In this document: positions 1 to 64,000 of the stretch, piece after piece
Position numbering within the stretch: the stretch's first letter is position 1
How the letters are laid out: each line of letters opens with the position of its first letter
Origin: Candidatus Bathyarchaeia archaeon
Lineage (GTDB): Archaea; Thermoproteota; Bathyarchaeia; Bathyarchaeales; Bathycorpusculaceae
NCBI GenBank assembly: GCA_049521795.1
Contig: JBEKOM010000004.1
Coordinates: forward strand, 81,261 to 145,260
Length of the DNA: 64,000 bases
Direction: 5' to 3'
Notes under the pieces: model-generated
Told to the model about the DNA's origin: nothing
The model's input: only the letters and a program-made list of their open reading frames with translations
Database searches by the model: none
Position numbers and translations under genes: made by a program

Positions 1-353
1 AGGTCATCGACGAAAACGAGGGGAAGATCACCATGGTCATCATGATCGATGCTGCTCTGAAGCTTGAAGGAGAAGAACTGGGCGAGTTGGCTGAAGGTGT
101 CGGCGCGGCTATAGGAGGCCCCGGAGTTGACCAGTACAAGATCGAGGATGCGCTTCTGAAATATCACATTCCCGCAAACGCCATCGTAATAAAAGAAGAC
201 ATAGGAGACGCTGTTTCACCCTTGCGCAAAGAGGTTTTCGATTCGATCGACGGCGTCATAGAAAGGATAAAAGCGGTCGTGTTAGAGAGGACGAAGGAAG
301 GAGACAAAATAGTGATCTGCGGCGTGGGGAACACCATCGGAATCGGACAGTAG
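1..353 (+). CDS. C-terminal part of conserved archaeal protein (DUF1512-like), 5' truncated by window edge
   Basis: IDAALKLEGE..GVGAAIGGPG and GVGNTIGIGQ C-terminus resemble crenarchaeal/bathyarchaeal DUF1512 proteins. Confidence 0.7.
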   Translation, partial: VIDENEGKITMVIMIDAALKLEGEELGELAEGVGAAIGGPGVDQYKIEDALLKYHIPANAIVIKEDIGDAVSPLRKEVFDSIDGVIERIKAVVLERTKEGDKIVICGVGNTIGIGQ

Positions 354-365
354 GAGACGGACGAA

Positions 366-779
366 ATGACTGAAACTCAAGCGTCAAGCCCGACACCCCG
401 AATAGCGTCCTCTGTGATGATAGCCGTGTTCCTAGCCCTTGCACTGTCGTTCGTAGCCCTCATTTACGCGCTGAGCATTCTTGATCAAGACTATGAAACT
501 GCATCGATCTTCCTGATAATGGGATTCTTGGGAGTGGCGTTGTCCACGTACGTTTTGTTCCAGACGCGGAGACGACTTTCAAAGCTGAAGATCGTGCCTG
601 CCCCTGTGACGACCACCATAGAGTGCAAGAAATGTGGCTTTAAGAACGTCAGAGAGTTCCAGCGAGGAGACTACATTTTCAAAGAAGGCGAACCATGCCA
701 AAAATGCAGTGACAAGATGCTGATAACAGCGATCTACAGGGAAGTCAAACAGAAAGAGAAAGAAAAAGTACCTTTCTAG
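366..779 (+). CDS. Membrane protein with C-terminal zinc ribbon
   Basis: Two hydrophobic helices, then CKKC and CQKC. Confidence 0.75.
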   Translation: MTETQASSPTPRIASSVMIAVFLALALSFVALIYALSILDQDYETASIFLIMGFLGVALSTYVLFQTRRRLSKLKIVPAPVTTTIECKKCGFKNVREFQRGDYIFKEGEPCQKCSDKMLITAIYREVKQKEKEKVPF

Positions 780-1681
780 GTTAACACGGAACAGCCGTCC
801 GCAACGATCAAAACAGTGTGCTCTGCTTGGGCAACTGTTTTTCCGCTCGCCTCGACGAAAATCGGATACTTCATCAAGGTCTTCGAAGCCAACAGTTCGT
901 CGAAGGCTTCTCTGTAATGTTGCTGGGGCACAACATTCTGCAGCCAGCGTTCCGCAAAGGGTAAAGTTCTAAAGTTGTCTTCAATGTACTTTTGAAGTTC
1001 TCTCGCGTGAGGGTTTTTCGTAGACCTCGACCTGAGAAAACGGAAAATCGTGGATTCGTCACCGTTTTCAACTCTGCCCGCAGCGTTTGGAACGGTTACG
1101 AAAGGTTCGATGGCATAAACGCTACCTAACTTGATTTTTGTTGAAAAAAGCTGTGAAACGTTTGGCAACGACGTGCCAGTGTGCACGACGTACCTGCCGA
1201 CCTGATGACCCGTCAAGTTTGAAATGGGTTTGAAACCGCGAGACTTGATCGCACGTTCTATCATTGTCCCAAGCTTTGACGTGGACATTCCTAGTTGAAT
1301 GTTTTCGACGGCAGTCTTCAAAGCATGTTCTGCCGTTTCCACCAAGCTTTCGTATTCGGGGTCAAAACACACTGTAACCGCGGTGTCAGTCAGGTAGCCG
1401 TCGATGTGGGCGCCGATGTCCACTTTGACTAAAGATTTCTCGGGGATTCTTCTCTCATCATCCGGGGGAGAAGTGTAATGCGCAGCAACTTCATTCACGG
1501 AAACGTTACATGGAAACGCTGGCTTTGCTCCCTTCTGCCTTATCAGGCTCTCCGCTTTCTCGCAAATGTCGATGATCGGCATGCCTTCACGTACATAATT
1601 CTTCATTTCTTCCCGCGTCTCGCGCAGAATCTTCCCTGAGAGGCGAAGCTTTTCAAGAACTTCCTTTTCAGATTCGCTCAT
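776..1681 (-). CDS. map: Type II methionine aminopeptidase
   Basis: PAFPCN, AAHY, DIGAHIDG..TD, NLTGH, AIEPF, QAEHT motifs; start placed at MSESEKE. Confidence 0.95.
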   Translation of the reverse strand: MSESEKEVLEKLRLSGKILRETREEMKNYVREGMPIIDICEKAESLIRQKGAKPAFPCNVSVNEVAAHYTSPPDDERRIPEKSLVKVDIGAHIDGYLTDTAVTVCFDPEYESLVETAEHALKTAVENIQLGMSTSKLGTMIERAIKSRGFKPISNLTGHQVGRYVVHTGTSLPNVSQLFSTKIKLGSVYAIEPFVTVPNAAGRVENGDESTIFRFLRSRSTKNPHARELQKYIEDNFRTLPFAERWLQNVVPQQHYREAFDELLASKTLMKYPIFVEASGKTVAQAEHTVLIVADGCSVLT

Positions 1682-1716
1682 CAAAGTCACTTTTTCCAGA
1701 CGTGCGATCTTGCACT

Positions 1717-2847
1717 TCACCTTTTTATGTGGAATTCTCCGATTATGTCTCTTGCTTTTTCACGCTTCTTCTGATGCCCAACGAGAAACTTGTTGACTCT
1801 TTCAGCGAGTTCTTTCTTGCACTCGCCGCACAGGACTTCGCCAGCCTTGCAGCGTCTCTTCCTTTCTGCAAGTTTCTCGTCATCCTCCTCGTACAGATAG
1901 AGGAAATATTGAAAGACTGTGCAGACATCAGGGTCGGCGCCCTCTTTTCTTTGTTCAGCGACTGTTCCTTTTCCACCCGTAAATGCCTTCCAGATCTTCT
2001 GTTCAACCAGTTCAGGCGGGTCTGTCGTGAAGATCGCTGTCTCAGGTTCTGAAGCGCTCATCTTCCCACCGACGCCTAATCCTGGCAAGAAACGGTTGTG
2101 GATCTGAGCTGGCTTGTAGTACCCAAGCTTCTGGGCGATGTCTCGCGTGATCCTCCAGAAGGGGTCCTGGTCTATCGCTGCTGGTATAAGAGCGGGGACG
2201 TTTTCTCCAGTTAGTTTCTTGTGTATGAAACAAGGAACCGCTTGGACGGCGGGCCAGAATACCCAGCCGAGGTTTGTGCTGTCCTGAAAACCAAAGGTCG
2301 CTCTTGCCGTGGAATACGTTATTCGCTTGGCAACTTCCAACGCAATGTCGTAGAGCAAATCGATGTCATCAACATCGTAGATGATGAAAGTGTTCTTCGG
2401 TTCAAAGCCCAGCGCAACAAGGTCCAAAGCGTTCTCATAACCCAACTTCGTAGTTTCAGACAGGACGAGATCATCGTCGACCACGAACTTCTCATCGTCA
2501 GTCATCTGGAAGTAGAGCCGCGTGCCAAACGCGTCTTGAAGATGCTTCGTGAAAATCCAAGGAACAAGATGTCCAATGTGAACAGGGCCCGAAGGGCCTC
2601 TGCCCGTGTACAGCACGAACTTGACCCCTTTGTCGTACAAGTCAAGAACAACGCCTAGGTCTCTGTGAGAAAAGAACAGTTCCCTGCGCAGCTGAAGATG
2701 AACACCGCCAGTGTACTTGGCAAGTCTTCGCCGAAGCTCTTCGGTTAATGGCTCGGTTCCAAACTCTCGAATCAAACGTTCATAGTCAACCTTGCCCCTC
2801 ACTTCCCAAGGAGTAACGACCATTCCGTTTCTTTCCTCATCAGTCAA
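1717..2847 (-). CDS. trpS: Tryptophanyl-tRNA synthetase
   Basis: YTGRGPS..HIGH, QMTDDEK, IDQDP, KMSAS motifs. Confidence 0.96.
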   Translation of the reverse strand: MTDEERNGMVVTPWEVRGKVDYERLIREFGTEPLTEELRRRLAKYTGGVHLQLRRELFFSHRDLGVVLDLYDKGVKFVLYTGRGPSGPVHIGHLVPWIFTKHLQDAFGTRLYFQMTDDEKFVVDDDLVLSETTKLGYENALDLVALGFEPKNTFIIYDVDDIDLLYDIALEVAKRITYSTARATFGFQDSTNLGWVFWPAVQAVPCFIHKKLTGENVPALIPAAIDQDPFWRITRDIAQKLGYYKPAQIHNRFLPGLGVGGKMSASEPETAIFTTDPPELVEQKIWKAFTGGKGTVAEQRKEGADPDVCTVFQYFLYLYEEDDEKLAERKRRCKAGEVLCGECKKELAERVNKFLVGHQKKREKARDIIGEFHIKR

Positions 2848-3130
2848 ACCTGAAGCCGCCCGAATACCTCAGCTCTTTATACAATTCATGGAAAACGTAT
2901 TAAATCTTGTGTGAACCGTGGGAACCCACTTGTGCCCGATGCTCGAAAGAATAAGACATAAATATGATTCTTGATTCTCTGGTTGCTGTGAGTTAGTGAT
3001 GCCCTGCCAATTTCTGTAAAAGGGCAAATTTCTTCCAGAAAAAAACCATCGGACGACATGCATACTTTTATTAAAAATAGAACAACTACATTACCGACTC
3101 CTATTAACGGCACATGTGAAGGGAACAACG

Positions 3131-4642
3131 ATGGTTGACCTCAGAGAACACGAACAAAGAACACTCTCAACCTTGGCTAAGCTAGGTGGAAAGACATCAG
3201 CTGAACAGTTGATAAGCCAAAGTGGACTGTCCGACGCTGCGGTGATGCGCGCAGCGTTGACCCTGCAGGACAAGAAACTTGTACAGATCAATGAAGAAGA
3301 AGAGACAATCATGAGACTCAACGCGGAAGGAAAAATATATGCAACAAGCGGACTGCCGGAAAGGCAAGCCATACGCGCCTTAAGCAGACTAGGCGGCAAA
3401 GCGCCTCTAGTAGAAGTCTTTGAAAAAGCTGAGCTTGGGAAGCAGCTTATCCCTATCGCGTTAGGCTGGATTCAAAGAAAGAAATGGGCAACTCTGGACT
3501 CGAAAGCAAACACTCTGCAGTTGCAGGGAAAACAAGAAGAGGAGAACGATGAGAAACTCGTGAAACTTTTGGCTGAACGGAAAGAAGCCAGAGTTGAAGA
3601 CTTGAGTCCTGACCTTCAAGAAGCTTTTCCACTTCTGAAGAGAAGAAAGATCCTTGATGTTGAAGAGAAGACGAAGAGAATAATCGAATTGACAGAAGCT
3701 GGCAATGCTTTAGTCAGAAGAGGATTGAAAGCCGCTGCTGAAGTTACGCAGCTCACCCCTCAACTCATAATTACCGGTAAATGGCGGAAGGTAAGCCTTC
3801 AAAAGTACAACATACAAGCCCCAGTTGCAAAGACGTGGCCAGGCAAAAAGCATCCCTATCTCCAGTTCATCGACAGCGTGAAAGAGAAACTCATCAACTT
3901 AGGATTTGAAGAGATGACTGGCACGAGCGTCGAAACGTCCTTCTTCAACTTCGATGCTCTGTACATGCCTCAGGACCATCCGGCCCGCGAGATCATGGAC
4001 ATATACCTCGTGAAGTCTCCAAAGTACGGCAGCATAGGCGCTTCGAAGCGTGTCCTTCAAAACGTTAAGCAAACTCATGAGAACGGCTGGAAAACGGGCT
4101 CAACCGGATGGCGGTACAATTACTCCGTCAAAGATGCAAAACGTCTGATCCTGCGAGGTCACGGAACCTGCCTCAGCGCCAGAACCCTTCTGAGCAAAGA
4201 CCTGCACATCCCAGGCAGGTATTTCTCGATCGCCCGCTGCTACAGACCAGACGTGCTTGACCAAACTCATCTCACCGAGTTCAACCAGGTTGAAGGAATC
4301 GTCGTTGACGAGAACCTGAACCTCAGAGACCTCTTGGGAATTCTGCTGGCTTTCGCCACTGAAATAGCCGAGGCTGACAAAGTCAGGCTGAAGCCGGATT
4401 ATTACCCGTTCACCGAGCCCAGCGTGGAACTCAGCGCCTACAAGAAAGGATACGGATGGATCGAGTTCGGAGGCTCAGGCATCTTCAGGCCCGAAGTCAC
4501 CCTGCCCCTGGGCATCAAGGTTCCTGTCATCGCGTGGGGCTTAGGCATAGACCGTTTGTTCATGATGAAGGCTGGAATAGACGACATACGAAGCATCTTC
4601 TCTAATGATCTACTATGGTTGAGGACTAAGGAGGTCGCGTAG
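3131..4642 (+). CDS. pheS: Phenylalanyl-tRNA synthetase alpha subunit
   Basis: FNFDALYMPQDHPARE, THLTEFNQVEG, YYPFTEPS, WGLGIDR. Confidence 0.96.
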   Translation: MVDLREHEQRTLSTLAKLGGKTSAEQLISQSGLSDAAVMRAALTLQDKKLVQINEEEETIMRLNAEGKIYATSGLPERQAIRALSRLGGKAPLVEVFEKAELGKQLIPIALGWIQRKKWATLDSKANTLQLQGKQEEENDEKLVKLLAERKEARVEDLSPDLQEAFPLLKRRKILDVEEKTKRIIELTEAGNALVRRGLKAAAEVTQLTPQLIITGKWRKVSLQKYNIQAPVAKTWPGKKHPYLQFIDSVKEKLINLGFEEMTGTSVETSFFNFDALYMPQDHPAREIMDIYLVKSPKYGSIGASKRVLQNVKQTHENGWKTGSTGWRYNYSVKDAKRLILRGHGTCLSARTLLSKDLHIPGRYFSIARCYRPDVLDQTHLTEFNQVEGIVVDENLNLRDLLGILLAFATEIAEADKVRLKPDYYPFTEPSVELSAYKKGYGWIEFGGSGIFRPEVTLPLGIKVPVIAWGLGIDRLFMMKAGIDDIRSIFSNDLLWLRTKEVA

Positions 4643-4643
4643 C

Positions 4644-6338
4644 ATGCCAACCATAGACGTCGACTACGCAGAATTCGAGAAACTGCTGGGGACAGAGCTG
4701 CACAAAGACCCTGAAAAAATCGATAAAGTCCTAGCCTTAGCCAAGTGCGAAATGAAACTTTTCGATGAAAACACCGGCGCGATGACCATTGAGTTCAAGG
4801 ACACAAACCGAGCAGATCTCTGGAGCATTGAAGGATTAGTCAGGACTCTGCGCCTGCTCTTAGGACTGGACAGAGGCTTGAAGCGGTACAAGACAGTTAA
4901 AGAATTGGCTGAGGTGTACGTTGACAAGAGACTAGCCAATATCAGACCGTACATAGGCTGTTCCATAATCAAGAACCTCAAATTGACGGACCCGATGATT
5001 CGAGCGGTGATGCAGCTTCAGGACAAGCTAGACCACACGTACGGGAGAAACAGACGCCGAACGTCCATCGGCCTGTACAACTTTGACCTCATGACCCCTC
5101 CTTTCAGCTACACCGTTGTCAAGCCTACAGAAGTCAGTTTTGTGCCGCTTGGCTTTGAGAAAGAGATGAATCTGAGGGAGATTCTGAAGCACCACCCTAA
5201 AGGGTTAGAGTACGGTTCAACCGTAGCGGGAAACAGCGTCTACCCGATACTTCTTGACAGTGAGAAGAGGGTACTATCATTCCCACCGATCATAAACTCA
5301 AACGACCTTGGGAGAGTGACCGAGGACACTAGGAACGTTCTGGTCGAAGTCACGGGCACAGTTCATGAAACCGTGCTCAACACACTCAAGATAGTAACCT
5401 TGTCGCTGATTGACAGAGGAGGAAAGGCTTACTCCACCATGGTTCATTATCCGGATGACAGTTTGACGGTGGTGACGCCGAGTTTTGAAACGGGGCAGAT
5501 GGACCTTGACGTTGGATACGCAAACAAAGTATTAGGCCTTCAGCTGAAACCCCGACAGATCGGTAAACTGCTTGAGAAAGCCGGCTTCGGAGTTGCAAAA
5601 CTCGAAAGGGACAAGATAACCGTGGAAATCCCTTGCTACCGAATTGACATAATGCACCCGATAGACCTGATTGAAGATGTTGCCATAGCCTATGGATATG
5701 ATAATATCAAACCGTTCTGGCGCAAGCTGTCGACGAGAGGCGGCGCCAAGCCGTGGCAAGCCTTTCTTGACGTTGCCAGAGAGCTAATGGTAGGGCTCGG
5801 CTTCCAAGAAGTTCTCACGTTCAACATGACAAACCCAGAAAACCTGTTCACTAAAATGAACATCAAAAAACAGAGAATAGTGGAGCTGGCAAACCCGAAG
5901 GTTCAGACGTTGACGTGTCTCAGAAACTGGATGCTGCCGAGCCTACTGGAGTTCTTGAGCCACAACCTTCACATTGAATATCCCCAGAAAGTGTTTGAAC
6001 TCGGCACGGTCACGGTTTTGGATGAGAAGTCAGAGACACGAACGAGAGACGTGCACACTCTTGCAACGGTCATCTCCCACGCAAACGCAAGCTTCACAGA
6101 AGTAAAGTCGGCTCTGGACGCGCTTCTCATGAACCTAGGTGTCCAATGGCAGATAAAAGAGGCAGAGCATCCAAGCTTCATAGAAGGAAGAGTGGGCACA
6201 GTCATCGCCAACAGAACAGAAGTCGGAATACTGGGCGAAATCCATCCGAAAGTTCTGGAAACGTGGGCGCTTGAAAATCCCGTCGCTGGCTTCGAACTTA
6301 ACATCGATAGCATAAGCAGAATAAGACATGAACACTGA
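4644..6338 (+). CDS. pheT: Phenylalanyl-tRNA synthetase beta subunit
   Basis: MPTI start, NRADLWS, SFPPIINS, YRIDIMH..DLIEDVAIAYGY; directly follows pheS with GGAGG RBS. Confidence 0.96.
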   Translation: MPTIDVDYAEFEKLLGTELHKDPEKIDKVLALAKCEMKLFDENTGAMTIEFKDTNRADLWSIEGLVRTLRLLLGLDRGLKRYKTVKELAEVYVDKRLANIRPYIGCSIIKNLKLTDPMIRAVMQLQDKLDHTYGRNRRRTSIGLYNFDLMTPPFSYTVVKPTEVSFVPLGFEKEMNLREILKHHPKGLEYGSTVAGNSVYPILLDSEKRVLSFPPIINSNDLGRVTEDTRNVLVEVTGTVHETVLNTLKIVTLSLIDRGGKAYSTMVHYPDDSLTVVTPSFETGQMDLDVGYANKVLGLQLKPRQIGKLLEKAGFGVAKLERDKITVEIPCYRIDIMHPIDLIEDVAIAYGYDNIKPFWRKLSTRGGAKPWQAFLDVARELMVGLGFQEVLTFNMTNPENLFTKMNIKKQRIVELANPKVQTLTCLRNWMLPSLLEFLSHNLHIEYPQKVFELGTVTVLDEKSETRTRDVHTLATVISHANASFTEVKSALDALLMNLGVQWQIKEAEHPSFIEGRVGTVIANRTEVGILGEIHPKVLETWALENPVAGFELNIDSISRIRHEH

Positions 6339-6930
6339 GGCAAGAACAATAACCTTTAACTTTCCTAACACGCCTATTTCTGGTTGGCGATGACGCAGTT
6401 GAGCCATTCCTAATCCCGTCGACAAATCCACGCAGACGGACCCAACAGAAGAGAGCAAGCTGTGTGCTTGCCTATTCTTATGACGACGGGTTTACCCAAA
6501 CGTGGGACACGACGGGCGCGGGCAAAATTCCCTCGACGGAGAGAGCTTAGCTTAGAGGAGCGCATCGCCCCACAATGAAGTTAAGTGTTAGGTTACGTGG
6601 GAGACACGTGCCCGCGACAAAACAACCTTCACAAACGTTTCCAAGCCATGTTTAAAACAGGTTCGAGCACGCCGCCCACACTCAGATCACATTGAGACAC
6701 AGTTCAAACATGAGTTCGTGATAGCAGATTTTGATGAACCAACGCCATCAAAGAAGGCCATTGAGGAACACTACAGAGAATTCGATGACGAACAAAAGTG
6801 CGTCCCAAGGTTTCTATCTATATGTGGCAAGATAAGATAGACATCGAGCTCAAACCGTAGCGTTGCGTCGGAAGCAACTCTTAAGTTTCACTCGCACATA
6901 GAAGCTAGGAAGAAAACCGCATAGGTAAGG

Positions 6931-8025
6931 TTGAACTTGGACATCGAGACGAAGATGGAACTTGTCTGCAGACCTCCGACTGAAGAGGTCTTAACACCTG
7001 AAGACTTGAGGCACCTTCTGCAAACAGAGGAGCATCCGATAGCCTACAATGGATGGGAACCATCCGGCCTGGTCCACCTCGGAACGGGCTTGATCTGTGT
7101 CTACAAGATTAAGGACTTCATAGAGGCTGGAATACGTTACAAGGCGTACCTCTCCACGTGGCACGCATGGCTGAACAACAAGATGGGCGGAGACCTCAAA
7201 CTCATCAGAAAAGCAGCAGAACTCTTCAAGCACTCGTGGATAGCCCTAGGCGTGCCGCCGGAAAAGGTTGAATTCATCTACTCAGACGAACTGTACGACG
7301 ACGTAGACTATTGGGCTAAAGTAGTCATGGTTGCAAAGAACTTGTCCATAGCCAGGGTGACCAGGACACTGGAGATTGCAGGAAGAAAAGAATCAGAAGC
7401 AAGACGCGTCTCAGACTACATGTACACACCGATGCAGGTTGCCGACATATTCCACATGGAAGTGAAGATATGTCAGTTAGGCATGGACCAGCGAAAAGCG
7501 AACGTCGTCGCGAGAGAACTGGGCGAACGCCTCGGATTCTGGAAGCCAGTGTGCGTGCACCACAGCTACCTTCAAGGGCTTGTGAAACCTCCTCTCTGGC
7601 CCATCCCGAAAGAAAAGGAGAGAGAGATCCTGTCATCGATAAAAATGTCAAAGAGCAGGCCTGAAACTTGCATTTTCATCTACGACTCGCCTGAAGAGAT
7701 AAAGAAAAAGATTTCAATGGCCTTCTGCCCGGAAAAAGCCGTCGAGTATAATCCGATACTGGAGATCTGCAAGTACATAATCTTCAAAGAAGAGAAGACA
7801 TTCACGATAGACAGGCCTGCCAAGTACGGAGGAAGAGTCGAGTTCCACAGTTTCCGAGAGCTTGCAAATTCCTACGCGAGCGGAAGCCTGCACCCGCAAG
7901 ACCTCAAAAATTCCGTGGCTGCAGATCTCGCGGAAATCCTTGCACCAGTAAGGAGGTACTTCGAAGGTAATAGAGAAGCAACTGAGTGCCTTAACCTCGT
8001 GAGAAAAGCTGACGTTACAAGGTAG
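6931..8025 (+). CDS. tyrS: Tyrosyl-tRNA synthetase (archaeal type)
   Basis: YNGWEPSGLVHLG, YTPMQVADI, GMDQRK, KMSKS, LHPQDLK. Confidence 0.95.
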   Translation: MNLDIETKMELVCRPPTEEVLTPEDLRHLLQTEEHPIAYNGWEPSGLVHLGTGLICVYKIKDFIEAGIRYKAYLSTWHAWLNNKMGGDLKLIRKAAELFKHSWIALGVPPEKVEFIYSDELYDDVDYWAKVVMVAKNLSIARVTRTLEIAGRKESEARRVSDYMYTPMQVADIFHMEVKICQLGMDQRKANVVARELGERLGFWKPVCVHHSYLQGLVKPPLWPIPKEKEREILSSIKMSKSRPETCIFIYDSPEEIKKKISMAFCPEKAVEYNPILEICKYIIFKEEKTFTIDRPAKYGGRVEFHSFRELANSYASGSLHPQDLKNSVAADLAEILAPVRRYFEGNREATECLNLVRKADVTR

Positions 8026-8030
8026 AAGCG

Positions 8031-8450
8031 TTGTCCAAGCATCTGAAAGAGAGAGAAGAGAGAATTCAGCAAGTACTAGCGTGTCTGATAGAAGAATCGG
8101 CAAAAGGAATTCTCATAATCGTAGAAGGAAAGAATGACGTTCAAACGCTGAGACAACTGGGCGTTGGGGGAGAGATAATATCCGCAAAGACAGGCGGAAG
8201 GACACGACTGGATGTCATCTGTGAAGTGGAGGAAAGCGGGGCCAAGGAAGTGATTATGCTGCTGGACTTTGATCGGCGCGGCAAAGAATGGACAAGAGTG
8301 CTCAAGCAACACTTGGAAAAGGCGAAGATAAAACCCAACCTCACATTTTGGAATGAACTCATGCGGTTCGCAGGCAGAGAGGTCAAGGATGTTGAAGGCC
8401 TAGCCTCCTACATTCGAACGTTGAAGAAGAAAGCTGGCGAAATACCGTAA
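8031..8450 (+). CDS. Small TOPRIM-domain protein
   Basis: IIVEGKND and DFDRRG TOPRIM motifs, KDVEGL. Confidence 0.88.
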   Translation: MSKHLKEREERIQQVLACLIEESAKGILIIVEGKNDVQTLRQLGVGGEIISAKTGGRTRLDVICEVEESGAKEVIMLLDFDRRGKEWTRVLKQHLEKAKIKPNLTFWNELMRFAGREVKDVEGLASYIRTLKKKAGEIP

Positions 8451-8518
8451 GAATGAGAAAAGCTTAAAGAGTGTGATTTCTAATTCATAAGTGTAATATA
8501 TAGTGGATGTTAAGACAA

Positions 8519-8559
8519 GATCTCGTGGTTGAGAAGGAAAATTCTCAATCCACGTGATC
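8519..8559 (+). promoter_or_regulatory. Stem-loop in putative dnaG 5' leader
   Basis: GATCTCGTGGTTGAGAA-GGAAAA-TTCTCAATCCACGTGATC, one mismatch and one bulge; lies between an AT-rich promoter-like tract and the GGAGGTG RBS. Confidence 0.6.
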
Positions 8560-8593
8560 AACTAACCATTAACTCATCATTAGGAGGTGCACG

Positions 8594-9742
8594 ATTACGG
8601 GTTCGTCACAGACGTTTACTATAAAGTACGTTATAAACGCTAAATTCGAAATTGAAGGTGTAGTTGAAAAGCCGGATGTCATCGGAGCTGTTTTCGGGCA
8701 GACGGAAGGTCTTTTCGGGCCGGAGCTTGACCTTAGAGAACTTCAAAAGTCAGGCAGAATCGGAAGAATAGAGATTGAACTTCACTCTAAACAGGACAAG
8801 ACAACGGGCAACATAACCATTCCAACAAGCTTGGACAGAGTCTCCACGGCTCTGATCGCTTCAAGCATAGAAAGCATAAACAGAGTGGGGCCCTGCGCTT
8901 CAAAGGTTACCCTTGAAAAAATCGAGGATGTCAGAGAAGCGCGGAGAAAAATCATAATCGACAGAGCAAAAGAGATTCTTCACAAGTGGACGATTGAATC
9001 CATGCCCTCGGTCGACGAAGTGTTCAAAGAAGTCTCGGAAACCCTGAAGCTCGGTAAGGTTGAGAAGTACGGGCCTGAGGAACTTCCAGCTGGACCTGGG
9101 CTTGAAAGCGCAAAGGAAATAGTCGTTGTTGAGGGCAGAGCGGACATCATAAACCTGATGCGATGCGGACTGTTGAACACGGTGGCGTTGGAAGGGGCAA
9201 AGGTTCCTGAGGCAATAAAGACGCTCTGCAAGGAAAAAGAAGCCACAGCCCTCCTCGACGGAGACAGGGGCGGAGACTTGATCCTGAAGGAACTGCAGCA
9301 GGTAACGGACGTGAAATACATTGCCAGGGCGCCAAGGGGAAAAGAAGTTGAAGAATTGAACTGCAAAGAAATCTTTGACGCGTTGGCGGCGAAGGTTCCT
9401 ATTCTGGAACAGTTCAAACCGCCGAAGAAAGAAAAGCTGAAGGCTGAGGTTCCCAAAGAAATAGTTGAAACGATAAAGACGCTTGAGGGCACTTTAGAGG
9501 CAGTTCTTTTGAACGACAAGCTTGAACAGGTAGAACGATTGCCTGTGAACCAGCTTGCCGAAAAACTTCAGCAGGCAGAAGGGGTGGACACGGTCGTCTT
9601 CGACGGCATCATAACGCAGAGGATCGTCGACGTTGCAAGCGAGAAAAACATAAAACGAATCATTGCTTCACGTCTATCAGACGCCGTAAAACCATCGTTG
9701 ACAGTTCAGCTTGTAACCTTCCCGGACGTTGCAGAAGGCTAG
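8594..9742 (+). CDS. dnaG: Archaeal DnaG (primase-like / exosome-associated); start extended 79 codons upstream of the ORF-track start
   Basis: In-frame upstream sequence encodes the conserved N-terminus KYVI.A.FE.EGVVEKPDVIGAVFGQTEGL..DLRELQKSGRIGRI; TOPRIM motifs VVEGRAD and DGDRGG. Confidence 0.92.
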   Translation: MTGSSQTFTIKYVINAKFEIEGVVEKPDVIGAVFGQTEGLFGPELDLRELQKSGRIGRIEIELHSKQDKTTGNITIPTSLDRVSTALIASSIESINRVGPCASKVTLEKIEDVREARRKIIIDRAKEILHKWTIESMPSVDEVFKEVSETLKLGKVEKYGPEELPAGPGLESAKEIVVVEGRADIINLMRCGLLNTVALEGAKVPEAIKTLCKEKEATALLDGDRGGDLILKELQQVTDVKYIARAPRGKEVEELNCKEIFDALAAKVPILEQFKPPKKEKLKAEVPKEIVETIKTLEGTLEAVLLNDKLEQVERLPVNQLAEKLQQAEGVDTVVFDGIITQRIVDVASEKNIKRIIASRLSDAVKPSLTVQLVTFPDVAEG

Positions 9743-12123
9743 TTTCCAAAGAAATCTGAGAGTTTTCTAGTCTCTTTTTCGCCCCCTTTCGACTGCAAGA
9801 GTTGCTCTTCTGATATGCCGAAGCTTTCAAGGATCCTGGTTGCAGCTGGCACAACCTGCTTCGACACGTAGTACTCCAAGTCCACTTCGTCATACGAAGC
9901 GAGCATGTACGGTTTGACCCTTTCATAGAGCCGCCCCGTGCCCGTAACGATTACAAAACCGATCTTGTCGCCGACGGAAAGTTCCCAGCCCTTCGCCCTA
10001 AGCATTTTGGCGGCCTCAACGTGGGAAGCCTTAACCTCATAATCTTCAGCAGGCTTGGTCAGCGTCTTCCAAATTATCAGGTCTCGGTAAGCAACACGCT
10101 TCTGCCTGAGCTCATAGATGAACTGCTGCACGAAATCGGCTGCCTTCTTGGGCGACTGTTCCTTCAAAATGATCTCTAAGACTTTTTCCTGCACCTTCTT
10201 TGCTATCGCCGCCCAGTCTCCGCGTACAACTTCCATACCGACGATGTCAAGTCTCCCATCCGGTAAAAGACCAGCATACCGCTTCTTTGCTTCAGTGAAA
10301 AAAATGCGCACGTAGATCTCGTCAGGTTTGACTTCCAACCCCATTTTCTCCTTTATCTCTCGTGACAGTCTATCAATCTTTTCTGGCTGATTCTCAACAA
10401 AAATGCTGTCAGTGTCACCGTAGACGACCTTCAACTTCTCTTCTCTGGCCATTTCGATCGCTGTCATTATCGTGTGTCTTCCCCACGCAGCGGCTGCCTC
10501 AGCAACAGGCTTCACGTACCATCTGGCACCTATCCACCCAGCATAGCCATAGGAGGCGTTGGTTAAGATCTTCACGGCTTTCTGACGAGCATCTAAGACA
10601 CGATACTCCACACTTCCCGGCTTGAGCTTACTCATTTTGGGCCGGATTTCGTCTCGAACTTCAATCAGGTAAGACAGAACCTCCTTGTAGAAGCCCGGAG
10701 GCTCCCTTCGGAACCTATGATTGACCTCAGGAGCTTCGTATGTTCCGCCAGAAGGCAACGGATCATTGGGCGACACGTAGGTGTCCGGCGAGAGGTTATA
10801 GTTAATCATTAAGTTTGGGTACATTGATTTGAAGTCGAGGACAGCGATGTTTTCGTGCAGCCCTGGCTCTGGCTGAAGCACCAAACCGCCCGCGTAGGAC
10901 CTGTAGGGTTGCTCAACTCTCCTGGGCACGAGCTCGCCGATCCCGTGAGTACGCTTTATGAGGAACCATTCCACCCGAAAGCCCGCAGCCGCTGTTCCAA
11001 CATGGTCCATGGGCAATCCTACGAGATTGGAAAGCTGCATGGCGAAGTCCAAAATCGCCTCTGCAATACCCACAATGCAACGGGTATTGTCTGCCGAAAA
11101 CTTCGCCAAGATCTCGCGTTTGTCTTCACTGTCCCAGAAGTTTGGGAAGTCTATGTCTTCGATGATCTTTCGGTTCTCAATCTTCATGATACCCAAGTAA
11201 TCGGCAAGGTTGGCCAGAGTCTTGACCTTTACCTCTGGAAATTCCTCTGCATAATCTGCAAGGTCCAAGTTTGCCCTTCCAGTCAGCGAAACGTGACCGT
11301 ACACACTCGTGTGAGGTTCAGTCTGAGTCCTGTCAACGTACAAGTGTAATCCGAGCTTCTTGCATCTCTCTTTGAGAAAAGGCCAGTCTTGTCCATTGTT
11401 GCCGTAACCTACGATTATGTCTGGATCGAAGCTTCGAACATACTCCGCAAAAGCCTCCAACACTGGCTTGTCGCTCTTGTCATCGCCGGCCAAGAACTGT
11501 TTATGTTCGTCTTTGTTGGTTGCGGTTGAAACAATTATCACGGGATTTCTGTCTGGTTTAGGCGAACCCTCTCTGCTGTAGTAGATTGATGAAAAGCCCA
11601 GTATGCGCAAGGGTGGAGCTTCAACCTTTTCAAGAAGCTGCGGAAACGATTTTGCTGAGTAAACCTTGTCAATTCGAGCCTTGCTTTTGTTAGGTTCGCC
11701 AACCACTTCTGTTTCGTGCCATCCGCATGGAACAACGTTGTTGTCTATCATGTACCGCATGGTGTATCGAATGTCGTCTTCGAGACAGTCTTTGACGCCT
11801 TCGAGCTTTCGAAGAGCCTTCGCATAATCCTGCATAACATCAGGATTCTTGCAGTAGACCTTCACGGTCCTAACGGGTTTTCCAAAAAACCTTCGCTCAA
11901 CAATTTCAAGCTTCGAAACACAGGGAAAACGACCTTGATCAATTTCGTTAACGACCTTCTCAGGGTCTGCACCGTCTTCAATCACAGCGTAGAAGTACGA
12001 GGCAAAGTTCCTGTCTATGACAAGCACTCTTTCTCCAGAAGGGGTTACACCCCAGAGCCAGATTTCTGGAACCTCGTCTTTAACCTCGTAGTTCAAGTCT
12101 AAGAGCCAAAAAGTGACTTTCAT
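9739..12123 (-). CDS. polB: Family B DNA polymerase (PolB3-like)
   Basis: DFKSMYP, KILTNASYGY, YGDTDS, KKRY, GMEVVRGDW motifs. Confidence 0.95.
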   Translation of the reverse strand: MKVTFWLLDLNYEVKDEVPEIWLWGVTPSGERVLVIDRNFASYFYAVIEDGADPEKVVNEIDQGRFPCVSKLEIVERRFFGKPVRTVKVYCKNPDVMQDYAKALRKLEGVKDCLEDDIRYTMRYMIDNNVVPCGWHETEVVGEPNKSKARIDKVYSAKSFPQLLEKVEAPPLRILGFSSIYYSREGSPKPDRNPVIIVSTATNKDEHKQFLAGDDKSDKPVLEAFAEYVRSFDPDIIVGYGNNGQDWPFLKERCKKLGLHLYVDRTQTEPHTSVYGHVSLTGRANLDLADYAEEFPEVKVKTLANLADYLGIMKIENRKIIEDIDFPNFWDSEDKREILAKFSADNTRCIVGIAEAILDFAMQLSNLVGLPMDHVGTAAAGFRVEWFLIKRTHGIGELVPRRVEQPYRSYAGGLVLQPEPGLHENIAVLDFKSMYPNLMINYNLSPDTYVSPNDPLPSGGTYEAPEVNHRFRREPPGFYKEVLSYLIEVRDEIRPKMSKLKPGSVEYRVLDARQKAVKILTNASYGYAGWIGARWYVKPVAEAAAAWGRHTIMTAIEMAREEKLKVVYGDTDSIFVENQPEKIDRLSREIKEKMGLEVKPDEIYVRIFFTEAKKRYAGLLPDGRLDIVGMEVVRGDWAAIAKKVQEKVLEIILKEQSPKKAADFVQQFIYELRQKRVAYRDLIIWKTLTKPAEDYEVKASHVEAAKMLRAKGWELSVGDKIGFVIVTGTGRLYERVKPYMLASYDEVDLEYYVSKQVVPAATRILESFGISEEQLLQSKGGEKETRKLSDFFGN

Positions 12124-12237
12124 CGAAGATTCTCCAATCCTAGACTATCATTAGTGGATGAAAACATGCTTTTAAAGGCTTTAGATTCTGTGAAAATCCA
12201 AGAGCAAAGCGCATCTGAACGATTTCAAAAAGCTGAC

Positions 12238-14361
12238 TCAGACGTGCTTCTTGAGCAAGTCCACCACATCGGGGTAGTCTATTCCCAAAGCTTTCACTTT
12301 TTCGACTGTGGGCACGCCGTTTGGGTTCCATCCTCGTCTTGCGTAAACAGCGTCTTTCAGTCTTTCGTACTCCGTCTCTCTGTACTTCCTCAGGATAGCG
12401 ATCTTCTCCTCGGTTGACTTCCCCTGAGGGCTGTAACCGAGCTTTTCCTTAAGTTGTTTATCGTAGCGTTCTGCTCTGCTTTCGTACTCTTCCTTGGTTG
12501 CTGGGCCTACAGCGCGGTAGGGTAACGTGTCATTCTGCCGTGTGCCGAAACCCATCCGAAGACTGAAGACTCGTTGAAAGTTGTAGACCCTCTCACTCAT
12601 GAAGATCAAATCGTCTGGCGTGGTCTTCATACCCGTGACCGCTGAAAAAAACTTTGCATAGTTTTCGACGTGTGAAACAACCTTGGCCGGTTCTTTCGTC
12701 TTCTTGTTGTCCACTGGAACCACGTCGTTCCACGGAAGTTTGCAGAGGCCGTTCAGGCCAAACCAAGTGCGAAACATGGGGAACCAGTGCAGGTTTTCAG
12801 CCTTCTGCTCAAAGGTGGGCATCAAGTTGTGCACCATGTCTAAGAATATTAGCCAAGCCTCGTCGTGCTGAGGACCTTTCAGCGCAAGCCCGTAGCCGCC
12901 CTGCTGGGCTAGCGATTCCTTTGTCACATACTCCGAGAACTCTAACCCTTTTGATTCCATGCCGATGTCCTGCAGAACCTTGGAGTCTGCGCCGTATTTC
13001 TCTGCGAAAAGCCTCTTCATCCGTTTGATTCCCTGTCCGATCACGACGCCGAAGCCTACACCCTTCGCCATCTGATGAACCAATTCAAGAGCCGCTTCCT
13101 TGTTGCCGAACCTCAAGTCCAGACCCCCAGTCGCTTTCTTGTCGATGAGTCCCATCTCGTAGCATTCCATTGCAAAGGCGGTGGCTGTGCCCACTGAAAT
13201 TGTGTCCAAACCGTACGTGTCGCAGTAGAAGTTCATCTCGACAACATGGTCGGCATTGAATATTCCACAGTTGCTTCCCACACCGGCGATTGTTTCGTAT
13301 TCTGGTCCGTTCACGAACACTTTCTGCCCCTTGTAGGGACCTGTTTTAAGCTCAAAGTCTTTGATGCCGTGGGCGCATGACATTGCGCAGCCCATCCAGC
13401 AACCGTCAAAGCCTCTGTGGAACTTGTTTCTGTAGACTTCTCGCCCCAATTTCTCTGCTTCAGGGTTGCTGCCGAACCTGAAGTTGTTTATGGGAAGCAG
13501 GTCGAAGTCGTTCATTATCAGCACGAGATGGGTCGTGCCGACAGAGGCCATTTCGTTTTGCGCGGGGTCAAGGTTTCGGATCTCCTGACTGTGAGCCGTG
13601 CCGACCTGTTTAACCATTTCGGGGTCAGCCGGGCCGTTTGTGTCCACTGAAATCTTGCCAGAGTACTTGACAGCTATTGCCTTCACTCTCTTGTTCCTTA
13701 GGACCGTGCCTATTCCCCCTCTGCCAGCCTGTTTGAACCTGTGGATCTTGCGTGCAGCGTCGTACCATGAGAGGTTGAGACATCCGAATCGCGTGTGCTC
13801 AGCGCCTGGACCAGAAGAAACTACTGATACGCATCGGCCGTTCTCTCCGCCATATTTCTTGGCCAAATAATCCGTGATCGGATAAGTCTCTGAGGGCAGT
13901 TGTGAGGCATTTTCAATCTGAACTTTGCCTTCGTCACCGTCGATTAGAACAATGACTTCAGACTGGGCTTTTCCCTGAATTTCAAGGGCATCCCATCCCG
14001 CAAACTTCAAGTAAGGCCCAAAGTATCCGCCGACGTTCGAATCGACAACGGTGTCGGTCAACGGCGAAATCGAAACCGCTATGCTCTTTCCACTGCCCGG
14101 ATAGACAGGGGTTCCCCCTAACGGACCGCATGCGATGCAGATTTCGTTTTCAGGGTCGTCCCATTTGGCGATACGGTCTCTAGGCAAAGCATTCCAGAGA
14201 AGCCAGAGGTTGAAGCCGCGGCCGCCTGTGAATTTTTCCTTCATCTCTCGGCTGACTGGTTTGCTTACGACCTGCATGTTTGAGAGGTTTACGTACAAGG
14301 TTCTGTTGTTGTAGCCTCTTTCAACTTTGTTTAGCTTGTACCTGAACTCGGCGATGACCAA
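12238..14361 (-). CDS. aor: Tungsten-dependent aldehyde:ferredoxin oxidoreductase family protein
   Basis: GGRG, SPLT, AGRGG.G.V..K.VKAI, CxxCxxxC, GPEYET, D.YGLDTIS motifs; start at TTG after a GGTGG RBS. Confidence 0.9.
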   Translation of the reverse strand: MVIAEFRYKLNKVERGYNNRTLYVNLSNMQVVSKPVSREMKEKFTGGRGFNLWLLWNALPRDRIAKWDDPENEICIACGPLGGTPVYPGSGKSIAVSISPLTDTVVDSNVGGYFGPYLKFAGWDALEIQGKAQSEVIVLIDGDEGKVQIENASQLPSETYPITDYLAKKYGGENGRCVSVVSSGPGAEHTRFGCLNLSWYDAARKIHRFKQAGRGGIGTVLRNKRVKAIAVKYSGKISVDTNGPADPEMVKQVGTAHSQEIRNLDPAQNEMASVGTTHLVLIMNDFDLLPINNFRFGSNPEAEKLGREVYRNKFHRGFDGCWMGCAMSCAHGIKDFELKTGPYKGQKVFVNGPEYETIAGVGSNCGIFNADHVVEMNFYCDTYGLDTISVGTATAFAMECYEMGLIDKKATGGLDLRFGNKEAALELVHQMAKGVGFGVVIGQGIKRMKRLFAEKYGADSKVLQDIGMESKGLEFSEYVTKESLAQQGGYGLALKGPQHDEAWLIFLDMVHNLMPTFEQKAENLHWFPMFRTWFGLNGLCKLPWNDVVPVDNKKTKEPAKVVSHVENYAKFFSAVTGMKTTPDDLIFMSERVYNFQRVFSLRMGFGTRQNDTLPYRAVGPATKEEYESRAERYDKQLKEKLGYSPQGKSTEEKIAILRKYRETEYERLKDAVYARRGWNPNGVPTVEKVKALGIDYPDVVDLLKKHV

Positions 14362-14569
14362 ACACGGCCACCTTACACGGTTTTGAAGCAAGAGCAACAC
14401 GAGACGAACAAATAGCCTTTTCGACATGAAGTTACGAGTTTAGACCTCAAACCAAACCGATCCTCTAGCTTAAGGAACTGAATCGTTCGACCTCGTACTG
14501 CTTGATTTACACCTTTAATAGACGAAGAGATTATTGGATGCTGAACACCAAGCTTACAGGCTGAGAGTC

Positions 14570-15649
14570 TTGAGAATCCTGGAAATAAACCGTAAGAAAG
14601 AGTATGTGAAGATCATTCCAGAAACAGCGGATGATTTCTGGCATCTGTACAACGTTATCAGCAAAGATGACATGGTTTACGCTAGAACAACTCGAGAAAT
14701 GAAGGCTGACGAGAAGTACGGGAGACCCAAGCGCGGAGAAAGAATCCCTGTTTTTCTAGGCGTCAGCGTTGAAAATGTCGACTGGGACAAGTTCTTGGGC
14801 AGGCTCAGAGTTCACGGAATCATCCGCGATGCTCCTGAGGACGTTCCATCAGGTGTGCACCACACGCTTAACATCACGCTCAACACGCCGATGACGATCG
14901 TTAAGGAGAATTGGGCTGAACATGAAATTGAGAGGTTACGGAGGGCGAGCAAGACATCTGAGAAACCGATCATAATAATCTCGATAGACGACGAAGGCTA
15001 TGCGATTGCTACAACTGCTCAGTACGGCGTTGAACAGAGGGTTGAGCAGAGAATGAGGCTTCCTGGAAAGCTGGAGACTGAGAAGAGAGATGCGGCTACA
15101 AGCGTGTACTTCAGGGGAGCACTCAACAGTCTGCGGGAAATCTGGACGCAGACGCGCAGCCCCATAGCAGTCATCGGTGTTGGCTTTACAAAGAATGATT
15201 TTGCAAAGTTCATAGAGAACGAGGCGGCCGACTTGGCGAAATCGGTGGTAGACGTGAAAAGTGTCAACAGCGGCGGTGTTGCGGGAATTTACGAGGCGCT
15301 TCGGGCAGGAATACTTTTAAAAGCGGTGAAGCATCTGCGGGTTTCTGAAGAAGCAAGCGTGGTAGAGGAAGTTTTGAAGAGATTAGGAAAGGGCGAATCA
15401 AACGTTACTTACGGTTTTGAAGAGGTTGAGAAGGCAGCGAAGCTTGGGGCCGTTGAAAAACTTGTTTTGGCAGACGCGGTGCTCCGAAGGGCTGACGAAC
15501 AGAAGCGCTTGCTGGTCGAGGAGATCATGAGGACCGTTGAACAGAAAGGTGGCGGTACCACCATGATCGTGAGCACCGAGCATGAAGCGGGAACAAAACT
15601 GCTTGCTTTGAGCGGGATAGCCGCGCTTCTTCGCTACCCAGTTTTCTGA
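14570..15649 (+). CDS. pelA: Pelota (mRNA surveillance / ribosome rescue factor)
   Basis: PETADDFWHLYNVI, LRVHG, HHTLNI, YG.EEV..A..GAVE.L, GIAALLRY. Confidence 0.94.
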   Translation: MRILEINRKKEYVKIIPETADDFWHLYNVISKDDMVYARTTREMKADEKYGRPKRGERIPVFLGVSVENVDWDKFLGRLRVHGIIRDAPEDVPSGVHHTLNITLNTPMTIVKENWAEHEIERLRRASKTSEKPIIIISIDDEGYAIATTAQYGVEQRVEQRMRLPGKLETEKRDAATSVYFRGALNSLREIWTQTRSPIAVIGVGFTKNDFAKFIENEAADLAKSVVDVKSVNSGGVAGIYEALRAGILLKAVKHLRVSEEASVVEEVLKRLGKGESNVTYGFEEVEKAAKLGAVEKLVLADAVLRRADEQKRLLVEEIMRTVEQKGGGTTMIVSTEHEAGTKLLALSGIAALLRYPVF

Positions 15650-15776
15650 GCCTCGAAAAATCAACCGTACATCCATTCTCGAATGCAAGAATTCAGTTTG
15701 CTAAACGAAAAAGTGAGGCAAACTGTATTATATAAAGCCATTCTATATCAGTCGAGTGAGTTTGAGATGAAAGATA

Positions 15777-16346
15777 ATGCCGAAGACAAAACCGACGATC
15801 CGCATCCAAAATATCGTTGCGTCAGCGGCTCTTAACCAGAGGATAAACTTGGGGAAGATAGTTCAGAAGTTCCCCTTTGCCGAGTACAGCCCCCGTGTGT
15901 TCCCTGGACTCGTTTTCCGGCTGAAGAAGCCGAAGACGGCTACTCTCATATTTGAAACGGGCAAGATGGTCTGCACGGGTGCAAAATCGGAGAAAGAAGC
16001 GATTCAAGCGGTGAACAAGGTTACTAAGGAGCTGCGAAGCCATGGGATACCGCTTCCTAACAAGCCTGAGGTTAAAATTCAGAACATCGTCGCTTCTGCA
16101 GAGTTAAACGGAGAAATAGACTTGGAAAACCTTGTCTACAAGCTTCAGAAAGTGATGTATGAGCCGGAGCAGTTTCCGGGAGCAGTTTTCAGGATGGATG
16201 AGCCGAAGGTTGTGTTCCTCATTTTCTCAGCTGGAAAGCTGGTGTGCGTGGGGGCAAAACAGGAGGGAGACGTCTACGAAGCGGTCGGCAAGCTTCAGCA
16301 GCTACTGGAGGAGAAGGAACTCATCTTTTATCCGCCTGATGCATGA
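15777..16346 (+). CDS. tbp: TATA-box binding protein, paralog A
   Basis: Two repeats IQNIVAS..FPG..FR..LIF..GK.VC.GAK. Confidence 0.95.
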   Translation: MPKTKPTIRIQNIVASAALNQRINLGKIVQKFPFAEYSPRVFPGLVFRLKKPKTATLIFETGKMVCTGAKSEKEAIQAVNKVTKELRSHGIPLPNKPEVKIQNIVASAELNGEIDLENLVYKLQKVMYEPEQFPGAVFRMDEPKVVFLIFSAGKLVCVGAKQEGDVYEAVGKLQQLLEEKELIFYPPDA

Positions 16347-16349
16347 AGT

Positions 16350-17060
16350 CTAAAAGTGGCTTTTCAGTCGCCTGCGAACTGCAGGATTCTCTTTGACAAG
16401 CCTTCTCAGAACCATCTCGAAAGTTTCGCTTGGAACAAGCTCCTGCTTTATGAAGACGCCAGTTCTGCCGACTTCGTCTCTTCTTATAAGGGCGTGAACG
16501 CGGTCCAGCACTGTTTCCACACCTATGCCTAACGTTTTTGCGACCTGCTCCTCTCGGCCCACGACCGTGCTCTCTCTGTGGCCTTTCTCCGTCGGTTCGA
16601 TGAGCATCAAGCGCTTGTCGACGCCGGGCGTGCGCAGACCTTTTCTGACGCTGTCAGAGTTGGCTTCGCCGCCGAACTTGTAGAATTCTCTTTCAACCTT
16701 GCGGAGTCTCATCAGGGGAAACGTGACGCTTGTGCTCTCGTCGACTTCGATGTTGGCCTTCATGGCGTAGTTGGGCGTGGCCTGAACAACCAAGCGTCTG
16801 TTGACTGGTACGCCCGCCTTTTCTAGCGCTGTCTCAACGGCAAAAGATGAAACTTGTGTTGGTATGAAGATGTCGATGTCGCTCTTCTCGGACACGTCTC
16901 CTCTTGCGATGCTTCCGTGCACAAGGGTTTCGACGTGGGTTTTTTCGATGGATTCCATTATGCGGAGGGTTTTCTTCCTGAGCTGTTCGAGCAGAAGCCA
17001 ACGGTCGCCAGTGTAAACGACAATTCGAAGTTCAGAGCGTCTTGTGGGCTTTTTCGCCAT
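16350..17060 (-). CDS. Archaeal nucleotidyltransferase-domain protein (COG2413-like)
   Basis: HGSIARGDVSEKSDIDIF; EFYKFGG, GVDKRL, RRDEVGRTGVF. Confidence 0.85.
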   Translation of the reverse strand: MAKKPTRRSELRIVVYTGDRWLLLEQLRKKTLRIMESIEKTHVETLVHGSIARGDVSEKSDIDIFIPTQVSSFAVETALEKAGVPVNRRLVVQATPNYAMKANIEVDESTSVTFPLMRLRKVEREFYKFGGEANSDSVRKGLRTPGVDKRLMLIEPTEKGHRESTVVGREEQVAKTLGIGVETVLDRVHALIRRDEVGRTGVFIKQELVPSETFEMVLRRLVKENPAVRRRLKSHF

Positions 17061-17162
17061 CCTTCAGCCTCTTCTGTGAGATCGTGTGCTCGTTTTTATG
17101 TTGAACCGTGGAGAGGTCAGTTGCCTGCTGTGGACGCGTGTTTGTGGTGGTCTTCGGTTTGG

Positions 17163-18437
17163 TTAGCGGAGTTTTTGTTTGCGCCTGGAGGATTTTGTGA
17201 TGGCAACCGCTGTCAGTGTGAGGATTAGCAGGATTATTAGTGGAGACTGGTATTCGGGGACTGGTGGGTTAGTGTCACCTGTAACTGTTCCGGAGATTGT
17301 TCCCGACTGCTCTGGGGGGATTTTTGTCAGCGCAAAGTTTGCTTGTGAGACGGTGTTGACTGTTACCGATACGTTTTGGGATGACGGTGTGTAGCCTGGC
17401 TTGAAGGCCGTTACGTTGTAGGTGTCTGTCTGCAGCCCAGTTGAGATCATGTAGTTTCCCGAAGTGTCGGTGTACGTGGATTCGCTGCTGGACGTGTGTT
17501 GGCCTTCGGCAGTGACGAGGGCGCCGGCTATCGGTGTGCTGCCTGTGTCTGTGACTTTGCCGATGATGGTGCCTGAGGTTGTTAAGATGTTCATCACGAA
17601 GTTGATGTTGCTGGTTTCTTGACCTTCGACGACGGGCACGCTTGCGTTTGGCATGGCGAAGCCGCCTGGATAGGTTGCGGTTACAATGTAGGTTCCGTTT
17701 GCCAGGCCGTCTGATATGGAGTAGTGGCCGGACGCGTCCGTTTTGGCAGTGCCCATCGCCATGGAGGTCGACAATGCTATAACGGTAACGTTCGCGAGAG
17801 GGACACTGGACGTGTCGGTGACTGTCCCGGAGATTGTGCCTGAGTGTTCCAAGGCCATGTCGTGCGCGGTTGTTATCGCTCCCTCAGATACTGAGATTGA
17901 TCCAAGCGTCTTGCTGATGTGCCCTTTGGGGAACAGAACGGTCACGTTGTAGTTTCCTGTTGCCAGGTTGGTCACGATTGTGTAGTTTCCGAGGATGTCT
18001 GTTAACCCTGCCCAGCCGAAGCTGCCAGTGGAGGACAAGACAGTGACGGTGACGTTGTTCAGCCCTATGTGGGTCGAGGCGTCGGTTATTCTTCCCGAGA
18101 CTCCGCCTGAGACGTTCATGTAGGGGTTTTCGATTGTGGTTCCGCCCACCGTGACGGAGACGTTTTCAACCGTGAATTCTAGGTACCCGTTGCTGATAAC
18201 GGTGAGGGTGTAGTTGCCGGCTGGCAGGCCGCTTGTGATGCTGTAGTGTCCGTTGAGGTCGGTTGTGGCGGTTCCGAAGCCGATGTTCGAAGTGGCCGTT
18301 ACCACTGCGTTCTGCACTGGCACTCCTGAGCTTGCGTAGACTGTTCCGGAGAAGGTTTCGTTCGGCGGGGCCGAAACGTTGAGCATGAAGAATGGAAGAG
18401 CGAGGCTGGTTAGGATGAGAAGCATGATTGTCTTCAT
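17163..18437 (-). CDS. Surface glycoprotein with four carboxypeptidase-regulatory-like repeats and PEF-like C-terminal anchor
   Basis: Signal peptide; repeats ISG.VTD..P...TD..G.Y.I..L..G.Y.VT; VPEY + TM helix + basic tail. Confidence 0.85.
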   Translation of the reverse strand: MKTIMLLILTSLALPFFMLNVSAPPNETFSGTVYASSGVPVQNAVVTATSNIGFGTATTDLNGHYSITSGLPAGNYTLTVISNGYLEFTVENVSVTVGGTTIENPYMNVSGGVSGRITDASTHIGLNNVTVTVLSSTGSFGWAGLTDILGNYTIVTNLATGNYNVTVLFPKGHISKTLGSISVSEGAITTAHDMALEHSGTISGTVTDTSSVPLANVTVIALSTSMAMGTAKTDASGHYSISDGLANGTYIVTATYPGGFAMPNASVPVVEGQETSNINFVMNILTTSGTIIGKVTDTGSTPIAGALVTAEGQHTSSSESTYTDTSGNYMISTGLQTDTYNVTAFKPGYTPSSQNVSVTVNTVSQANFALTKIPPEQSGTISGTVTGDTNPPVPEYQSPLIILLILTLTAVAITKSSRRKQKLR

Positions 18438-18635
18438 GGCTGAAACTCTTTTCAACTCTAAGCGGGTCGTGTTTTCACCAGAGTCGTACTTAGCGCCTGT
18501 AACGATATTAAAGGCTTGTGGCACTGGGCGTGCGATGCGAGGATGAGCGTTTGGTCGAGCGCGCCAAGAGGGTCTTTGACGGCGTTCAATAGGCTAACAT
18601 ATACATGGGTCCTGCCTCTATGTTCAGCGAGGAAG

Positions 18636-19583
18636 TTGGCAGTGGCGAGCAGGAATGTCTGTGACGTTTGCGGTCGGCGTGAGGCGTTCTTTTTCAGGCC
18701 GTACTCCGGCGTTAGCCTGTGCAAACGATGCTTGACCGAGTCCGTGGAGGAGAAGGTGAGGGCCACCATCGTGAAGTACGGCATGTTTGAGTTTGACGAC
18801 ATCATTGCTGTCGCGGTTTCAGGCGGGAAGGACAGTGTCGGCCTCATGCACGTGTTGGCGAGGTTGGAGAAGAGGCATCCTAGGGCTCGTCTTGTCGCCG
18901 TCACCGTGGACGAGGGGATCAGGGGTTACCGGGACGAAGCGTTGAAGATTGCTTCCGAAAACTGTAGGAAGCTGAGTGTGAAGCACATCGTGGTGTCTTT
19001 TGAGGAACTGTTCGGCTACACGTTGGACGATATGGTCAGGCGCCTTAGGAGGAAGGGCGCTGATGAGGAGACGCCGTGCGCGTGGTGCGGTGTGCTAAGG
19101 AGGAGAGCGCTGAACGTTACGGCGAGGAGGCTTAAAGCAGACAAGCTTGCGACGGCTCACACGCTGGATGATGAGGTGCAGACGATCCTGCTGAACATTC
19201 TCCACGGCGATGTCCTGCGGATCGCGAGGGAGAAGCCGGCCACGGATATGCTTCATCCGAAGCTTGTGCGGAGGATTAAGCCGTTCTGCATGGTTCCTGA
19301 GAGGGAGACTTCCTTGTACGCATACCTCAGGGGAGTCAGGTTTCAAAGCACGCCGTGTCCGTACGCTTCGGAAGCGTTGAGAAACGACGCGCGCTTGATG
19401 CTCAACAGGATGGAAGAGAAGCACGCCGGGATCAAATTCACCGTCTTCAAGTCGCTTGAGAAGATAAGGCCGGCCCTGGAAGACGTTGCAAGGAAGGAAG
19501 GCTTAGGCGTATGCAGCGAGTGCGGCGAGCCGACGACCGACAAAGTCTGCAGGACATGTCAGATGCTAAAACAGATAGAATGA
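18636..19583 (+). CDS. ttuA: tRNA 2-thiolation protein (TtuA/NcsA/Ctu1, TIGR00269-like)
   Basis: CxxC N-terminus, SGGKDS PP-loop, CAWCGVLRR, CPY, C-terminal CxxC pairs. Confidence 0.9.
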   Translation: MAVASRNVCDVCGRREAFFFRPYSGVSLCKRCLTESVEEKVRATIVKYGMFEFDDIIAVAVSGGKDSVGLMHVLARLEKRHPRARLVAVTVDEGIRGYRDEALKIASENCRKLSVKHIVVSFEELFGYTLDDMVRRLRRKGADEETPCAWCGVLRRRALNVTARRLKADKLATAHTLDDEVQTILLNILHGDVLRIAREKPATDMLHPKLVRRIKPFCMVPERETSLYAYLRGVRFQSTPCPYASEALRNDARLMLNRMEEKHAGIKFTVFKSLEKIRPALEDVARKEGLGVCSECGEPTTDKVCRTCQMLKQIE

Positions 19584-19829
19584 CTAGACGTTTGAAGAAG
19601 CAGACGCTAAATCCCTGCATTCCCGTCTTCAAAAGAAAGAAAAACCAGCTGAAATAGAAGATCAGCCTCATAAACACAATTCTATAAGCCAGTGCTAACA
19701 ACGGAGCTTCCACGTTGGCCTTGGACGCCGCCTGAGAAAACCTCACCGATCTTCAATTCTTTGACTTAGCAACGATGCGCTGGAGGATGAGTTCGTCTCT
19801 CTCAAAAAAAGAGAGAAAGAAAGGTGCAG

Positions 19830-20231
19830 TTACGGATTCATCGGTTGCATTATGCCCAATTGGTTTCCTTCAGGGTCGACGGCTATTGCGGTCCAGCCCA
19901 CATGTGGGACTTCTTGTTTTGGAACGATGATTTTTCCACCGAGCTTCTTGATTTTCTCAATGTATGCGTCAGCGGACTCGACTTGAATGTAGATGACGGG
20001 CTTCATCTCCTTTGTCTCTTTCGTTTTCTTATACATGCCTCCGTTGATTCCTGGTCGCAACGGTCGCATCTGCTCGTCCATTGGTACGGTTCCGAGAAGC
20101 CAGTATTCCATGCCGCTGCTCATATCTTCGCTGCCTTTCTCTATTTTCCATCCGAAGACTCCTGAATAGAACTTCTTCATTTTCTCAGTGTCGTTTACGG
20201 GAATTTCGAAATGAACGATTGTGTGGTCCAT
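19830..20231 (-). CDS. VOC/glyoxalase family protein
   Basis: IVHFEIP..FY..VFGW, GINGG, DPEGN. Confidence 0.9.
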   Translation of the reverse strand: MDHTIVHFEIPVNDTEKMKKFYSGVFGWKIEKGSEDMSSGMEYWLLGTVPMDEQMRPLRPGINGGMYKKTKETKEMKPVIYIQVESADAYIEKIKKLGGKIIVPKQEVPHVGWTAIAVDPEGNQLGIMQPMNP

Positions 20232-20371
20232 TCTTTTACCCTCAATTTTGAGAGAATGTCGCAGAGCGAGAATAATAAGCGTTGCTGCACAACCCCAGTA
20301 ACAGCGCATGCTGAGCGTCCGCGCAGTGGCTAAAGGTTTATAGGTTCTTTGTAACTCTGCTTGACGCGAAT

Positions 20372-21283
20372 ATGACCGTCAAGATTTCAAGCTTCGACCG
20401 GAAGCATTTGCGGTTCTTGCCAGAGCTGATGAACGAGGAGTACGGAGGTTCTGCGGAGTTTATCCCTTTTGACGAGGAGAGGTTTCTCTCGGAGATTCAG
20501 AGGCGCCGTATCACAGTTCTAGTAGCCGAAGACGATGGACGCGTGGTTGGCTTCATCGGAACTCATTCAGATGACGGGGGAGAGGACATTCACTGGCTCG
20601 CCACAGGCAAAGGGCCGGAAGGCAAGGTCCTTAGGGACATGCTTGTGAAAGAGGTTGAGAGGAACGCGAAGGGCGACTCGCTAATGAGGATGATTGATGA
20701 AGGCAGCCCGGAAATTAAGGAGTGGGAGAGTCGAGGCTACGTCCTAGAACCGGGGTTTCAGCGCATGACCTCGGAGCTTCGCGGTCTGACGCGCGTTCCC
20801 GAAGTTGATGAGGAAATAAGGCTTAGAACCTTGAGGCCCGGCGAGGAAGCCAAGTTCGTGGAGACTGTCAACGCGGGGTTCGGATGGGAGAGGCTCGAAC
20901 TGGGAGACCTTGAAAGGTGGAAGGCTGAGGACCCACCGTTTGACGAGGGATGGGTTCAGGTTGCCGAAGCCGCGGGAAAAATCGTCTCAGTCGTCGTGGG
21001 GAAACCGGACACAGACTACAACAAGTACCTGCACTGCAGGATGGGGTACATGGGACCCGCAACCACTCTTCCAGAGTTCAGGAACAAGCATCTTGCATCG
21101 GCGCTCACGGCTAGAGCTATGAATCTTCTGTTTGAGAAAGGAATGAACACCGTCCGGCTTGGAACCTCAGAAAAAAACGTGTCTTCCATTGCTCTGCTGC
21201 GAAGTCTAGGCTTTCACGTCGAAAACGTCAGAAAAATCCTGCGCAAAAAACTGAAGGACAACTCGCCACGACAAGAAATGTGA
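20372..21283 (+). CDS. Tandem GNAT acetyltransferase
   Basis: Two GNAT folds; C-terminal PEFRNKHLASAL and N..SIAL..SLGF. Confidence 0.85.
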   Translation: MTVKISSFDRKHLRFLPELMNEEYGGSAEFIPFDEERFLSEIQRRRITVLVAEDDGRVVGFIGTHSDDGGEDIHWLATGKGPEGKVLRDMLVKEVERNAKGDSLMRMIDEGSPEIKEWESRGYVLEPGFQRMTSELRGLTRVPEVDEEIRLRTLRPGEEAKFVETVNAGFGWERLELGDLERWKAEDPPFDEGWVQVAEAAGKIVSVVVGKPDTDYNKYLHCRMGYMGPATTLPEFRNKHLASALTARAMNLLFEKGMNTVRLGTSEKNVSSIALLRSLGFHVENVRKILRKKLKDNSPRQEM

Positions 21284-21468
21284 CTTCCAACACGATATCG
21301 AGAAAGGAGCGCTATCAGGCTAGCTCGCGCTGTAGGATGCGTGAATCGACTTTTCAACGTGGCAAGGTGTTTTTTGCGTAGGGGTTGACTATCTTCGCCT
21401 GTTTCCACGATGCCTCGTTAAGAAAAACTGATATACCCAGAGAGCCAAATCACGAAGAGCGATAACTT

Positions 21469-22257
21469 ATGAGAAACTCGAAAGGGAACAGTCTAAGAAC
21501 TGGTCTGTTGGCAATTCTTCTGGTAACAGTGTTTGCTCCAGCACTGGTTCATGCTAAAGATTACAAAGTCGGCGTCAAAGCTGGAGACTGGGTTAAATAT
21601 GGCCAAATCACAATCACCTGGGCTGGAAACGGAACTGAGCCTTCATACATCACTGACGAAAAGAAAATGGACTGGGCGCGAATAGACGTCTTAAGCGTTG
21701 GAGGCACGGCAGTCAGCCTGAACTTGACTACTCACTTCAACAACGGTACGCAAACGTTCCAAAGCTCCGACGTAGACGTCCAAAGCGGCGGCGGGATGGG
21801 AATGACGACCCTCGTTGCATCCAACCTGACAATGGGAGACGCGCTTAGCCCACAGATACCCGGAACCACGATAAATCAAACCTTGACAAGAATGTATGCA
21901 GGAGCAAACAGAAAAGTCAACATGCTAGACTCCAAAAATAACTATCCAGGCTACCCAAGCGAAGAAAGAATCTACTGGGACCAAGACACCGGCATAATGG
22001 TTGAGCTGTACATCAACCAATCAGATTTTAGCAATCCTGGCGCATTCGTAGAACAGTCGATCATAGCAACCGAAACGAACCTATGGTCAGCAAATGCACT
22101 CGACCTCATACAGGACAATCTAGTCTACATTATCGCAGGCATAGCCGTCATAATAGTCATCGTGGCAGCAACCATCGCTATCCGAAGAAGAAAACCCCCA
22201 TCTTCCCAACAAGTTCTACCTCCACCTCCTTCCGCGCCTCCGCCAACGCCGCCATAA
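21469..22257 (+). CDS. Secreted, C-terminally anchored protein
   Basis: Signal peptide, GVKAGDWVKY, YWDQDTG, TM helix + RRRK + Pro-rich tail. Confidence 0.8.
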   Translation: MRNSKGNSLRTGLLAILLVTVFAPALVHAKDYKVGVKAGDWVKYGQITITWAGNGTEPSYITDEKKMDWARIDVLSVGGTAVSLNLTTHFNNGTQTFQSSDVDVQSGGGMGMTTLVASNLTMGDALSPQIPGTTINQTLTRMYAGANRKVNMLDSKNNYPGYPSEERIYWDQDTGIMVELYINQSDFSNPGAFVEQSIIATETNLWSANALDLIQDNLVYIIAGIAVIIVIVAATIAIRRRKPPSSQQVLPPPPSAPPPTPP

Positions 22258-22316
22258 AACGGCAGACTGTCGCACGCCACGATATCCCACCTTTCCTTTT
22301 GACTCTGCAGCGTGCG

Positions 22317-23069
22317 CTACATGTTCAACACTCTGGTCAGTATGAAAGTCAAGATAAATATCAGTACGAATCCAGCTGTGCACGTGATCACTGTGAGTGT
22401 TGGAGGATTCTCTTCATGGGCTTGTGGTAAGAGGTCACTTGCCCCTAGATACAGAAAGCCTCCTGCAAAGAAGGGCAAAAGTACCACTATGTAATTCGGT
22501 GGTAGTTGAAGGAAAAGTGTGACAACTGCTCCTAAGACTGGAGCAATGGCGTCCAAGAACAGCATTCTTAGAGAATTCCTCAGCGAGTTGCCGGAATTGA
22601 GCATTACGGTAACCGTGCTGAGTCCATCAGTGAAGTCGTGACATATGACGGCAAACGCGATTATTATCCCAACATGAATGTCTGCTTCTAGACCAAAACC
22701 GATTGCTAAGCCGTCTATGAAACTGTGAACCGAAAGTTCTGACGTTGCAAAAACTCCGCCGATAGGATGCTTGACCTCAACGTATTCACCGTCCTTGCTG
22801 AAAACATGCTCACTTATCAATCTGGAGATGATGTAGAGGAAAAGGAATCCGACAACTGTCAATGCCATGACGTCTTCAAGGAGCACGTTAGCGGATTGAG
22901 CAAGTTTGAAAGTCTGTGGCAGTATGTCGAGCAAGGAAGTAGTAATCAACACACCTGCTGCAAAAGCCCCAAGAATTCCGATCTTTTTCCTGTATCTTGC
23001 TGCAAAGACACCTCCAAACACAGTTGAGAAACAAGTAATAACAGCCAGAATAACCGCGTCAAAGTTCAT
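22317..23069 (-). CDS. ZIP family divalent metal transporter
   Basis: HSFIDG, HDFTDG, AGGFLY motifs; multiple TM helices. Confidence 0.9.
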   Translation of the reverse strand: MNFDAVILAVITCFSTVFGGVFAARYRKKIGILGAFAAGVLITTSLLDILPQTFKLAQSANVLLEDVMALTVVGFLFLYIISRLISEHVFSKDGEYVEVKHPIGGVFATSELSVHSFIDGLAIGFGLEADIHVGIIIAFAVICHDFTDGLSTVTVMLNSGNSLRNSLRMLFLDAIAPVLGAVVTLFLQLPPNYIVVLLPFFAGGFLYLGASDLLPQAHEENPPTLTVITCTAGFVLIFILTFILTRVLNM

Positions 23070-23225
23070 ACGAACACTAGGTTTTGGACCAAGCTACTTA
23101 ACATTTTTCGTTACTGTCGAAATTTGGACGCGCTGTCATGGCGTTCTTGACTCGACATCCTTGATGTCTCCGGCATACTGGAAGATTGAGACCCAGCTCC
23201 GCGTGGGTTTTGCGGGTCTGTCGGC

Positions 23226-23423
23226 TTATCTGGTTGCGGCTTCGCTCTTCATTTTTCGCAGGATCGCTGATGCTTCGCTTGCGGTGTTCGCTGAAGCGAG
23301 TTTTCTGGCCTTCTGCACGACGACTGTGTGGCCGCAGTAGGGGCAGGTTCTGGTTTTTGTTTCATTCTTCGCGAGCAGAAGACCGCCGCATCTGGGGCAG
23401 ACGACTATGAGGGTTGATGGCAT
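23226..23423 (-). CDS. Small zinc-ribbon protein (DUF1922-like)
   Basis: CPRCG and CPYCG. Confidence 0.75.
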   Translation of the reverse strand: MPSTLIVVCPRCGGLLLAKNETKTRTCPYCGHTVVVQKARKLASANTASEASAILRKMKSEAATR

Positions 23424-23493
23424 GTGTTTCACTGATCGAAAGCCTTTTCCACGTCGCACTAGATAACGCTATGCGCAAGAGGGGGAACAGCGG

Positions 23494-23868
23494 GTGAGCG
23501 GTGAAGCAGAGAGCAGGCCGAAGATGGATCCGAACCTGCTTCAGCAGGTGATTCGCTATTTTAAGAAGGATGGTTACAAGATTGAGCAGGACGAGACCTC
23601 GCTTGAGGGGTTCAGCGGGATCGCGCAGAAGTTTGATCTCATAGTTCAGAAGGGCCAGGTGGCGCAAGGCGTCTGGATAAGGGACTGGAACAGAACTATA
23701 GGCGTTAACGTCATAATTAACATTGACAAGGCCTCTTCAGACGTGGGACTTTCGAGCCCTATTATCATAGGTGGAAAGTTCAGCGGTCACGCGAAGTCTT
23801 ACGCGAACAGAAGAAAGATCACGCTGTTGACGAAGCAGCAGATCACGCTGAGGCACATGGTCAACTGA
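23494..23868 (+). CDS. Restriction endonuclease-like (Mrr-type) fold protein
   Basis: YF..GYKI, G.SG....FDL, IG..VI, FS..AK.YA pattern. Confidence 0.65.
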   Translation: MSGEAESRPKMDPNLLQQVIRYFKKDGYKIEQDETSLEGFSGIAQKFDLIVQKGQVAQGVWIRDWNRTIGVNVIINIDKASSDVGLSSPIIIGGKFSGHAKSYANRRKITLLTKQQITLRHMVN

Positions 23869-24451
23869 GCTTCACGTATTCATCCAGCAAGCCTTCGTTC
23901 TCAAGCTTGCCCAGCCAGTCGACCACGCCTACACGGCATTTGCTGGGATGGCGGAGCAGGAACAGAATCTGCTCAACTGTCTCTTCTACGCTTTGGCCCG
24001 TGACGTTTAGTTCGCATACTCTTCTCTTAGCAACTGCTTTCAGAGCGTCGAACAAGCAAACGTCCAACGCTTCGGAGGCCAGGTTCTCGAAGAGCTTTGG
24101 ACCCTGGAATCCGCAGTGTTCCATCAGTCCTCGCAGTTCCACTGGGTCGCGCCTCAAAACGAACACGCGCGTCACGAGCTCCTTGGGAACGACGTTGACG
24201 GCGTAGTGTCCGTCGATGACGATTTGTTTCTTATCTGTTTTCTGAATGATGCTGCGGATCTTCTTTTTCATTCGCGGTTCGTCAATGATGATGGTGTTTC
24301 GCGTCTCGTCTTTTCCTGAGACAAGTTTGTCCAGCACGGCCAGTTCTGTCAGGTTGACGTATAAAGCGTTGAGCTTAACCGTGAGCAGCCGCGCTGCAGA
24401 GGTTTTGCCGACGCAGGGAGTTCCGGTTAGCAACGTAACACGCTTAGGCAT
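23861..24451 (-). CDS. Adenylate kinase, AK6/Fap7 type
   Basis: LTGTPCVGKT P-loop, IDGH, VLRRDP..L..G...K..EN..E. Confidence 0.88.
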   Translation of the reverse strand: MPKRVTLLTGTPCVGKTSAARLLTVKLNALYVNLTELAVLDKLVSGKDETRNTIIIDEPRMKKKIRSIIQKTDKKQIVIDGHYAVNVVPKELVTRVFVLRRDPVELRGLMEHCGFQGPKLFENLASEALDVCLFDALKAVAKRRVCELNVTGQSVEETVEQILFLLRHPSKCRVGVVDWLGKLENEGLLDEYVKLS

Positions 24452-24552
24452 CGTCGATCGGTTCCTTCGCAGACTAGGTTGCACACATGGAAAGATAAGA
24501 TGTTTCCCGTCAACTCTGACCGGTATTGAAGCATCCGAAGCATGCAAATGCT

Positions 24553-25911
24553 TTAGGGCGGTTTGATTCCAGGATCTGGAGGCGGCGGAACCTGTTGAAT
24601 CGGCGGCGTGCTGGGTTTCGGACGCCTTCTGCGGGCTATGAAAACCGCTACTATCGCTATGATCACTATGATCGCGACTATTACTATGGCCAGATACAGT
24701 GTGGGGAATGATGATGGTGACTGCGGCATGACGCTGTTTCCAGCCGAGTCGGTTTTAACCAGGAAGCCATCGTAGATACCGGCGCCGTAAGAATCCGTGA
24801 AACCGGCTAACGCGTAGCCTCCGTCGCTGGTCTGAACAAGTGAGAACGCCTCGTCGTCTCCTCCTCCGCCGTACGTTTTGCTCCACTGCATCGTTCCAGA
24901 AGAGTAGGTTTTGACAAGCCAGAAATCGTAGTTGCCCGCTCCGTAGGAACCTGTCCAGCCGGCTAACGCGTAGCCTCCGTCGCTGGTCTGAACTATGGCG
25001 TTTGCCACTTCATCGCCTGCTCCTCCGTAGGTCTTGTTCCACAGTTGCGCTCCGCTGAGGTCTGTTTTGACAAGCCAAAGGTCGAGGCCGCCTGCGCCGG
25101 TAGAGTTCGTGTACCCAGCTACGGCGTAGCCGTCGCCGGTCTGAATCACACACTCTGCTTCATCGTCCCCTGAGCCGCCGTAGGTCCGGTTCCAAAGCAT
25201 GTTTCCTAAGGAGTCGGTTTTAACCAACCAGAAATCGAGGCTGCCCGCGCCGAAAGAGGTCGCGGATCCCGCCCACACGTAGCCTCCGTCGCTGGTCTGA
25301 ATAACAGAGTAAGCCTGTTCGTCTCCGGTCCCACCGTACGTCTGGTTCCACTCCATGCTTCCCGAAGAGTTTGTCTTAACCAGCCAAAAGTCGTAACCGC
25401 CCGCGCCGTAGGAATCTGTGGACCCCGCCAACGCGTAGCCTCCGTCGACGGTCTGGATCAAGGAGTATGCAGCGTTTTGTGCTCTTCCTCCGAATGTTTG
25501 GCTCCACAGCATGTTTCCAGAAGAGTCTGTTTTGACCAGCCATGCGTTGGTTTCGCCTGCACCGTAGGAAGTTGTGGTTCCGGCTAATGCGAATCCCGTG
25601 TCGTTGGTCTGGATAACTGAAAAGGCTCCATCGTCACCTGATCCCCCGTAGGTTTGGTTCCACAGCATCGTTCCAGAAGAGTTTGTCTTAACCAGCCAAA
25701 AATCGTAGCCGCCCGCGCCGCTGGAGTTTGTGTATCCCACTAACGCGTAGCCTCCATCGCTCGTCTGAGCAAGTGAATAGAATTCGTTGTCCCCTTTGCC
25801 TCCGTAGGCTTGACTCCACCCTGACGCGGCGAAGCCTGACCGAACGCACAAGGCAAAAGTGAACATGCTGATGACAAGAAGACACAGCAGTATTCGGTTC
25901 CAGCGTTCCAT
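24553..25911 (-). CDS. Membrane-anchored beta-propeller repeat protein
   Basis: About 7 repeats of W..TYGG.G.D.A.S.IQTSDGGY.LAG.T.S.GAG..DFWLVKT; signal peptide, TM helix and Pro-rich tail. Confidence 0.88.
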   Translation of the reverse strand: MERWNRILLCLLVISMFTFALCVRSGFAASGWSQAYGGKGDNEFYSLAQTSDGGYALVGYTNSSGAGGYDFWLVKTNSSGTMLWNQTYGGSGDDGAFSVIQTNDTGFALAGTTTSYGAGETNAWLVKTDSSGNMLWSQTFGGRAQNAAYSLIQTVDGGYALAGSTDSYGAGGYDFWLVKTNSSGSMEWNQTYGGTGDEQAYSVIQTSDGGYVWAGSATSFGAGSLDFWLVKTDSLGNMLWNRTYGGSGDDEAECVIQTGDGYAVAGYTNSTGAGGLDLWLVKTDLSGAQLWNKTYGGAGDEVANAIVQTSDGGYALAGWTGSYGAGNYDFWLVKTYSSGTMQWSKTYGGGGDDEAFSLVQTSDGGYALAGFTDSYGAGIYDGFLVKTDSAGNSVMPQSPSSFPTLYLAIVIVAIIVIIAIVAVFIARRRRPKPSTPPIQQVPPPPDPGIKPP

Positions 25912-26479
25912 GAACAGTCACACTCGACCATCCACGGTTGCTTTCTGATTCTTAAATAAGTTGCGGACACCGCTATCGATCCCAGTTGGACAGTGATAGC
26001 TTTGACTGTTCAAGGCGACGCCGTCCTCCTCTTCTTGAGGATAATGAGCTTTGGACGCGCAATTCCAAGTGAGGGCGATAAGGTTTCCATAATTCTTATT
26101 TGCGTACAAGCGCACAGAGTACATTGGGCTGGCGAGTCGGTGTGTGGCTTTCGAGCCTCGACGAGAGAGGCTTGAGGAAACTCCGCCCACAAGTAGAGTT
26201 GCAGCGTCCGCAAGGACGCAAGGTGAGAACCTTGGCTCCAGAGCAGAAACGAAACGTCCGCTCAGCAAGTGACGGTGATGCATGTTAAGTTGTTGAGGAT
26301 GCTGAGTGCGAAGCGATGAAACGGCTGACCTGCAAGTGGAAAGGGCAAGCAGACGCTGATGAAGAGTCTACCGGAAGCGCGGGTAGCCCGATTAGCCGAA
26401 TGCCACAAAGAACAAAAGGCGGGTTACGACCAACACGCCAGCTCTACAAGCAACCCGCCACCCCGACAACGTAACTGAC

Positions 26480-27370
26480 ATGAATAAGAACGGCATCCTT
26501 GCCCAATTCTTGATCCATTGTCAAAAAACTGCCTTGTCCGAAGAAACCATCAACACCAAATACAAAGTTCTCAGAGTAATGCTCACTAATAACGTCAACC
26601 TAAACGACTCTGACCAAGTTAAGATTTTCATTCACAACCGCAAACAATGGAGTAACGGACACAAAAGCATAGCCGTATTTGCCTATGATGAATACTGCAA
26701 AATGAAAGAAATCCAATGGACTCCGCCAGAATATCCCAAAAACGAGACTCTACCATTCGTTCCAACTGAAAAAGAAATAGACGCACTCATAAACGGAACA
26801 AGTACAAAAGTATCCATTACACTGCAAGCACTAAAAGAAACAGCGTTCCGTATCGGCGAACTCTGGAGATGTAAATGGACAGACATCGACGAAGAAAAAT
26901 CAACCCTGAAATGTAATCAGCCCGAAAAGAAATGTGCTCCAAGGGAAGTGCGAATCTCAAGTAAATTGATCGCAAGATTCAACCTTCTACCAAAAACCAA
27001 CGAGTATATATTCGGTAAAACGCGCATAAGTGCAACTCGAACAACTTTCTGCAACCAACGTAATAGCCTCGCCAGAAAACTCAACAACCCAAGACTCAAA
27101 CAAATACATTTTCATACCTTTAGACACTACCACGCCACTAGACTCTACAATGAAACAAAAAGTCTTATAGAAGTACAAGCTCGCCTTGGACATCGAAACA
27201 TAAACTCAACCATGGTCCATACTCATATTGTACAATTCGATGAAGAGAGCCAAAACTATCATCATGCAATAGCTCGCAATGAAAAGGAAGCTGGCGAACT
27301 AATAGACAACGGATGGACGTACATCTGCACAACCCCACAGAATGTAATGATGTTCCGAAAACGCAAATAG
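26480..27370 (+). mobile_element. Tyrosine recombinase/integrase, probably inactive (His at the catalytic Tyr position)
   Basis: FRIGE, HTFRH, LGH motifs; STMVHTH where STxxYTH is expected; A/C-rich composition unlike the core genes. Confidence 0.9.
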
Positions 27371-27472
27371 CAACAACCTCCCCCTTTTTTATTACCAACA
27401 CAAAGCGCGCAAAGCTTCTTAAATCAAACCAAACAAACGAATGAAAGAATGTGCTAAGCAAGAGACAGAGAT

Positions 27473-28107
27473 GTGCTCAAATTGAAAGCAAAGTCAGCCA
27501 CAGAGAAATCTGAAAAAGAGGTCCTTTTTTTCCTAGAGCAATACTTTGGCGCAAAAGACATCGAAATAAACCCAAAAGTAGGAGACAAGAAAGCTGACTT
27601 CAAGGTCAAAAGCATTGACGCATACATCGAAGTTCATGCACTTAAAGACATCGCGAGCGACCAAATGGATATTCTGTCACGAGAAAAGAACATCACTCAT
27701 GTGAAATTGAAGAATGATGGACAAAAGAAGATTCTAGACAGAATAGCAAACAAGCTGCTTCATGAGTGCGCTCAGCTTCCTGAGGGAAAAAAAATCTAAT
27801 CGTAACGAAGACTGAGGGCCGCTTCCTTTGGCCAGAAGACGTCACTGACACTATTATTGGAGAACCTCATTTGCTTATCAACAAAGAGAACATGCAAACA
27901 AGTGTCGGACGTGGAACTACTGCTTTCAGGACTGATGAAGAACTTCAAGAAGTGTTGCGGAAGATTTCCGCTGTTCTTGCATACGAAGCGATTTGTCAGC
28001 ATGGCAAATTGTTGGGAATCTTGGGAAATAACAAGAACAATGCTGAAGTTCCTTTTGATGACGAAACCCTTGCAATTTTCAAGAACTTCCTGTGCGATAA
28101 ATGCTGA
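27473..28107 (+). pseudogene. PD-(D/E)XK-like protein split by a -1 frameshift at an A8 tract
   Basis: KADF..YIEVH..QLPEGK in 27473-27799 continues in the -1 frame as NLIVTK..WPEDV into ORF 27871-28107. Confidence 0.6.
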
Positions 28108-28156
28108 AGAGAGAAAGCTTCATCATACAATTACAGCGCTCCAGCAATATATTGGC

Positions 28157-28194
28157 TCGTGAGCCGTTCGGCTCACTCGCACGTTCCAGACGAT
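28157..28194 (+). repeat. 38-bp hairpin-containing direct repeat, copy 1
   Basis: TCGTGAGCCGTTCGGCTCACTCGCACGTTCCAGACGAT, identical to 29256-29293. Confidence 0.92.
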
Positions 28195-28265
28195 ACGTCA
28201 CAAACAGCCGAGCGCGCGCTAGAAAAAACTCTTTTATAATGAGATACCACTTTAGTCCATGGAAG

Positions 28266-28700
28266 TTGTCCACCGAGAAGGGTAATCCTCTATTCGGAGC
28301 ATGGAGGCTGAAATCGCTTGAAACAAAGGCATCTGACGGATCTGTCTCCTATCCGTGGGGGAAAGAAACTTTTGGCTACGTCGTCATCAGCCCAGAAGGC
28401 TACTTTTGCGTCGCAATAATGAGCGCTAATCGCAGAAGATTCTCCTCACAAGATATGAAGGGAGGTAGCGCGGAAGAAAGAGCGAACGCTGCAGATTCAT
28501 ACATATCGTACTCCGGACCGTGTGAAATCGAGAAAGACAAGTTTCGAGTAAAGGTAGAAGTCAGCCTGTTCCCCAATTGGGTAGGCGGAATCCAAGAACG
28601 CAACTACAAGATCGAGGGAAAAACGCTCTCTGTATCGACTACTCCAACTCTTGTAAACGGAAAAGAACAGGTAGGCTACTTGATTTTCGAACGCGTCTGA
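28266..28700 (+). CDS. Lipocalin-like domain protein
   Basis: LFGAWRL.S, YISYSG, SLFPNWVG..Q.R; TTTTATAA box about 30 nt upstream of TTG. Confidence 0.85.
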   Translation: MSTEKGNPLFGAWRLKSLETKASDGSVSYPWGKETFGYVVISPEGYFCVAIMSANRRRFSSQDMKGGSAEERANAADSYISYSGPCEIEKDKFRVKVEVSLFPNWVGGIQERNYKIEGKTLSVSTTPTLVNGKEQVGYLIFERV

Positions 28701-28831
28701 AACTGATCGCGCGCGCAAGATCAAGCCGAAGTTTTGAAGCCCCAAGATCCAAAACCTGTAAGCCGAGCCTCTTCTAGACTTCGAAAATTATTAAAGCACT
28801 ATTACGCATATCATATCTTCTGGGAACATAA

Positions 28832-28924
28832 ATGCCGAAAAAAGACAAACCGTTAACTAAGAAAGAGCGAGACGAGAAAAGGAAGAAACATAAGGAAAAG
28901 CAAAGCAAAACACAGGCTTCTTAA
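28832..28924 (+). CDS. 30-aa Lys/Arg-rich microprotein, paralog 1
   Basis: MPKKDKPLTKKERDEKRKKHKEKQSKTQAS; homologous to 38880-38972; AT-rich promoter-like tract upstream, T-rich tract downstream. Confidence 0.65.
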   Translation: MPKKDKPLTKKERDEKRKKHKEKQSKTQAS

Positions 28925-29255
28925 GCCCCAAGAAAGAGCTTTGCAAAACTCTTTTTCTCTTTTTTCCATAAAGTTGGCTTCTTTAATGAAATGAAAGAAA
29001 GACGCGTCAGCTTTGGATATTATTGGCTTCCTCCATTAATGCGAAAGAAATATGTTTTAGTTTGTTTATTTATCGTTAATTTGTAGCTGAGATTCATGCC
29101 GAGTGTAATGAAACGTAAACAAAAGAATACTCAAATCGCACAACAGAAAAAGAAAGAACGAGATAAAGAAGCGAAAAAGAAACAGTTGAGACAGCAACTT
29201 CCTGCCAAGGGCAAGAAACGTTAAAGCCACTAAAGGAGCGCGCGCTCATCTTGGA

Positions 29256-29293
29256 TCGTGAGCCGTTCGGCTCACTCGCACGTTCCAGACGAT
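29256..29293 (+). repeat. 38-bp hairpin-containing direct repeat, copy 2
   Basis: Identical to 28157-28194. Confidence 0.92.
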
Positions 29294-29812
29294 GAGTCAA
29301 AGCCAAACCAACCGCACAATAAGCATTTCCGCCTGTCGCGCTCGCATCACGCTCGCGCTCCCACCCACAAAAACTCAAAACAATAACTAGCAGACGCTTA
29401 TCAGGTAAGGATAAGACTTTGCCCTCAGACTGTGCAGTTTTCTCGTCCCCCCTGTTTTTTTCAGTAACGTTTTTGGTAATGTTGTGTGGTAACAAGTCTT
29501 GAAGAAGCGGACAGGCGTGGGGAACAAGACTTCAGCTCTACACCGTAACGAACCAGCACTACTATCCTAATAGCGTTTTTTTCCTAAGCATTCCATTCTA
29601 GATCTCTTCATGGTTTTCTTGGCTGTACTCTCTATTGTCCGCTTCCACCCTGACGCTAAGGGGTCCGATTCTTGCAAGTGGCGGTAGGATATGAGACAGC
29701 AATTGCTCTGCACTTAGTGGGCGAAGTGTACCATTCAGACTGATCTGCGTCCAATCAGTCTTTTCTTTGCGATATTTCTGTGTCCAGCCGTGTTTGGTCG
29801 TGCGCGCGTGCT

Positions 29813-30184
29813 ATGGTTCAGATTCCGAGAATGAGACATGGAAGCAAACAGACAATTGAAACATTGATTAATGAAGAGGCTTACTTGTTTGCGAAGTTTC
29901 TGAGATGTGAACGAGAAACATGGGTTCCAAGAATAGTGAGCCTTCAAGGAAACATGGCTACTATCAGCACAAACCTCGGAACGTTGACAGGCACTGTTAC
30001 CAGCATAAACAGCACGGTCGCTACGATCCAAACAAGCCTCGGAACTCTTGAAGTCACTGATCAAGGAGTCAAAAGCTCGTCGGACACAACAGGAAACTAC
30101 TCCTTAGCCGCATCAGCCCTTTCAATCATCAGCATAATAATTCTGCTTGCCGTCGCAATTCAAGTGTTCAGAAAACATAAGTAA
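29813..30184 (+). pseudogene. Chimeric remnant: Cas1-like C-terminus fused to the C-terminus of a membrane-anchored surface protein
   Basis: IPRMRHGSKQTIETLINEEAYLFAKFLR..W.PRI resembles the end of archaeal solo Cas1 (from recall); followed by ATI.T.LGTL repeats, TM helix and RKHK. Confidence 0.55.
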
Positions 30185-30409
30185 ACCCAAAATTACCTAG
30201 TTTTCTTCTATCGTTCTTTCTTCTCCACAATCATGCGCATGCGCGCGAGCCCAATCCCATGACTAATGGATTTGACTTTTGCAGATTTGATAGAAGTGTG
30301 TCGATACGACAGTGCGAAAACAGAGAGGACTGAGTTAAAGTGGTTCTCGAGCATCTATGTTTCTTGTTCTCTCCAAACGCCCGCGCCCACATTTCAGGTT
30401 GTCTGGTTT

Positions 30410-31264
30410 CTATGTCTTGCCTTTTGCAACGAAGATTGCAAGATGTGCAAGACGATGACGCTTGACCTTGCGGAAGTAACGGGATAACAAAGATTCAGCA
30501 AATGCGTAGTCAAGTTTGGTCTTATCCTCTTCCAAGACTTCGTGTTCCACTTTCTCAACAAATTCCCCCATCGTTAAGGGGTAATTGTCCTTGTTCGGAT
30601 GAGAATAAGGAACGATGAACGCGAGACTTCCGTCCTTCTTCAAAACACGGTGTAACTCTTTCAGGGCGCGGTGGACATTTTCGGGTTCGCCATGCACTCT
30701 CACGGCATCAACAAAGTTATCCTTTAGGGATATGTTTTCAACAGGGGTATCAAGAACAATGAGGTTTGCGCATTCGATGCTCAGCTTCACGGACTTGGGC
30801 TTGACCAAGTAGATTTTTCCATCCTCAACCACGTTGCCTAAGGATGATATCATCCAATCATAGAAGACTTTAGGTGCAACCACCAAGATTGTGTCGCCTC
30901 TGCCAACTTGCGAATCGAGCAATCGTTGCAGTTTTCGAATAGCACTCTTCTCAGGAGGAAGTTTCGACAAATACTGCATGTACTTGACATGAATAGTTTT
31001 GACTGCTTCCTTCAGCTCTTGACCCAGTTGATTCGTACCTTTCTTGCCGAGCCTGTACACCTTCCTTTCAGGCCCAAGGGCGCTTTTCATTCGGGTAGCC
31101 TCCAGATAGCCCTCTGTCTCCATCTCAGTGAGCACTCTATAGAGGTAGCTGATATTCGGCCTGAAGTCTCTCGCTGCCAATTGTTTTTGGACCTCATAGC
31201 CGTGCATTTCTGCGGTGCCAAGCATCTCTACAATCGTCTTCTTCAGATAGTCTTTGTGCATCAA
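30410..31264 (-). CDS. PadR-family regulator fused to a methyltransferase-like domain
   Basis: MHGYEV, YLYRVL..ME.EGYL, GPERKVYRL; C-terminal LKELHRVLKKDG. Confidence 0.8.
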   Translation of the reverse strand: MMHKDYLKKTIVEMLGTAEMHGYEVQKQLAARDFRPNISYLYRVLTEMETEGYLEATRMKSALGPERKVYRLGKKGTNQLGQELKEAVKTIHVKYMQYLSKLPPEKSAIRKLQRLLDSQVGRGDTILVVAPKVFYDWMISSLGNVVEDGKIYLVKPKSVKLSIECANLIVLDTPVENISLKDNFVDAVRVHGEPENVHRALKELHRVLKKDGSLAFIVPYSHPNKDNYPLTMGEFVEKVEHEVLEEDKTKLDYAFAESLLSRYFRKVKRHRLAHLAIFVAKGKT

Positions 31265-31525
31265 ACAAACCAGCTATTCGAAAATCAGTACTATAGTGAC
31301 ATCATCTTAGGCATTTATAGGTTCCTAAGCCCCTCATGTTTCAAGCCGGAACACAAAACAGAATAACGTGAAAAAATGAGAAAAACGAAATCATTATTGC
31401 CGATAATCTCAGGTATTCATTTGCCATCCATATTCTTAGCTGCACCTAGCTTTGCCTGCAACACAACGGGCTTAAGTGGTGCGTTCGCGTGTGCCTCGCA
31501 ATCATAGCACGGGGGAGAAAAGCCT

Positions 31526-32101
31526 GTGACACAGCCTCAAAGCACAAGGGCTTCAACCAGCAAAGTTGGCGGGATCATGGGACCGAGCTCCATTCTGACT
31601 TTGGCTGTCCCCGTGGTCGCACTGATCGTGGCGCTGTTGAGCAGAAGCCTTCTTCTCCTGACTTATGTTCACGTACTCACCGGCGGAACTTGGACTGGCA
31701 TAGACCTGTTTATGGGACTGGTCATGAGCAGAGTGCTGGGCAGTCTCTCCACTCAAAGCCGCGTTGAGGTCATAAAAAAACTCGTGCCGATCATGTTGTT
31801 CTTCATGCCTGCGCTGGCTTCGGTAGCCATAACTGCCGGCGTTTACCTAGCAATCAGTCTGGGTTGGAGTTTCTTCTCCACTCCAATAATTGCGGCATTT
31901 ATCATCGTGATCATTCTATCGGTCCAAGGCTTTGGTCTGATACTGCCAAACGAGGTTCGCGTCTTTCTCGAGCTCAGGAAGCCAAACCCAGACACAGAGA
32001 AGATTGTGAAACTTGGCATGAGAAACTTCTACTTCGCTGGCAGCCAGACGGTATTCCAGATCGCAATCATATTTGTGATGGCCTATATGGGCACCATATG
32101 A
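31526..32101 (+). CDS. Integral membrane protein
   Basis: About 5 TM helices, HVLTGGTW.G.DLFMG. Confidence 0.75.
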   Translation: MTQPQSTRASTSKVGGIMGPSSILTLAVPVVALIVALLSRSLLLLTYVHVLTGGTWTGIDLFMGLVMSRVLGSLSTQSRVEVIKKLVPIMLFFMPALASVAITAGVYLAISLGWSFFSTPIIAAFIIVIILSVQGFGLILPNEVRVFLELRKPNPDTEKIVKLGMRNFYFAGSQTVFQIAIIFVMAYMGTI

Positions 32102-32228
32102 TGAAAAAAACGTTTGGACCTGTACCCGTTTGGTCTTAAGAGTAAAGTCTTGTCCCAAACCCAAACGACTAAGCGCGTGCTACTGAACGACCGTCAATAA
32201 TACTCTTAGAAAAAGACGCGCTAGAAAA

Positions 32229-32714
32229 TTATGTAGCTTTGCCTTCTTTACAATAGTAGCTCATTGGTTTACCTTTCATTAGATTGAAGTCCTTGAAGAC
32301 TTGGCATCCGCTGCAAATGCACATCTTGTTGAAATCAAGGTCTTTACAAACTGCAACGCCGTTAGCGCAGTATGGTCCAGGCATATCTTCCGCTTTAGGC
32401 ATCATCAAAGCAATCTGTTCCTTTGGCGTGTTCCGCATCATTTCATCGCTCATGTTCTTCATCTGTTCCCTGGACATGCTCCTCATCGTTTCAGGACTCA
32501 TGTTTTTCATCATTTCCAAGTTCTGCATCATTCCAGGGGTCATGATCTTCGATATTTCAGGGCTCGGGTTCTTCATCATCTCATCCTTCGCTATTATTTT
32601 AGGTTTGGCACACGCACTAATAGCCTGGACTGGACACATTGCGCACTTGCATTTCATTATCACATCATAAGTCAATAGAACCTTAGGTCCTGCCTTATGC
32701 CCAAAAAGATTCAA
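32229..32714 (-). CDS. Cys-rich DUF2769-like protein with a Met-rich insertion
   Basis: CKCAMCPV..C, GPYCANG..C, CICSGCQVF, YYC; central segment rich in Met. Confidence 0.7.
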   Translation of the reverse strand: MNLFGHKAGPKVLLTYDVIMKCKCAMCPVQAISACAKPKIIAKDEMMKNPSPEISKIMTPGMMQNLEMMKNMSPETMRSMSREQMKNMSDEMMRNTPKEQIALMMPKAEDMPGPYCANGVAVCKDLDFNKMCICSGCQVFKDFNLMKGKPMSYYCKEGKAT

Positions 32715-33174
32715 AAAAATCCACCTCCAACCTAATCGCCTTAGAACAAGATGCTAGATTAAGCTTTGCTCTCATATTAACCATCGCAAACTAACCGATA
32801 CGCGCACTTCCTTCTTCAGGGTATGGTTTGCAGGAGTGTGCCATTTGAAGGGGAAGTAGAACATCAGATTTATCAGTGGTACTCAAAAGACATCAAGGTT
32901 AAGCACGCGGGGTATCTATCCGTGTCTGTTTTTTGCGTTTGTCCGTGTGTGTTTGTGTGTGCGAGTGTTTGTAGAAAGAGGGCTAGTAGGAGAGAGAGAA
33001 AGATAAGACTTTACCCCCAAAACCAAAGGTATGCGGCGAAAAGTGTTTTTTCGGTTAATGGTTTGAACACGCAACCTCTGTTCGTTAACGATTACGAGGG
33101 TGTTCTTTCTGTTAAAAAAATCTTCAAACCTTAAATACAAAATAGGAAATACTGGTCATCTGAGAAGATTTGGG

Positions 33175-33549
33175 ATGTCACAAAAGAGGTATTGCCAATA
33201 TTGCGGAGTAGAAATATCCCCAACGACCACACAATGCCCTTCATGCGGTGCGGTACAACAGGCCCCTGCTCAATCACAACAGCAGCCTTACGTAGCGCTT
33301 CAACCTCAACCGCCGCCTCCGCCGGTAGCAGCTAACAAATCAACAGGAAATATTCTGGCGGCGGCAAGCATCATCCTTGGGATTGTGGGCATATTCGTCG
33401 CCGGGGTCATACTCGGAATAGCCGCGATAATCGTTGGCGCCGCTGCAATATCGAAAAAGGCAAAAGTCGGCGGTGCAGTTGGAATAATACTGGGCTTTAT
33501 TGCGTTTGTCGCTACGCTGTTGCTGATATTAGGAGTAATCACCGTATAG
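33175..33549 (+). CDS. Zinc-ribbon membrane protein
   Basis: YCQYCG..CPSCG, Gln/Pro linker, TM helices. Confidence 0.8.
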   Translation: MSQKRYCQYCGVEISPTTTQCPSCGAVQQAPAQSQQQPYVALQPQPPPPPVAANKSTGNILAAASIILGIVGIFVAGVILGIAAIIVGAAAISKKAKVGGAVGIILGFIAFVATLLLILGVITV

Positions 33550-33648
33550 ACGGTTCTTCGCTGCCTGATTATCTACAAAAAGAACGCGCGCGAAGATTAC
33601 TCTATCCTCGTAAGGAAATAGATTTAGGAAATAGTCGGTCTATCGATT

Positions 33649-34233
33649 ATGAAAACTACTGGATTTTTCTGGGGTAGATTTAATCCTCCGCATAAAGGCC
33701 ACGTTGAGATTATTAGAAGAATTCTAAGACAAGTGGATGATTTGATCGTGGTCATAGGAGCTTCCCAAAACAAGAATACTAAAAGCAATCCGTTCAGCGG
33801 GGAAGAGAGAAAGCAAATGCTGGAGGCATACTTGAAAGAAGAGGAGCTAGATGAGAAGGTAAAAATAATTCCACTTCCAGACAGTGAAGTGTCGATACAA
33901 GATGCAGTAAGATATGTTCTCAACAACACTCCGAAATTTGATGTCTCTTTTTCTACGCATGAAATAGAAGAACAGTTGACTCCGATAAAAATAGAAGTTG
34001 AAAAAACACTAGAACAAGAATTGAATAAGAGAAAAATCAAAATTGTCAAGTTTAGAAGAATGGGAACACTATCTTCTTCGAAGATCAGAGAAGCCATAGC
34101 TTATGATAAAAAATGGGAGTATATGACAGGTAAGTCTGTGGTGAGAATAATCAAAGAACTAAATGGAATAGAAAGAATAAAGAAAGCGCATAACAGTAGT
34201 TACACACAATCGAAGAGAAAGAGAAAAGGATAA
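33649..34233 (+). CDS. nadM: NMN adenylyltransferase-like cytidylyltransferase family protein
   Basis: GRFNPPHKGH, SNPFSGEER, SSSKIR. Confidence 0.8.
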   Translation: MKTTGFFWGRFNPPHKGHVEIIRRILRQVDDLIVVIGASQNKNTKSNPFSGEERKQMLEAYLKEEELDEKVKIIPLPDSEVSIQDAVRYVLNNTPKFDVSFSTHEIEEQLTPIKIEVEKTLEQELNKRKIKIVKFRRMGTLSSSKIREAIAYDKKWEYMTGKSVVRIIKELNGIERIKKAHNSSYTQSKRKRKG

Positions 34234-34330
34234 GCGCGCTTCACAAACCTATGGTTATTCGTCCTCGGGCGCCTTGTATTAGGGTAAGGTTAATTTTTGC
34301 CTTCGCAGTAGTTTGAAAGGGGCGATCCGA

Positions 34331-34951
34331 GTGTTTGAGTTTGCTGGTCTGAGGTTCAGGCCTTTGGAGAAGGAAGATCTGAAGCTGCTGCACGTTTGGG
34401 AGAACGATTCTGAGCTGATGATGTACAGTAGAAGTCAACCGTTGAACATGGCCTCGATGGCTCAGCTGGAGGAAAGATTTGCCGAATGGATGAAGAATGA
34501 GAAGAACCTCTTTTTCATCGTGGAGGCCATCGATTCAAACGAGCCTATAGGTTTCGCCAGCATTCGCAGGGAAGTTTGGGGCAACGTTCCAGGAGCGGAC
34601 GTTGGCACCTACATAGGAAAGAAGGAACTGTGGGAGAAGGGCCATGGAAAGAAAATAACCGTCGCATTGCTAGAAATGTCCTTCATGCACCTTGGCCTTG
34701 AGCACTGCCAAGCGTGGAGCGTAGAGTACAACACGCGGGCCCACAGAGCGCTCGAATCTTGCGGCTTCAAGAAAGGCGGAGCTGTGCGGAACACGGTCTA
34801 CGTGGCAGGCAAGAAATGGGGGTCCTTCCATTTTGACATACTTCAAGAAGAATACATGCGCGTGCGATCGGACCTGCTGACGAGGGTTCTCGGAGACGAA
34901 GTGGACAACTATTTGAAGAAGATGGGACCGAACCTTAAGCCTGCCAAGTGA
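34331..34951 (+). CDS. RimJ/RimL-type GNAT acetyltransferase
   Basis: FRPLEKEDL..W.ND, WEKGHG, YN.RA....E.CGF. Confidence 0.88.
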   Translation: MFEFAGLRFRPLEKEDLKLLHVWENDSELMMYSRSQPLNMASMAQLEERFAEWMKNEKNLFFIVEAIDSNEPIGFASIRREVWGNVPGADVGTYIGKKELWEKGHGKKITVALLEMSFMHLGLEHCQAWSVEYNTRAHRALESCGFKKGGAVRNTVYVAGKKWGSFHFDILQEEYMRVRSDLLTRVLGDEVDNYLKKMGPNLKPAK

Positions 34952-35128
34952 AGAAGTGACTGCTAAGAAACAGGAGGCTTATCTTCTGTGACGGCACGCG
35001 CGGTCCAGAATCGAAGAACAGCGCTTGCGCAGGCTGTGAAACGTTAGAAGTCCATTATCCCCGCTCCTGATTCAGAGTTCACAAGGCTAATTTCTCCAGA
35101 AGATGAAAAGTTAGCGCATAATAGGTAG

Positions 35129-37495
35129 TTGCATATGAACTGTCGAGTCTTTACATTATTACTGTTTCTTCTGACAGTGTTTCTTCTAATTCCCGTCCAG
35201 AGAGTCTCAGCGGACGTTGATTCGGACCTTCAGGTGACGCCGCTGACGCAGCATTTCGTTGTGAATCTCGTGTACACTCAGATGCTCCGGTTTAGCTTTA
35301 ACATAACCAACTCTGGCACTCAGGCGAGGCCGCTTATGATTCAGCACGATCCGCTTCCGGACTGGGTAGAACGCGATGACTATCAGGGCAAGGCTTTACC
35401 AAACACGGTTGACACGGTGTGGGTCATGTTAGGATGCGGCGGTCCTGACCTCAACTCTAATGGAACGACTTACACGGCGTACTACGCTGTGATCGCGGAT
35501 CACGCCAACACCCCTGGAAACTATGTGGCTGCAAACGTGACCATAACTTGGACTATAATTGTTTCATGGGATGGCCAGCTGTACTATCAGGCCAGCGGAG
35601 AAGTGGTTGATGCTGAAACCTCGGTCCCGATTTCCGGTGCTTACGTCGGCTTCGGGGTACCAGGCGAGTTCGGAGTAGGCCCTGGACCTGCGAGTGTTTC
35701 ACAGGCAGACGGAACCTATTCGGAGTACACCGTGATTCCAGGAACCACTAGCACCGCGGTCGCATTGGCCCTCGGGTATCAGACATACGTTAACGCTGAC
35801 TACTATGTGACTTCAAAACCTGACCAGCGCATCCAACAGAACTTTGAATTGATCCCTTCTGGGACGTTAGGAAACTACAGCCTGCAGTGGAACTCAACCC
35901 TGCTGAGCCCCATCTACTACGGAGCCATCTCATCCGACTTCAAGACCATGATCCTGGCAGGGGGAGAACATGGAACCGCGAGTTACCACGCATTGCCAGA
36001 CCCGTCCTTCAGCAATCTGTACTACGTCTACTTGTACGATACGAACGGCACGATGCTATGGAGGTTCGGGCCTTTGACCAACGACAGCGACACTTACGGA
36101 GGGTTCTGGAGCGCCACCATAACAGCAGACGGTTCCTTAGCAGCGGCGGGAACCACCGATGGAAAACTCTTCGTCTACAACAGACAAGGCCTGCTGTGGA
36201 ACATCACCAGAACAGCTGAAAACGCTTCAGACGCCCAGTTTGAACGATTTTCTCCAGACGGAAACTACTTAGTGGACGGTTGCGGCGGCAGCTGGATAGA
36301 ATGCAGGAACGCCACGACCGGCGAGATCTTCTGGTCAGCGCCCGCCTACGAGCTTGCAAATCCTAGGGCGATGCTCTTCAGCGCCGACAGCAGCAAACTG
36401 CTGGTTGGAACTTCAGTGCTGCGATTGTTCGACACTGCCAACGGCACGCTGCTCTGGACAAGATCGATAAGCGGGTTCATCTGGCCGACTTCGATCGCTG
36501 CGACACCCGACTTTTCATTCATAGTCGTCGGCACTGGGAAGGGCGGCACCATCTGGGCCATGGACGGCGACGGCAACGTCAAGTGGGAGGTCGACACTGG
36601 AAACAGCGCAGTCAACTGGGTCTCCATGTCAGTCGACGGCTCAGTTGTCGCTACGGGAGCAAGAGACGGTCTCAGAATCTTCAACCAGAACGGAAAACTG
36701 CTATGGGGACTTACCGGCCTTGAAGCCCGCCTACCTTGGATTGGCGACGTGACCGCGGGAGCTGTGACAGCTGATGGCCGCTACATTCTCGCAGGCACGT
36801 CCGGCAACACCGCCTTCCGAAGCGATACCATTCCAAACGGAGCTTTGCTTTTTGACGTGAACGGCACTCTCCTCTGGAGTGACTTCTGGAACACCACGGC
36901 GACGAAGTGGGTGCCACCCGACTTTGGAAGACCACTGTTTGCAGCGATATCAAGCGATGCCAGCACTTTCATCCTTGGGTCCACCGACAGCGCTCTAAGA
37001 GTGTATCACGGAGCGGTCGTAGCAACGCCTACCCCTCAGAACGTCACAGTTGCTGATCACACTGTTCAAGTGGACGGAAAAGTTTTCCACGTAGTAACGG
37101 AAAGCAACTCAACCGTGTCGGACATCGTCTTGGATCAATCACAAATAAAGTTCAACGTCTCCGGTGACTCTGGCACAGTTGGATATTTCAACGTGACAAT
37201 TCCAAAGTCTCTGATGAACTGCACAAGTCTTGACGATTGGACCGTGTGGCTTAACGGCACACAGCTTCTAGCTCCTAACTTCCTCGCGCCAACGGAAAAC
37301 GCAACACACACGTTCATACAGTTCACTTGCACGTTTGATTCCACGTTTCAAGTAACTATCAAAGGAACAAACGTGGTTCAAGAGTTTCCATCACCAACCA
37401 TTCTGTCACTAGCCATCGCAACAACGCTACTAGCAGTCATAGTCTGCAAAAGAGGAAGGATTAAGAAAACCGATGGATCAACGGCACCTCACTAG
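35129..37495 (+). CDS. Surface protein with PQQ/WD40-like beta-propeller and PEF-like C-terminal anchor
   Basis: Signal peptide, repeated G.LLW blades, VQEFP + TM helix + basic tail. Confidence 0.82.
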   Translation: MHMNCRVFTLLLFLLTVFLLIPVQRVSADVDSDLQVTPLTQHFVVNLVYTQMLRFSFNITNSGTQARPLMIQHDPLPDWVERDDYQGKALPNTVDTVWVMLGCGGPDLNSNGTTYTAYYAVIADHANTPGNYVAANVTITWTIIVSWDGQLYYQASGEVVDAETSVPISGAYVGFGVPGEFGVGPGPASVSQADGTYSEYTVIPGTTSTAVALALGYQTYVNADYYVTSKPDQRIQQNFELIPSGTLGNYSLQWNSTLLSPIYYGAISSDFKTMILAGGEHGTASYHALPDPSFSNLYYVYLYDTNGTMLWRFGPLTNDSDTYGGFWSATITADGSLAAAGTTDGKLFVYNRQGLLWNITRTAENASDAQFERFSPDGNYLVDGCGGSWIECRNATTGEIFWSAPAYELANPRAMLFSADSSKLLVGTSVLRLFDTANGTLLWTRSISGFIWPTSIAATPDFSFIVVGTGKGGTIWAMDGDGNVKWEVDTGNSAVNWVSMSVDGSVVATGARDGLRIFNQNGKLLWGLTGLEARLPWIGDVTAGAVTADGRYILAGTSGNTAFRSDTIPNGALLFDVNGTLLWSDFWNTTATKWVPPDFGRPLFAAISSDASTFILGSTDSALRVYHGAVVATPTPQNVTVADHTVQVDGKVFHVVTESNSTVSDIVLDQSQIKFNVSGDSGTVGYFNVTIPKSLMNCTSLDDWTVWLNGTQLLAPNFLAPTENATHTFIQFTCTFDSTFQVTIKGTNVVQEFPSPTILSLAIATTLLAVIVCKRGRIKKTDGSTAPH

Positions 37496-37816
37496 AATCG
37501 TGAAGAAGACAGCGAGAAAAGCTGCATGGCGTTTTCCGATGAAGGATTGTTACTTTCACGGTTCGAGCCGGGTGCTCTCTCGCTCTCACACCCTCCCCCC
37601 CGGGTATCCTATATGACCCAAATATGGTTAGGTAGTCAGAAATGACTATCCGCATATGGTTCAAGAGCAGAGTTGCACTAGCTACTGCCCGAAAGAATTA
37701 AGGAACACGCTAGCGCGCTAGGAGAAGAAAAAGAAAAGATGGCTTATTTTTGACCCATCGCCTGGGCTGTCGCAAGGTATTTATGTATGCAATTGATATC
37801 TTTTGTATACGGTGAC

Positions 37817-38140
37817 GTGTTGACGCTTAAACCTTTAGCGGTAAGGATACCTAAGGAAATCGAGAAGGAAATCCTCGAAGTGGTCGAACGTGCAAAGTTG
37901 GACAAGGCTACTGTTGTTAGGAATCTTCTTGAATTGGGAATTGCGGAGTGGAGGAAGCAGACGGCTCTGGAGTTGTTGCGAGACGGGAAAACCACGTTTG
38001 CCAAGGCTGCAGAGATGGCAAGGCTTTCGCTTTGGGAATTCGCTGATCTGGTGAAGCAGCGTAGTGTGGAATGGGTTAGATTTACGCCTGAAGAGCTCGA
38101 GAAAGAGTTCAGGGAAGCGTCGGCGGCGAAGCGTAAGTGA
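37817..38140 (+). CDS. UPF0175-family antitoxin
   Basis: RHH-like N-terminus, KAAEMARLSLWEF; overlaps the PIN gene. Confidence 0.85.
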   Translation: MLTLKPLAVRIPKEIEKEILEVVERAKLDKATVVRNLLELGIAEWRKQTALELLRDGKTTFAKAAEMARLSLWEFADLVKQRSVEWVRFTPEELEKEFREASAAKRK

Positions 38141-38649
38141 AGCTGCTTGTTTTCAATTCTACGCCATTGATCTACTTGACTAAAGTGGGTTTGAGCATGG
38201 TTCTTGAGGGTTTGAAGGGCGAAAAGGTAACGTCGCCGAAGGTCAAGAGCGAGGTTGTGGATGAAGGCAGGCGTAAAGGTGTTCCTGACGCAGTTGTCTT
38301 GGAAAAGCTGTTTGACAGCAAAGTGTTTAGGGTTGTTGAGCCTAAGGATGAGGAGTTTTTGTCGAGATTGTTGAAGACGAGGGGACTTCATGTGACTGAC
38401 GCGGAGGTTTTGGCTCTTGCCCACGAGTTGAACGGTGTGGCTGTCGTGGATGATGGTGTGGCAAGGAACACCGCGAAGGTTTACGGGATAGGCTACGTGG
38501 GTACGCCATATGTTCTGGCGAGGGCTGTCTGTGAGGGATTGGTCACTAAAGAAAGAGCTAAGCAGGCTGTGAACGAAATGGTTTCTGTCGGTTGGCGATG
38601 CAGCGTTGAAAGTTATGCGAAGATTATTGAAGCTTTAGAGAAGCTTTAG
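38137..38649 (+). CDS. PIN-domain toxin (DUF3368-like)
   Basis: VFNSTPLIYL, DAEVLALA, DD..AR..A...G...GT. Confidence 0.85.
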   Translation: MKLLVFNSTPLIYLTKVGLSMVLEGLKGEKVTSPKVKSEVVDEGRRKGVPDAVVLEKLFDSKVFRVVEPKDEEFLSRLLKTRGLHVTDAEVLALAHELNGVAVVDDGVARNTAKVYGIGYVGTPYVLARAVCEGLVTKERAKQAVNEMVSVGWRCSVESYAKIIEALEKL

Positions 38650-38665
38650 AGGTTGAGCAAATTCA

Positions 38666-38817
38666 GCGCGCTGGCTTGTCCCTAAATTCGAAAAAAAAAG
38701 TAACTGAAAGCATATACATTTCGCATATACGTTTTGCATATACAGTTGACGAGCATTGTTGAAAACGGTGAGGCTGTTCACGTCGGCTGCCGAGCTGCGT
38801 GGACTGTTCAAGTGCGC
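38666..38817 (+). repeat. Conserved ~150-bp noncoding element, copy 1
   Basis: GCATATAC at 38710, 38723, 38736, then GAGCATTGTTGAAAACGGTGAGGCTG...GGACTGTTCAAGTGCGC. Confidence 0.85.
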
Positions 38818-38879
38818 AATGAGTCGATAGACTCAACAAAAAACGCACGCTGAGAATGAACAATGCCCAACGATTGAGG

Positions 38880-38972
38880 CTACTTCTTCAATCGTTTCTC
38901 TTTGTGCTTTCTTCTTTTCTCTTCTCTTTCCTTTTTAGTCATTGGTTTCTTTTTAGTGGCTCCAGTGCTCAA
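38880..38972 (-). CDS. 30-aa Lys/Arg-rich microprotein, paralog 2
   Basis: MSTGATKKKPMTKKEREEKRRKHKEKRLKK with GGTGA RBS; homologous to 28832-28924. Confidence 0.65.
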   Translation of the reverse strand: MSTGATKKKPMTKKEREEKRRKHKEKRLKK

Positions 38973-39285
38973 TTCAATCACCACGCTCAAATAGTCAGAA
39001 TAGGGAATTAAGTTTTTGCGCGCGCTCTGGCTAATGCGCGTGCTTCTTCCAGTCTCCTCACTTTTTTAACGTTGCTCCTTCCATGTTTCCATGTTCCTCG
39101 GCTTTTCATTCTTTTCAAGAATCGTTCTTTTTTCGCCTGCTTTTTCCTCGATCGGTCCAAACAAATCTTCCTTCCCAGAATCAGAAAGTAACAACAAACA
39201 AGGATTATAACCTTTCACCTGAATAATCCGACAGAATCCAAGACTTAATGAGAAAGAAGTTCATTAGAGTATTGAGAGTCTGTTT

Positions 39286-39399
39286 ATGAGCAGGCGTAGA
39301 CGGTTTGACAGGCTTGAATGTCAGAATTGCATTTACAAGAGCAGCACGTACTGTTGGAGACAATGTCCGTACAACATCTGGAAGACGGAAGAATACTAA
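39286..39399 (+). CDS. 37-aa Cys-rich microprotein
   Basis: MSRRRRFDRLECQNCIYKSSTYCWRQCPYNIWKTEEY, CxxC-x7-CxxxC. Confidence 0.5.
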   Translation: MSRRRRFDRLECQNCIYKSSTYCWRQCPYNIWKTEEY

Positions 39400-39601
39400 G
39401 TCTCGTGCGGTTGCTTCTTAGCTGCAGGAGCCTGAGTTGTGTTCTCATCGGCTACACGTTCGAATAGCCTTCCGCGCGCTGTGAGACGCCTAGAGAACTG
39501 AATGAGATTTAAGATAAAGCCGATGCCTATATCTTAGGAGCTCCATTGTACTGTTTGGATGTAAATGGTTTAATGAGGACTGAAGGAATGGGAGTGGGAA
39601 C

Positions 39602-39895
39602 ATGATTTCGTCCAAGGCGAAAAATCGAATGAAGCGTGAGCTAGCCTTAGGGAAGCCAACAATATGGGTTGGTAAGGAGGGAGCGTCGCCGCAGACGATG
39701 AATGAGATTTCTAGGCAGTTGGAGAAGAGGAAAATGGTGAAAGTCCAAATATTGAATAGCGCGCTTGTGAATGAGAGCGCCAAAGACATCGCGTCAAAAA
39801 CAGCTCAGCAAACAGGATCCGTTTTAATCGATGTTCGAGGCCACACTTTCATACTGCATAAGCCTCGCAAAAAGAGAAGTGAAAAGCCTCCGTGA
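39602..39895 (+). CDS. yhbY: YhbY/CRM RNA-binding protein
   Basis: KPTIWVGKEG, EI..QL....MVKV, LIDVRG.TFIL. Confidence 0.88.
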   Translation: MISSKAKNRMKRELALGKPTIWVGKEGASPQTMNEISRQLEKRKMVKVQILNSALVNESAKDIASKTAQQTGSVLIDVRGHTFILHKPRKKRSEKPP

Positions 39896-40378
39896 GAGGA
39901 CCGTTTAAAGGGTTTTGAAAGGGATTGGATTGTGATAATCTTGTTAGGGAAGGTTCAAAAACACCCACTTCGTTCATGCCTTTGACCTTGCCTTCATGAA
40001 CCTGCCTCCGTCAAGAGATCCTAAAATGGCTGACGCATCCATTGACAAAGGCGCGCGCGTCTTTCTTGATGAGCATGACCATTCTGACTGAGTGTGCTCT
40101 TTTCATCCTCTTCAACTATCGAACAGCCTAGCGCGCGCACTATCTTACTCTCTTGTTTCTCCGAAGCAAGCGTTTGTTTGGGAGTTTTGGTTTCTTCACA
40201 CGTTTTGCATCCGTCGCAGCCAAGACTAGACCCTCAAGACAGTTTTGACCCTCGTTTCTCTTAAAGCTACTGTACAGCGCGCTCTAATGATTGTGGAGAC
40301 GACTTACAAATTTAGCGCGCTGGATCGATAGGCATGCGGAACATGCTAGAAATCGGCTATTAACCCGAAAATCTTGCA

Positions 40379-40570
40379 TTAGGGTTTAGTGCGGGCGGCG
40401 CTTGGCTTCTTTACCCATTCTATTTTAGTAGAGTAGGCTTCACGCAATTGTGGAGAAGTAATGGGTTTCCATTCTTTGGCCACTGCAAGCATTCGACTTT
40501 TGGATTTGCTAGTCTTGTCTTTTCGTTTGGGCTTTTGTTTCCCTCTCGGTTTGTAATGTTCAGGTTTCAT
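40379..40570 (-). CDS. Small basic hypothetical protein
   Basis: Lys-rich ORF filling the segment between GC motifs at 40315 and 40636. Confidence 0.5.
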   Translation of the reverse strand: MKPEHYKPRGKQKPKRKDKTSKSKSRMLAVAKEWKPITSPQLREAYSTKIEWVKKPSAARTKP

Positions 40571-41030
40571 GTTCGATCTCCGCTGGTTCAAGCTTAGATA
40601 TCTAACATATAGGAGTTTTGTAACCTTTTGATTTAGCGCGCTACTAACAAAGGGTTGATACTGGCTATTTCCATGACCGAAAGCAACCTGCGTGTGTCAT
40701 CTATTTTTTGAGCTCTGCGACTAGCAGATGTAGATTGGTTTTCCCTGTGTTCTCGGCTTCATGTGATCGTGCCTTGAGGAAGAGCCTCTTGGCCGCTTTT
40801 GTGTCCAAAACATCTGTTTTTCCTGAGGATGTCAGTTTTAGTTTGCCACCTTAGCGCTCGAATCCGGGACAAGGGAACTGCAGGAAAATGTCCTCATGAT
40901 GCTCTGTTGGTTAATCGGTTTATAAGGAAGTGTGTGCATTATGGGGCAGTAGCGTTCTGTTGTTGACGGACGAGAAGAACACAGCAACGTTGCACGACAC
41001 AATCAATGATGAAAGGGGTGATAGAAAGAA

Positions 41031-41315
41031 ATGGCTGAAGAATCTGCAATTGTTTTCATTGGAAGTAAACCACCAATGGACTATGTTCTAGCAGTTATGA
41101 CAAGACTATCGGCTGGCAATGCTAAGGAAGTAGTTTTGAAGGCAAGAGGACAGGCGATCACTACGGCTGTTGATGTGGCTGAAATAACCAGAAATCGCTT
41201 CCTGAAGGACCTGAAAGTGAGCAAGATAGCTGTAGGAACAGAGGAGATGCCGGCAAGAGAAGGCGAGAACAGGTCACGGATGGTTTCAATAATAGAAATA
41301 ACCCTTGCAAAATAG
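41031..41315 (+). CDS. albA: Alba chromatin/RNA-binding protein
   Basis: [35 protein letters not shown]. Confidence 0.95.
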
Positions 41316-41386
41316 CAGGAAACCTTGCGAAACACGCGTGCAATTATAGTGAGAGAATGTTTAGATACGGGTAACGATGAAGAACA

Positions 41387-42637
41387 ATGAAACTTGCTGT
41401 TCTGGTCTGGGAGTATCCACCGAGGATCGTCGGTGGCTTGGGAACCTACTCGGCTGAAATAACTCGCCAGTTTGTTCTCACGGACAATGATGTTACAGTT
41501 TTCACGATGAATGATGATGCAAATGCTTTGCCGACGCGTGAGATTTGGCACGGTATCGAAATCCACAGGCCGCTGCACATTGACATTTCTGACTCGTTGC
41601 CCGATGTTGTTGCAGAAGACCTACGGAAATGGGGTAGTGGGTTACAGTGGTTTTCAAAGATCCTCGTTTATAATTATCTGAGCGCTGCAAAACTCGTGAA
41701 TGAGCTGATAAGAAAAGAACGCATCAAATTCGACCTTGTCGTTGCTCATGACTGGCTTTCAGGTATAGGTGGAATGGCTGTTAAGAAAGAGGCAGGACTT
41801 CCTTTTGCGTTTCACGTTCACTCGACAGAGAAAGGGAGGACGCTTGGAAAGGGCTCGGTTACGGTGAGCAACATTGAACTTCACGTTGCTAGAGCGGCTG
41901 ACCTTATCGTGACAGTTTCTTATGCGATGAAGGATGAGCTGGTGGGCCTAGGTTGTCCAAAAGAAAAGATTCAGGTTGCTTACAACGGGGTCGACCCGAA
42001 GAAGTACGACCCCGCAACAGTGACGTCTGAGCAGATCAAGAAGGTCAGAGAATTGTATGGTATCAAAGACGATGAGTACATGATTCTTTTTATAGGTCGA
42101 CTCGCCGGTATGAAAGGTGTTGATAAACTGATTATGGCTTTGCCGCATGTTTTGCAGAAGAATCCTAAGGCGAAGCTTGTTATCGTTGGTCTTGGCGACT
42201 TGCAGGAATACTTGATGAATCTGGTGAAAGCTACGAAGATGAGTGATTTCGTGAAGTTCAGGTTCGAATTCATTCCCGAGGAAGAACGTATTCTTCATTA
42301 TGCTGCATGTGACGTTGCAGTTTTCCCAAGTTTCTATGAGCCCTTCGGAATAGTCGTTCTGGAGGCAATGAGTATGGAGCGACCAGTTGTCATCGGTGCA
42401 GCCGGCATCAGCGGCATGCGAGAAATAGTCGTGTATTACGGCGAAGACCAGTGCGGTTACCACATAGATCCAAACAACCCGTCCGACATAGCTTGGGGCA
42501 TAAACAGCGTCTTGGAAAACGATGAGAAGAGAAAGTGGCTGGGCAAAAACGGCAGAAAGCGGGTCTTGAACGAGTTCACGTGGGACAAGATAGCTGAAAA
42601 AACATTGGGGCTTTATGAACAGATCATCAAACGCTAA
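41387..42637 (+). CDS. Glycosyltransferase family 4 (glycogen-synthase-like)
   Basis: WEYPPRIVGGLG, HDW, HSTE.GR, PSFYEPFGIV.LEAM. Confidence 0.92.
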   Translation: MKLAVLVWEYPPRIVGGLGTYSAEITRQFVLTDNDVTVFTMNDDANALPTREIWHGIEIHRPLHIDISDSLPDVVAEDLRKWGSGLQWFSKILVYNYLSAAKLVNELIRKERIKFDLVVAHDWLSGIGGMAVKKEAGLPFAFHVHSTEKGRTLGKGSVTVSNIELHVARAADLIVTVSYAMKDELVGLGCPKEKIQVAYNGVDPKKYDPATVTSEQIKKVRELYGIKDDEYMILFIGRLAGMKGVDKLIMALPHVLQKNPKAKLVIVGLGDLQEYLMNLVKATKMSDFVKFRFEFIPEEERILHYAACDVAVFPSFYEPFGIVVLEAMSMERPVVIGAAGISGMREIVVYYGEDQCGYHIDPNNPSDIAWGINSVLENDEKRKWLGKNGRKRVLNEFTWDKIAEKTLGLYEQIIKR

Positions 42638-42642
42638 GCTTG

Positions 42643-42793
42643 ACGCGCTGGCTCGTCGTTAAATTTGCTGATATTTGTTTTTTAAGAGCTTATACGTTTT
42701 GCTTATACACTTTGTATATACACTTAACATGCATCATTGAGAACGGTGAAGCTGCTAGGTCGAATGCGAAACCGTATGGACTGTTCAAGTGCA
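42643..42793 (+). repeat. Conserved ~150-bp noncoding element, copy 2
   Basis: GCTTATAC at 42688 and 42701, GTATATAC at 42714, then GCATCATTGAGAACGGTGAAGCTG...GGACTGTTCAAGTGC. Confidence 0.82.
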
Positions 42794-42881
42794 AACGCAC
42801 GATAGAGGGATAAGGGCAGCGCGGCGGTCCAACGTTTAGCCCGGAGTTTTTCGGTGAATTCGTGACTGTTGTTTGAAGTTT

Positions 42882-43442
42882 TTATTCGTAGAATATGAGG
42901 TCTTGTTCTTCCAAGCTGGCGTGAAGCTTGTGCACTGCGTCATAAACGTCCTGTTCTTTCTTCGCTCCGGTGCAGACAAGGTTTCCGCTTGCGAATATCA
43001 GTATGACCACTTTAGGCTCGTCCATCCTGTAGATCAGTCCTGGAAACTGCTCGGGCTCGTACATGGTTTTTACGAGCTTGCCGACTGCCTGTTCCAAGTC
43101 TACTTTTCCGCCTAGGCTTACGGAGGCAACGATGTTCTGAATCTTCAGCTCCGGTTTGCTGATGATGATTATTCCGCTCTTTTTCAACTCTTTAACAACC
43201 GTCAATACGGCCCTGCGGGCTTCTTTTTCGGATTTTGCTCCTGTGCACACCATTTTTCCAGAGTTGAAGATCAGCGTGGCCGTCTTCGGTCTCTTAAGCC
43301 TGAACACAAGTCCAGGAAACTGTTCTGGACGATATTCTACGCCTGGGTAACTCTTCACGATAGCGTTCAAGTCAATTCTCTGGTTTAACGTGGCAGAAGC
43401 AACGACGTTTTGAATTTTTATTATGGCTTTAGTCTTCGGCAT
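42882..43442 (-). CDS. tbp: TATA-box binding protein, paralog B
   Basis: IQNVVAS, YRPEQFPGLVFR, YEPEQFPGLIYR, LIF.SG..VCTGAK. Confidence 0.95.
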   Translation of the reverse strand: MPKTKAIIKIQNVVASATLNQRIDLNAIVKSYPGVEYRPEQFPGLVFRLKRPKTATLIFNSGKMVCTGAKSEKEARRAVLTVVKELKKSGIIIISKPELKIQNIVASVSLGGKVDLEQAVGKLVKTMYEPEQFPGLIYRMDEPKVVILIFASGNLVCTGAKKEQDVYDAVHKLHASLEEQDLIFYE

Positions 43443-44139
43443 TAAAAACCACTTCTTCTTTTTTAATGGTGCGCGCGCATTCGATGATGCTCAAGCTTCC
43501 GGTTCTTCCCAGTCGCAGTTGCCTTTCGCCGCTGAACCAGGTTACTTTGCCGTTTTTGATGTCAACTACGTCGCCCTTGTGCACCATGCTGATCTGTTGG
43601 TTCCATAAACTCATTTTCATCGACCCAGTTTCGTCTTCGATAACTGCGTTTGATATAGAAGCAGTCGTTCCATATCTCGTGTAGACGATTTTAGATTCTG
43701 GAATCTCAAGCACTTCTACTTTGAGGCTGACTTTTTTCATTCCGACTTTCAAGTCACCAATCTTCGAGGTTACACCCTCCAAATTCTTGAATGAGGAACT
43801 TCTGGCCAAAATTGCTTCCGTGATGCTTCCGAGCTGATTCTCTCCTTGCAAGATGGCAATCGATATCGGAAATTGAGCTATAACCTTCCGCGAACGCTTC
43901 GGACCTTTGCTAAAAAGAAAGATCGCTGAATTCTTCGTCCTCTTACGACACTTTATAGCCAACTGCGCACATTCTGACCCGTCGTGATTCCAAGCTTCGA
44001 CAATACGAGCGAAGAATTCACTCGAATCAACCTTATGCAGCAATCCGATTCTGGCAAGGCTCTCCAGAATCCTTCCATCCTTGTACGAAGGCCTGCTGCT
44101 AAGAGGCCTGCCTCTACCTCTCCAAATCTGCTTAGCCAT
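43429..44139 (-). CDS. OB-fold (SSB/RPA-like) protein with an unknown N-terminal domain
   Basis: C-terminal KIGDLK.GM..V, VYTRYG, DETG...LW, GDVV.I.NG.V..F.GE.QL; overlaps the tbp start. Confidence 0.8.
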   Translation of the reverse strand: MAKQIWRGRGRPLSSRPSYKDGRILESLARIGLLHKVDSSEFFARIVEAWNHDGSECAQLAIKCRKRTKNSAIFLFSKGPKRSRKVIAQFPISIAILQGENQLGSITEAILARSSSFKNLEGVTSKIGDLKVGMKKVSLKVEVLEIPESKIVYTRYGTTASISNAVIEDETGSMKMSLWNQQISMVHKGDVVDIKNGKVTWFSGERQLRLGRTGSLSIIECARTIKKEEVVFNAED

Positions 44140-44430
44140 CTAACTTGTTTCCACTCTTGTTTTTTTCACTCGACAAATCCATCGCTAAAACAATAGATCT
44201 GCAATGTGCATCTCAATACTGTCAATACCACTTATATAGCTTAGCTGCTGGGCGTAACATTTTATGGTTATCGAAGTCGCCTGAGGTACGCTCTAGCGTT
44301 TGGCGCGTTCTAGCTGAGCAGTTCGATCCTTGCGCCCATTGCTTGTCCAAGCGCGCCTTCGTGGAATTTGGCTGTGACAACGCGCGCTAGATAAATCATA
44401 CAATATTATCCCCTGCAGGGGGATCGAAAG

Positions 44431-46074
44431 CTATGCTTCTAAGCTGGAAAGGAGTTTCTTTATGCCTCGCATGCAATAGTAGCGCGCCGACACAAGAAGC
44501 AATGTTCCAACTGCCGCTGTCAAGACAATCGTCAACAAGGCCGACCCGGTTGGGCCGCCTCCAAACATGGTCAAGAACCCCGTGCCTTCGTACAGTATCA
44601 GAGGAGTTAGAGTCGCCACGGTTGCCAAGCCGCCTAATGCGAAGGCCATTATGAATCCTGTGAACGTGAGGTATCTTGCTCTTGGTCCCACGTTGAAGCT
44701 GGGATATCGTGAGCCTGTTCCGAGTCCCACATATCCTTGCACTATCATGTTGAAGATTGCGGCAATCAACGTGGCCAGGAATATGCCCGCGGCAACAGGA
44801 GCCAGGAACTGCAGAAGTGAGGCGAGGGCCAAGATTGCAGCGCCTGAAAGAACCCATGGGAGAAAGAGTTTTCCAAGGACCAGTTCGTCAGCTGAGATGG
44901 GAAGCATGTAGATGTTGGCGATGGAGGTTCCTTCCTGTCCTATGCTGATGGAAGAGAGCATCATGGGCAGAATGAGGGATACTTCAGCGAGTAGCACCAA
45001 GCTTATGCCCGACACGCCGGCAGTCCTTGAGTTCGCGCCACTTGTCAACACTGGGAGCAAGGAGGACACTACGAGCAACACGGGTATGGCGAGGAATCTT
45101 GCCATTTCTCTTCGTCTTGCAAGAGACCTTAACTCTTTCGAGGCTATGGCAAACGCCACTGGGTTTAGCCACAGGAATGATTTGCCTTGAGGAATGTAAG
45201 TTGTTGAAGTGGACACGGTGATGGTGACGGGTACGGGTGACCAGTACTTGGCTCTTAGTTGAGTTGCGGCTTCGAAGATCAGGAAGGTGAATAAGAAGGA
45301 AAGCAGGGCAAAAACGGTTGCTCTTATTGCATCCGAAGTTAGGAAGGAAACGACGGCGGCCGAGGGCCAGATAAAGGGCACGAACCAGGCCAAGTTGACG
45401 CCCTGGACGATGCCTGAAAGGGCGATGTAAAGGATGTATGGGTTAAAGGCTATCTGCAACGCGACGAGCAGAACGATTACTAAAAGGATGCGGAGGATGA
45501 TGCCTAGTCTTCCGCTCTTCTTGTAAAGCGTTGTGGAGATGCGGTTCATCACGGACCTCAACACTTCCACTATAACTGCTCCCCAAACGTAGGCGACGAT
45601 GGAGACCAAGATGAGGAACGGAACGACCGAGAGCATGCCGATGTTCAGGGCAAGCGGTATGGTGACGCCTAGACCGATGAACAGGAGAGGCGAGTAGGTG
45701 AACAGGACCGAAACGCTTGACGCCACGACGTATTCTCCCGGAGACACTGGAAGCCAATTCACCGCTTCGCTTGAAGCAAGACCGCTGCCCTGCCCGAGTT
45801 CAAACAGTATTCCAGCCAAGGTGACGGCCGAAGTGAGAATGACCGGGAGCACGATGAGGGACTGAACTGAAAGCGTATGAAGCGAACTCGTGAATTCAGA
45901 CGGGACCTGAGGGAGAGCATACAGGAGCAGCGCGAACGGAGCGGCAAAGAGAGCTATGTCTATGGATAACAGAACTGCGGGGTTTGAGAGGCGGCTTCTG
46001 CGTCCAAAGCGGCTCGCTCTGAAGTAGGATTTGAAGAGAACACTTGCGAGGCTGACGACCGTTGACCGGTTCAA
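44431..46074 (-). CDS. ABC-2 type exporter permease
   Basis: About 12-14 TM helices, LPVS and KELR..R, EG....LPI motifs; follows the ATPase. Confidence 0.85.
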   Translation of the reverse strand: MNRSTVVSLASVLFKSYFRASRFGRRSRLSNPAVLLSIDIALFAAPFALLLYALPQVPSEFTSSLHTLSVQSLIVLPVILTSAVTLAGILFELGQGSGLASSEAVNWLPVSPGEYVVASSVSVLFTYSPLLFIGLGVTIPLALNIGMLSVVPFLILVSIVAYVWGAVIVEVLRSVMNRISTTLYKKSGRLGIILRILLVIVLLVALQIAFNPYILYIALSGIVQGVNLAWFVPFIWPSAAVVSFLTSDAIRATVFALLSFLFTFLIFEAATQLRAKYWSPVPVTITVSTSTTYIPQGKSFLWLNPVAFAIASKELRSLARRREMARFLAIPVLLVVSSLLPVLTSGANSRTAGVSGISLVLLAEVSLILPMMLSSISIGQEGTSIANIYMLPISADELVLGKLFLPWVLSGAAILALASLLQFLAPVAAGIFLATLIAAIFNMIVQGYVGLGTGSRYPSFNVGPRARYLTFTGFIMAFALGGLATVATLTPLILYEGTGFLTMFGGGPTGSALLTIVLTAAVGTLLLVSARYYCMRGIKKLLSSLEA

Positions 46075-46835
46075 AGCTTCAGTGCCTCAACGATCTTCTC
46101 AGTGTCTTCGCTTCCGGTTAGCTTCAGGAAAGTGTCTTCCAACGTGGAGCCAGGCATACCAGCCTTTGACCTCAGTTCCTGCACCGTGCCCTCGGCGATA
46201 ACGCTTCCCTCGTTCATGATAGTGATCGTGTTGCACATGGCCTCTGCAATTTCAAGAACGTGCGTGCTGAAGAGAATTGAGACGCCTTCGCCGGCTAGGC
46301 GCTGAAGGATGTCCTTAACGATCCTGGCTGACCTCGGGTCTAAACCGTTCAAAGCTTCATCCATTATGAGCACGCGTGGACGGTGAAGAAGAGCCGCTGT
46401 GATCGCTATTTTCTGTTTCATTCCTTGGGAGAAGCCGCTCATGACGTCGTTGACTTGATTGCTCATCTGTAGCGCGTTGAGTAGCTCGTCAACCTTCTCT
46501 CGCCTGGTCTTCAGGTCGATGCCGTACGCTGTGCCTACGAAGTCTAAGTATTCTGAAGCCGTCAGGTATTCATAGAGATATGGCGATTCTGGAACGTAGC
46601 CTACGAGTCTTTTCGCTTCGATGGGTTGCCGGAGCACGTCTATGCCGCAGAGGCTGATCTTGCCTTGATCAGGCTTGACTATGCTCATGACCATCTTCAT
46701 CGTCGTGCTCTTCCCCGACCCGTTGGGGCCTAGAAGGCCGTGAACTTTGCCGGGCAGCACGTTCAGCGTCAGGCCTTTTACGGCAACGTTGTCGCCGAAG
46801 GATTTCGTAACTGATTCTAGCATTATTCCGTCCAT
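46071..46835 (-). CDS. ABC transporter ATP-binding protein
   Basis: GPNGSGKST, FSQGMKQK, MDE..NGLDP, STH. Confidence 0.93.
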   Translation of the reverse strand: MDGIMLESVTKSFGDNVAVKGLTLNVLPGKVHGLLGPNGSGKSTTMKMVMSIVKPDQGKISLCGIDVLRQPIEAKRLVGYVPESPYLYEYLTASEYLDFVGTAYGIDLKTRREKVDELLNALQMSNQVNDVMSGFSQGMKQKIAITAALLHRPRVLIMDEALNGLDPRSARIVKDILQRLAGEGVSILFSTHVLEIAEAMCNTITIMNEGSVIAEGTVQELRSKAGMPGSTLEDTFLKLTGSEDTEKIVEALKL

Positions 46836-46896
46836 AGGCGGTCTTAGACCCTCATCATCACGGCGGTATATATCCACTTCGTCCTCTTTCGCTACA

Positions 46897-47063
46897 GCGC
46901 GCGAGCTTATCGCGAAAATTTTGCAGAAATTTGAAATTGAAAGCACATACAAAAAGCATATACATTTTGCATATACAGTGTATATACACGGCTTGCGAGC
47001 ATGATTGAGAACTGTGATGCTGTTCAGGTCGGATGCTGAGCTACGTGGCTGTTCAAGTGCGCA
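46897..47063 (+). repeat. Conserved ~150-bp noncoding element, copy 3
   Basis: GCACATAC 46943, GCATATAC 46956 and 46969, GTATATAC 46980, then GAGCATGATTGAGAACTGTGATGCTG...CTGTTCAAGTGCGC. Confidence 0.85.
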
Positions 47064-47071
47064 CGCATATC

Positions 47072-47815
47072 TCAGCGATCGTGGTCACGTCTCTTCGTTC
47101 GTCTTCTTGTCAGGATAAGCGCTAGGGTTGATGGAATCCATATTAGAAATAGCAAGATTGAAGTTTCTGACACTGAGGTCGGACCGGTGATGACTGCAGG
47201 GTCTCCGTCTGCAGGATACGTGCCACTGAGCGTCTCCACGGACGTTCCGTAGCCGGCCAAGTAGTAGGGCGGCGCGACGTACAGGTTCGAGGGGTTCTCT
47301 TGCTCGGCAACGAACACTATTTGCGTGAAAGTTGACTGCATCGCAATCGTGAAGTTCACCTTGCACATGAGGGCTTTCGATGTGACGGTAACGGGATACT
47401 TGAGGGAGTTGCTTGGAGAGTGTGAGCAGGTCATCACGATCAGCAGGTCTCCCACGTCGGTTGTGTTGCCCACGTTGTTTGACACTTCTGTTAGTGGTGT
47501 GGCGCCGCTGCCGACTGCTTGCTGGAACACGTTGTCGTCTGGAAACCATGCTTCGTCATAGTGGATTAAAGTGCTGTTGTAGGTCAGGCGTATCTGCCAT
47601 GTGATGAGGTCTGTGACGTTACCTACGCAGAAATCCACTGTGAAGACGCTGTTTACCGGAGAGTCGGTAATGTTGAAAGTGTTGTTTTCTGTTAGATAGT
47701 TGATCATGTACACGCTGACCGACTCTTGCGCCTGTCCTTTTGCGGAAGGGAGTGCAAGGGGCAAGAAGCCGATGCACACTAGTATAAGGAAAACTGAGAT
47801 GCGCCGTTCAATCAT
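47072..47815 (-). CDS. Secreted cohesin-like domain protein with C-terminal anchor
   Basis: Signal peptide, FTV..V.NVTDL..WQ..L.YN...I, TM helix + RRR tail. Confidence 0.7.
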   Translation of the reverse strand: MIERRISVFLILVCIGFLPLALPSAKGQAQESVSVYMINYLTENNTFNITDSPVNSVFTVDFCVGNVTDLITWQIRLTYNSTLIHYDEAWFPDDNVFQQAVGSGATPLTEVSNNVGNTTDVGDLLIVMTCSHSPSNSLKYPVTVTSKALMCKVNFTIAMQSTFTQIVFVAEQENPSNLYVAPPYYLAGYGTSVETLSGTYPADGDPAVITGPTSVSETSILLFLIWIPSTLALILTRRRTKRRDHDR

Positions 47816-47986
47816 TCAAGCACCAGCTGCGACAGCCAATTCTGCGAATGAGGAAGAACAGGTCTGCCGCTGAGACTTCAAACAGAACGCTCGAAAACAT
47901 AGCACTGTGTTCTGTGTGGTTGCCAGCGAGAGGAAAAAGAGGGGCTCTTACGGTTTTATTCATTCAGTGACCTTCAGCCGGCAGAG

Positions 47987-48799
47987 TCACGTTGCCATCA
48001 TTTCAAGGCTTATCTCTGAAAAATCGTATCGTAATCCGAGAAGTGTGTCATTCTCATGCTGTAGTTGCAGCGTGCCCCAGGATCCGCCCCACTGTACTGT
48101 GGAGTTGCCTGTTTGAGTGCCAGCTTCCGTGGTGAGCTGATAGAAGAGGTTGATGTTGAGGTTCAGGTTGTACGTTATGTTGACGGGGTCCGTTCCATCT
48201 GGCAGGATGCTCTTGATTTGGCTACTGTTCATCTGCCAGGTCCAGGGACCGTACAGCAGTGGGCCGATGTTCCAGTAGCCCGTAGCCTTCACTTGGAGTG
48301 GGTAGTCGAGCATTGGGGGGCCAATAGTCGGCAAGGGGCTACCGTGCGACTCGTAGAAGCTGAATGTGTAGTTAGCAACTTCGAGTGTACCTAGATCCAC
48401 GATGCTCTCGCCTGCGACACTAGCGGGTATTCCCCAGTCAAATGCGTACTCTATCGTGGCTAACCAAGGCCCTGGGAAACCGTTTCCACCACCGTAACCA
48501 GGCTCGGGCAGGAAGTGGATCTCTTCTATGTCTGTTGAGTTCAGTTCACCCGCAAGAGTTGGGCAACTCCCCTCCCAAGTTGTTCCGTTGAGCAACGTCA
48601 CGTTCAGTATGTATGATTGCATGTACACTGTTAAACCCTTAGAGTTTGACTGGCCGGAACTCATTGCAAACGCGATTGTTTTGAAGTGGAGACCGTTTGG
48701 AACTGTGTAGTAAATTGTTGCGGCGAAGAGAGAAACGGCAATTATCCCGGTGACCATTAATCTTGCTGCCTTTTTCTTTGATAGGCTCAACGATTTCAC
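47987..48799 (-). CDS. Hypothetical secreted/membrane protein
   Basis: N-terminal TM/signal, many N-x-S/T sequons. Confidence 0.7.
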   Translation of the reverse strand: MKSLSLSKKKAARLMVTGIIAVSLFAATIYYTVPNGLHFKTIAFAMSSGQSNSKGLTVYMQSYILNVTLLNGTTWEGSCPTLAGELNSTDIEEIHFLPEPGYGGGNGFPGPWLATIEYAFDWGIPASVAGESIVDLGTLEVANYTFSFYESHGSPLPTIGPPMLDYPLQVKATGYWNIGPLLYGPWTWQMNSSQIKSILPDGTDPVNITYNLNLNINLFYQLTTEAGTQTGNSTVQWGGSWGTLQLQHENDTLLGLRYDFSEISLEMMAT

Positions 48800-48923
48800 C
48801 GCTTAACTACGTGGAACATGCTTTCACTTAATCCTTCATTCTTGTACAAGCGTACAATTCTGTTGTACATCGATAACCAGAAATAATGTTCAAGGGTTAA
48901 CTCTTACTGAGCTGACCGAGGAC

Positions 48924-49340
48924 GTGAGAGACGAAAATGACGTCTTAACCGGCAACACTGCTAAGGTCTACAGGTACGCCATAAAACAGAGAAAACCAGT
49001 CGGAGTCAGAGAGGTTCAAAGAGCACTTAAGCTGAGCAGCCCTACGTTGGCGGCCTACCACCTGGACAAACTGGAAGAAGCAGGGCTACTGAAGCAGACC
49101 TCAGACGGGTACATCGTGGAAAAACTGGTGCTCGAAAACTTCGTGAGACTCCGCCAGCTCCTTCTGCCCAAGTACCTCTTTTATTTCGCAGTTTTTGCCT
49201 CAGCCGTACTGTTCCAAACAACCCTCTTCAGGCCATCTCAACTCACGAGGGAGTACCTGTTTTCCACGTCGATGCTGGCCTTGGCCGCCGCATACTTTGC
49301 CTACGAAACAATAATGACCATCCTGAAAAAGAGAATATGA
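48924..49340 (+). CDS. Winged-HTH regulator with two C-terminal TM helices
   Basis: GVREVQRAL.LSSP..A.YHL.KL...GL; hydrophobic C-terminus. Confidence 0.82.
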   Translation: MRDENDVLTGNTAKVYRYAIKQRKPVGVREVQRALKLSSPTLAAYHLDKLEEAGLLKQTSDGYIVEKLVLENFVRLRQLLLPKYLFYFAVFASAVLFQTTLFRPSQLTREYLFSTSMLALAAAYFAYETIMTILKKRI

Positions 49341-49603
49341 GCGAAGATCACACCTTCCGTTCGGGAGCACTCCGAGCTCGCGCTCACCTGGAAGACCCTC
49401 TACTTAGTATGCCCGACGTTCATTATGTGCAAGCTGACAGAAGAACTAAGGAGACTAGTGCCGGGAAGAAACCTGTAGCCAGATCCAAACCTGAGCGTGC
49501 GCTGACAGATTTTGGTAAGATTCAGATATAATCTTGAAAAATCTTTTAAAATATGTGTTGGTAACCGAATGGTCAGCGATTGTAAGTTTCGGGCGGAGCG
49601 TTC

Positions 49604-50056
49604 ATGAATCCTGAGATAGGCGTGGAAGGTCAGCTTGTTGAAAACGTGCTGAAGAAACTTGAAAGCGAATTTTCTGAAAGAATCTCCCCAATGAGCACTG
49701 TTGACAGAGTCTCTGCAGTTGGCGTGTTGAACCAAACAAGCGTTGAAGAGGAACGGCAAAGCATAAGAAAGGATATTATGAAAGCGTTGCTGGTCTCCAA
49801 CCAAACGCAGAGAATATATTTTGTCGTCAGGTCAGTGATGATGACTATTCTGGGCGCGATAATAACACTAGCTATATTTTGGCGGCTGGGAACAATAAAC
49901 GTCATTGAAGACTTTGTTCTAGGCATTTCCACATACGCCATTTGCCTTGTGTTATCAAGATTATTCGATAAAAGAATAGTCAATATATCCAAAAAGATAA
50001 TTGTGTATCTAGGAGGACACACCAAGTTAAGAGATTTCATCGTGAGAAATTTCTAA
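49604..50056 (+). CDS. Hypothetical membrane protein
   Basis: 150-aa ORF with two TM helices. Confidence 0.65.
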   Translation: MNPEIGVEGQLVENVLKKLESEFSERISPMSTVDRVSAVGVLNQTSVEEERQSIRKDIMKALLVSNQTQRIYFVVRSVMMTILGAIITLAIFWRLGTINVIEDFVLGISTYAICLVLSRLFDKRIVNISKKIIVYLGGHTKLRDFIVRNF

Positions 50057-50200
50057 TAAAGCAACTTAGCAGGTCAGAGACTAACCTTAACTCAAGAACG
50101 ATCGTTGCCAGCTGGCTATTCATTCGATTCTTTTTGGTTTTCGGGTTGATTTTTGGGGCAAGCGACCACGCATGTTTGAACAGGAAAAAAGGGGGAGGCA

Positions 50201-51532
50201 CTACCAGCTGTGTTGCCACTCGTAGTATATCGTTGCGGCGCCGTTGGCGTCCACGTTTATGACCCATGAAAGACTGGAACCGACTCTGGTGGCTTGCGGT
50301 GTGGAAGTTACTAGTTCGTAGCCGTTGATGTCTTGCTGGATGAGGATCTGGACGTTTATCGATTTGTAGTTTTGGATTGTTATGTTTATTCCTTGGTCCG
50401 CGTAGTTGCTTTGCGATATGGATTTCGTCACTGTTGAGGCGACTTTGATGTCATAGGCGTAGTTGACTATGGCGATGCTTTCTCCATTAACGGGCGTGTA
50501 GCCGATGCTGTCTTCGCCCATCCACTGTTCGCCTCGATAGAACTCGACGGTTCCGGAGGCAAGCGGCTCATTGAGGCTGTTGTTCAGGTGGTACCGGTTC
50601 TGCACTTCGCCTCCTGACCAATAGTATTCTTGCCGAAGTTTCACGGTGCCTTCGAAGAGAGGCAGCTTGATAGTGGTGCCCTTTTCGAAAGACACCTTCG
50701 CGCCATAAGTGTATTCGTGGTATTCGTCCGTTGTACTCGAAGTAAATTGGATTGAGCCATCGCTGACTGATTCCATCATCGGTACCGCACCATAGTATTG
50801 AAAGCCTGAGCTGGCGTACACTAGGTGGGGGCCGCCGCTTACGAGCACTAGGGTGAAGTTTGTCCAGCTTTCCACGTTTGTCAGCGTTGCCCAGCATTGC
50901 AGTTGGCTTGTTTGTAGGTCGACGAAGTACGTGGGCTTCCATGTTGGTCCGCGCATCAGGTAAGAGACGTTCATCTGATAGTTTCCTGCCGGCGAGTCCG
51001 TTGTGACCTGTACGAGTATTCTTGGTCCCTGCACCTGGACCACTTCGTTGAGAATGATCAGCGTGATTCTTGATGTTGGAATCATGACTGTTTCGTTGTT
51101 GACCTGCAGAAGCAGCGAGGTGTCCCAGCTGATGAACGTGCCCGTGTAGTTGCCGGTTTCTGTGCACACCGTTATCACGTCGCCCCTGTTGATTATCGGT
51201 TGATTCTCGTCGCTCGTAACGATTTTGGCAACGTTGATTCCTGTAACTGTGAGCGTGTCGGTTAAAGCGCCTGATGGAAGATAGAACTGAACCGTGCTAG
51301 TGTCGTTCAACAGCGCGATGGCCTGCTCAAACGTTACGAAAGTGACGCCGTTTCCGTAAACTGTGACCTTGTCTGCCGCATCTTCAGGAGTCTGAACCGT
51401 TGTGCCGTTCGTCCGTCCAAAGTTCGTGAACCTCAAGGCTGCAAAGCCAAATCCGACGGCGGAAACTGCCAGAATGCACAGTAGCGCCAATAATTTCTTT
51501 GCGGAAAAACGCATAGGATTCTTCATTTTCAA
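50201..51532 (-). CDS. DUF4139-like secreted protein
   Basis: VTVY.NG, SYL....W.P.Y, WA...N...W....L.LVSG, PL.SG.V..Y. Confidence 0.75.
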   Translation of the reverse strand: MKMKNPMRFSAKKLLALLCILAVSAVGFGFAALRFTNFGRTNGTTVQTPEDAADKVTVYGNGVTFVTFEQAIALLNDTSTVQFYLPSGALTDTLTVTGINVAKIVTSDENQPIINRGDVITVCTETGNYTGTFISWDTSLLLQVNNETVMIPTSRITLIILNEVVQVQGPRILVQVTTDSPAGNYQMNVSYLMRGPTWKPTYFVDLQTSQLQCWATLTNVESWTNFTLVLVSGGPHLVYASSGFQYYGAVPMMESVSDGSIQFTSSTTDEYHEYTYGAKVSFEKGTTIKLPLFEGTVKLRQEYYWSGGEVQNRYHLNNSLNEPLASGTVEFYRGEQWMGEDSIGYTPVNGESIAIVNYAYDIKVASTVTKSISQSNYADQGINITIQNYKSINVQILIQQDINGYELVTSTPQATRVGSSLSWVINVDANGAATIYYEWQHSW

Positions 51533-51762
51533 AGCCTTCCTGAAACCTCTGTACGTATCTGGATCACCGCGCTATTTTATACCAATGTGTGGTACTGGTC
51601 AGCCTAGAAATTAGTACGGTCAAAGACGAGCGCTAGGTTGTAGCGCGCGATGCTCGTGGGTAATAAGCGCGCGCTATAATCTACGTGACGATTGATGTTT
51701 TGTATGATGGTTAGAATTGGTGAGCGTGCGCGCATAGTGTCATGTAGACTTCATGATCATGG

Positions 51763-52038
51763 CTAAGGTTGGGCAACCGATGTTGCCTTTTTTTGTTGCT
51801 TGTCCGAATGTCCTTTAAGGAGCGATGTGACTATGCCAAATACTCCGACGATGAAAAGAATTATGCCACCCCATACTAACCCTATAGCCACGTCATAAGT
51901 CAATGTGTGACCAGCAGAAAACCATTTACTTAGATCAGAAAATACTCCCATTCCACCAATTATCCAACCGCAGATCCAAAAAATAATCCCAACCGCGATT
52001 ACCCAAATACTGGCAATCAGATATTTATTCATACACAT
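51763..52038 (-). CDS. Small membrane protein
   Basis: Two hydrophobic helices. Confidence 0.6.
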   Translation of the reverse strand: MCMNKYLIASIWVIAVGIIFWICGWIIGGMGVFSDLSKWFSAGHTLTYDVAIGLVWGGIILFIVGVFGIVTSLLKGHSDKQQKKATSVAQP

Positions 52039-52205
52039 CTGCGACCTGAAGATTATACCATCTAGTTATCGTGTTGGAATATAATTCTTTGCCTTAAATA
52101 CACCTGTAAGATAAAACTTTACGCCCAAACCCAAACCCACACACACAAAACATTTCAGCCTATGATTTTGCGGAAAAGTTATAGCTGAACTGCTCGCGCT
52201 AGCGC

Positions 52206-52235
52206 GCTGCCTTGTCCCTATATAACGTGTTGAAG
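52206..52235 (+). repeat. 30-bp direct repeat, copy 1
   Basis: GCTGCCTTGTCCCTATATAACGTGTTGAAG; 28/30 identical to 53932-53961. Confidence 0.88.
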
Positions 52236-52286
52236 GCTTTCGCAAACATTTATAGTCTGAAAACGATATTTTGATATGGGCAAATC

Positions 52287-53852
52287 ATGGTCGACGACTT
52301 TTTCTTTGGTTTTGCTGCTCATGCTCACACCAGAAATGAATTGGAAACGGTCGAAGAGAAGGAAAGAGAGCTTAGAAGAAAGAATAGCCCCCAAGAAGCC
52401 CAAAGACTGACAGAGCTAATTCTCAACAAGATCGAAAGAGACATGAAGGAAAACGGTTGCGGTCTTGAAGACGCGAAGCTCTTGCTTCTGTACTCGAGTT
52501 ACAGGGGTGAACCTGAAGAGAAGGACCGATCTATATGCGAATCAATACTCAGGACTATCGAGGAAAAATTCAAGGGACATACTGCACCGTGCGGGCTTCG
52601 CCTGATTGGACATACGACTGCCGGCGAGTTGGAAAACGAAGATTTGGTTCTGAACCAGGTTTCAGGAATTGGATACAATGGTATGTCTCTCATGGTTTTG
52701 ACGAGTAACCTCCCCTTTGGTGTAGGGCGAACGTGGGGTCTCCGAACTGAGGAAGAGGCATTGGAACAAGGGCGAGAAATGGCTCGCGACGCATGGTCAG
52801 ATTTTTGTCAACAGACAGGGATCAGGGAGCAAATGCACAAGAGCAGGACTCTTCACGTGTTGGCGCAGGGGATGACTGGTGAAGGACCTGGATACGAGCA
52901 CTTCCTGTCGGAGGGAATCGCCAGTTTCATGGGCGGCGCACGAGAGGCAAGAATAATGAGTGTAATAGGAGGAAACACGGGCGACGGTTTGCTCGCCTTG
53001 CTATTCCATCAATTCTTCGGAAAGGTAGGGGAACAAGCCCAGCTTAGAATCCTGGATAAAGAAGCTGTCTGCGCCCTCATTCCCAACCTCTCTGAACCCT
53101 CGATAGGTCTCGACATCAGTGCCCACAAGAGAATCGGGCGACCTTACACATTCCACTTCGACCCAGAGAAGGAACCACGCTATATGTACGTGAAACGTAT
53201 TGATAACGAAGATCCATGTGAAGCCTATGCAAAGGCAATTTACGAAAATGAAGCTCGAACAGCGGCAGAAAAAGGTTTACCCCTGACTATCACTGAAAAA
53301 GGTCTTCTTGAAGCATTGCGCCAACCGATGGCGTTTATCCCTTCACATCCAACGATAACATATTACGCTTTTTCTTTTGACTTTGGGAACTATTCCCTCA
53401 TCGGACCCATATGCACCGAGGGGCAGAATCTGAAACTTCAGCGTCCAATCAGAAGTTACACGCCAGAAGTGGCTGGCTACCTCGTTATGAGCGACCACAG
53501 CAAGGTTCCCAAAGGGGCTCGCAACATGTTAAACATGCTGAGAACGGATAGGGGCTTCAGCAAAGGAGACGCAACTGTTATCGTCTCTTGTCTTAGTCGA
53601 AGGCAGTCTGAGCTACTGGCAGGGTGCAAATCGGGAACCGAAGCTGAAATACTGAAAGAGGGGACATCTTCTACCCAGCTGATTGGATTCTTGGCATACG
53701 GAGAGATTTATTTCACTCAATTACTCCAAGAGCCTTACGTGTGGAACGGCAGCTGCTGGGGACTAACCTTTCACTCCACTTCAAGAGAAAAGAAACAGCT
53801 TAAGCCTGAAGGAGAACTTGGAATCAAGGGCTGGATAAAAGGAGAAAGATAA
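52287..53852 (+). CDS. FIST-domain sensory protein
   Basis: LIGHTTAGE, IGG..GD, SC..R, GF.AYGEI...N motifs of FIST N/C domains. Confidence 0.75.
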   Translation: MVDDFFFGFAAHAHTRNELETVEEKERELRRKNSPQEAQRLTELILNKIERDMKENGCGLEDAKLLLLYSSYRGEPEEKDRSICESILRTIEEKFKGHTAPCGLRLIGHTTAGELENEDLVLNQVSGIGYNGMSLMVLTSNLPFGVGRTWGLRTEEEALEQGREMARDAWSDFCQQTGIREQMHKSRTLHVLAQGMTGEGPGYEHFLSEGIASFMGGAREARIMSVIGGNTGDGLLALLFHQFFGKVGEQAQLRILDKEAVCALIPNLSEPSIGLDISAHKRIGRPYTFHFDPEKEPRYMYVKRIDNEDPCEAYAKAIYENEARTAAEKGLPLTITEKGLLEALRQPMAFIPSHPTITYYAFSFDFGNYSLIGPICTEGQNLKLQRPIRSYTPEVAGYLVMSDHSKVPKGARNMLNMLRTDRGFSKGDATVIVSCLSRRQSELLAGCKSGTEAEILKEGTSSTQLIGFLAYGEIYFTQLLQEPYVWNGSCWGLTFHSTSREKKQLKPEGELGIKGWIKGER

Positions 53853-53931
53853 AACCTAAACTAGTTTTAGCTCGCGCTAATCAATCAGTTCTTCCTCAGT
53901 ACATCTGTGTGCTGTAATATAACACGCGGCA

Positions 53932-53961
53932 GCTGCCTTGTCCCGATATTACGTGTTGAAG
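53932..53961 (+). repeat. 30-bp direct repeat, copy 2 (overlaps transposase 3' end)
   Basis: GCTGCCTTGTCCCGATATTACGTGTTGAAG. Confidence 0.88.
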
Positions 53962-54397
53962 TATGTTGGTGAGACTGTCTTGTCGGGTCTTCTGATGTTT
54001 TCTGCTGCTTCTCTGTTTAAGACCAAGCAGAACAGGCTGTAGAGAGCGTAGGACGCGATGTTTCTCAAGCCTCTGACCTTGTTGACGGCTAGGCTCCACT
54101 GCGTCTTTAGGAAGCTGTAGACGGCTTCTATGTGCGGTCTCTTGTGGTACTCTTTTTTCTGGTCTTCCGGCCCGTAGGTTCTGAACTTCTTGTCCACTCT
54201 GAGCACGCCTTTGACGCCGCGCTTCTGGTTTGAGGGGTAAGGAATAACCACTTCGTCGACGACGTCCCTGATTTTTTCGTCGCTGTACTGGCTGTCGGCT
54301 ATCACGCTTCTCAGTTTGGCGGCTGACCGTTTGAGGATTAGCTTCGTCTTCCCAAGCATGCTTGGCGAGTGCTTCTTCTCGTTCTCGTTGGCCGGAG
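53949..54397 (-). mobile_element. C-terminal fragment of a DDE transposase (IS5/IS1182-like)
   Basis: PANENE, IADSQYS, Y.KR..IE...S.LK, VRGL motifs; transposase-like sequence stops at GCGCGCGC 54397. Confidence 0.8.
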
Positions 54398-54544
54398 CGC
54401 GCGCTATGTTATCCAAGTTCAAACTAGCCAAAATGGAGCAAGAACTCTCATTCTTCTCCATTCTAGACTTTTTACCCAATCAAATACAAATTGCTTAAGC
54501 AAGAAAATGTCAACCCAAATAATCTAGCAATAGGCTGGCGCGCG

Positions 54545-55228
54545 CTATCGTCTTTGAACATAGATGTAATTTGTCTTGTGCCCTATTCTTCGCCATCCAT
54601 CGTACAAATACGCGTATACCGTGTAGGGCCCCGTTTCCTTGGGCGTGAACTCGGCTGAGTAACGGGCTTCCTCTCCGGCGGAAAGTTCCTTTATTTCTGT
54701 TGTGGCCTGCTTTTCAGATTTTCCTGATGGGGGTTCCACCCAGAATTCCAGTTTCAATCCCGTACCTTTCCTCAGGCCCTTGACGGTTGCCTCGGCCGAG
54801 AGGGTCTTTCCAATTTGCGTATATGGATGCGAAAGCACCAGTACGCGTTCGAGTTCCGCTTTTTCCTCGCTTACGTAGATGCGAGTCCAGCCGGATTCCC
54901 ACCAGAAGTAGTTTTTTTCTTCATGTGCCATGATGGTGGCGTATACATCAGCTGACCCTAACGCATTAATCCGGAAAACCAGTTCGACCTCTTCATTTGG
55001 CTTTAACGCTTTAAGGTATTGTCCAGCTCCAAACGCATACCATGTTCCATAGACGGTTAGGTGATATGTATCCAAAGAGTGCAATTGTATGTCGACTCCT
55101 GTAAGAGTGTCCCTTGATGTGTTTTTCAGTTTCAATGTTACCCAGCTAGTTCCTTTCTCCACTGTCGTAGGATTCAACTCGTACTCCATGGGGTACTTAT
55201 ATCTCGACATTGTTGCCGTCATTTTCAA
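54545..55228 (-). CDS. Hypothetical protein with two beta-sandwich (Ig/CARDB-like) domains
   Basis: L.P.EE, L.AGEE..Y..F.P..G.Y.V patterns. Confidence 0.65.
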   Translation of the reverse strand: MKMTATMSRYKYPMEYELNPTTVEKGTSWVTLKLKNTSRDTLTGVDIQLHSLDTYHLTVYGTWYAFGAGQYLKALKPNEEVELVFRINALGSADVYATIMAHEEKNYFWWESGWTRIYVSEEKAELERVLVLSHPYTQIGKTLSAEATVKGLRKGTGLKLEFWVEPPSGKSEKQATTEIKELSAGEEARYSAEFTPKETGPYTVYAYLYDGWRRIGHKTNYIYVQRR

Positions 55229-55601
55229 TTCACCGTTATCCCATACTGTACTACATGTGTATGCACTTTTAAGATTTTTTTGTTTTATGTGTTTATGTAT
55301 TTAACGCGCGCGGTTCATTATGAGGGGGTAAGTTTTTGAGCGAATTTTACCCCTCGTAGCATCAACCGACTATCCTATCCTTATCCTGTTCCATTAATGT
55401 CCATTGATGTATCAGCGCGCGCGTGGTTGCTAAAGCATTGAACCGAGAATCTGAAGAATTCTAACAGAAAGTCAGAGAAGTTTGTAACGTATCTGAGAGA
55501 GAAAAGAACAAGTAACTTTTACCATGGGGTGATAGAAAAAGCGGAAAACTTGCAGCACTTATCGCATTTTAGTTCTTTTCAGAACGGTGTTTAGAAACTC
55601 A

Positions 55602-55775
55602 CTAATATTCTTTCAGCTTTCTTTTCGCTTTACCGATTTCTTCTCTGGCTTTTCCTTCGGCTTGTTCGACCTTGCCTTTTAACTGTTCTTTCCTGTTTCC
55701 CCTTATTATCCCCACATCTTCACGGACTTTTCCTTTAATTTGCTTTTCTTTGCCCTTTCTTTCATCTCTACTCAT
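55602..55775 (-). CDS. csbD: CsbD-family stress protein
   Basis: MSRDERKGKEKQIKGKVREDVG...GKVEQAEGKAREEIG; below the ORF-track size cutoff. Confidence 0.75.
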   Translation of the reverse strand: MSRDERKGKEKQIKGKVREDVGIIRGNRKEQLKGKVEQAEGKAREEIGKAKRKLKEY

Positions 55776-55950
55776 GACAAAATTCTCCTAATGATAATGG
55801 TGTTTGAGCAGTTAATAACCTTTAGCTCGGTCTCACCTCGAGGGAGTAAGCGCGCGCGATGTCCGTGGGCTGAAGTCGTAAAGAATATATGGATATCGGT
55901 TGTTCGATATCGGGAAGTGCGTGTTACGCAATTGTCTTCGTCATTCGTAG

Positions 55951-56946
55951 GTGACCGGTGTGGTTGAGGGCCTTGTGATCGAAACGAGGGAGCTTAGGAA
56001 GACTTTCGTTTCTAAAGAGAGAGGTGGAAAGAAGCAGGTTGAAGCGGTTAAGGGCATAGACCTCGCTGTGAGGAGAGGGGAGATTTTTGGTTTTCTCGGT
56101 CCGAACGGCGCTGGTAAGTCTACGACGCAGAGGATGCTTTCCACTCTTCTGTGTCCTACTGGTGGAGAGGCGAAGATACTGGGGTATGACTTGGCGGAGG
56201 AGCAGGAGGAGATTAGGCAGAACGTCGGGTACGTGAGCCAAGCCGGCGGGGCAGACTTGGCTTCTACGGGTCTTGAGAATCTGGTCTTGCAGGCTCAGCT
56301 GTACGGTTTGGACGTTTTGACCGCGAAGAAATACGCGGCCGAGTTTGCGGAGCGTTTCCAGATGAACTCGTTTGTTAATAGGCCTGCCTCGTCCTACTCG
56401 GGTGGCCAGAAACGCCGCTTGGACGTTGCGCTCGGGATGATTCATCATCCGCGGCTGCTTCTGCTCGATGAACCGACGTCGGGTCTTGACCCGCAGAGCA
56501 GAGCGTACCTGTGGGAGCAGATTAGGAAGCTGAAGGCTGAGGGGGTGACCGTTTTCTTGACGACCCAGTACATGGATGAGGCCGACAAGCTTTGCGACAG
56601 AATAGCGATCATAGATAACGGGGTGATCGTCGTAACCGGGACGCCGGAGGAGTTGAAGGGCAACGTCGGCGGCGACACGATCGTGTTCGGTTTTCCCATG
56701 GAGGAGGTCGCCCGCAAGGCCGAAGCTGTGTTGACGGAGAACACTCAGCTGGAGAAGATTCACTCGGTGAACAGTTCCGTGCTTCTGTACGCTAAGGACG
56801 GGGAGAGAATGATGCCTGACCTTCTAAGGTCGCTGGATGCAAAACGCTTAGACGTGCAAAGCATCATGTTGTCCAGGCCGAGTCTGGATGACGTTTTCTT
56901 GAAGTACACTGGCCGTTCACTGAGGGAGGATGAGAGGGAAAAATGA
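55951..56946 (+). CDS. DrrA-like ABC exporter ATP-binding protein
   Basis: GPNGAGKST, YSGGQKRR, LDEPTSGLDPQSR, PSLDDVFL. Confidence 0.93.
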   Translation: MTGVVEGLVIETRELRKTFVSKERGGKKQVEAVKGIDLAVRRGEIFGFLGPNGAGKSTTQRMLSTLLCPTGGEAKILGYDLAEEQEEIRQNVGYVSQAGGADLASTGLENLVLQAQLYGLDVLTAKKYAAEFAERFQMNSFVNRPASSYSGGQKRRLDVALGMIHHPRLLLLDEPTSGLDPQSRAYLWEQIRKLKAEGVTVFLTTQYMDEADKLCDRIAIIDNGVIVVTGTPEELKGNVGGDTIVFGFPMEEVARKAEAVLTENTQLEKIHSVNSSVLLYAKDGERMMPDLLRSLDAKRLDVQSIMLSRPSLDDVFLKYTGRSLREDEREK

Positions 56947-57710
56947 AAATGAAGATGTTACGCGACACGAAGTTGATGTTCGTCCGCAACGTGCAGCACA
57001 CGGTTCGCAACCCAGTTTTTGTTTTTGCAAGCATGTTTCAGCCGCTTCTTTATCTGCTCTTGTTCATGCCGCTTCTGAACAGTCTCGGCGGTGTTTCAGG
57101 GTTACCAGTAGGGAAGACGGTTGACGTGTTCATCCCGGGCCTTTTGGTTATGCAGGCGCTGTTCGGTTCAGCGTTCGTGGGGTTCTCGCTTATCGATGAC
57201 ATCAGATCGGGTGTAATAGAGCGTTTCTTGGTGACTCCCGTGGGACGGTCAGCGATCCTGTTGGGCAGAGTTCTTAGAGACGGTGTTGTTCTCCTTCTCC
57301 AATGCGTCCTGATAACGCTTGTCGCGATCCCGTTTGGGCTAAGCGTGAACGCCGGTGGATTCTTGCTCTCTCTGGTGCTGTACGCTTTGATCGGAGTTTC
57401 GATGGCTTCCATGTCGTACGGTTTTGCTCTTATTTACAAGGTTGAAGACCCTTTGGCTCCGACGCTGAACACGATAGCGCTGCCCGTTTCTCTGCTATCA
57501 GGAATCATCCTTCCTCTCGCGCTTGCTCCTCTCTGGCTTCAAGACGTCGCGAAGGGTAATCCGTTCTCGTACGGAGTTGATGCTGCACGCGCGTTGTTTG
57601 CGGGCAACTTTCAGAACGTCGCGATCTTCGAGGGTTTCGTCATCATCACCGTGCTTGCAATCGTCATATTCCTGTTGGCGTTGAGGCAGCTCAACAAAAT
57701 GGCGTCATGA
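56943..57710 (+). CDS. ABC-2 permease (DrrB-like)
   Basis: FQPLLYL, PG, G..ER..VTP..R, NPFSY.VDA.R. Confidence 0.9.
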   Translation: MKMKMLRDTKLMFVRNVQHTVRNPVFVFASMFQPLLYLLLFMPLLNSLGGVSGLPVGKTVDVFIPGLLVMQALFGSAFVGFSLIDDIRSGVIERFLVTPVGRSAILLGRVLRDGVVLLLQCVLITLVAIPFGLSVNAGGFLLSLVLYALIGVSMASMSYGFALIYKVEDPLAPTLNTIALPVSLLSGIILPLALAPLWLQDVAKGNPFSYGVDAARALFAGNFQNVAIFEGFVIITVLAIVIFLLALRQLNKMAS

Positions 57711-57787
57711 CTGCAAGCCGATTACTTTGCAGTTCTTCGGTACCGGTGCGTTGTTGGCGCGTGCTCAATTTGTCACAATCGCATGTC

Positions 57788-58873
57788 TTAACGCGAGTAT
57801 TTGAAGCTGAAGCCTTTCTGAACTTTCTTAACTGTGGCTGTCAAGAGCTTGACGGAATTGACAACGTCATTGACGTCCAAGACTTCGTACGAGTGGGCAT
57901 ATCTCGTTGGAATGGAGATCACGCCACTGGGAACACCTTCCCTCGTCAAATGAATCGTTGCCGCGTCAGTAGAACCATGGGGCAAGACTTCCATTTGATA
58001 TGGAATTTTCTCCTCCTCTGCGCTCGAAACCAGAAGCTCCCTCACTTTTGGATGAGAGATCAAACCCAGAGCTCCACCTGCGTTATCCATGACTTTTATG
58101 GCTGGACCCGCGCCAACTTTGGTCACTTGATCTTTTTCGGCGATGCCTGGAATGTCTCCAGCAAGTGTTATGTCAACGGCTATAGCCATGTCGGGAGCGA
58201 TCTTGTATGCTGCGACTTGTGCTCCACGGCAACCGACTTCTTCTTGGACGTCTGCTACGCCGTAAACGTTTGCTTCAAGTTTCTCTTTTGCAAGTTTCTT
58301 CATGGTTTCTATGGTCACGCACACGCCGACCCGATCGTCAAACGCCTTGCTGGCAAGTATATTTCCCGATCCGAGAGCTTTGAATGGCCGTTCGAAAGTG
58401 ACTGAGTCTCCGATGTGGATGCCTAGCCTCTCAGCTTCTTTCCTGTTCTTAGCTCCTATGTCGATAAAAAACGCCTTTAGATCAGGCATTTTATTCGCTT
58501 CTTCCGGTGTTTCGGGAGGCTTGCAGTGAGTCAAGCCGCTTACTGGACCTTTCTTGCAATGGACGGTGACAGACTGGGAGAATAAAGATCTTGGAGACAC
58601 TCCGCCGATTCTTTCGAAGTGTAGAAAGCCCTTCTCATCGATGTGCTTGATGAGAAGCCCGATCTCGTCCATGTGCCCGGCAAGCATGATCTTTGGGCCG
58701 TCCTTCACACTGGCTTTTTTCAGGGATATCACGTTGCCGAAATTATCTGTCTCGATCGAGTCGACATATCGTTCAAGCTCATGGTAAATTATCTTTCCAA
58801 CATCCATCTCGTATCCGGCGACTCCGGAGGCTTCAGTCAGACGTTTCAGAAGACCCTTTATTTCGTTCTCCAA
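57788..58873 (-). CDS. M42 family (TET-like) aminopeptidase
   Basis: AGHMDEIG, KAFDDR, VQEEVG.RGA, VDIT, GSTDA, PTRYAHS. Confidence 0.93.
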   Translation of the reverse strand: MENEIKGLLKRLTEASGVAGYEMDVGKIIYHELERYVDSIETDNFGNVISLKKASVKDGPKIMLAGHMDEIGLLIKHIDEKGFLHFERIGGVSPRSLFSQSVTVHCKKGPVSGLTHCKPPETPEEANKMPDLKAFFIDIGAKNRKEAERLGIHIGDSVTFERPFKALGSGNILASKAFDDRVGVCVTIETMKKLAKEKLEANVYGVADVQEEVGCRGAQVAAYKIAPDMAIAVDITLAGDIPGIAEKDQVTKVGAGPAIKVMDNAGGALGLISHPKVRELLVSSAEEEKIPYQMEVLPHGSTDAATIHLTREGVPSGVISIPTRYAHSYEVLDVNDVVNSVKLLTATVKKVQKGFSFKYSR

Positions 58874-59080
58874 GCCAATTCAACTCGCAACGCGTGCGCT
58901 GATAGCGTGCACTATGCTGTAGTGTCAATAAAAGATTTTTCCAGATCCACGCGCGCCTGAGCAGGGGACGCGAAGGAATCAGGGGAGTTGATACTTGGCT
59001 AACAAGAGACCAGTAGCGCGCATTAATTCAAAGTTTTCAGGCTGCTTTGTGGGTAGTAACTGCAGAGACTTTATTGTGCC

Positions 59081-59467
59081 TCAACCAATTGGGGTGTTTC
59101 GGTCGAAATAACTGGTCTCCTGTTCAACCTGCACTGTGAGGCCTGATTTAGTGAGGAAGTCTTCCACCGTGTGAACGTAGGAGTCGTGGGCACCGTAGGT
59201 GATTCCAAGAAGCCCAGACCCTGCGGCGCATGCGATGATTTCGAGTCGCGTCTCAGTGTTCGAGACTTCTTCCAGAGTGATTAACAATGCTGCGTCGTTC
59301 TTCACTCTGAAAAAAAAGTGTTCTCCCAGGATGACTCCTATCGAAGGTTCTCCGGCCTTCCCAAACTTCTTTGCGTATATGTCCCCGAATTCCGTTCCTA
59401 ATTCTTGGAAGACCTTCTCGAATGAGCCCTTGACAGTGCACCTTAAATAATGAGATGTCACGCGCAA
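59081..59467 (-). CDS. Hypothetical protein
   Basis: 128-aa ORF, E.FFFRV.N...L, AGSGL..YGA pattern. Confidence 0.65.
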   Translation of the reverse strand: MRVTSHYLRCTVKGSFEKVFQELGTEFGDIYAKKFGKAGEPSIGVILGEHFFFRVKNDAALLITLEEVSNTETRLEIIACAAGSGLLGITYGAHDSYVHTVEDFLTKSGLTVQVEQETSYFDRNTPIG

Positions 59468-59556
59468 TTCGCCTCCAAATACGCCTTCTAAGGCTCGTGC
59501 ACTTAACTATTTGCTCTTAGCAGAGCGCGCTTTGAATACATCTGTGGAAAAAATGG

Positions 59557-59739
59557 TTAGAGTTCCTCAGGGAACGCTTCCAAGTATCCCTCGATGGCCT
59601 CTCGTACGTTCGTCAAAGCTTGTCTGCGATTTTCTCCCTGGCTGATGACTCCTGGAAGCTCCACACACTGCACTGAGTATCCGCCCTCGGGCTCCTCTCG
59701 CAGTATTACCGTGAACTTCCTGCCCTTGACTTCAACCAT
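59557..59739 (-). CDS. hicB: HicB-family antitoxin (no adjacent HicA)
   Basis: EEPEGGYSV.C.ELPG.ISQGE...AL.N.REAI..YL. Confidence 0.88.
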   Translation of the reverse strand: MVEVKGRKFTVILREEPEGGYSVQCVELPGVISQGENRRQALTNVREAIEGYLEAFPEEL

Positions 59740-60064
59740 AAAATCACGTCAACATAGGAGGGACACTAAGTCGTTATAAACTTTCATTTTAAACTCGTCT
59801 TACCTTTTCAATCTTCACGCATTCATGCTAGATTTAACACGCCTACACGCGCGCGTTCGATATGATCAAAGTGTCAACTATGGTTGGTCCCTATGTGTAA
59901 TGAACCTAAAGTCACGTCGATCGTGAAATATTCGAAGAATCTTGCCGCAGCGTGCCATTCGGGATACAGAATCGCGACTTGTCGGTTAGAGTGTTATTCA
60001 AAACATGCGATATTTGGGTAATTAGCTATCGAAATGTGCGCAGTTGTGCGCGTTTTTCAGAAAG

Positions 60065-60179
60065 TTAATGTTGTATGCCCATTGATGGGTAACTGCGTTA
60101 AATTTCTGTTTTACTGGGAGCTTGGCAAGTTTTAAATATTTTTAATGCAGTATGCCATAAAATGGATAACTACGTTAAA
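60065..60179 (+). promoter_or_regulatory. Putative operator pair flanking the abiE promoter
   Basis: Two imperfect 38-bp direct repeats (60065-60102, 60142-60179) on either side of TTTAAATA at 60131. Confidence 0.6.
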
Positions 60180-60193
60180 AAAGTGAAAAGGCT

Positions 60194-61009
60194 ATGGTGA
60201 ACAAAACGGAAGCACTCTACAATGCTCTTCTCCCCATGAAAATTGCAGGCTTTGACGACATCATGCAGGCAGCGTCAACCGTAATCGAAGGCCCTGCAAA
60301 CCGCAAATACGTCTATCGCAAATACGTTAAAAGATTGATTGAAGCTCACAAGCTCCTGGCAATCCGGAAGGGTCTGTATGCCGTTCTATCTCCGCTGGAA
60401 AAAGCAGAAAAGTACGAACCAGATAAACTTCTAATCGCCTCCAAAATCAGAAAAGAATACTATTTGGGCTTCCACACCGCCTTGGAATACTACGGCTGCG
60501 CCTACTCTGCTTTCAATGAAGCCTACGTATGCGTCAACTCGAAGAACAGGTTCGATCCTTTCAGGTACAAACGGTTCATCTTTAAACCGTTATTCGTCAA
60601 AGACACGACATCACAGGTAGTTGAGAAACGTTACGGAAGCAGCCTTCTGAGAGTCAGTAGCAAGGAAAGGACTTTCATCGAATGCATCGACAGAGTTCAA
60701 TATGCCGGAGGCTGGGAAGAATGCGTAAAAAGTCTAGAAAATCTTCGCGGACTCGACGTTGAAAAACTGATCAGCCTAACCCTTCAGCAAGGGAAGAGGA
60801 GTCTTCTCAGACCGATCGGCTTCATCGTGGATCTTCTGAGAAAGAGATCACCGTTCTATGAACACGTTACCGAATCTATGCTGAGCAAAATCGAGATTGA
60901 AACCAGAGGTCCACCACAATACTTGGTCCGTGGAAAGAAAGGCAGCCTAAACAGAAGATGGAACCTGTACATTCCAGAGGCTTTCGACGAACAACTGAGA
61001 GGCATCTGA
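60194..61009 (+). CDS. AbiEi-family type IV TA antitoxin
   Basis: IRKGLY, YLGFHTALEYYG, VS.KERT.I.C.DR..Y.GG.EE, RWNL.IP. Confidence 0.85.
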   Translation: MVNKTEALYNALLPMKIAGFDDIMQAASTVIEGPANRKYVYRKYVKRLIEAHKLLAIRKGLYAVLSPLEKAEKYEPDKLLIASKIRKEYYLGFHTALEYYGCAYSAFNEAYVCVNSKNRFDPFRYKRFIFKPLFVKDTTSQVVEKRYGSSLLRVSSKERTFIECIDRVQYAGGWEECVKSLENLRGLDVEKLISLTLQQGKRSLLRPIGFIVDLLRKRSPFYEHVTESMLSKIEIETRGPPQYLVRGKKGSLNRRWNLYIPEAFDEQLRGI

Positions 61010-61414
61010 GTGAAAAGGAAATACGATTTTGACGCGTTAGCGCTGCAATACGGGTTCAGCGCCAAAGAAATAGAAAAAGTGTGCCGAATCTCGGATCTGC
61101 TGGAGGACATCTCAGCTGTGAAATTCCTCTCAGACCGCCTATCACTTTACGGCGGAACAGCTCTCACATTCATTTACTCACCAGAAATTCTGCGATTGTC
61201 CATAGACCTTGACTTCAACTACCGACACACGGACAATGCAGACTGGGGGGAGGTCCGAGAGAAAATCGACGAACGGCTGAAAGATCTAATCTACCGACAA
61301 GAATACGACCAGGCGGACATCGCCATAAACGCAAGCTATCCGCTCACACGACTTACTGTCAGATACGTCAATGCTCATGGCTTTGCGGAACGTTCTCAGC
61401 ATAAAAACCGATGA
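61010..61414 (+). pseudogene. AbiEii nucleotidyltransferase toxin, C-terminally truncated
   Basis: IEKV, L.GGTAL...Y...RLS.DLDFNY; only 134 aa. Confidence 0.75.
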
Positions 61415-61614
61415 TAGCAGTTTTGGCACAGATATCGTCGCACTTATCCAAACAATGAGCGCGCGCAATAGGTTACGGCCAACACGCTAGCCCTTGCTGA
61501 AACTTGTCTAGAGGATATTTGTCTTTGTAGAATGCGAATTCAGAGCTTTAGAGTGTTTGTAGTAAGAGTTAAGTGTAACTTGTGTGTTATTTTGTTATGG
61601 ATAAGGGATACTTC

Positions 61615-61809
61615 ATGAGCGTAACGAAGACCCGAAGGGTTGGCGGTTCGCTGGTCGTGACAATACCCAAGAAACTCATCGATAGTAAGAAAATCAAGGA
61701 AGGAGAGTTGGTGGAGATAAGCGTAAAGAAGGTAAAGATGGATGGGTTCGGAGCATTTAGAATGTTGAAACCGTTCACGGCAGAAGATGAGTTGAACGCG
61801 CATGACTAG
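61615..61809 (+). CDS. AbrB/MazE-type antitoxin
   Basis: RRVGGSLVVTIPK..IKEG..V. Confidence 0.85.
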   Translation: MSVTKTRRVGGSLVVTIPKKLIDSKKIKEGELVEISVKKVKMDGFGAFRMLKPFTAEDELNAHD

Positions 61810-62209
61810 AGGATATGTTGTTGACGCGTATGCTTGGGTAGAGTATCTGATTGGAAGCGACGTCGGCGCGAGAGTCAAGGTTGTACTTGAGGATGAGAAT
61901 AACGGGATTTACACGAGTGCTGTGACGCTTGGAGAGGTGATAAGCAAGATTGCTCGTGAAGAGCAGGACGTGTGTACTGCGTATCGCATTTTGCTCAGTA
62001 ACTCAGATGTCATTGACGTAGATGAGGAGTTGTCGAAGCAAACAGGAATAATTCACGCTGAAATGCGAAAGAGCAAGAAAGATTTCGGACTGGCCGACGC
62101 ATTCGTTTTGGCCACGGCAAGAAAACTTGGAACAAGAATCCTGACAGGTGACCCACACTTCCAAGGCATCAAAGAAGCGACGCTAGTGATAAAAAAGTCT
62201 GTTAGTTAA
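61802..62209 (+). CDS. vapC: VapC PIN-domain toxin
   Basis: VVDAYAWVEY, TLGEV, LADAFVLATA, LTGDPHF. Confidence 0.9.
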   Translation: MTRGYVVDAYAWVEYLIGSDVGARVKVVLEDENNGIYTSAVTLGEVISKIAREEQDVCTAYRILLSNSDVIDVDEELSKQTGIIHAEMRKSKKDFGLADAFVLATARKLGTRILTGDPHFQGIKEATLVIKKSVS

Positions 62210-62422
62210 TCTTCCATGACTCCTCCTGCGACGGGAGAGCAGATATCTCATAGTATCTAGGCATATCTCCTCGGTTAATAGGCAGAGGCGAAATCTACTA
62301 GGTAAGACATTCGGAACGGATTTTCTATCAAGCAGAGCCCTGATTCAGGTATCGACTATGGGGTAAGCAAAGTCTTATACAATCTGGGTTAAGACTAACT
62401 GTCTCCGAGACTAGCGCGCGGG

Positions 62423-63172
62423 TTGTGCATGGTCAAATATGAGCATAGAGGCAAGACTTCGAAACCGTTTGTGACTTTTTGGGGATCACTTACGAGCAAG
62501 GAAGGAGGAAGGGAGAGGGCACGCTGTGTGCTGGAACTCGTAAATGAATATTGCAAGCATGCAAAGAAGATTCTGGAAATAGGGTGCGGAATTGGAGAGG
62601 TCTTGGTTAATCTTCCCGAGAGATATGCTGTCTATGGTTTGGACGTTGAAAGGGACTACGTTGAGGTTTGCAGAAGGAGAATGCCCAGGGGCAAGTTTTT
62701 TGTTTCTAGCATGCACAATTTTAAGATTGATGAGAAGTTTGATGTTATATTCTCTGCTAACGATGCTGTCAACTTTCTGAAAGACTTTAGCCACTGGAGA
62801 TCAACGTTCAAGGCGGTGAGTGAACATCTTAACAGAGATGGGCTGTTCATCTTTGACGTGTACACTCCGAAGATGCTTAGAGACACGCTTCACTGGTTGG
62901 AAAAGTATAACAGGTCCACTTCGTCAGTCAGGGAATTTGCTAAAGGATTTTACTATGACAGGGAGATAGTGAAGGGCAACACGCTGACTTGGGATTCCAG
63001 AATCTTTGAAAAACTTCCAGATGGACTTTATCAGCTTCACAAGTACAAGTTTAAAGAAACAATCTACCCAGTTGCAAAGATGAAATCCGCTCTGTCTGAG
63101 TATTTCGAGATCGTTGAAGCCAATTTGACAGAAGAAGGCAGAAAGATACTCTTTGTCTGCAGAAAACGTTGA
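62423..63172 (+). CDS. Class I SAM-dependent methyltransferase
   Basis: ILEIGCGIG, GLD, FDVI, HL..DGLFIFD. Confidence 0.88.
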   Translation: MCMVKYEHRGKTSKPFVTFWGSLTSKEGGRERARCVLELVNEYCKHAKKILEIGCGIGEVLVNLPERYAVYGLDVERDYVEVCRRRMPRGKFFVSSMHNFKIDEKFDVIFSANDAVNFLKDFSHWRSTFKAVSEHLNRDGLFIFDVYTPKMLRDTLHWLEKYNRSTSSVREFAKGFYYDREIVKGNTLTWDSRIFEKLPDGLYQLHKYKFKETIYPVAKMKSALSEYFEIVEANLTEEGRKILFVCRKR

Positions 63173-63686
63173 AAGCGCGCGCTCACCTTGAAGAACCTTT
63201 CCACTTGGCATGCCCGATGTTCAGCATGAGCAAGCAGCGCGCGCTACGTTGTTGCACCAAGATCAGCTATGAAGTTTTCTTTTGTGTCACTCGTGGTTTT
63301 GAACGTTGACAGGCGCTCTGCTTATAGAACTTAGTTCAGTACGTCAAATCGGCATGTGTTCAGACAGTGCAAGCGCATGCCGGTGAGGAACGTTTAAGGC
63401 TCGTGGACGTCACAACGTTCGGGTACCCGGTCGTTTTTTGACTCTTATCGCTTTTCGGCCGTCAACGTAATGAAAGGCGGGTTGGCTTTGGGAATTATAA
63501 TGAGGTGTGGAAGTCTTATCAGTGAGCCTCCCCCGTCGTTTTTTGGGCGCGCGCCTTCTGTGTAAGGGTGGCGCGGAGACCACGGCAATAGCGCGCCCTT
63601 GGGATAAAACTTTACCCTTTCTCTCTCTGCAAAAGCCTTAAAATTGATTTGCGCTATTTCGATATCCAAAAGTGGTGTTCGTTGCA

Positions 63687-64000
63687 ATGGTCTACAAGAT
63701 TGTTAACTTGGTTGACGGTCGTGAAGCTGCACTTGATTGGGCGAGGAAGAAAGACCTTCCAGAGATTCTGGAGGTGGTGAACGACGTAATCAGAGAGGGA
63801 ATATACGGATCTTTTGAGCCGTATACCTCGAAAGGTCAACTCGCGTGGTTTGAACAGACGGCTAAAACGGGAATATTGAAACAGGACTTTTTTCTGATTG
63901 CAAGAGTTGATGGCAAAGTTGTTGGAGGCGCCAACGTTGTACCTGACCCAGAGGGTCACGTATATGCGCACGTTGCCCATTACAACATATTCATCAGCAA
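63687..64000 (+). CDS. GNAT-like acetyltransferase, 3' truncated by window edge
   Basis: Open frame MVYKIVNLVDGRE..KDLPEILEVVN..FLIARVDGKVVG running off the end. Confidence 0.65.
   Translation, partial: MVYKIVNLVDGREAALDWARKKDLPEILEVVNDVIREGIYGSFEPYTSKGQLAWFEQTAKTGILKQDFFLIARVDGKVVGGANVVPDPEGHVYAHVAHYNIFIS

Follow-up and report, generated by a model that had tools for sequence, protein, structure and literature searches.

The GC clusters of yeast mitochondrial genomes are structured, GC-rich palindromic inserts of 30 to 40 nt that lie in AT-richer spacers, are mobile, and act as deletion hotspots, and NHEJ yields deletions together with small additions. In SD-MMEJ, the filler DNA is described, in the excerpts drawn on here, as a copy of the sequence beside the break (PMC2943611, PMC5728401, PMC11292364), and integrons, with their IntI, attI, and attC cassettes, have been reported in Archaea too, according to excerpts of one study (10.1101/2022.02.06.479319).

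We compared these systems with positions 26480 to 64000 of a 64,000-nt stretch of a “Candidatus Bathyarchaeia” genome (GCA_049521795.1, JBEKOM010000004.1:81261-145260; hereafter, the window), in which short alternating G/C tracts are frequent. Like an integron, this island has gene-sized units with short palindromic joints, an integrase at one edge, and accessory cargo that includes TA pairs, GNATs, methyltransferases, and ABC transporters; unlike an integron, it has no IntI-type integrase, its orientation is mixed, its units have their own promoters, and its joints are found genome-wide and de novo at deletions, not at one integrase-side locus. Deletions with a few extra nucleotides, seeds of at least 2 nt, and self-pairing 3' ends recall SD-MMEJ, but the archaeal filler is always alternating GC, is 6 to 10 nt long, occurs at hundreds of joints per genome, and appears to be Ku independent. 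REP/BIME sequences with RAYT, and MITEs, are likewise short palindromic non-coding elements that number in the hundreds and lie mostly past gene ends, and MITE-like families abut the tracts; in contrast to REP/BIME, however, the tracts are only 6 to 10 nt long, have unconserved flanks, mark deletions instead of being conserved, and stand in a genome without a Y1 transposase. The yeast GC clusters, also short GC-rich palindromic inserts at rearrangement sites, belong to an organelle, whereas here bare (GC)3-5 occurs in archaeal chromosomes.

The features that frame the island are as follows.

26132..26438, + strand: archaeal RNase P RNA gene (Rfam RF00373, 192 bits against a gathering threshold of 84, model positions 1-288 of 288)
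26422..26438: candidate att repeat, left copy, the 3'-terminal 17 nt of the RNase P RNA gene (weak match)
26480..27370, + strand: tyrosine recombinase (integrase), intact 296-aa ORF (Pfam Phage_integrase, 1.2e-18)
27405..63596, strand not applicable: span with 44 alternating-GC tracts of 6 to 9 nt each (tract scan of the window)
61471..61487: candidate att repeat, right copy (weak match)

A first-pass annotation had read this region as an integron-like array, and much of what it described is borne out. The window holds 49 maximal alternating G/C tracts of at least 6 nt, 5 in 1-26479 and 44 in 26480-64000, as it had estimated; the tract nearest the integrase (27405-27410) lies 34 nt past the ORF end at 27370, where 35 bp had been given. 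All four contacts with gene ends that it listed are present: GCGCGC at 34234 directly follows the TAA at 34231-34233, the stop of the minus-strand ORF at 54545-55228 shares one base with tract 54538-54545, and the ORF at 62423-63172 is flanked by tract 62414-62420, which ends 2 nt upstream of its longest start, and by a tract that begins at 63175, 2 nt past its end. ORF orientation is mixed across the island, and the lack of an attC consensus extends to the flanks of 612 non-coding tracts, which, judged from sequence only, show no attC-like structure, no border inverted-repeat family, and no conserved arms, information being confined to positions -1 and +1. The claim that about 4 tracts lie inside genes stands insofar as most are non-coding, but 9 of the 44 fall inside ORFs and 35 outside by a crude, greedy mask that scores small genes as non-coding because it keeps only ORFs of at least 90 aa.

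By its matches and position, the recombinase is an ordinary integrative-element integrase. It adjoins the 3' end of a stable-RNA gene, as in integrative elements, and a different integrase paralogue directly follows the same RNase P RNA gene in the sister species (G001, complete genome). This gene is the likely integration target. Its best NCBIfam match is XerA_Arch (80 bits; cut-off, 220), and it scores 53.4 and 21.9 bits against the integron-integrase models TIGR02249 and PRK15417 (cut-offs, 265 and 435). The candidate att copies are weak, with 94% identity over 17 nt and an E value of 0.055 in a small search space; positions 61471-61487 may mark where an old integrated element of roughly 35 kb ended on the far side, and in G001 the right-copy sequence follows a (GC)5 tract at about 885.3 kb.

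The tracts extend far beyond the island. The genome studied here (G000, 98.75% complete) contains 1,130 of them, at 1.57/kb outside ORFs versus 0.22/kb inside, and relative to a first-order expectation GCGCGC is present at 11.4 times in non-coding and 0.94 times in coding DNA. (GC)4 was observed 321 times in non-coding DNA versus 4.4 expected, a 73-fold excess compared with 2- to 5-fold for other dinucleotide repeats, and the tract excess is far above chance. It also runs against the rule, because a prokaryote survey, in the portion drawn on here, reports general suppression of Z-DNA-prone alternating-GC runs (GC6 and GC8; PMC4060949). At 3.64 non-coding tracts per kb, the island is only the 7th densest of 346 sliding 37.5-kb windows (windows on contigs C13 and C7 rank above it), and other genomic islands match or exceed its density. 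Core lengths of 6, 8, 10, and 12 nt occur about 264, 251, 36, and 2 times, with a sharp stop at 10, and a weak T-A ... T-A preference is seen just outside the tracts. They are enriched 0 to 60 nt past stop codons, depleted within 40 nt of starts, and denser in convergent (2.26/kb) than in divergent (1.28/kb) spacers. Across 105 windows, density drops from 3.44/kb to 0.76/kb as the G001-alignable fraction rises (rho = -0.55, p = 1e-9), showing that the tracts are densest where genome turnover is fastest. Within the class, tract-rich genomes are patchily distributed (27 of 301 sampled).

Our full genome comparison covers one pair, G000 and G001, and its alignments show tracts exactly at the places of structural difference between these related genomes. 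For 606 non-coding tracts, homology to G001 ends 170 times at a distance of at most 2 nt; for 1,500 random non-coding 8-mers, it does so 70 times. This is a sixfold excess, the background being equal for both away from the sites, and it agrees with the earlier expectation that rearrangements break at the motifs; likewise, 16.6% of non-coding tracts keep an unchanged arrangement versus 41.5% of random non-coding sites. A tract lies within 12 nt of the breakpoint at 99 of 277 collinear indel junctions; the 178 junctions that have none, partly because HSP ends are imprecise, count against the tracts as joints. For the 44 island tracts, 28 stand at a structural difference (classified by context, 18 retain a single conserved flank, the flanks of 8 lie apart, 2 face extra G001 DNA, 5 are in unique DNA, and 11 are in the same context), and 17 of the 76 HSP ends in 19752-64000 fall within 3 nt of a tract. 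The proposed partition of the region into units is supported, and these units are modules of differing histories. Orthologous non-coding tracts are 85.4% identical versus 88.0% for their flanks, showing no conservation above the flanks, and 58 of 99 same-context tracts are still tracts in G001; by this comparison, the tracts are shown to decay as neutral DNA would. The worry that the joints are assembly chimeras is allayed by Logan contigs from two studies, which span many tracts with no difference, and one public run contains a variant joint of 40058 to 43454 on opposite strands.

Twenty events could be mapped precisely. In the other genome, the segment ends carry no tract in 13 events, a tract at one end in 4, and tracts at both ends in 3, and in the 13, a new (GC)3-5 stands in place of the deleted segment (2 of these are doubtful, one being in a tandem-repeat gene and one having a MITE-like end). 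A joint of the deletion type also occurs in the island.

29238..29245 (C4:110498-110505 in G000), strand not applicable: tract at a deletion-type joint, with the same flanks 658 nt apart in G001

Of 20 events with the tract in G001, 9 have a G000 segment that cuts into ORFs, and remnants of these ORFs are still in G001. Five such scars were traced in other genomes: G002 has the segment in all five cases, and more distant genus members have it in four; because these outgroups retain the segments, the deletions are derived. A GC seed of at least 2 nt was present at one end in 7 of the 13 new-tract events, A occupies position -1 in 15 of the 20, and pure tract insertions without deletion are about as rare as deletions. 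The mapped events show that many tracts are new insertions of 6 to 10 nt of alternating GC at deletion junctions.

Other tracts bound whole units and repeats within the window.

37524..37720: MITE-like repeat of family A, about 195 nt, at least 13 genome copies, right end abutting tract 37713-37718
38665..38818: MITE-like repeat of family B, about 25 copies, starting at tract 38666-38671 (more copies at 42644-42823 and 46897-47069)
39473..40059: cassette of tract, 571 nt, and tract, with a CRS1/YhbY (CRM) gene at 39602-39895, + strand (G001 comparison)
55312..55413: short dispersed repeat of family D, reaching from tract 55305-55312 to tract 55415-55423
55850..58956: 3.1-kb module running from tract to tract, carrying ABC-transporter genes at 55951-56946 and 56943-57710 (94% identity to G001 880713-883811)
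59016..59530: tract-to-tract module present at an unrelated G001 locus (49919-49430)
61010..61414, + strand: AbiEii toxin gene, truncated (match to 2-75 of a 238-position profile), with tract 61459-61466 after it
61459..63182: tract-to-tract module with PIN at 61802-62209 and methyltransferase at 62423-63172 (G001 comparison and profile search)

The empty site of the YhbY cassette in G001 is a single tract, and the unit exists in three copies (two elsewhere in G001), all tract flanked and with identical inner ends; an aldo-keto-reductase cassette behaves in the same way. Such gene-sized two-tract units, found at unrelated loci and matched by a single tract at the empty site, show that DNA between two tracts, either genes that bring their own promoters or small MITE-like repeats, recurs at other tract sites. 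At module 55850-58956, G001 homology stops at both tracts, and the AbiEii locus in G001 has the same right flank, with another 178 nt missing on its left and (GC)5 at that place, a difference consistent with re-breakage at the tract. MITE-like families A and B have the terminal repeat CTTGTYCCTRAATTC in common, and nearly all MITE-like ends abut GCGCGC.

Capture of cassettes at (GC)n cores by the neighboring tyrosine recombinase, the proposal of the first-pass annotation, now seems exceedingly unlikely. The integrase does stand at the left edge, with 44 tracts downstream and tract-bounded modules among them, but the motif is genome-wide and class-wide, and the other tract-dense islands of G000 contain no homologue of this integrase (homologues lie at C6:25519, C1:235747, C1:785958, C1:382592, C9, and C1:5386). 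Of 31 related genomes, 24 have a member of the integrase family, motif-free genera among them; in both G002 and G008 the orthologue is a pseudogene, and G001 has none above 33% identity. The scores below the integron-integrase cut-offs and the lack of attC-like structure point the same way, and the RNase P RNA neighbor and candidate att repeat would explain the integrase. Conservative site-specific recombination cannot create sites where none existed, and since most mapped events create a tract where there was none, the integrase mechanism is not supported; because tracts mark rearrangement joints all over the genome, the region behind the integrase is one busy patch of a wider pattern and not an integron. 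Selection for a functional motif, be it a regulator site, a 3'-end signal, or a Z-DNA element, would suit the non-coding placement, the enrichment after stops and in convergent spacers, and the depletion near starts, but it is very improbable in view of the flank-level identity and loss of tracts in G001, their sharp coincidence with structural joints, and the suppression of Z-DNA-prone runs in prokaryotes as excerpted above. A (GC)n-specific nuclease or recombinase acting in trans, making staggered, restriction-like cuts in tracts that are then religated, would keep the symmetric core of the first-pass annotation without its neighboring integrase. If the stagger were the self-complementary 4-nt CGCG, joints would measure 6 nt in full register, 8 nt when shifted, and 10 nt once filled in, with little beyond, in line with the core lengths above; the 7 of 20 events with a tract at one or both ends fit cutting at tracts, and modules in either orientation, the opposite-strand joint, and the patchy distribution also speak for it. 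We nevertheless consider it decidedly improbable: it cannot give rise to tracts at tract-free sites, and events of that kind form the largest class; GCGCGC is not avoided in coding DNA; C5 methyltransferase (PF00145), the one methylase class examined, occurs in 3 of the 27 tract-rich genomes; and tract flanks are without arms for a site-specific recombinase.

Less easily set aside, though still unlikely, are cut-and-paste transposons with GC-alternating ends, of which the tracts would be footprints or target duplications and families A and B the non-autonomous members; pairs of ends would mobilize the intervening DNA, and after excision (GC)n would remain, on occasion together with a deletion. 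The shared terminal repeat and its contact with GCGCGC, cassettes with fixed ends at several loci, sites filled in G000 that are a single 7- to 9-nt tract in G001, the stop in core length at 10 nt with the weak outer T-A preference, and a patchy distribution typical of mobile elements all argue for it. On the other side, the complete G001 genome has no multi-copy element of at least 500 nt encoding a transposase, G000 has no match to the Y1 transposase (PF01797), and about 600 non-coding tracts far exceed the roughly 35 to 45 MITE-like elements. In a search with this one repeat family, terminal-repeat matches number 3, 2, and 1 in tract-rich G009, G008, and G005, out of step with 82, 56, and 39 copies of the 10-mer. 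Single excisions should dominate, yet pure insertions are as rare as noted, and the flanking A/T is a preference and not a strict duplication.

The reading that we prefer, to which we give slightly less than an even chance, is that 26.4 to 61.5 kb is an old, much-reshuffled island beside the RNase P RNA gene and that its tracts are joints of a genome-wide, Ku-independent cut-and-rejoin process, not integrase sites. At each joint, a short self-complementary (GC)n would be made to link the broken ends; it would often be seeded on GC already at one end, with a preference for ends whose last base is A, and its self-pairing would let any two such ends be joined in either orientation. Older tracts may break again, so that a stretch between two tracts could be lost, moved, or flipped. 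Further points count against cut-and-rejoin: we know of no precedent for a stereotyped (GC)n filler at joints; free slippage accounts for the stop at 10 nt less well than a 4-nt stagger or a target duplication does; and MITE ends almost always abut tracts, as the transposon model would predict.

G000 has an intact Prim-Pol/Ku/ligase-phosphoesterase operon, which, with the deletions and small additions, recalls Ku-LigD NHEJ. As the tract maker, Ku/LigD looked genus linked at first but failed the class-wide test: Ku and LigD Prim-Pol each occur in only 6 of the 27 tract-rich genomes, versus 73 and 79 of 301 overall, and many Ku-bearing genomes, including G016 with its operon, have no tract excess. 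It is because Ku is in so few tract-rich genomes that we take the joining to be Ku independent. A reverse transcriptase was found in none of 31 relatives, and PolX in no member of the genus.

The patchy spread through the class suggests either that the factor is transferable or that the process reinforces itself. A broader and more doubtful proposal is that several lineages of the class carry a transferable DNA-joining system that tags every joint with a self-complementary (GC)3-5 and recuts there, leaving the DNA between tags movable, invertible, and deletable, as a genome-wide, integrase-free analogue of the integron behind gene gain, gene loss, and reshuffling. The phenomenon is apparently new and so far undescribed. 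If this reading holds, a single 6- to 10-nt signature logs hundreds of deletions, insertions, and translocations per genome, and the history and rate of structural change in uncultured archaea could be read directly. Also implied would be a novel Ku-free end joining, in which added self-pairing sequence makes ends mutually sticky; such joining would account for the movement of accessory genes, and even of spare copies of core genes (TBP, YhbY, and an Ssb-like protein), as promoter-bearing cassettes. The patchy distribution, with 27 of 301 sampled genomes tract rich, provides a handle for finding the responsible enzyme.

The window holds 49 alternating G/C tracts (maximal runs of at least 6 nt), 5 of them in positions 1 to 26479 and 44 in positions 26480 to 64000, the island behind the integrase; the window spans positions 81261 to 145260 of contig C4 of the source genome (G000), and its right end is also that of the contig. 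These counts, together with four contacts between tracts and gene ends, all of them real, and an open reading frame of the Phage_integrase family, confirm what the first-pass annotation had observed, namely an excess of tracts behind an integrase gene. The motif is, however, spread over the whole 2.44-Mb assembly, which contains 1130 tracts in total. Excluding high-GC, foreign-looking contigs, there are 431 tracts in coding DNA (0.22/kb) and 612 in non-coding DNA (1.57/kb), under a crude coding mask (greedily picked ORFs of at least 90 aa) that leaves small genes in the non-coding fraction. About twenty short contigs (C32, C61, C22, C44, C33, C30, and others) have G+C contents of 58 to 65%, versus about 48% for the rest, and are probably foreign to the bin. 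The island is denser than the genome at large (3.64 versus 1.57 tracts per non-coding kb, with 25.6% of the island non-coding), but it ranks only 7th among 346 sliding windows by tract density, below stretches of contigs C13 and C7.

Relative to a first-order expectation, GCGCGC is 11.4-fold overrepresented in non-coding DNA and occurs at 0.94 times expectation in coding DNA. Non-coding DNA contains 321 copies of (GC)4 where 4.4 are expected, an excess so far above the 2- to 5-fold of other dinucleotide repeats that we reject generic microsatellite instability. One survey (PMC4060949) reports that runs of alternating GC tend to be suppressed among prokaryotes in general. Both (AC)4 and (GT)4 are about 5-fold above expectation in non-coding DNA genome-wide and might be decayed (GC)n, because tracts decay chiefly by transitions (GCGCGC to GCGTGC or GCACGC). 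The tract consensus is A-(GC)3-5-T, with no conservation farther out, and cores are 6 nt (about 264 tracts), 8 nt (251), 10 nt (36), or 12 nt (2) long. Density is highest in convergent spacers (2.26/kb), followed by tandem (1.72/kb) and divergent ones (1.28/kb); tracts are frequent 0 to 60 nt past stop codons and scarce within 40 nt of starts.

Comparison with the sister species G001, whose genome is complete and in a single contig, shows that tracts mark the joints left by deletion, insertion, and translocation. Aligning the two genomes yields 472 non-redundant HSPs; of 280 collinear junctions, 277 carry an indel of at least 60 nt. At these 277, a tract is no more than 12 nt from the breakpoint in 29 and 34 cases on the G000 side and in 50 and 51 on the G001 side, compared with a baseline of 5.0% of random non-coding positions; for 99 junctions this is true of one or more breakpoints. 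An earlier test on the ends of single mapped flanks could not discriminate, and we instead scored internal homology ends within 250 nt either side of each non-coding tract. Such ends lie within 2 nt of the tract in 170 cases per 606 tracts versus 70 per 1500 random non-coding 8-mers, while rates outside the tract vicinity are equal for both. Few non-coding tracts (16.6%) sit in an unchanged arrangement, versus 41.5% of random non-coding sites. Across 20-kb windows, density drops from 3.44 to 0.76 tracts/kb between windows with less than 25% and those with more than 90% of their length alignable to G001 (rho of −0.55, P = 1e-9, n = 105). Within the window, 17 of 76 HSP ends, at 12 distinct positions, are within 3 nt of a tract, where about 1 is expected by chance; 28 of the 44 island tracts coincide with a structural difference, 11 keep their context, and 5 fall within unique DNA. 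The 5 tracts left of the island are all coding and unchanged.

The joints are not assembly chimeras: the same tracts are present in single-contig G001, and Logan contigs of two metagenome runs from separate studies (X1 and X3) cross the tracts at 34997, 37713, 38666, 39018, 40051-40315, 44351-46897, and 51643-52202 with zero differences, this evidence consisting of assembled contigs rather than raw reads. Because X1 is possibly the sample of origin, only X3 counts as independent. Runs containing the stretch come from peat, soil, and wetland. One X1 contig, at a depth of about 156 (versus about 25 for the window's strain), joins position 40058, where the YhbY cassette ends on the right, to position 43454, the end of a TBP module, on opposite strands, and therefore reflects a more abundant relative arranged differently at the same tract.

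Units bounded by tracts, as the first-pass annotation had proposed, do occur in the island, where three modules run from tract to tract, and smaller elements also border on GCGCGC:

39473-40059, YhbY cassette (tract, 571 nt, tract), with a CRS1/YhbY (YhbY/CRM) gene at 39602-39895 (+)
55850-58956, 59016-59530, and 61459-63182, tract-to-tract modules, from comparison with G001
37524-37720, MITE-like family A, end abutting GCGCGC
38665-38818, with copies at 42644-42823 and 46897-47069, MITE-like family B, ends abutting GCGCGC

In G001, the flanks of the YhbY cassette are joined by one tract, and two copies of the cassette lie elsewhere, flanked by tracts and with identical inner ends; an aldo-keto-reductase cassette in G001 and two further units behave in the same way. 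The island also carries extra copies of core-type genes, encoding TBP (42882-43442, −), an Ssb-like OB-fold protein (43429-44139, −), and the YhbY/CRM protein; at least 4 TBP-like loci in G001 match the island's TBP. The two MITE-like families are about 150 to 200 nt long and have in common the terminal repeat CTTGTYCCTRAATTC, which has about 23 matches in G000, 53 in G001, and 62 in the congener G002 and nearly none in other genus members; family B contains three GCATATAC repeats. A 30-nt direct repeat (52206-52235 and 53932-53961, 93% identical), which contains the motif TGCCTTGTCCC followed by a TATA-like box, brackets a FIST-like 521-aa gene, and its first copy begins directly after tract 52202-52207.

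Many tracts arise de novo. In a frequent pattern, the genome lacking a segment has (GC)3-5 right at the joint, and the genome bearing the segment is tract-free at both ends. Of 20 events located with a precision of 3 nt or better, 13 have tract-free segment ends (2 of them doubtful, one being in a tandem-repeat gene and one having a MITE-like end); one end bears a tract in 4, and both ends do in 3. In 9 of 20 events with the tract in G001, the corresponding segment of G000 cuts into ORFs, remnants of which survive in G001. At five scars of this kind, G002 has the segment (5 of 5), as do the remoter genus members G004, G009, G008, and G005 (4 of 5, at 65 to 78% identity), so that these scars represent derived deletions, each with a newly formed tract. 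In 7 of the 13 tract-free events, one end of the deleted segment already had at least 2 nt of GC, and an A precedes the tract in 15 of 20; tract insertions without any deletion exist but are few. At locus L143 (G000 C3:94001-97000), G004 holds just 25 nt (C78:8249-8274) in place of 768 nt; the gene is also lost in G001, leaving a (GC)5 scar, and the loss in G004 may be independent because its borders differ.

In the one-end events, one flank is common to both genomes and the other differs, which suggests re-breakage at an existing tract; at 61459, for example, where an AbiEii gene is truncated, G001 is missing another 178 nt of it. Once formed, tracts serve again as joints and later decay as neutral sequence. 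Identity between G000 and G001 is 85.4% for orthologous non-coding tracts, not above the 88.0% of their flanks, and only 58 of 99 such tracts are still tracts of at least 6 nt in G001, by which we reject a selected motif.

The first-pass annotation attributed the array to integron-like capture by the adjacent integrase, a mechanism that we reject; the features concerned are as follows:

26132-26438, archaeal RNase P RNA gene (Rfam, 192 bits), 41 nt upstream of the integrase
26480-27370, integrase ORF, Phage_integrase family

The integrase scores far below integron-integrase cut-offs, members of its family are found in 24 of the 31 related genomes, tract-free genera among them, dense islands also lie elsewhere in the genome, and tract flanks are not conserved. 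It is an ordinary integrative-element recombinase that does not explain the tracts; its orthologues in G002 and G008 are pseudogenes. The last 17 nt of the RNase P RNA gene recur at 61471-61487 (94% identity, E value of 0.055), a weak candidate att pair that would bound about 35 kb. The RNA gene seems to be a site of repeated integration, since G001 (842.8-887.1 kb) has the same backbone but a different integrase paralogue directly after it. Nearby, a 452-aa ORF (24553-25911, −) made of approximately 156-nt internal repeats has a paralogue at C8:41952-43022 and no Pfam match.

Among 31 relatives, the 10-mer AGCGCGCGCT, a proxy for tracts, is abundant in the window's genus alone (7 to 114 copies, versus 0 to 4 for the reversed control), with 0 to 1 copies in other genera. 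In a class-wide sample of 301 genomes, 27 from at least 7 families are tract-rich (at least 10 copies, the control reaching no more than a fifth of this count). At loci from three distant tract-rich genomes, tracts are likewise non-coding, A...T-flanked, and mostly (GC)4, although the loci were chosen at AGCGCGCGCT matches, which biases flank and length statistics. Ku (8 of 11 genus genomes versus 1 of 20 outside) and LigD Prim-Pol looked genus-linked among the 31 relatives, and G000 has an intact Prim-Pol/Ku/ligase-phosphoesterase operon, but class-wide each occurs in 6 of 27 tract-rich genomes versus 73 and 79 of 301 overall, and Ku/LigD end joining is rejected as the agent. In G016, a relative with the operon and no tract excess, the ligase is without its phosphoesterase part, a lead that went nowhere because 27 of 31 genomes have a stand-alone phosphoesterase. 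The Prim-Pol gene reads as split in G001 (C1:957247-957985; profile positions 1-214 and 215-246) and G005 (C10:254436-255177; 1-98 and 95-247), which could be frameshifts or sequencing errors. C5 methylase, which only 3 of the 27 tract-rich genomes have, is rejected as well. Searches found no reverse transcriptase in the 31 relatives, no PolX thumb in the 11 genus genomes, no Y1 transposase match in G000, and no multi-copy transposase-bearing repeat in G001. Outside of supplements, we found no description of this phenomenon in the literature on GCGCGC in archaeal intergenic DNA, archaeal or Bathyarchaeota NHEJ-LigD, deletion-junction filler or Z-DNA, or Bathyarchaeia islands and integrases.

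Two other origins remain live, that the tracts are left behind by a transposon or that a tract-specific nuclease makes staggered cuts. Both are favored by the abrupt end of the core-length distribution at 10 nt and by the association of MITE ends with tracts; the CTTGTYCCTRAATTC family as the source of footprints is weakened by its near absence from tract-rich G009, G008, and G005. Synthesis at the joint is favored because tract births that accompany deletions at tract-free sites dominate and GC seeds occur. We infer a Ku-independent joining process in this archaeon, in which DNA ends would be bridged by self-pairing (GC)n at the joint and existing tracts would later be broken again.

Follow-up and report, generated by a model that had tools for sequence, protein, structure and literature searches.

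The window analysed here, a stretch of 64,000 nucleotides from a Candidatus Bathyarchaeia archaeon, contains a short repeat in three copies, and the question is what kind of element this repeat represents. An earlier note had offered four readings: a recombination site made of a protein-binding array and an attC-like fold-back, a mobile-element end, an iteron-type origin, or a promoter with a structured ncRNA. The repeat copies in the window are organized as follows.

38666..38818, + strand: candidate MITE copy 1, with left TIR, spacer, three 13-bp boxes and 3' body, its right TIR lost
42643..42824, + strand: candidate MITE copy 2, complete, 182 bp
42643..42665, + strand: left terminal repeat of copy 2, a diverged version of the IS left end
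42688..42721, + strand: box array of copy 2 with a 13-bp period (GCTTATAC, GCTTATAC, GTATATAC)
42801..42824, + strand: right terminal repeat of copy 2, a diverged version of the IS right end
46897..47069, + strand: candidate MITE copy 3, with left TIR, four boxes and 3' body, its right TIR lost

Three copies on one strand, starting at 38666, 42643 and 46897, had been described before, and we found them exactly there. The GCATATAC-like boxes begin at 38710/38723/38736 in copy 1, at 42688/42701/42714 in copy 2, and at 46943/46956/46969/46980 in copy 3. Their spacing is 13 nt with one exception of 11, in agreement with the claim of three to four boxes per copy at mostly 13-bp spacing, and the GCA..TTGARAAC and CTGTTCAAGTGC motifs were likewise found in the copies. 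The reported starts were correct, but not the reported end: the element is ∼30 nt longer and closes in a right TIR, as seen in copy 2. This copy starts 6 nt past the stop codon of a glycosyltransferase gene and faces a TBP gene.

Copy number, ends and classification

An HMM built from the three window copies detected 24 copies genome-wide at E<1e-10, far above chance. They are spread over 9 of the 69 contigs (16 on the plus and 8 on the minus strand), and 14 of them have both ends and are near full length or internally deleted; a fifteenth row, whose right end was spurious, is not counted. The element is also present in three genomes of the same genus. It is about 180 bp long (typically ∼182 bp) and bounded by terminal inverted repeats tipped with GCGCGC; the 35 complete copies measure 166-195 bp and have an 18-bp TIR with one fixed mismatch. 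These values lie within the size rule for MITEs, 50-800 bp (10.1101/2024.01.18.576219), and the usual TIR length of at least 10-15 bp, and the element is multi-copy and dispersed, as the definition of MITEs requires. It carries neither a transposase nor an ORF under selection: the dN/dS-like ratio is 0.87-1.35 across all six frames and frameshifts are common. A coding function was considered because of an open 33-codon frame in the consensus and rejected, since this frame has no selection signal. At orthologous sites, the element is present in some genomes and absent from others.

Both ends are shared with a group of IS elements. Among the first eight IS rows compared, the first 23 nt of the MITE consensus are identical in seven and the last 24-26 nt in six, while no part of the interior matches the IS set. 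With ends identical to those of transposase-carrying IS elements, the repeat most probably is a miniature hitch-hiking transposon. Judged from these comparisons, we are highly confident that it is a MITE, which the DDE transposase of a 1.1-kb Bathyarchaeia IS would have copied in trans. The option of a mobile-element end was the nearest of the four, but what repeats is an entire non-autonomous element, both ends of which match the IS.

Prokaryotic MITEs often, though not always, have a target site duplication. Direct repeats of at least 3 nt outside the tips were found in 0 of 57 elements, although the palindromic tips could hide a duplication of 2-4 bp; the outer one or two bases of each tip, whether part of the element or of a hidden 2-bp duplication, are indistinguishable within palindromic runs. 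We found no longer parent cassette with a small gene among the matches listed, and no match to the element in viral contigs. In a pattern search across the class, this genome was the sole match among 301, in a sample with one other genome of the genus.

By itself, a MITE family is ordinary. The Sulfolobus solfataricus elements SM1-SM4, for which the cited account gives 25-44 copies, resemble the present one, like prokaryotic MITEs in general, in being short, non-coding, TIR-bounded, multi-copy, intergenic and taxon-restricted and in sharing their ends with an autonomous IS (PMC10969869). Unlike SM1-SM4 as described there, the element studied here lives in a Bathyarchaeia host, has GCGCGC tips without a duplication beyond them, contains a 13-bp array in its interior and is accompanied by an octamer found across the genome. 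No description of either the element or the octamer was found in the open-access literature; Bathyarchaeia are not named in the main text of a survey covering 18,091 archaeal MITEs, whose supplements may list such sequences (10.1101/2024.01.18.576219).

Fold-back, attC and origin readings

A bulged hairpin of ∼70 nt had been proposed for each copy, but it has no excess stability and no covariation. DNA folding gave z-scores of -0.55 to +0.93 and RNA folding of -1.47 to +1.49 (all six strand/copy folds in each case), and the mean RNA z-score was -0.35 for 34 of the 35 complete copies. Over nine stem pairs in 35 copies, a single cell, in one divergent row, was changed on both sides, which is no covariation signal. 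Rfam had no match for the element: at gathering level the window contains RNase P only, and nothing was found around copy 2 at E<=1. A structured ncRNA was rejected, as Rfam, alignment folding and pair counts were all without signal.

The core of attC sites reads RYYYAAC...GTTRRRY, and their bottom strand forms a hairpin. The core pattern was found in only one of 35 copies, and the best genome match to the integron integrase model TIGR02249 reached 32.5 bits against a cut-off of 265. Site-specific recombination (attC-like or otherwise) or an iteron-type origin could be suspected from the partial complementarity of TTGAAAAC and GTTCAAG, the regular spacing of the direct repeats and the 10 tyrosine recombinase matches in the genome. 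But apart from the unsupported hairpin and the integrase result, the copies are dispersed and form no cassette array, and a DDE IS has the same TIRs. ORB-like boxes lie upstream of cdc6 on contig C1, 12 kb from the nearest element copy, and differ from the element in sequence. These readings are already largely refuted, and we regard them as highly improbable.

The box array

Complete copies (n=35) cluster at lengths of ∼169, 182 and 195, i.e. in steps of 13. Orthologous copies differ by whole 13-bp units (three versus four boxes); the number of boxes per copy is two to four, and once five. Most likely, the array grows and shrinks by slippage. Divergence from the consensus is 4.4% in the boxes, 8-10% in the TIRs, 13% in the body and 33% in the spacer. 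The earlier note took the layout kept by diverging copies as a sign of selection. The common layout is the result of descent by copying, but the low variability of the boxes may indeed reflect some constraint. Tentatively, a host protein could bind the array (TATA-like or palindromic TGYATATACA), a role that we regard as possible but doubtful. In two relatives (G001 and G002), box arrays bounded by octamers and without TIRs occur at several loci.

In an alternative reading, domestication has turned the element into a portable module of gene regulation, with a tandem array of TATA-like or repressor boxes and a transcribed RNA tuning its neighbours, and the TIRs serve only as the vehicle. The low box divergence and the octamer-bounded arrays would fit such a role, as would the comparison with BrickBuilt of Porphyromonas gingivalis, an intergenic MITE of ∼20 copies in which leader and tail parts flank a tandem repeat, and for which the cited account reports promoter activity (PMC4596501). 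The likeness is one of layout; the BrickBuilt unit has 23 nt versus 13 nt here. On the other hand, the 24 copies show no orientation bias to their neighbours (7 convergent, 6 divergent, 7 tandem-same, 4 tandem-opposite), three relatives with the same flanking gene lack copy 2, and there is no structure signal. In addition, box variants are homogenised within copies, a pattern that slippage can account for. We consider domestication unlikely and retain the MITE as the preferred reading.

The partner IS and its transposase

The window also contains remains of the partner IS, including a longer remnant ∼7 kb from the MITE copies:

52202..52235, - strand: orphan right end of the partner IS, with tip, TIR and last transposase codons
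53932..54404, - strand: partner IS remnant, with right TIR and the C-terminal 149 aa of a DDE_Tnp_1 transposase, ending at a GCGCGCGC seam
54397..54404, no strand: GCGCGCGC octamer where the IS remnant breaks off; the window has 16 such runs in all

In this assembly four transposase fragments but no intact transposase were found, which counts against the preferred reading; intact IS copies occur in relatives. They are 1.02-1.11 kb long and encode 330-aa transposases with DUF772 and DDE_Tnp_1 domains (both found in three of three proteins), and all three catalytic acids are invariant in an alignment of seven rows. The best NCBIfam matches are IS1182 first, followed by IS5_4. In four of four proteins, the IS1182 model NF033551 scored 84.5-166 bits, under its cut-off of 270, and the best IS5 model, NF033581, 58.6-121 bits, under its cut-off of 140. 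The nearest plasmid matches are annotated as IS5 and share 24% identity. By its sequence, the transposase is thus IS1182/IS5-like, with scores below the cut-offs of both families.

The IS1182 family has the same DUF772 and DDE_Tnp_1 architecture. Its member IS1272 is described as having TIRs and no TSD and as removing target DNA on insertion; transposase length is 548 aa there versus 330 aa here, and the stem-loops that IS1272 replaces are unrelated in sequence, unlike the sites here with their fixed GC run (PMC5678879). By eye, no stem-loop replacement was seen in our material.

Filled and empty sites

Ten loci with both flanks mapped could be compared in filled and empty form. Five empty sites consist of 8-9 nt, of which four are GCGCGCGC-like and one has decayed at four of eight positions. 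One further site has 14 nt, opening with an octamer-like run, one has 4 nt, and at the remaining three the empty site has no GC run; these last four loci count against the explanation preferred here. Copy 2 is absent from the orthologous site in G001, G002 and G009, which have 8 nt there instead. Eight nucleotides in an empty site are as compatible with a target that was there beforehand as with a scar; at copy 2, a pre-existing target is simplest, because the site is common to all three relatives. For the flanks of 25 IS rows, no paired orthologous site was found in this genome. Contigs from four DNA runs contain joins that skip copy 2; at 90% likeness they possibly stem from related species and were left out of the counts.

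The GC octamer

The octamer GCGCGCGC occurs at ∼190 exact sites per genome and is 17-fold denser outside ORFs (by a crude, length-based ORF caller). Exact GC runs of eight number 149, versus 143 runs of six, and the octamer flanks have the same TA context as the IS flanks. Each of the 11 genus genomes has the decamer AGCGCGCGCT 7-114 times; in 28 of the 30 other genomes it occurs 0-1 times. The octamer is thus genus-specific and shows a lineage-specific over-representation. In this it resembles the cyanobacterial HIP1 (GCGATCGC), likewise a strongly over-represented GC-rich 8-bp palindrome, but unlike HIP1, which the cited account ties to methylation, it is intergenic, lies at synteny breaks, is sometimes inserted, and has the letters of transposon tips (PMC4390886).

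Intergenic octamer flanks are collinear in a relative in only 4/34 and 2/20 cases, compared to 107/202 and 97/168 for random intergenic control sites. Among 84 collinear comparisons, 52 show no length change, six sites show a net gain of 6-15 nt over a relative that lacks a GC run there, and two deletions are sealed by a GC run. In an IS remnant on contig C13, compared by eye with the intact form, three breaks carry GC runs. Both genomes have an octamer-like run at 49 of 83 junction halves. At 53 clean junction halves, the next letter in the relative is G in 28 cases and the next two are GC in 14; the seams are therefore templated in part, a result that does not follow from any single simple cut model.

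These observations bear on a second account of the same MITE, in which GCGCGCGC is a pre-existing palindrome made by the host (HIP1-like or by repair), whose centre the IS family targets with no or a 2-bp duplication and from which it excises cleanly. The 8-nt empty sites at five of ten loci, including the three relatives at copy 2, and the octamers shared at junction halves speak for it. So do decamers in genus genomes without a transposase match: at E<=1e-10 the transposase was not found in 5 of the 10 other genus genomes carrying the decamer. Outside the genus, distant transposase homologues occur in 7 of 30 genomes, six of which have 0-1 decamers, and G024 has nine decamers and no match. 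The genome also has one C5-methyltransferase gene (PF00145), a putative link, as HIP sites of cyanobacteria have been tied to methyltransferases (PMC4390886). Against a host-made palindrome stand the net insertions and deletion seams, the octamers inside a broken IS whose intact form has none there, the mostly non-collinear flanks, the enrichment outside ORFs and the three filled loci at which the relative has no octamer. We regard this account as possible but doubtful.

Proposed origin of the octamer

Since the octamer is genus-specific, enriched outside ORFs, located at synteny breaks and sometimes newly inserted, it is likely to be an excision scar that is re-used. The transposase would bind the TIRs, excise the element and paste it elsewhere, with a slight preference for TA at the new site and, in some cases, a loss of target DNA. 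On excision, some four bases per GC tip would stay behind in the donor and rejoin to GCGCGCGC, and such octamers could then serve again as breakpoints. A few terminal transposon bases also stay in the donor after cut-and-paste transposition of Tc1/mariner elements, which have an unrelated transposase family; here, no TA duplication is found. Taken together, the MITE and the scar account form the best explanation, which we hold to be very probable, the scar step by itself being somewhat more likely than not. For its furthest extension we see even chances: an undescribed IS1182/IS5-like group and its MITEs would hop with no duplication of the target and mark each excision by a self-complementary GCGCGCGC seam, the seams would seal deletions and be re-used as breakpoints, and the genus would be a patchwork with hundreds of rearrangement records.

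The value of this proposal lies in linking a named transposase clade to a genus-wide sequence signature. If true, the octamer would be a transposon-made counterpart of HIP1, produced by a DDE enzyme whose rejoined donor ends bear a fixed signature. As a scar, each exact site would record a past hop or deletion, and genome turnover could be counted in uncultured archaea. A route to highly iterated palindromes other than methylation would be added, as well as a mechanism for the poorly studied IS1182/IS5 group.

Octamer sites also bear on the clustering of the three window copies. Their spacing of ∼4 kb was noted correctly for the window but is no family trait; elsewhere in the genome, copies lie dispersed on either strand. 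When sites are drawn at random from intergenic DNA, 7% of draws yield three within 8.4 kb (2% if all three share a strand); for draws from octamer sites, the values are 27% and 8%.

A dispersed inverted-repeat element

The three copies, their 13-bp-period boxes and the flanking motifs lie at the positions that the earlier note had assigned to them in the window (C4:81261-145260 of source genome G000, an assembly of 2.44 Mb). An HMM built from these copies returned 24 matches in this genome at E<1e-10, the next match reaching only E=0.016, and a rebuilt HMM returned the identical 24. Comparison of flanks put the true end of the element ~30 nt beyond the reported one, where it finishes in an inverted copy of the start. 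Both ends are present in 14 genomic copies, leaving out one further row with a spurious right end, and copy 2 (42643-42824) is the sole complete copy in the window. Of the readings suggested earlier, the mobile-element end comes closest, but the sequence is a whole terminal inverted repeat (TIR) element carrying the ends of a DDE insertion sequence (IS), dispersed and polymorphic between species. Target duplication apart, all features of a MITE that could be tested were found.

Full-length matches were obtained in three of 10 genus genomes searched (G001, G002, G010), and four further ones gave short end matches only. No matches were found in 30 other relatives outside the genus set, among 300 genomes drawn from the class, or in viral contigs; metagenomes contained 25 loci, of which 13 show both ends. 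Three copies sit at sites common to G000 and G002, so part of the spread is older than these species. Searches of the open-access literature turned up no description of the element or of the GC octamer discussed below. The family is a real and apparently undescribed group of MITEs, ordinary in kind.

The proposed bulged hairpin found no support. Its stem gave fold z scores of -0.55 to +0.93 (DNA) and -1.47 to +1.49 (RNA), and the region had a mean z of -0.35 over the 34 copies in which both motifs were found. We aligned 35 complete copies, 13 from G000 and 22 from G001, G002 and G010, keeping out two short internally deleted G000 rows. Folding of this alignment chiefly recovered TIR pairing, and only one two-sided change was seen over nine proposed stem pairs, in one divergent row. 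The element has no match in Rfam, and no selection was seen in any of its reading frames.

Divergence from the consensus is 4.4% in the boxes, 8-10% in the TIRs, 13% in the 3' body, 20% in the inter-box bases and 33% in the spacer. Copy lengths vary in 13-nt steps, and box number changes by one between orthologous copies, which is minisatellite behaviour; slippage accounts for the number and homogeneity of the boxes. That the boxes are protein-binding sites is a guess. The attC and ORB patterns served for comparison. In G001 and G002, several unrelated loci (L138/L149, L139, L151, L147) carry just the box array, ~70 bp with a GC run on either side and no TIRs, and their breakpoints nearly coincide. 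Many G002 copies carry the octamer within the spacer. Two further G000 loci (C8:43276-43334 and C5:9984-10043) have ~60 nt in common, including GCATATAC boxes, without MITE ends; this sequence is found in G001 and G002 too. A minisatellite within a MITE has a precedent in BrickBuilt (PMC4596501).

A partner insertion sequence

Related features are:

Window 53949-54479: DDE_Tnp_1 fragment, MITE-type right end directly after its stop codon
Window 52202: solitary MITE-type right end
Window ~37520-37718, minus strand: sister MITE with GCGCGC-tipped TIRs
G000 C1:547326, C2:3119, C2:17050, C2:56756, C3:70662, C13:15425 and others: further sister MITEs with GCGCGC-tipped TIRs; between them, the sister families match two other subfamilies of the IS group

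With the DDE_Tnp_1 fragment as query, 79 loci were retrieved; records titled Bathyarchaeia hold nearly all of the closest relatives of the transposase. IS boundaries, read from loci of >60% identity at which both ends could be seen, define an IS of 1.02-1.11 kb that starts with GCGCGCTGGCTTGTCCCTAAATT and ends with TAATAAAGGGACAAGGCAGCGCGC or near variants. Among the first eight IS rows, the MITE consensus equals the IS over the left 23 nt in seven and over the right 24-26 nt in six; the MITE interior matches none of them. The transposase (330 aa) contains DUF772 and DDE_Tnp_1 domains, and its best-scoring models, IS1182 and IS5, are both below cut-off. Two more distant IS subfamilies have different TIRs with identical GCGCGC tips, and their ends are borne by sister MITEs of 160-320 bp. 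The G000 assembly holds no intact transposase gene, only 4 fragments; intact frames are present in G004, G007 and G009. Some records titled Methanomethylicia and Patescibacteria (L082, L097, L086, L089) also contain related transposases flanked by ends of GCGC type; the Patescibacteria records may be mis-binned.

Filled and empty insertion sites

In 57 elements, no direct repeats of at least 3 nt were found outside the tips, and 2-nt repeats were at chance level. No target duplication is visible there; the palindromic tips hide the exact element boundary and could conceal a duplication of 2-4 bp. In the comparison of L156 (G010) with G000 C2, a MITE together with an extra GC run sits between imperfectly duplicated 9-nt stretches of host DNA, unlike the other copies.

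The copy 2 site in G001, G009 and G002 has the same flanks and an 8-nt join (ACGCGCAG, ACGCGTGG and GAGCGGGG, respectively). Ten loci are occupied by an element in one genome and empty in another where both flanks could be mapped; three additional loci were complex and left out of the count. The empty site measured 8-9 nt at five (one decayed at 4 of 8 positions), 14 nt with an octamer-like run first at one, and 4 nt at one; the remaining three had no GC run.

We infer that the MITE is mobilised in trans by cut-and-paste without visible duplication, sometimes inserting with target loss. Excision would leave about four bases of each tip in place, and these self-complementary ends would rejoin as GCGCGCGC, runs of which may be re-used as breakpoints. 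Mariner transposons leave excision footprints. IS1272 of the IS1182 family sets a precedent for target removal without target-site duplication (PMC5678879), and IS moves without such duplication at deletions are reported (10.1101/2024.06.02.596822); further comparison sources were PMC10969869, 10.1101/2024.01.18.576219 and PMC9782665.

The octamer across genomes

GCGCGC is the top over-represented hexamer of the genome. By a crude ORF caller, GCGCGCGC is 17x denser outside ORFs than inside, and exact 8-runs outside ORFs number 149 versus 143 6-runs. The octamers are TA-flanked, as are IS ends. The decamer AGCGCGCGCT occurs 7-114 times per genome in 11/11 genus genomes, versus 0-1 times in 28/30 others.

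When 0.4 Mb of either G001 or G002 was compared, the flanks of intergenic octamers were collinear in 4/34 and 2/20 cases, respectively, versus 107/202 and 97/168 for random intergenic sites. A larger comparison (1.2 and 0.79 Mb) gave 84 collinear comparisons, reciprocal rows included. Length was unchanged in 52, many showed plus-or-minus-2 slips, six sites had a net gain of 6-15 nt where the relative lacks a GC run, and two deletions were sealed by a GC run. An IS remnant on C13 has a GC run at each of its three breaks.

Several results count against a pure scar reading: a GC run is present in both genomes at 49/83 junction halves, the relative continues G in 28/53 and GC in 14/53 clean junction halves, and decamer counts do not correlate with transposase presence genome by genome. 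The octamer might instead be a target palindrome made by the host, which we consider less likely. Its nearest known palindrome is HIP1 (PMC4390886). A single C5-cytosine methyltransferase match (G000 C6:18719-19702, minus strand, 683-aa frame) bears on such a HIP-like origin. We favour excision: the partner IS group is unusual, and its likely excision scar flags sites of genome rearrangement within a single genus of archaea.

Other features of the window and genome

Window 15777-16346, plus strand: TBP-like gene
Window 42882-43442, minus strand: TBP-like gene, adjoining Alba, YhbY and SSB-like genes
Window 26132-26438: RNase P RNA gene
Window 26480-27370, plus strand: tyrosine recombinase gene, immediately after the RNase P RNA gene

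G001 has additional partial copies of the TBP/Alba/YhbY/SSB-like block. On G000 C1, ORB-like boxes and an AT-rich stretch lie upstream of cdc6 at ~311,900-312,600, likely a replication origin. A 52-nt direct repeat (28149-28200 and 29248-29299 of the window; 92% identity, 1.1 kb apart) adjoins GC-run seams.

Follow-up and report, generated by a model that had tools for sequence, protein, structure and literature searches.

What cuts a transposase gene short at a palindrome of eight nucleotides? The question is raised by a window of 64,000 nucleotides (the whole stretch of DNA analysed here, to which all plain coordinates refer) from a genome of the Bathyarchaeia, abundant uncultured archaea of sediment and peat in which genome change is little known. 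A first-pass annotation of this DNA had held that transposase-like sequence starts right at a GC motif, with an AT-rich unrelated piece on the far side up to the next such motif, and that these motifs should be seen as junctions of recombination, not as regulatory sites. The features around the break are as follows; runs are stretches of alternating GC.

53934 to 54398, minus strand: IS remnant, from blastn against 80 related loci, Pfam DDE_Tnp_1 and protein alignment
53934 to 53944, plus strand: terminal inverted repeat (TIR) at the right end of the IS, reading TGCCTTGTCCC on the plus strand
54397 to 54404, no strand: palindrome A-GCGCGCGC-T where the IS is truncated and inside which IS homology stops
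54405 to 54537, no strand: unique 133-bp piece, 34.6% G+C, between two palindromes
54538 to 54545, no strand: GCGCGCGC palindrome, sharing letters with the stop codon of the following gene
54544 to 55311, minus strand: gene module encoding a 227-aa protein that matches CARDB weakly
55312 to 55413, no strand: repeat module of ~100 bp between the runs 55306-55311 and 55415-55422
52202 to 52235, plus strand: GCGCGC and a solo 30-bp IS end, 93% identical to 53932-53961
51643 to 51648, no strand: run at the left edge of a 4.2-kb segment (51642-55857)
55850 to 55857, no strand: run at the right edge of the same segment

The remnant comprises the rightmost 465 bp of an element of ~1.1 kb (about IS positions 635-1100) and carries ~149 C-terminal transposase codons (53949-54398) together with the right end of the IS. 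A blastn search against 80 related loci aligned it at 75-83% identity with boundaries at 53932 and 54398. Among the best 40 DNA alignments to these loci, 31 end at 54398, three at 54399 and one at 54400, while the remaining five stop at 54392-54394 and none extends beyond 54400, bearing in mind that BLAST ends at 75-93% identity can be off by a few bases. Homology ends falling within the palindrome (54398-54400) thus make up 35/40, and the predicted coincidence of break and motif, to within a few bp, is borne out.

At the protein level, the ORF 53949-54479 (minus strand) reads ...NIARAPANENEKKH...ADSQYSDEK...RPHIEAVYSFLK..., and its residues 29-154 match positions 56-200 of the 200-position Pfam DDE_Tnp_1 profile (E 1.3e-7). 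The palindrome supplies codons 26-28 (A-R-A, GCG CGC GCT), and the APANxNEK block conserved in full-length relatives begins at A28. Codons 1-27 (54399-54479, minus strand) are not transposase; here the frame enters from the 133-bp piece and the palindrome. Upstream of the APAN block, where relatives have DUF772 and ~130-180 aa, the window copy has no part of the transposase, and its second TIR is missing, leaving the right TIR alone with a degenerate outer flank (GC, then TGCCGCGTG on the IS strand). The window copy cannot encode an active enzyme.

The neighbouring DNA is likewise partitioned by palindromes. No match to 54405-54537 was found in the rest of the genome, in 1.295 Mb of a same-genus genome (G001) or in the 80 related loci, so that the far side is indeed AT-rich and unrelated to the sequences compared. 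The gene module that follows is 89-90% identical in two places in one genome (G009) and in another (G005), its homology stopping at the runs at 54538 and 55306, and in place of the entire 4.2-kb segment G001 carries a different 466 bp. An Rfam search of the whole window returned RNase P RNA at 26132-26438 alone, with nothing at the remnant; a Phage_integrase-family gene lies at 26480-27370.

Because the genome under study (G000) is metagenome-assembled, in 69 contigs, such joints might be chimeras made by the assembler at low-complexity GC words. We regard this as scarcely credible: a word of 8-10 bp is shorter than assembler word sizes, the same runs occupy orthologous places in G001, which is a single contig, and the IS flanks described below agree among 51 copies drawn from many independent assemblies. 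Among public assemblies, one contig from run X1 (54281-54667, zero differences) spans both palindromes, although X1 may be the window's source sample; contigs from X2 and X3 also span 54538-54545, so that with X1 three sequencing runs from three studies support that site. Over the stretches covered by four public contig sets there was no joint across the remnant, the sole one listed lying elsewhere, at 56447-56552.

We therefore take the break as real and turn to the element that was broken. A library search gave 253 relatives of the transposase, the full-length ones 316-335 aa long; the full-length relative at locus L009, a 307-aa ORF, covers positions 7-200 of the DDE_Tnp_1 profile, and G124 also has an intact copy. 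Of the NCBIfam IS-family models, none scored above its curated cut-off: L009 reached 80.6 of 270 bits for IS1182 and 65.5 of 140 for IS5_4, and a second relative (P0050) 151.4 of 270 and 89.6 of 140. The window feature is best explained as a dead remnant of an IS5/IS1182-like IS with a DUF772 + DDE_Tnp_1 transposase, and the element is extinct in this genome. Intact members in other Bathyarchaeia have the TIRs TGGCTTGTCCC...GGGACAAGGCA, 1088-1103 bp apart in the main group, and stand inside (GC)4-type palindromes. After removal of five false pairs from 56 TIR pairs, 51 full copies were retained, of which 48 have GCGC on both flanks and 37 GCGCGC. Near-identical copies within one genome (L012, L013, L016, L028 and L075) vary at flank positions 5-6, GCGC alone being constant, and L049 has GCATGC on both sides.

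These flanks suggest that the IS duplicates the central GCGC as a 4-bp target site; as GCGC is a palindrome, a direct repeat is here indistinguishable from an extended inverted repeat. For one miniature derivative (MITE) in G000 the empty site is preserved in G001 as TAAC-GCGCGCGC-TAAT. Both flanks of L016, a young full-length copy in G143, were collinear in 0/20 relatives, leaving no empty site for comparison. A 2-bp TA duplication outside GCGCGC was considered and dropped, since TA on both left and right occurs in about 4/51 copies, no more than chance. The window itself holds a truncated MITE:

38666 to 38826, plus strand: GCGCGC and a truncated copy of a ~170-bp MITE that shares the IS ends

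What is new here is that an IS family and its miniature derivatives sit within these palindromes. This changes how a run beside an IS end is to be read: a family that normally resides inside palindromes will have a run at its ends through target choice, not rearrangement. Within G000 the IS copies are cut at runs at 5/6 ends, and a second remnant (C13:17101-17714) has runs at all four breaks; outside this genome the figure is 4/38 fragment ends (3/18 in one set, by our reading, and 1/20 in another). A GCGC-like seed had also been anticipated in the intact gene. The closest intact copy (L051) reads ...GTATGC/GCTCC... at the break (slash), so that a native GCGC straddles it, while most other copies read ...GCGCTTTT/GCTTC....

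The second gene said to start at such a motif is a Cas1-like remnant:

29802 to 29944, plus strand: GCGCGCG and a remnant of the Cas1 C-terminal tail, ~aa 13-55 of the ORF 29780-30184

The GCGCGCG (29802-29808) codes for residues 8-10 of this ORF, and homology to the copies in G001 begins at residue 9-10, so the position of the break holds. Residues 13-55 match C10:61985-62113 (63% identity, E 1e-12), which lies directly downstream of a Pfam Cas_Cas1 fragment (C10:61693-61890). The remnant is small, and the ORFs of the window (including 29735-30184) have no Pfam match to Cas_Cas1 at E up to 10; a PDB sequence search of the region gave weak coiled-coil matches alone (best E 0.0039, a phage tail-needle protein). 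Only the tail beyond the Cas_Cas1 domain survives. Fragments of a multi-copy Cas1 are scattered through these genomes.

Whether the palindromes are joints was then asked independently of the transposase, by comparing G000 with the first 1.295 Mb (about 55%) of G001. In the window, 8/14 ends of large collinear blocks common to the two genomes lie within 3 nt of a run. Genome-wide, 64/440 block ends lie within 5 nt of a run of (GC)3 or longer, against 3.7 +/- 1.7 (maximum 9 in 200) for locally shifted controls, a 17-fold enrichment. Certain runs occupy positions at which intact genes are found in the other genome, and so mark deletion scars: within C2:162986-164632 of G000 lie a complete ChrB_C domain and an MFS gene of 425 aa, where G001 has ACGCGCGCTG replacing 1645 bp. 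There are cases, too, in which nothing but a run is left at the point where two genes were cut. A deletion that kept its run is anchored at C8:841 and at the following feature of the window, whose 170 bp are absent from G001 with the run retained as (GC)5:

61289 to 61466, plus strand: truncated AbiEii gene, 170 bp, and the run 61459-61466, from comparison with G001

Together these three tests support the claim that the motifs are recombination junctions, and show (GC)3-5 palindromes to be sites of loss, gain and exchange of DNA in this genus. Runs mark a minority of events: a run lies at a boundary of 24/67 simple indels and 42/99 replacements, and at no boundary of the other 43/67 and 57/99.

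The abundance and placement of the palindrome bear on what it might be. The window contains 16 copies of GCGCGCGC (mean 1.26 and maximum 5 in 100 shuffles) and the genome 417, ~14-fold over the roughly 30 expected from our own base-composition estimate, with GGCCGGCC occurring 17 times. Copies are clustered in variable islands, and 348/417 (83%) lie outside ORFs of at least 100 aa, leaving 69/417 within the long ORFs that make up 82% of the genome. The runs are 6-13 bp long, and the flank logo of the 417 sites shows no conservation past 2 nt on each side. Such a distribution could be that of regulatory or terminator-like intergenic signals, beside which decayed IS ends have come to lie by coincidence, both being intergenic. 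Consistent with this, 24 copies lie within 5 nt past a stop codon and one near a start, and the flanking letters seen most often, T at -2 (35% of copies) and A at -1 (46%), give TAG on both strands. We nevertheless consider coincidence very improbable. A regulatory role is unlikely because only 10-15% of spacers carry a run, alike for tandem (113/1084), convergent (55/369) and divergent (39/384) arrangements; moreover, no palindrome occurs in the first 27 kb of the window, a stretch conserved with G001, runs are found inside cut genes, and the enrichment at block ends would go unexplained.

If the palindromes are joints, no dedicated enzyme need be involved. Z-DNA-forming and palindromic tracts provoke deletions, and GC palindromes might be intrinsically fragile through hairpins, cruciforms, Z-DNA or stalled replication, with repair losing or capturing DNA. 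Breaks do fall at either edge of the run, which stayed behind in 5 simple indels and disappeared along with the segment in 8, and run lengths drift mainly in 2-nt steps (among nine differences at orthologous sites, six of 2 nt, two of 3 nt and one of 7 nt). Fragility leaves unaccounted for the excess of runs over expectation, their presence at scars whose undeleted allele has none, and a range of 0 to 121 copies among genomes of the same order; we judge it an unlikely explanation.

The spread of the palindrome also bears on whether palindromes and joints alike are the product of the IS and MITE family. Insertion would duplicate GCGC and excision would leave GCGC+GCGC; were resident copies to recombine, or the DNA next to them to be deleted, before they were excised, a run would end up between unrelated DNA. 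In favour of this are the GCGC flanks of nearly all full copies, the native GCGC across the break in L051, and a type-2 MITE in G001 with GCGCGC on both sides where the corresponding G000 site has no run. At C2:141251, too, there is a native GCGC at the left break, and this GCGC with a further four letters, GCGC, makes up the scar. The IS clade is also found in 5/8 of the run-rich genomes (at least 12 palindrome copies; 8/121 genomes of the order, in families f1, f6, f7 and f12 and lineages g1, g34, g39, g42, g52 and g68) compared with 12/113 others. Against it, three of the eight run-rich genomes have no match to the clade (G138, 100% complete; G141, 98%; G045, 67%), 20/931 runs adjoin a TIR-like 11-mer, and in most of the scar-type events listed the long allele lacks GCGC at both breakpoints, with C2:141251 an exception at its left break. 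None of the nine run-length differences is of 4 nt, and genomes with active or intact copies are run-poor, for which reasons the idea that runs are IS footprints was set aside: AGCGCGCGCT occurs 92 times in G000 and 114 in G001, and 3, 4, 2 and 0 times in G143, G146, G147 and G155, G143 having five IS copies at ~100% identity, while G063 and G071 have intact copies and 0 AGCGCGCGCT. Because genomes with active copies hold 0-4 AGCGCGCGCT and this one 92, the IS is probably a specialist targeting the palindromes rather than their maker, and we think an origin of runs and joints in the IS improbable. Two other candidates were rejected. For a restriction-modification system, a C5 methylase (PF00145) was found in 2/8 run-rich and 17/113 other genomes, hence no methylase link; for a REP/RAYT system, a search of G000 (98.75% complete) with PF01797 at E up to 0.01 gave no Y1 transposase.

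The account that we favour, with somewhat better than even confidence in the whole, combines a dead IS remnant, palindromes that act as joints and an agent specific to the palindrome, with the IS as a specialist drawn to them. At the locus in question, the left 634 bp of the IS have been replaced by unrelated DNA at a joint carrying A-GCGCGCGC-T. The palindrome may repeatedly suffer a break at its edge and be joined to new DNA, being kept or rebuilt meanwhile. The putative agent would be a palindrome-specific nuclease or recombinase restricted to some lineages of the Bathyarchaeia, and the IS family would home to palindromes without having caused them. A further step, which we offer tentatively and think rather doubtful, is that some Bathyarchaeia carry an undescribed cut-and-join system acting on a minimal 8-bp (GC)4 site, which deletes, inserts and shuffles modules, can cut through genes, retains or restores the palindrome wherever it joins DNA and has drawn to itself a specialist IS/MITE family. 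Its enzyme could be the multi-copy Cas1, some relative of the DDE transposase that seeks GCGC, or a nuclease or recombinase as yet unrecognised.

Looking at what follows from these results, the occurrence of a short palindrome at so many indels and replacements makes a flexible genome readable from sequence alone, and the IS family is the first concrete protein tied to these palindromes. A transposase with an 8-bp palindromic target could serve site-directed insertion. Should a dedicated system make the runs, it would be a new gene-cassette or genome-editing mechanism in archaea; if it cuts and joins at (GC)4, it would be a cassette system with the smallest known site. We found no published account of the palindrome-junction pattern in the literature searched on archaea and Bathyarchaeota.

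Several known systems invite comparison. HIP1 of cyanobacteria is a highly iterated 8-bp palindrome, and the present one resembles it in being far above chance in some lineages only; HIP-type words fill coding sequence, whereas 83% of the copies here lie outside long ORFs, in variable islands, with no C5 methylase link. Mobile GC clusters of yeast mitochondria and deletions at Z-DNA or palindromes also tie short GC-rich palindromic tracts to indels and recombination breaks; these are longer elements or belong to other kinds of genome, and here there is no sign of the run itself moving. The IS family shares with IS5 and IS1182 the DUF772 + DDE_Tnp_1 architecture of a transposase of about 307-340 aa and short TIRs (TG...CA), with a putative short palindromic target duplication, but it reaches no NCBIfam model at cut-off and its target is a (GC)4 palindrome. 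As in the integrons and CALINs, archaeal ones included, treated by Ghaly et al. (2022, PMC9668308), a short site recurs between unrelated single modules, and a given module appears in different contexts; the main text of that paper contains neither 'Bathyarchae' nor 'GCGC'. In contrast to integrons, modules occur here in either orientation, many of them are non-coding or only parts of genes, and neither the flank logo of the 417 sites nor Rfam in the region shows an attC-like structured site. The REP sequence (PMC3733652) is an imperfect stem-loop of 20-40 bp with a conserved head and GTAG/CGTC tags; the runs here are pure alternating GC of 6-13 bp, lack conservation past 2 nt, come with no Y1 (RAYT) transposase match in G000, occur also at deletion scars in an archaeal host, and are targeted by an IS of the DUF772 + DDE_Tnp_1 type. 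REP and BIME elements are nevertheless described by Tobes and Pareja (2006, PMC1525189) as extragenic palindromes of high copy number, hot spots of genome plasticity and specific targets of particular IS elements (ISPa11, ISPpu9/10, ISPsy8, ISRm19/22), and the palindrome of these archaea is likewise high-copy (417), extragenic (348/417), linked to plasticity and host to an inserting IS of its own.

The window (C4:81261-145260 of G000, the genome that carries it; 2.44 Mb, 69 contigs, 48.6% G+C) contains the palindrome GCGCGCGC 16 times, against 1.26 in shuffled sequence. We call such alternating (GC)3-5 palindromes runs. The features at the break point are:

53934-54398 (-), remnant of an insertion sequence (IS)
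53949-54479 (-), ORF with a Pfam DDE_Tnp_1 match
54397-54404, palindrome at which the IS remnant is cut
54538-54545, second palindrome

The DDE_Tnp_1 match starts at residue 29 of the ORF and covers profile positions 56-200 of 200, and the palindrome itself supplies the codons for residues 26-28 (A-R-A). The transposase had 253 relatives among 1.84 billion representative proteins, the full-length ones measuring 316-335 aa; in the protein alignment their conserved APANxNEK block begins at A28 of the query, and the query sequence before A28 is unrelated. In this library most close relatives are fragments, 50-280 aa long and ending at many different positions, and some of them may have been cut at contig ends. 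In species-representative genomes 185 relatives were confirmed, nearly all from Bathyarchaeia or Bathyarchaeota, and 80 loci were kept. The first-pass annotation had held that the transposase is cut exactly at the motif, and alignment to full IS copies bears this out: homology ends inside the palindrome, with 35 of the best 40 alignments stopping at 54398-54400 and none further.

Table. End of DNA homology in the best 40 window alignments to the 80 loci
End position; alignments
54392-54394; 5
54398; 31
54399; 3
54400; 1
beyond 54400; 0

The opposite end lies at 53932 in 37 of these 40, two bases outside the IS end, and the remnant therefore represents IS positions ~635-1100. As for a GCGC-like seed at the break in the intact gene, L051, the closest intact copy, reads ...TGCGTATGC|GCTCCAGCC..., so that the break may fall within a native GCGC there, and most other intact copies read ...TGCGCTTTT|GCTTCTGCC.... 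Past the palindrome, the AT-rich piece described as unrelated is indeed unique, with 34.6% G+C over 133 bp. In public sequencing data, seen as contigs and not raw reads, one Logan contig of X1 (which may be the sample the window came from) spans both palindromes with zero differences, and contigs of X2 and X3 span the second.

Intact IS copies are ~1090-1100 bp long with ends TGGCTTGTCCC...GGGACAAGGCA and carry one ORF (307 aa in L009) with DUF772 and DDE_Tnp_1 domains; no NCBIfam IS-family model scored above cut-off for the transposase. From 56 pairs of terminal inverted repeats (TIRs), five of unusual length whose second end was poor were dropped as false (L006, L027, L033, L036, L071). Among the 51 copies kept, GCGC stands at the left flank in 49, at the right flank in 49 and at both in 48, and GCGCGC at both in 37. 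Flank positions 5-6 vary among near-identical copies of the same genome (e.g. ACGCGC|IS|GCGCGT in L013); in L049 each side carries GCATGC. The flanking sequences fit insertion into a (GC)4-like octamer, whose central GCGC would be duplicated; they fall short of proof of that duplication, since inverting GCGC gives GCGC again and since L049 has its GCATGC flanks.

Miniature derivatives (MITEs) of ~170 bp, with IS ends and flanks in common, occur in at least 12 copies in G000. They have ends TGSCTTGTCCC, internal GCATATAC repeats and flanks AGCGCG(Y)...(R)CGCGCT, and include:

window 38672-~38826
G000 C1:551126-551295
G000 C3:175764-175932
G000 C11:33131-33300
others in G000

For the MITE at C10:33813-33940, the single-contig, same-genus genome G001 has an empty site reading TAAC-GCGCGCGC-TAAT. 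G001 also holds a second IS type (C1:389080-390200, part of L117; ends ATGCGTGTTCC...GGAACACACAT) with a frameshifted transposase, TA-GCGCGC on both flanks and its own MITEs, whose GCGC-flanked ends number 10 in G000 and, over 1.295 Mb, 17 in G001.

The single further IS remnant in G000, at C13:17101-17714, has runs at all its breaks:

left, 46 bp lost from the start, left TIR included, (GC)5 adjoining the remainder
interior, IS positions 496-920 deleted, CGCGCGCG at the joint
right, a run in place of the final 10 bp of the right TIR

Together with the window break and a 30-bp solo IS end (52206-52235, inner end without a run), 5 of 6 truncation ends in G000 adjoin a run. In other genomes this holds for 3 of 18 internal ends (L014, L020, L028), the 18 being our reading of 28 partial rows with contig ends and poorly aligned outer parts set aside, and for 1 of 20 IS ends fetched from G143, G146, G147 and G155. 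Cutting of IS copies at runs is the exception outside G000, not the rule.

Beyond the IS, block ends in the window and genome-wide, and deletion scars that carry runs, uphold the first-pass reading of the motifs as recombination junctions. The first 27 kb of the window align near-continuously with G001 and contain zero octamers; from there on, large collinear blocks have 14 ends, 8 of them no more than 3 nt from a run (29239, 40052, 44387, 51641, 55858, 58947, 61459, 63183). The IS remnant sits inside a 4.2-kb run-bounded segment, 51642-55857, whose G001 counterpart is a different 466 bp, and within it the similarity of individual modules to other genomes likewise stops at runs. A gene module at 54544-55311 recurs with 89-90% identity in G005 and, twice, in G009; a ~100-bp repeat between two runs at 55312-55413, with no Rfam match, has copies in G000 (C10, C7, C11), G002, G008, G004 and G030. 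Contigs from other samples diverge from the window at 51641, 52190/52200, 53932, 54398, 54404 and 54544, among others.

Several further features of the window were seen:

51643-51660 and 55850-55869, direct repeat GCGCGC(GC)-GATGYYCGTGGG on both sides of the 4.2-kb segment
52148-52201 and 53797-53868, 40-55-bp stretches, each directly followed by the word GCTCGCGCTA, found again, 77-100% identical, in most of the genus's genomes
26132-26438, RNase P RNA, then a Phage_integrase-family gene (26480-27370) and the first GCGCGC (27405); the run-rich, poorly conserved zone begins around 26132-27410
30410-31264 (-), ORF in which PadR is joined to the second half of Methyltransf_11 (profile 46-95 of 95), which may be a further fusion of gene pieces

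Genome-wide, G000 was compared with one relative, the first 1.295 Mb (55%) of G001, with BLAST ends imprecise by a few bases. A (GC)3+ run lay within 5 nt of 64 of 440 block ends, against 3.7 ± 1.7 in locally shifted controls (maximum 9 in 200), and a (GC)4+ run at 35, against 1.8 ± 1.3. A run was found within 5 nt of a boundary in 59 of 166 events, and at least one boundary was at a run in 42 of 99 replacements.

Table. Simple indels (n=67) sorted by a run within 8 nt
Run at short-allele junction; long-allele ends with run; indels
yes; none; 9 (one is the MITE)
yes; one; 5
yes; both; 1
no; one; 8
no; both; 1
no; none; 43

G000 carries, at C2:162986-164632, a ChrB_C domain that is complete (aa 59-191; the break falls after aa 109), together with an MFS transporter of 425 aa (broken at aa 407); neither break has a GCGC in G000, and in G001 ACGCGCGCTG stands instead of the 1645 bp. 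Polarity is opposite for a 370-aa CBS-domain ORF of G001, which is cut in G000 with GCGCGC at that place. At the window's AbiEii gene, 170 bp to the left of the run at 61459 are absent from G001, which keeps the run, as (GC)5 where the window has (GC)4. Runs are thus found where DNA has been deleted, and a run can also be the anchor of a deletion.

The Cas1-like remnant said to start just after GCGCGCG was correct in substance: a Cas1 C-terminal tail, without a Pfam match, follows 29802-29808. It is 63% identical to C10:61985-62113, which comes after a Cas_Cas1 fragment that starts directly after a (GC)5 run. By tblastn, five tail copies occur in G000 besides the window's own and six in 1.295 Mb of G001:

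window 29816-29944
G000 C5:75453, C10:61985, C11:103216, C7:65568, C7:718
G001, six places

Cas_Cas1 fragments in the genus are C-terminal pieces in 11 of 13 cases, with differing start points, and the only intact Cas1 genes seen there are one in G004 and two in G002. The tail copies could be casposon or CRISPR-locus decay.

Across G000, GCGCGCGC occurs 417 times versus 17 for GGCCGGCC; we estimate a chance expectation of ~30 from base composition. The commonest flanks are (T/G)A-run-T(A/C), with no conservation further out, and copies form islands (46 in 43 kb of C13). Outside ORFs of at least 100 aa, which make up 82% of the genome, lie 348 of the 417; other GC-rich palindromes (6-mers GGCGCC, GCCGGC, ACGCGT, TGCGCA, AGCGCT; 4-mers GGCC, CCGG) are 73-87% inside such ORFs. 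With genes approximated by long ORFs, a palindrome is present in 113 of 1084 spacers of the tandem type, 55 of 369 of the convergent and 39 of 384 of the divergent type; 24 palindromes come no more than 5 nt after a stop codon, and one is near a start. This distribution is at odds with a general role as terminator or promoter, in agreement with the view that the motifs are not regulatory sites.

The IS family might itself make the palindromes. Its clade is found in 5 of the 8 run-rich genomes (at least 12 AGCGCGCGCT; 8 of 121 in the order, scattered over families f1, f6, f7 and f12) versus 12 of 113 others, which is a hint only because related genomes are not independent. However, G143, with five IS copies at ~100% identity, has only 3 AGCGCGCGCT, and its relatives G146, G147 and G155 have 4, 2 and 0, versus 92 in G000 and 114 in G001; G063 and G071 have intact, still GCGC(GC)-flanked copies and zero AGCGCGCGCT. 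Length differences at orthologous runs are 2 nt (six cases), 3 nt (two) or 7 nt (one), never 4 nt, and only 20 of 931 runs adjoin a TIR-like end. The IS family fits poorly as the maker of the palindromes and is probably not it; from the low counts in IS-bearing genomes, the run lengths and the TIR data, we read it as a specialist that would home to them. No Y1 transposase was found in G000, and C5 methylase showed no link with run-rich genomes. Alternating GC could be intrinsically fragile, the other main rival; we prefer the reading that a lineage-restricted nuclease or recombinase would act at the palindrome.

A literature search on these archaeal GC palindromes and on Bathyarchaeota IS found no paper describing the pattern. 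What is new here is a transposase family tied to GC-palindrome sites, deletion scars at runs with resolved polarity, and, as a negative result, that the IS probably does not make the palindromes. Archaeal integrons use structured attC sites, unlike the GC palindromes here, and the main text of that report mentions neither Bathyarchaeia nor GCGC (PMC9668308). Homing to REP elements is known for some bacterial IS (PMC1525189), and the IS described here, read as homing to palindromes, would resemble them.
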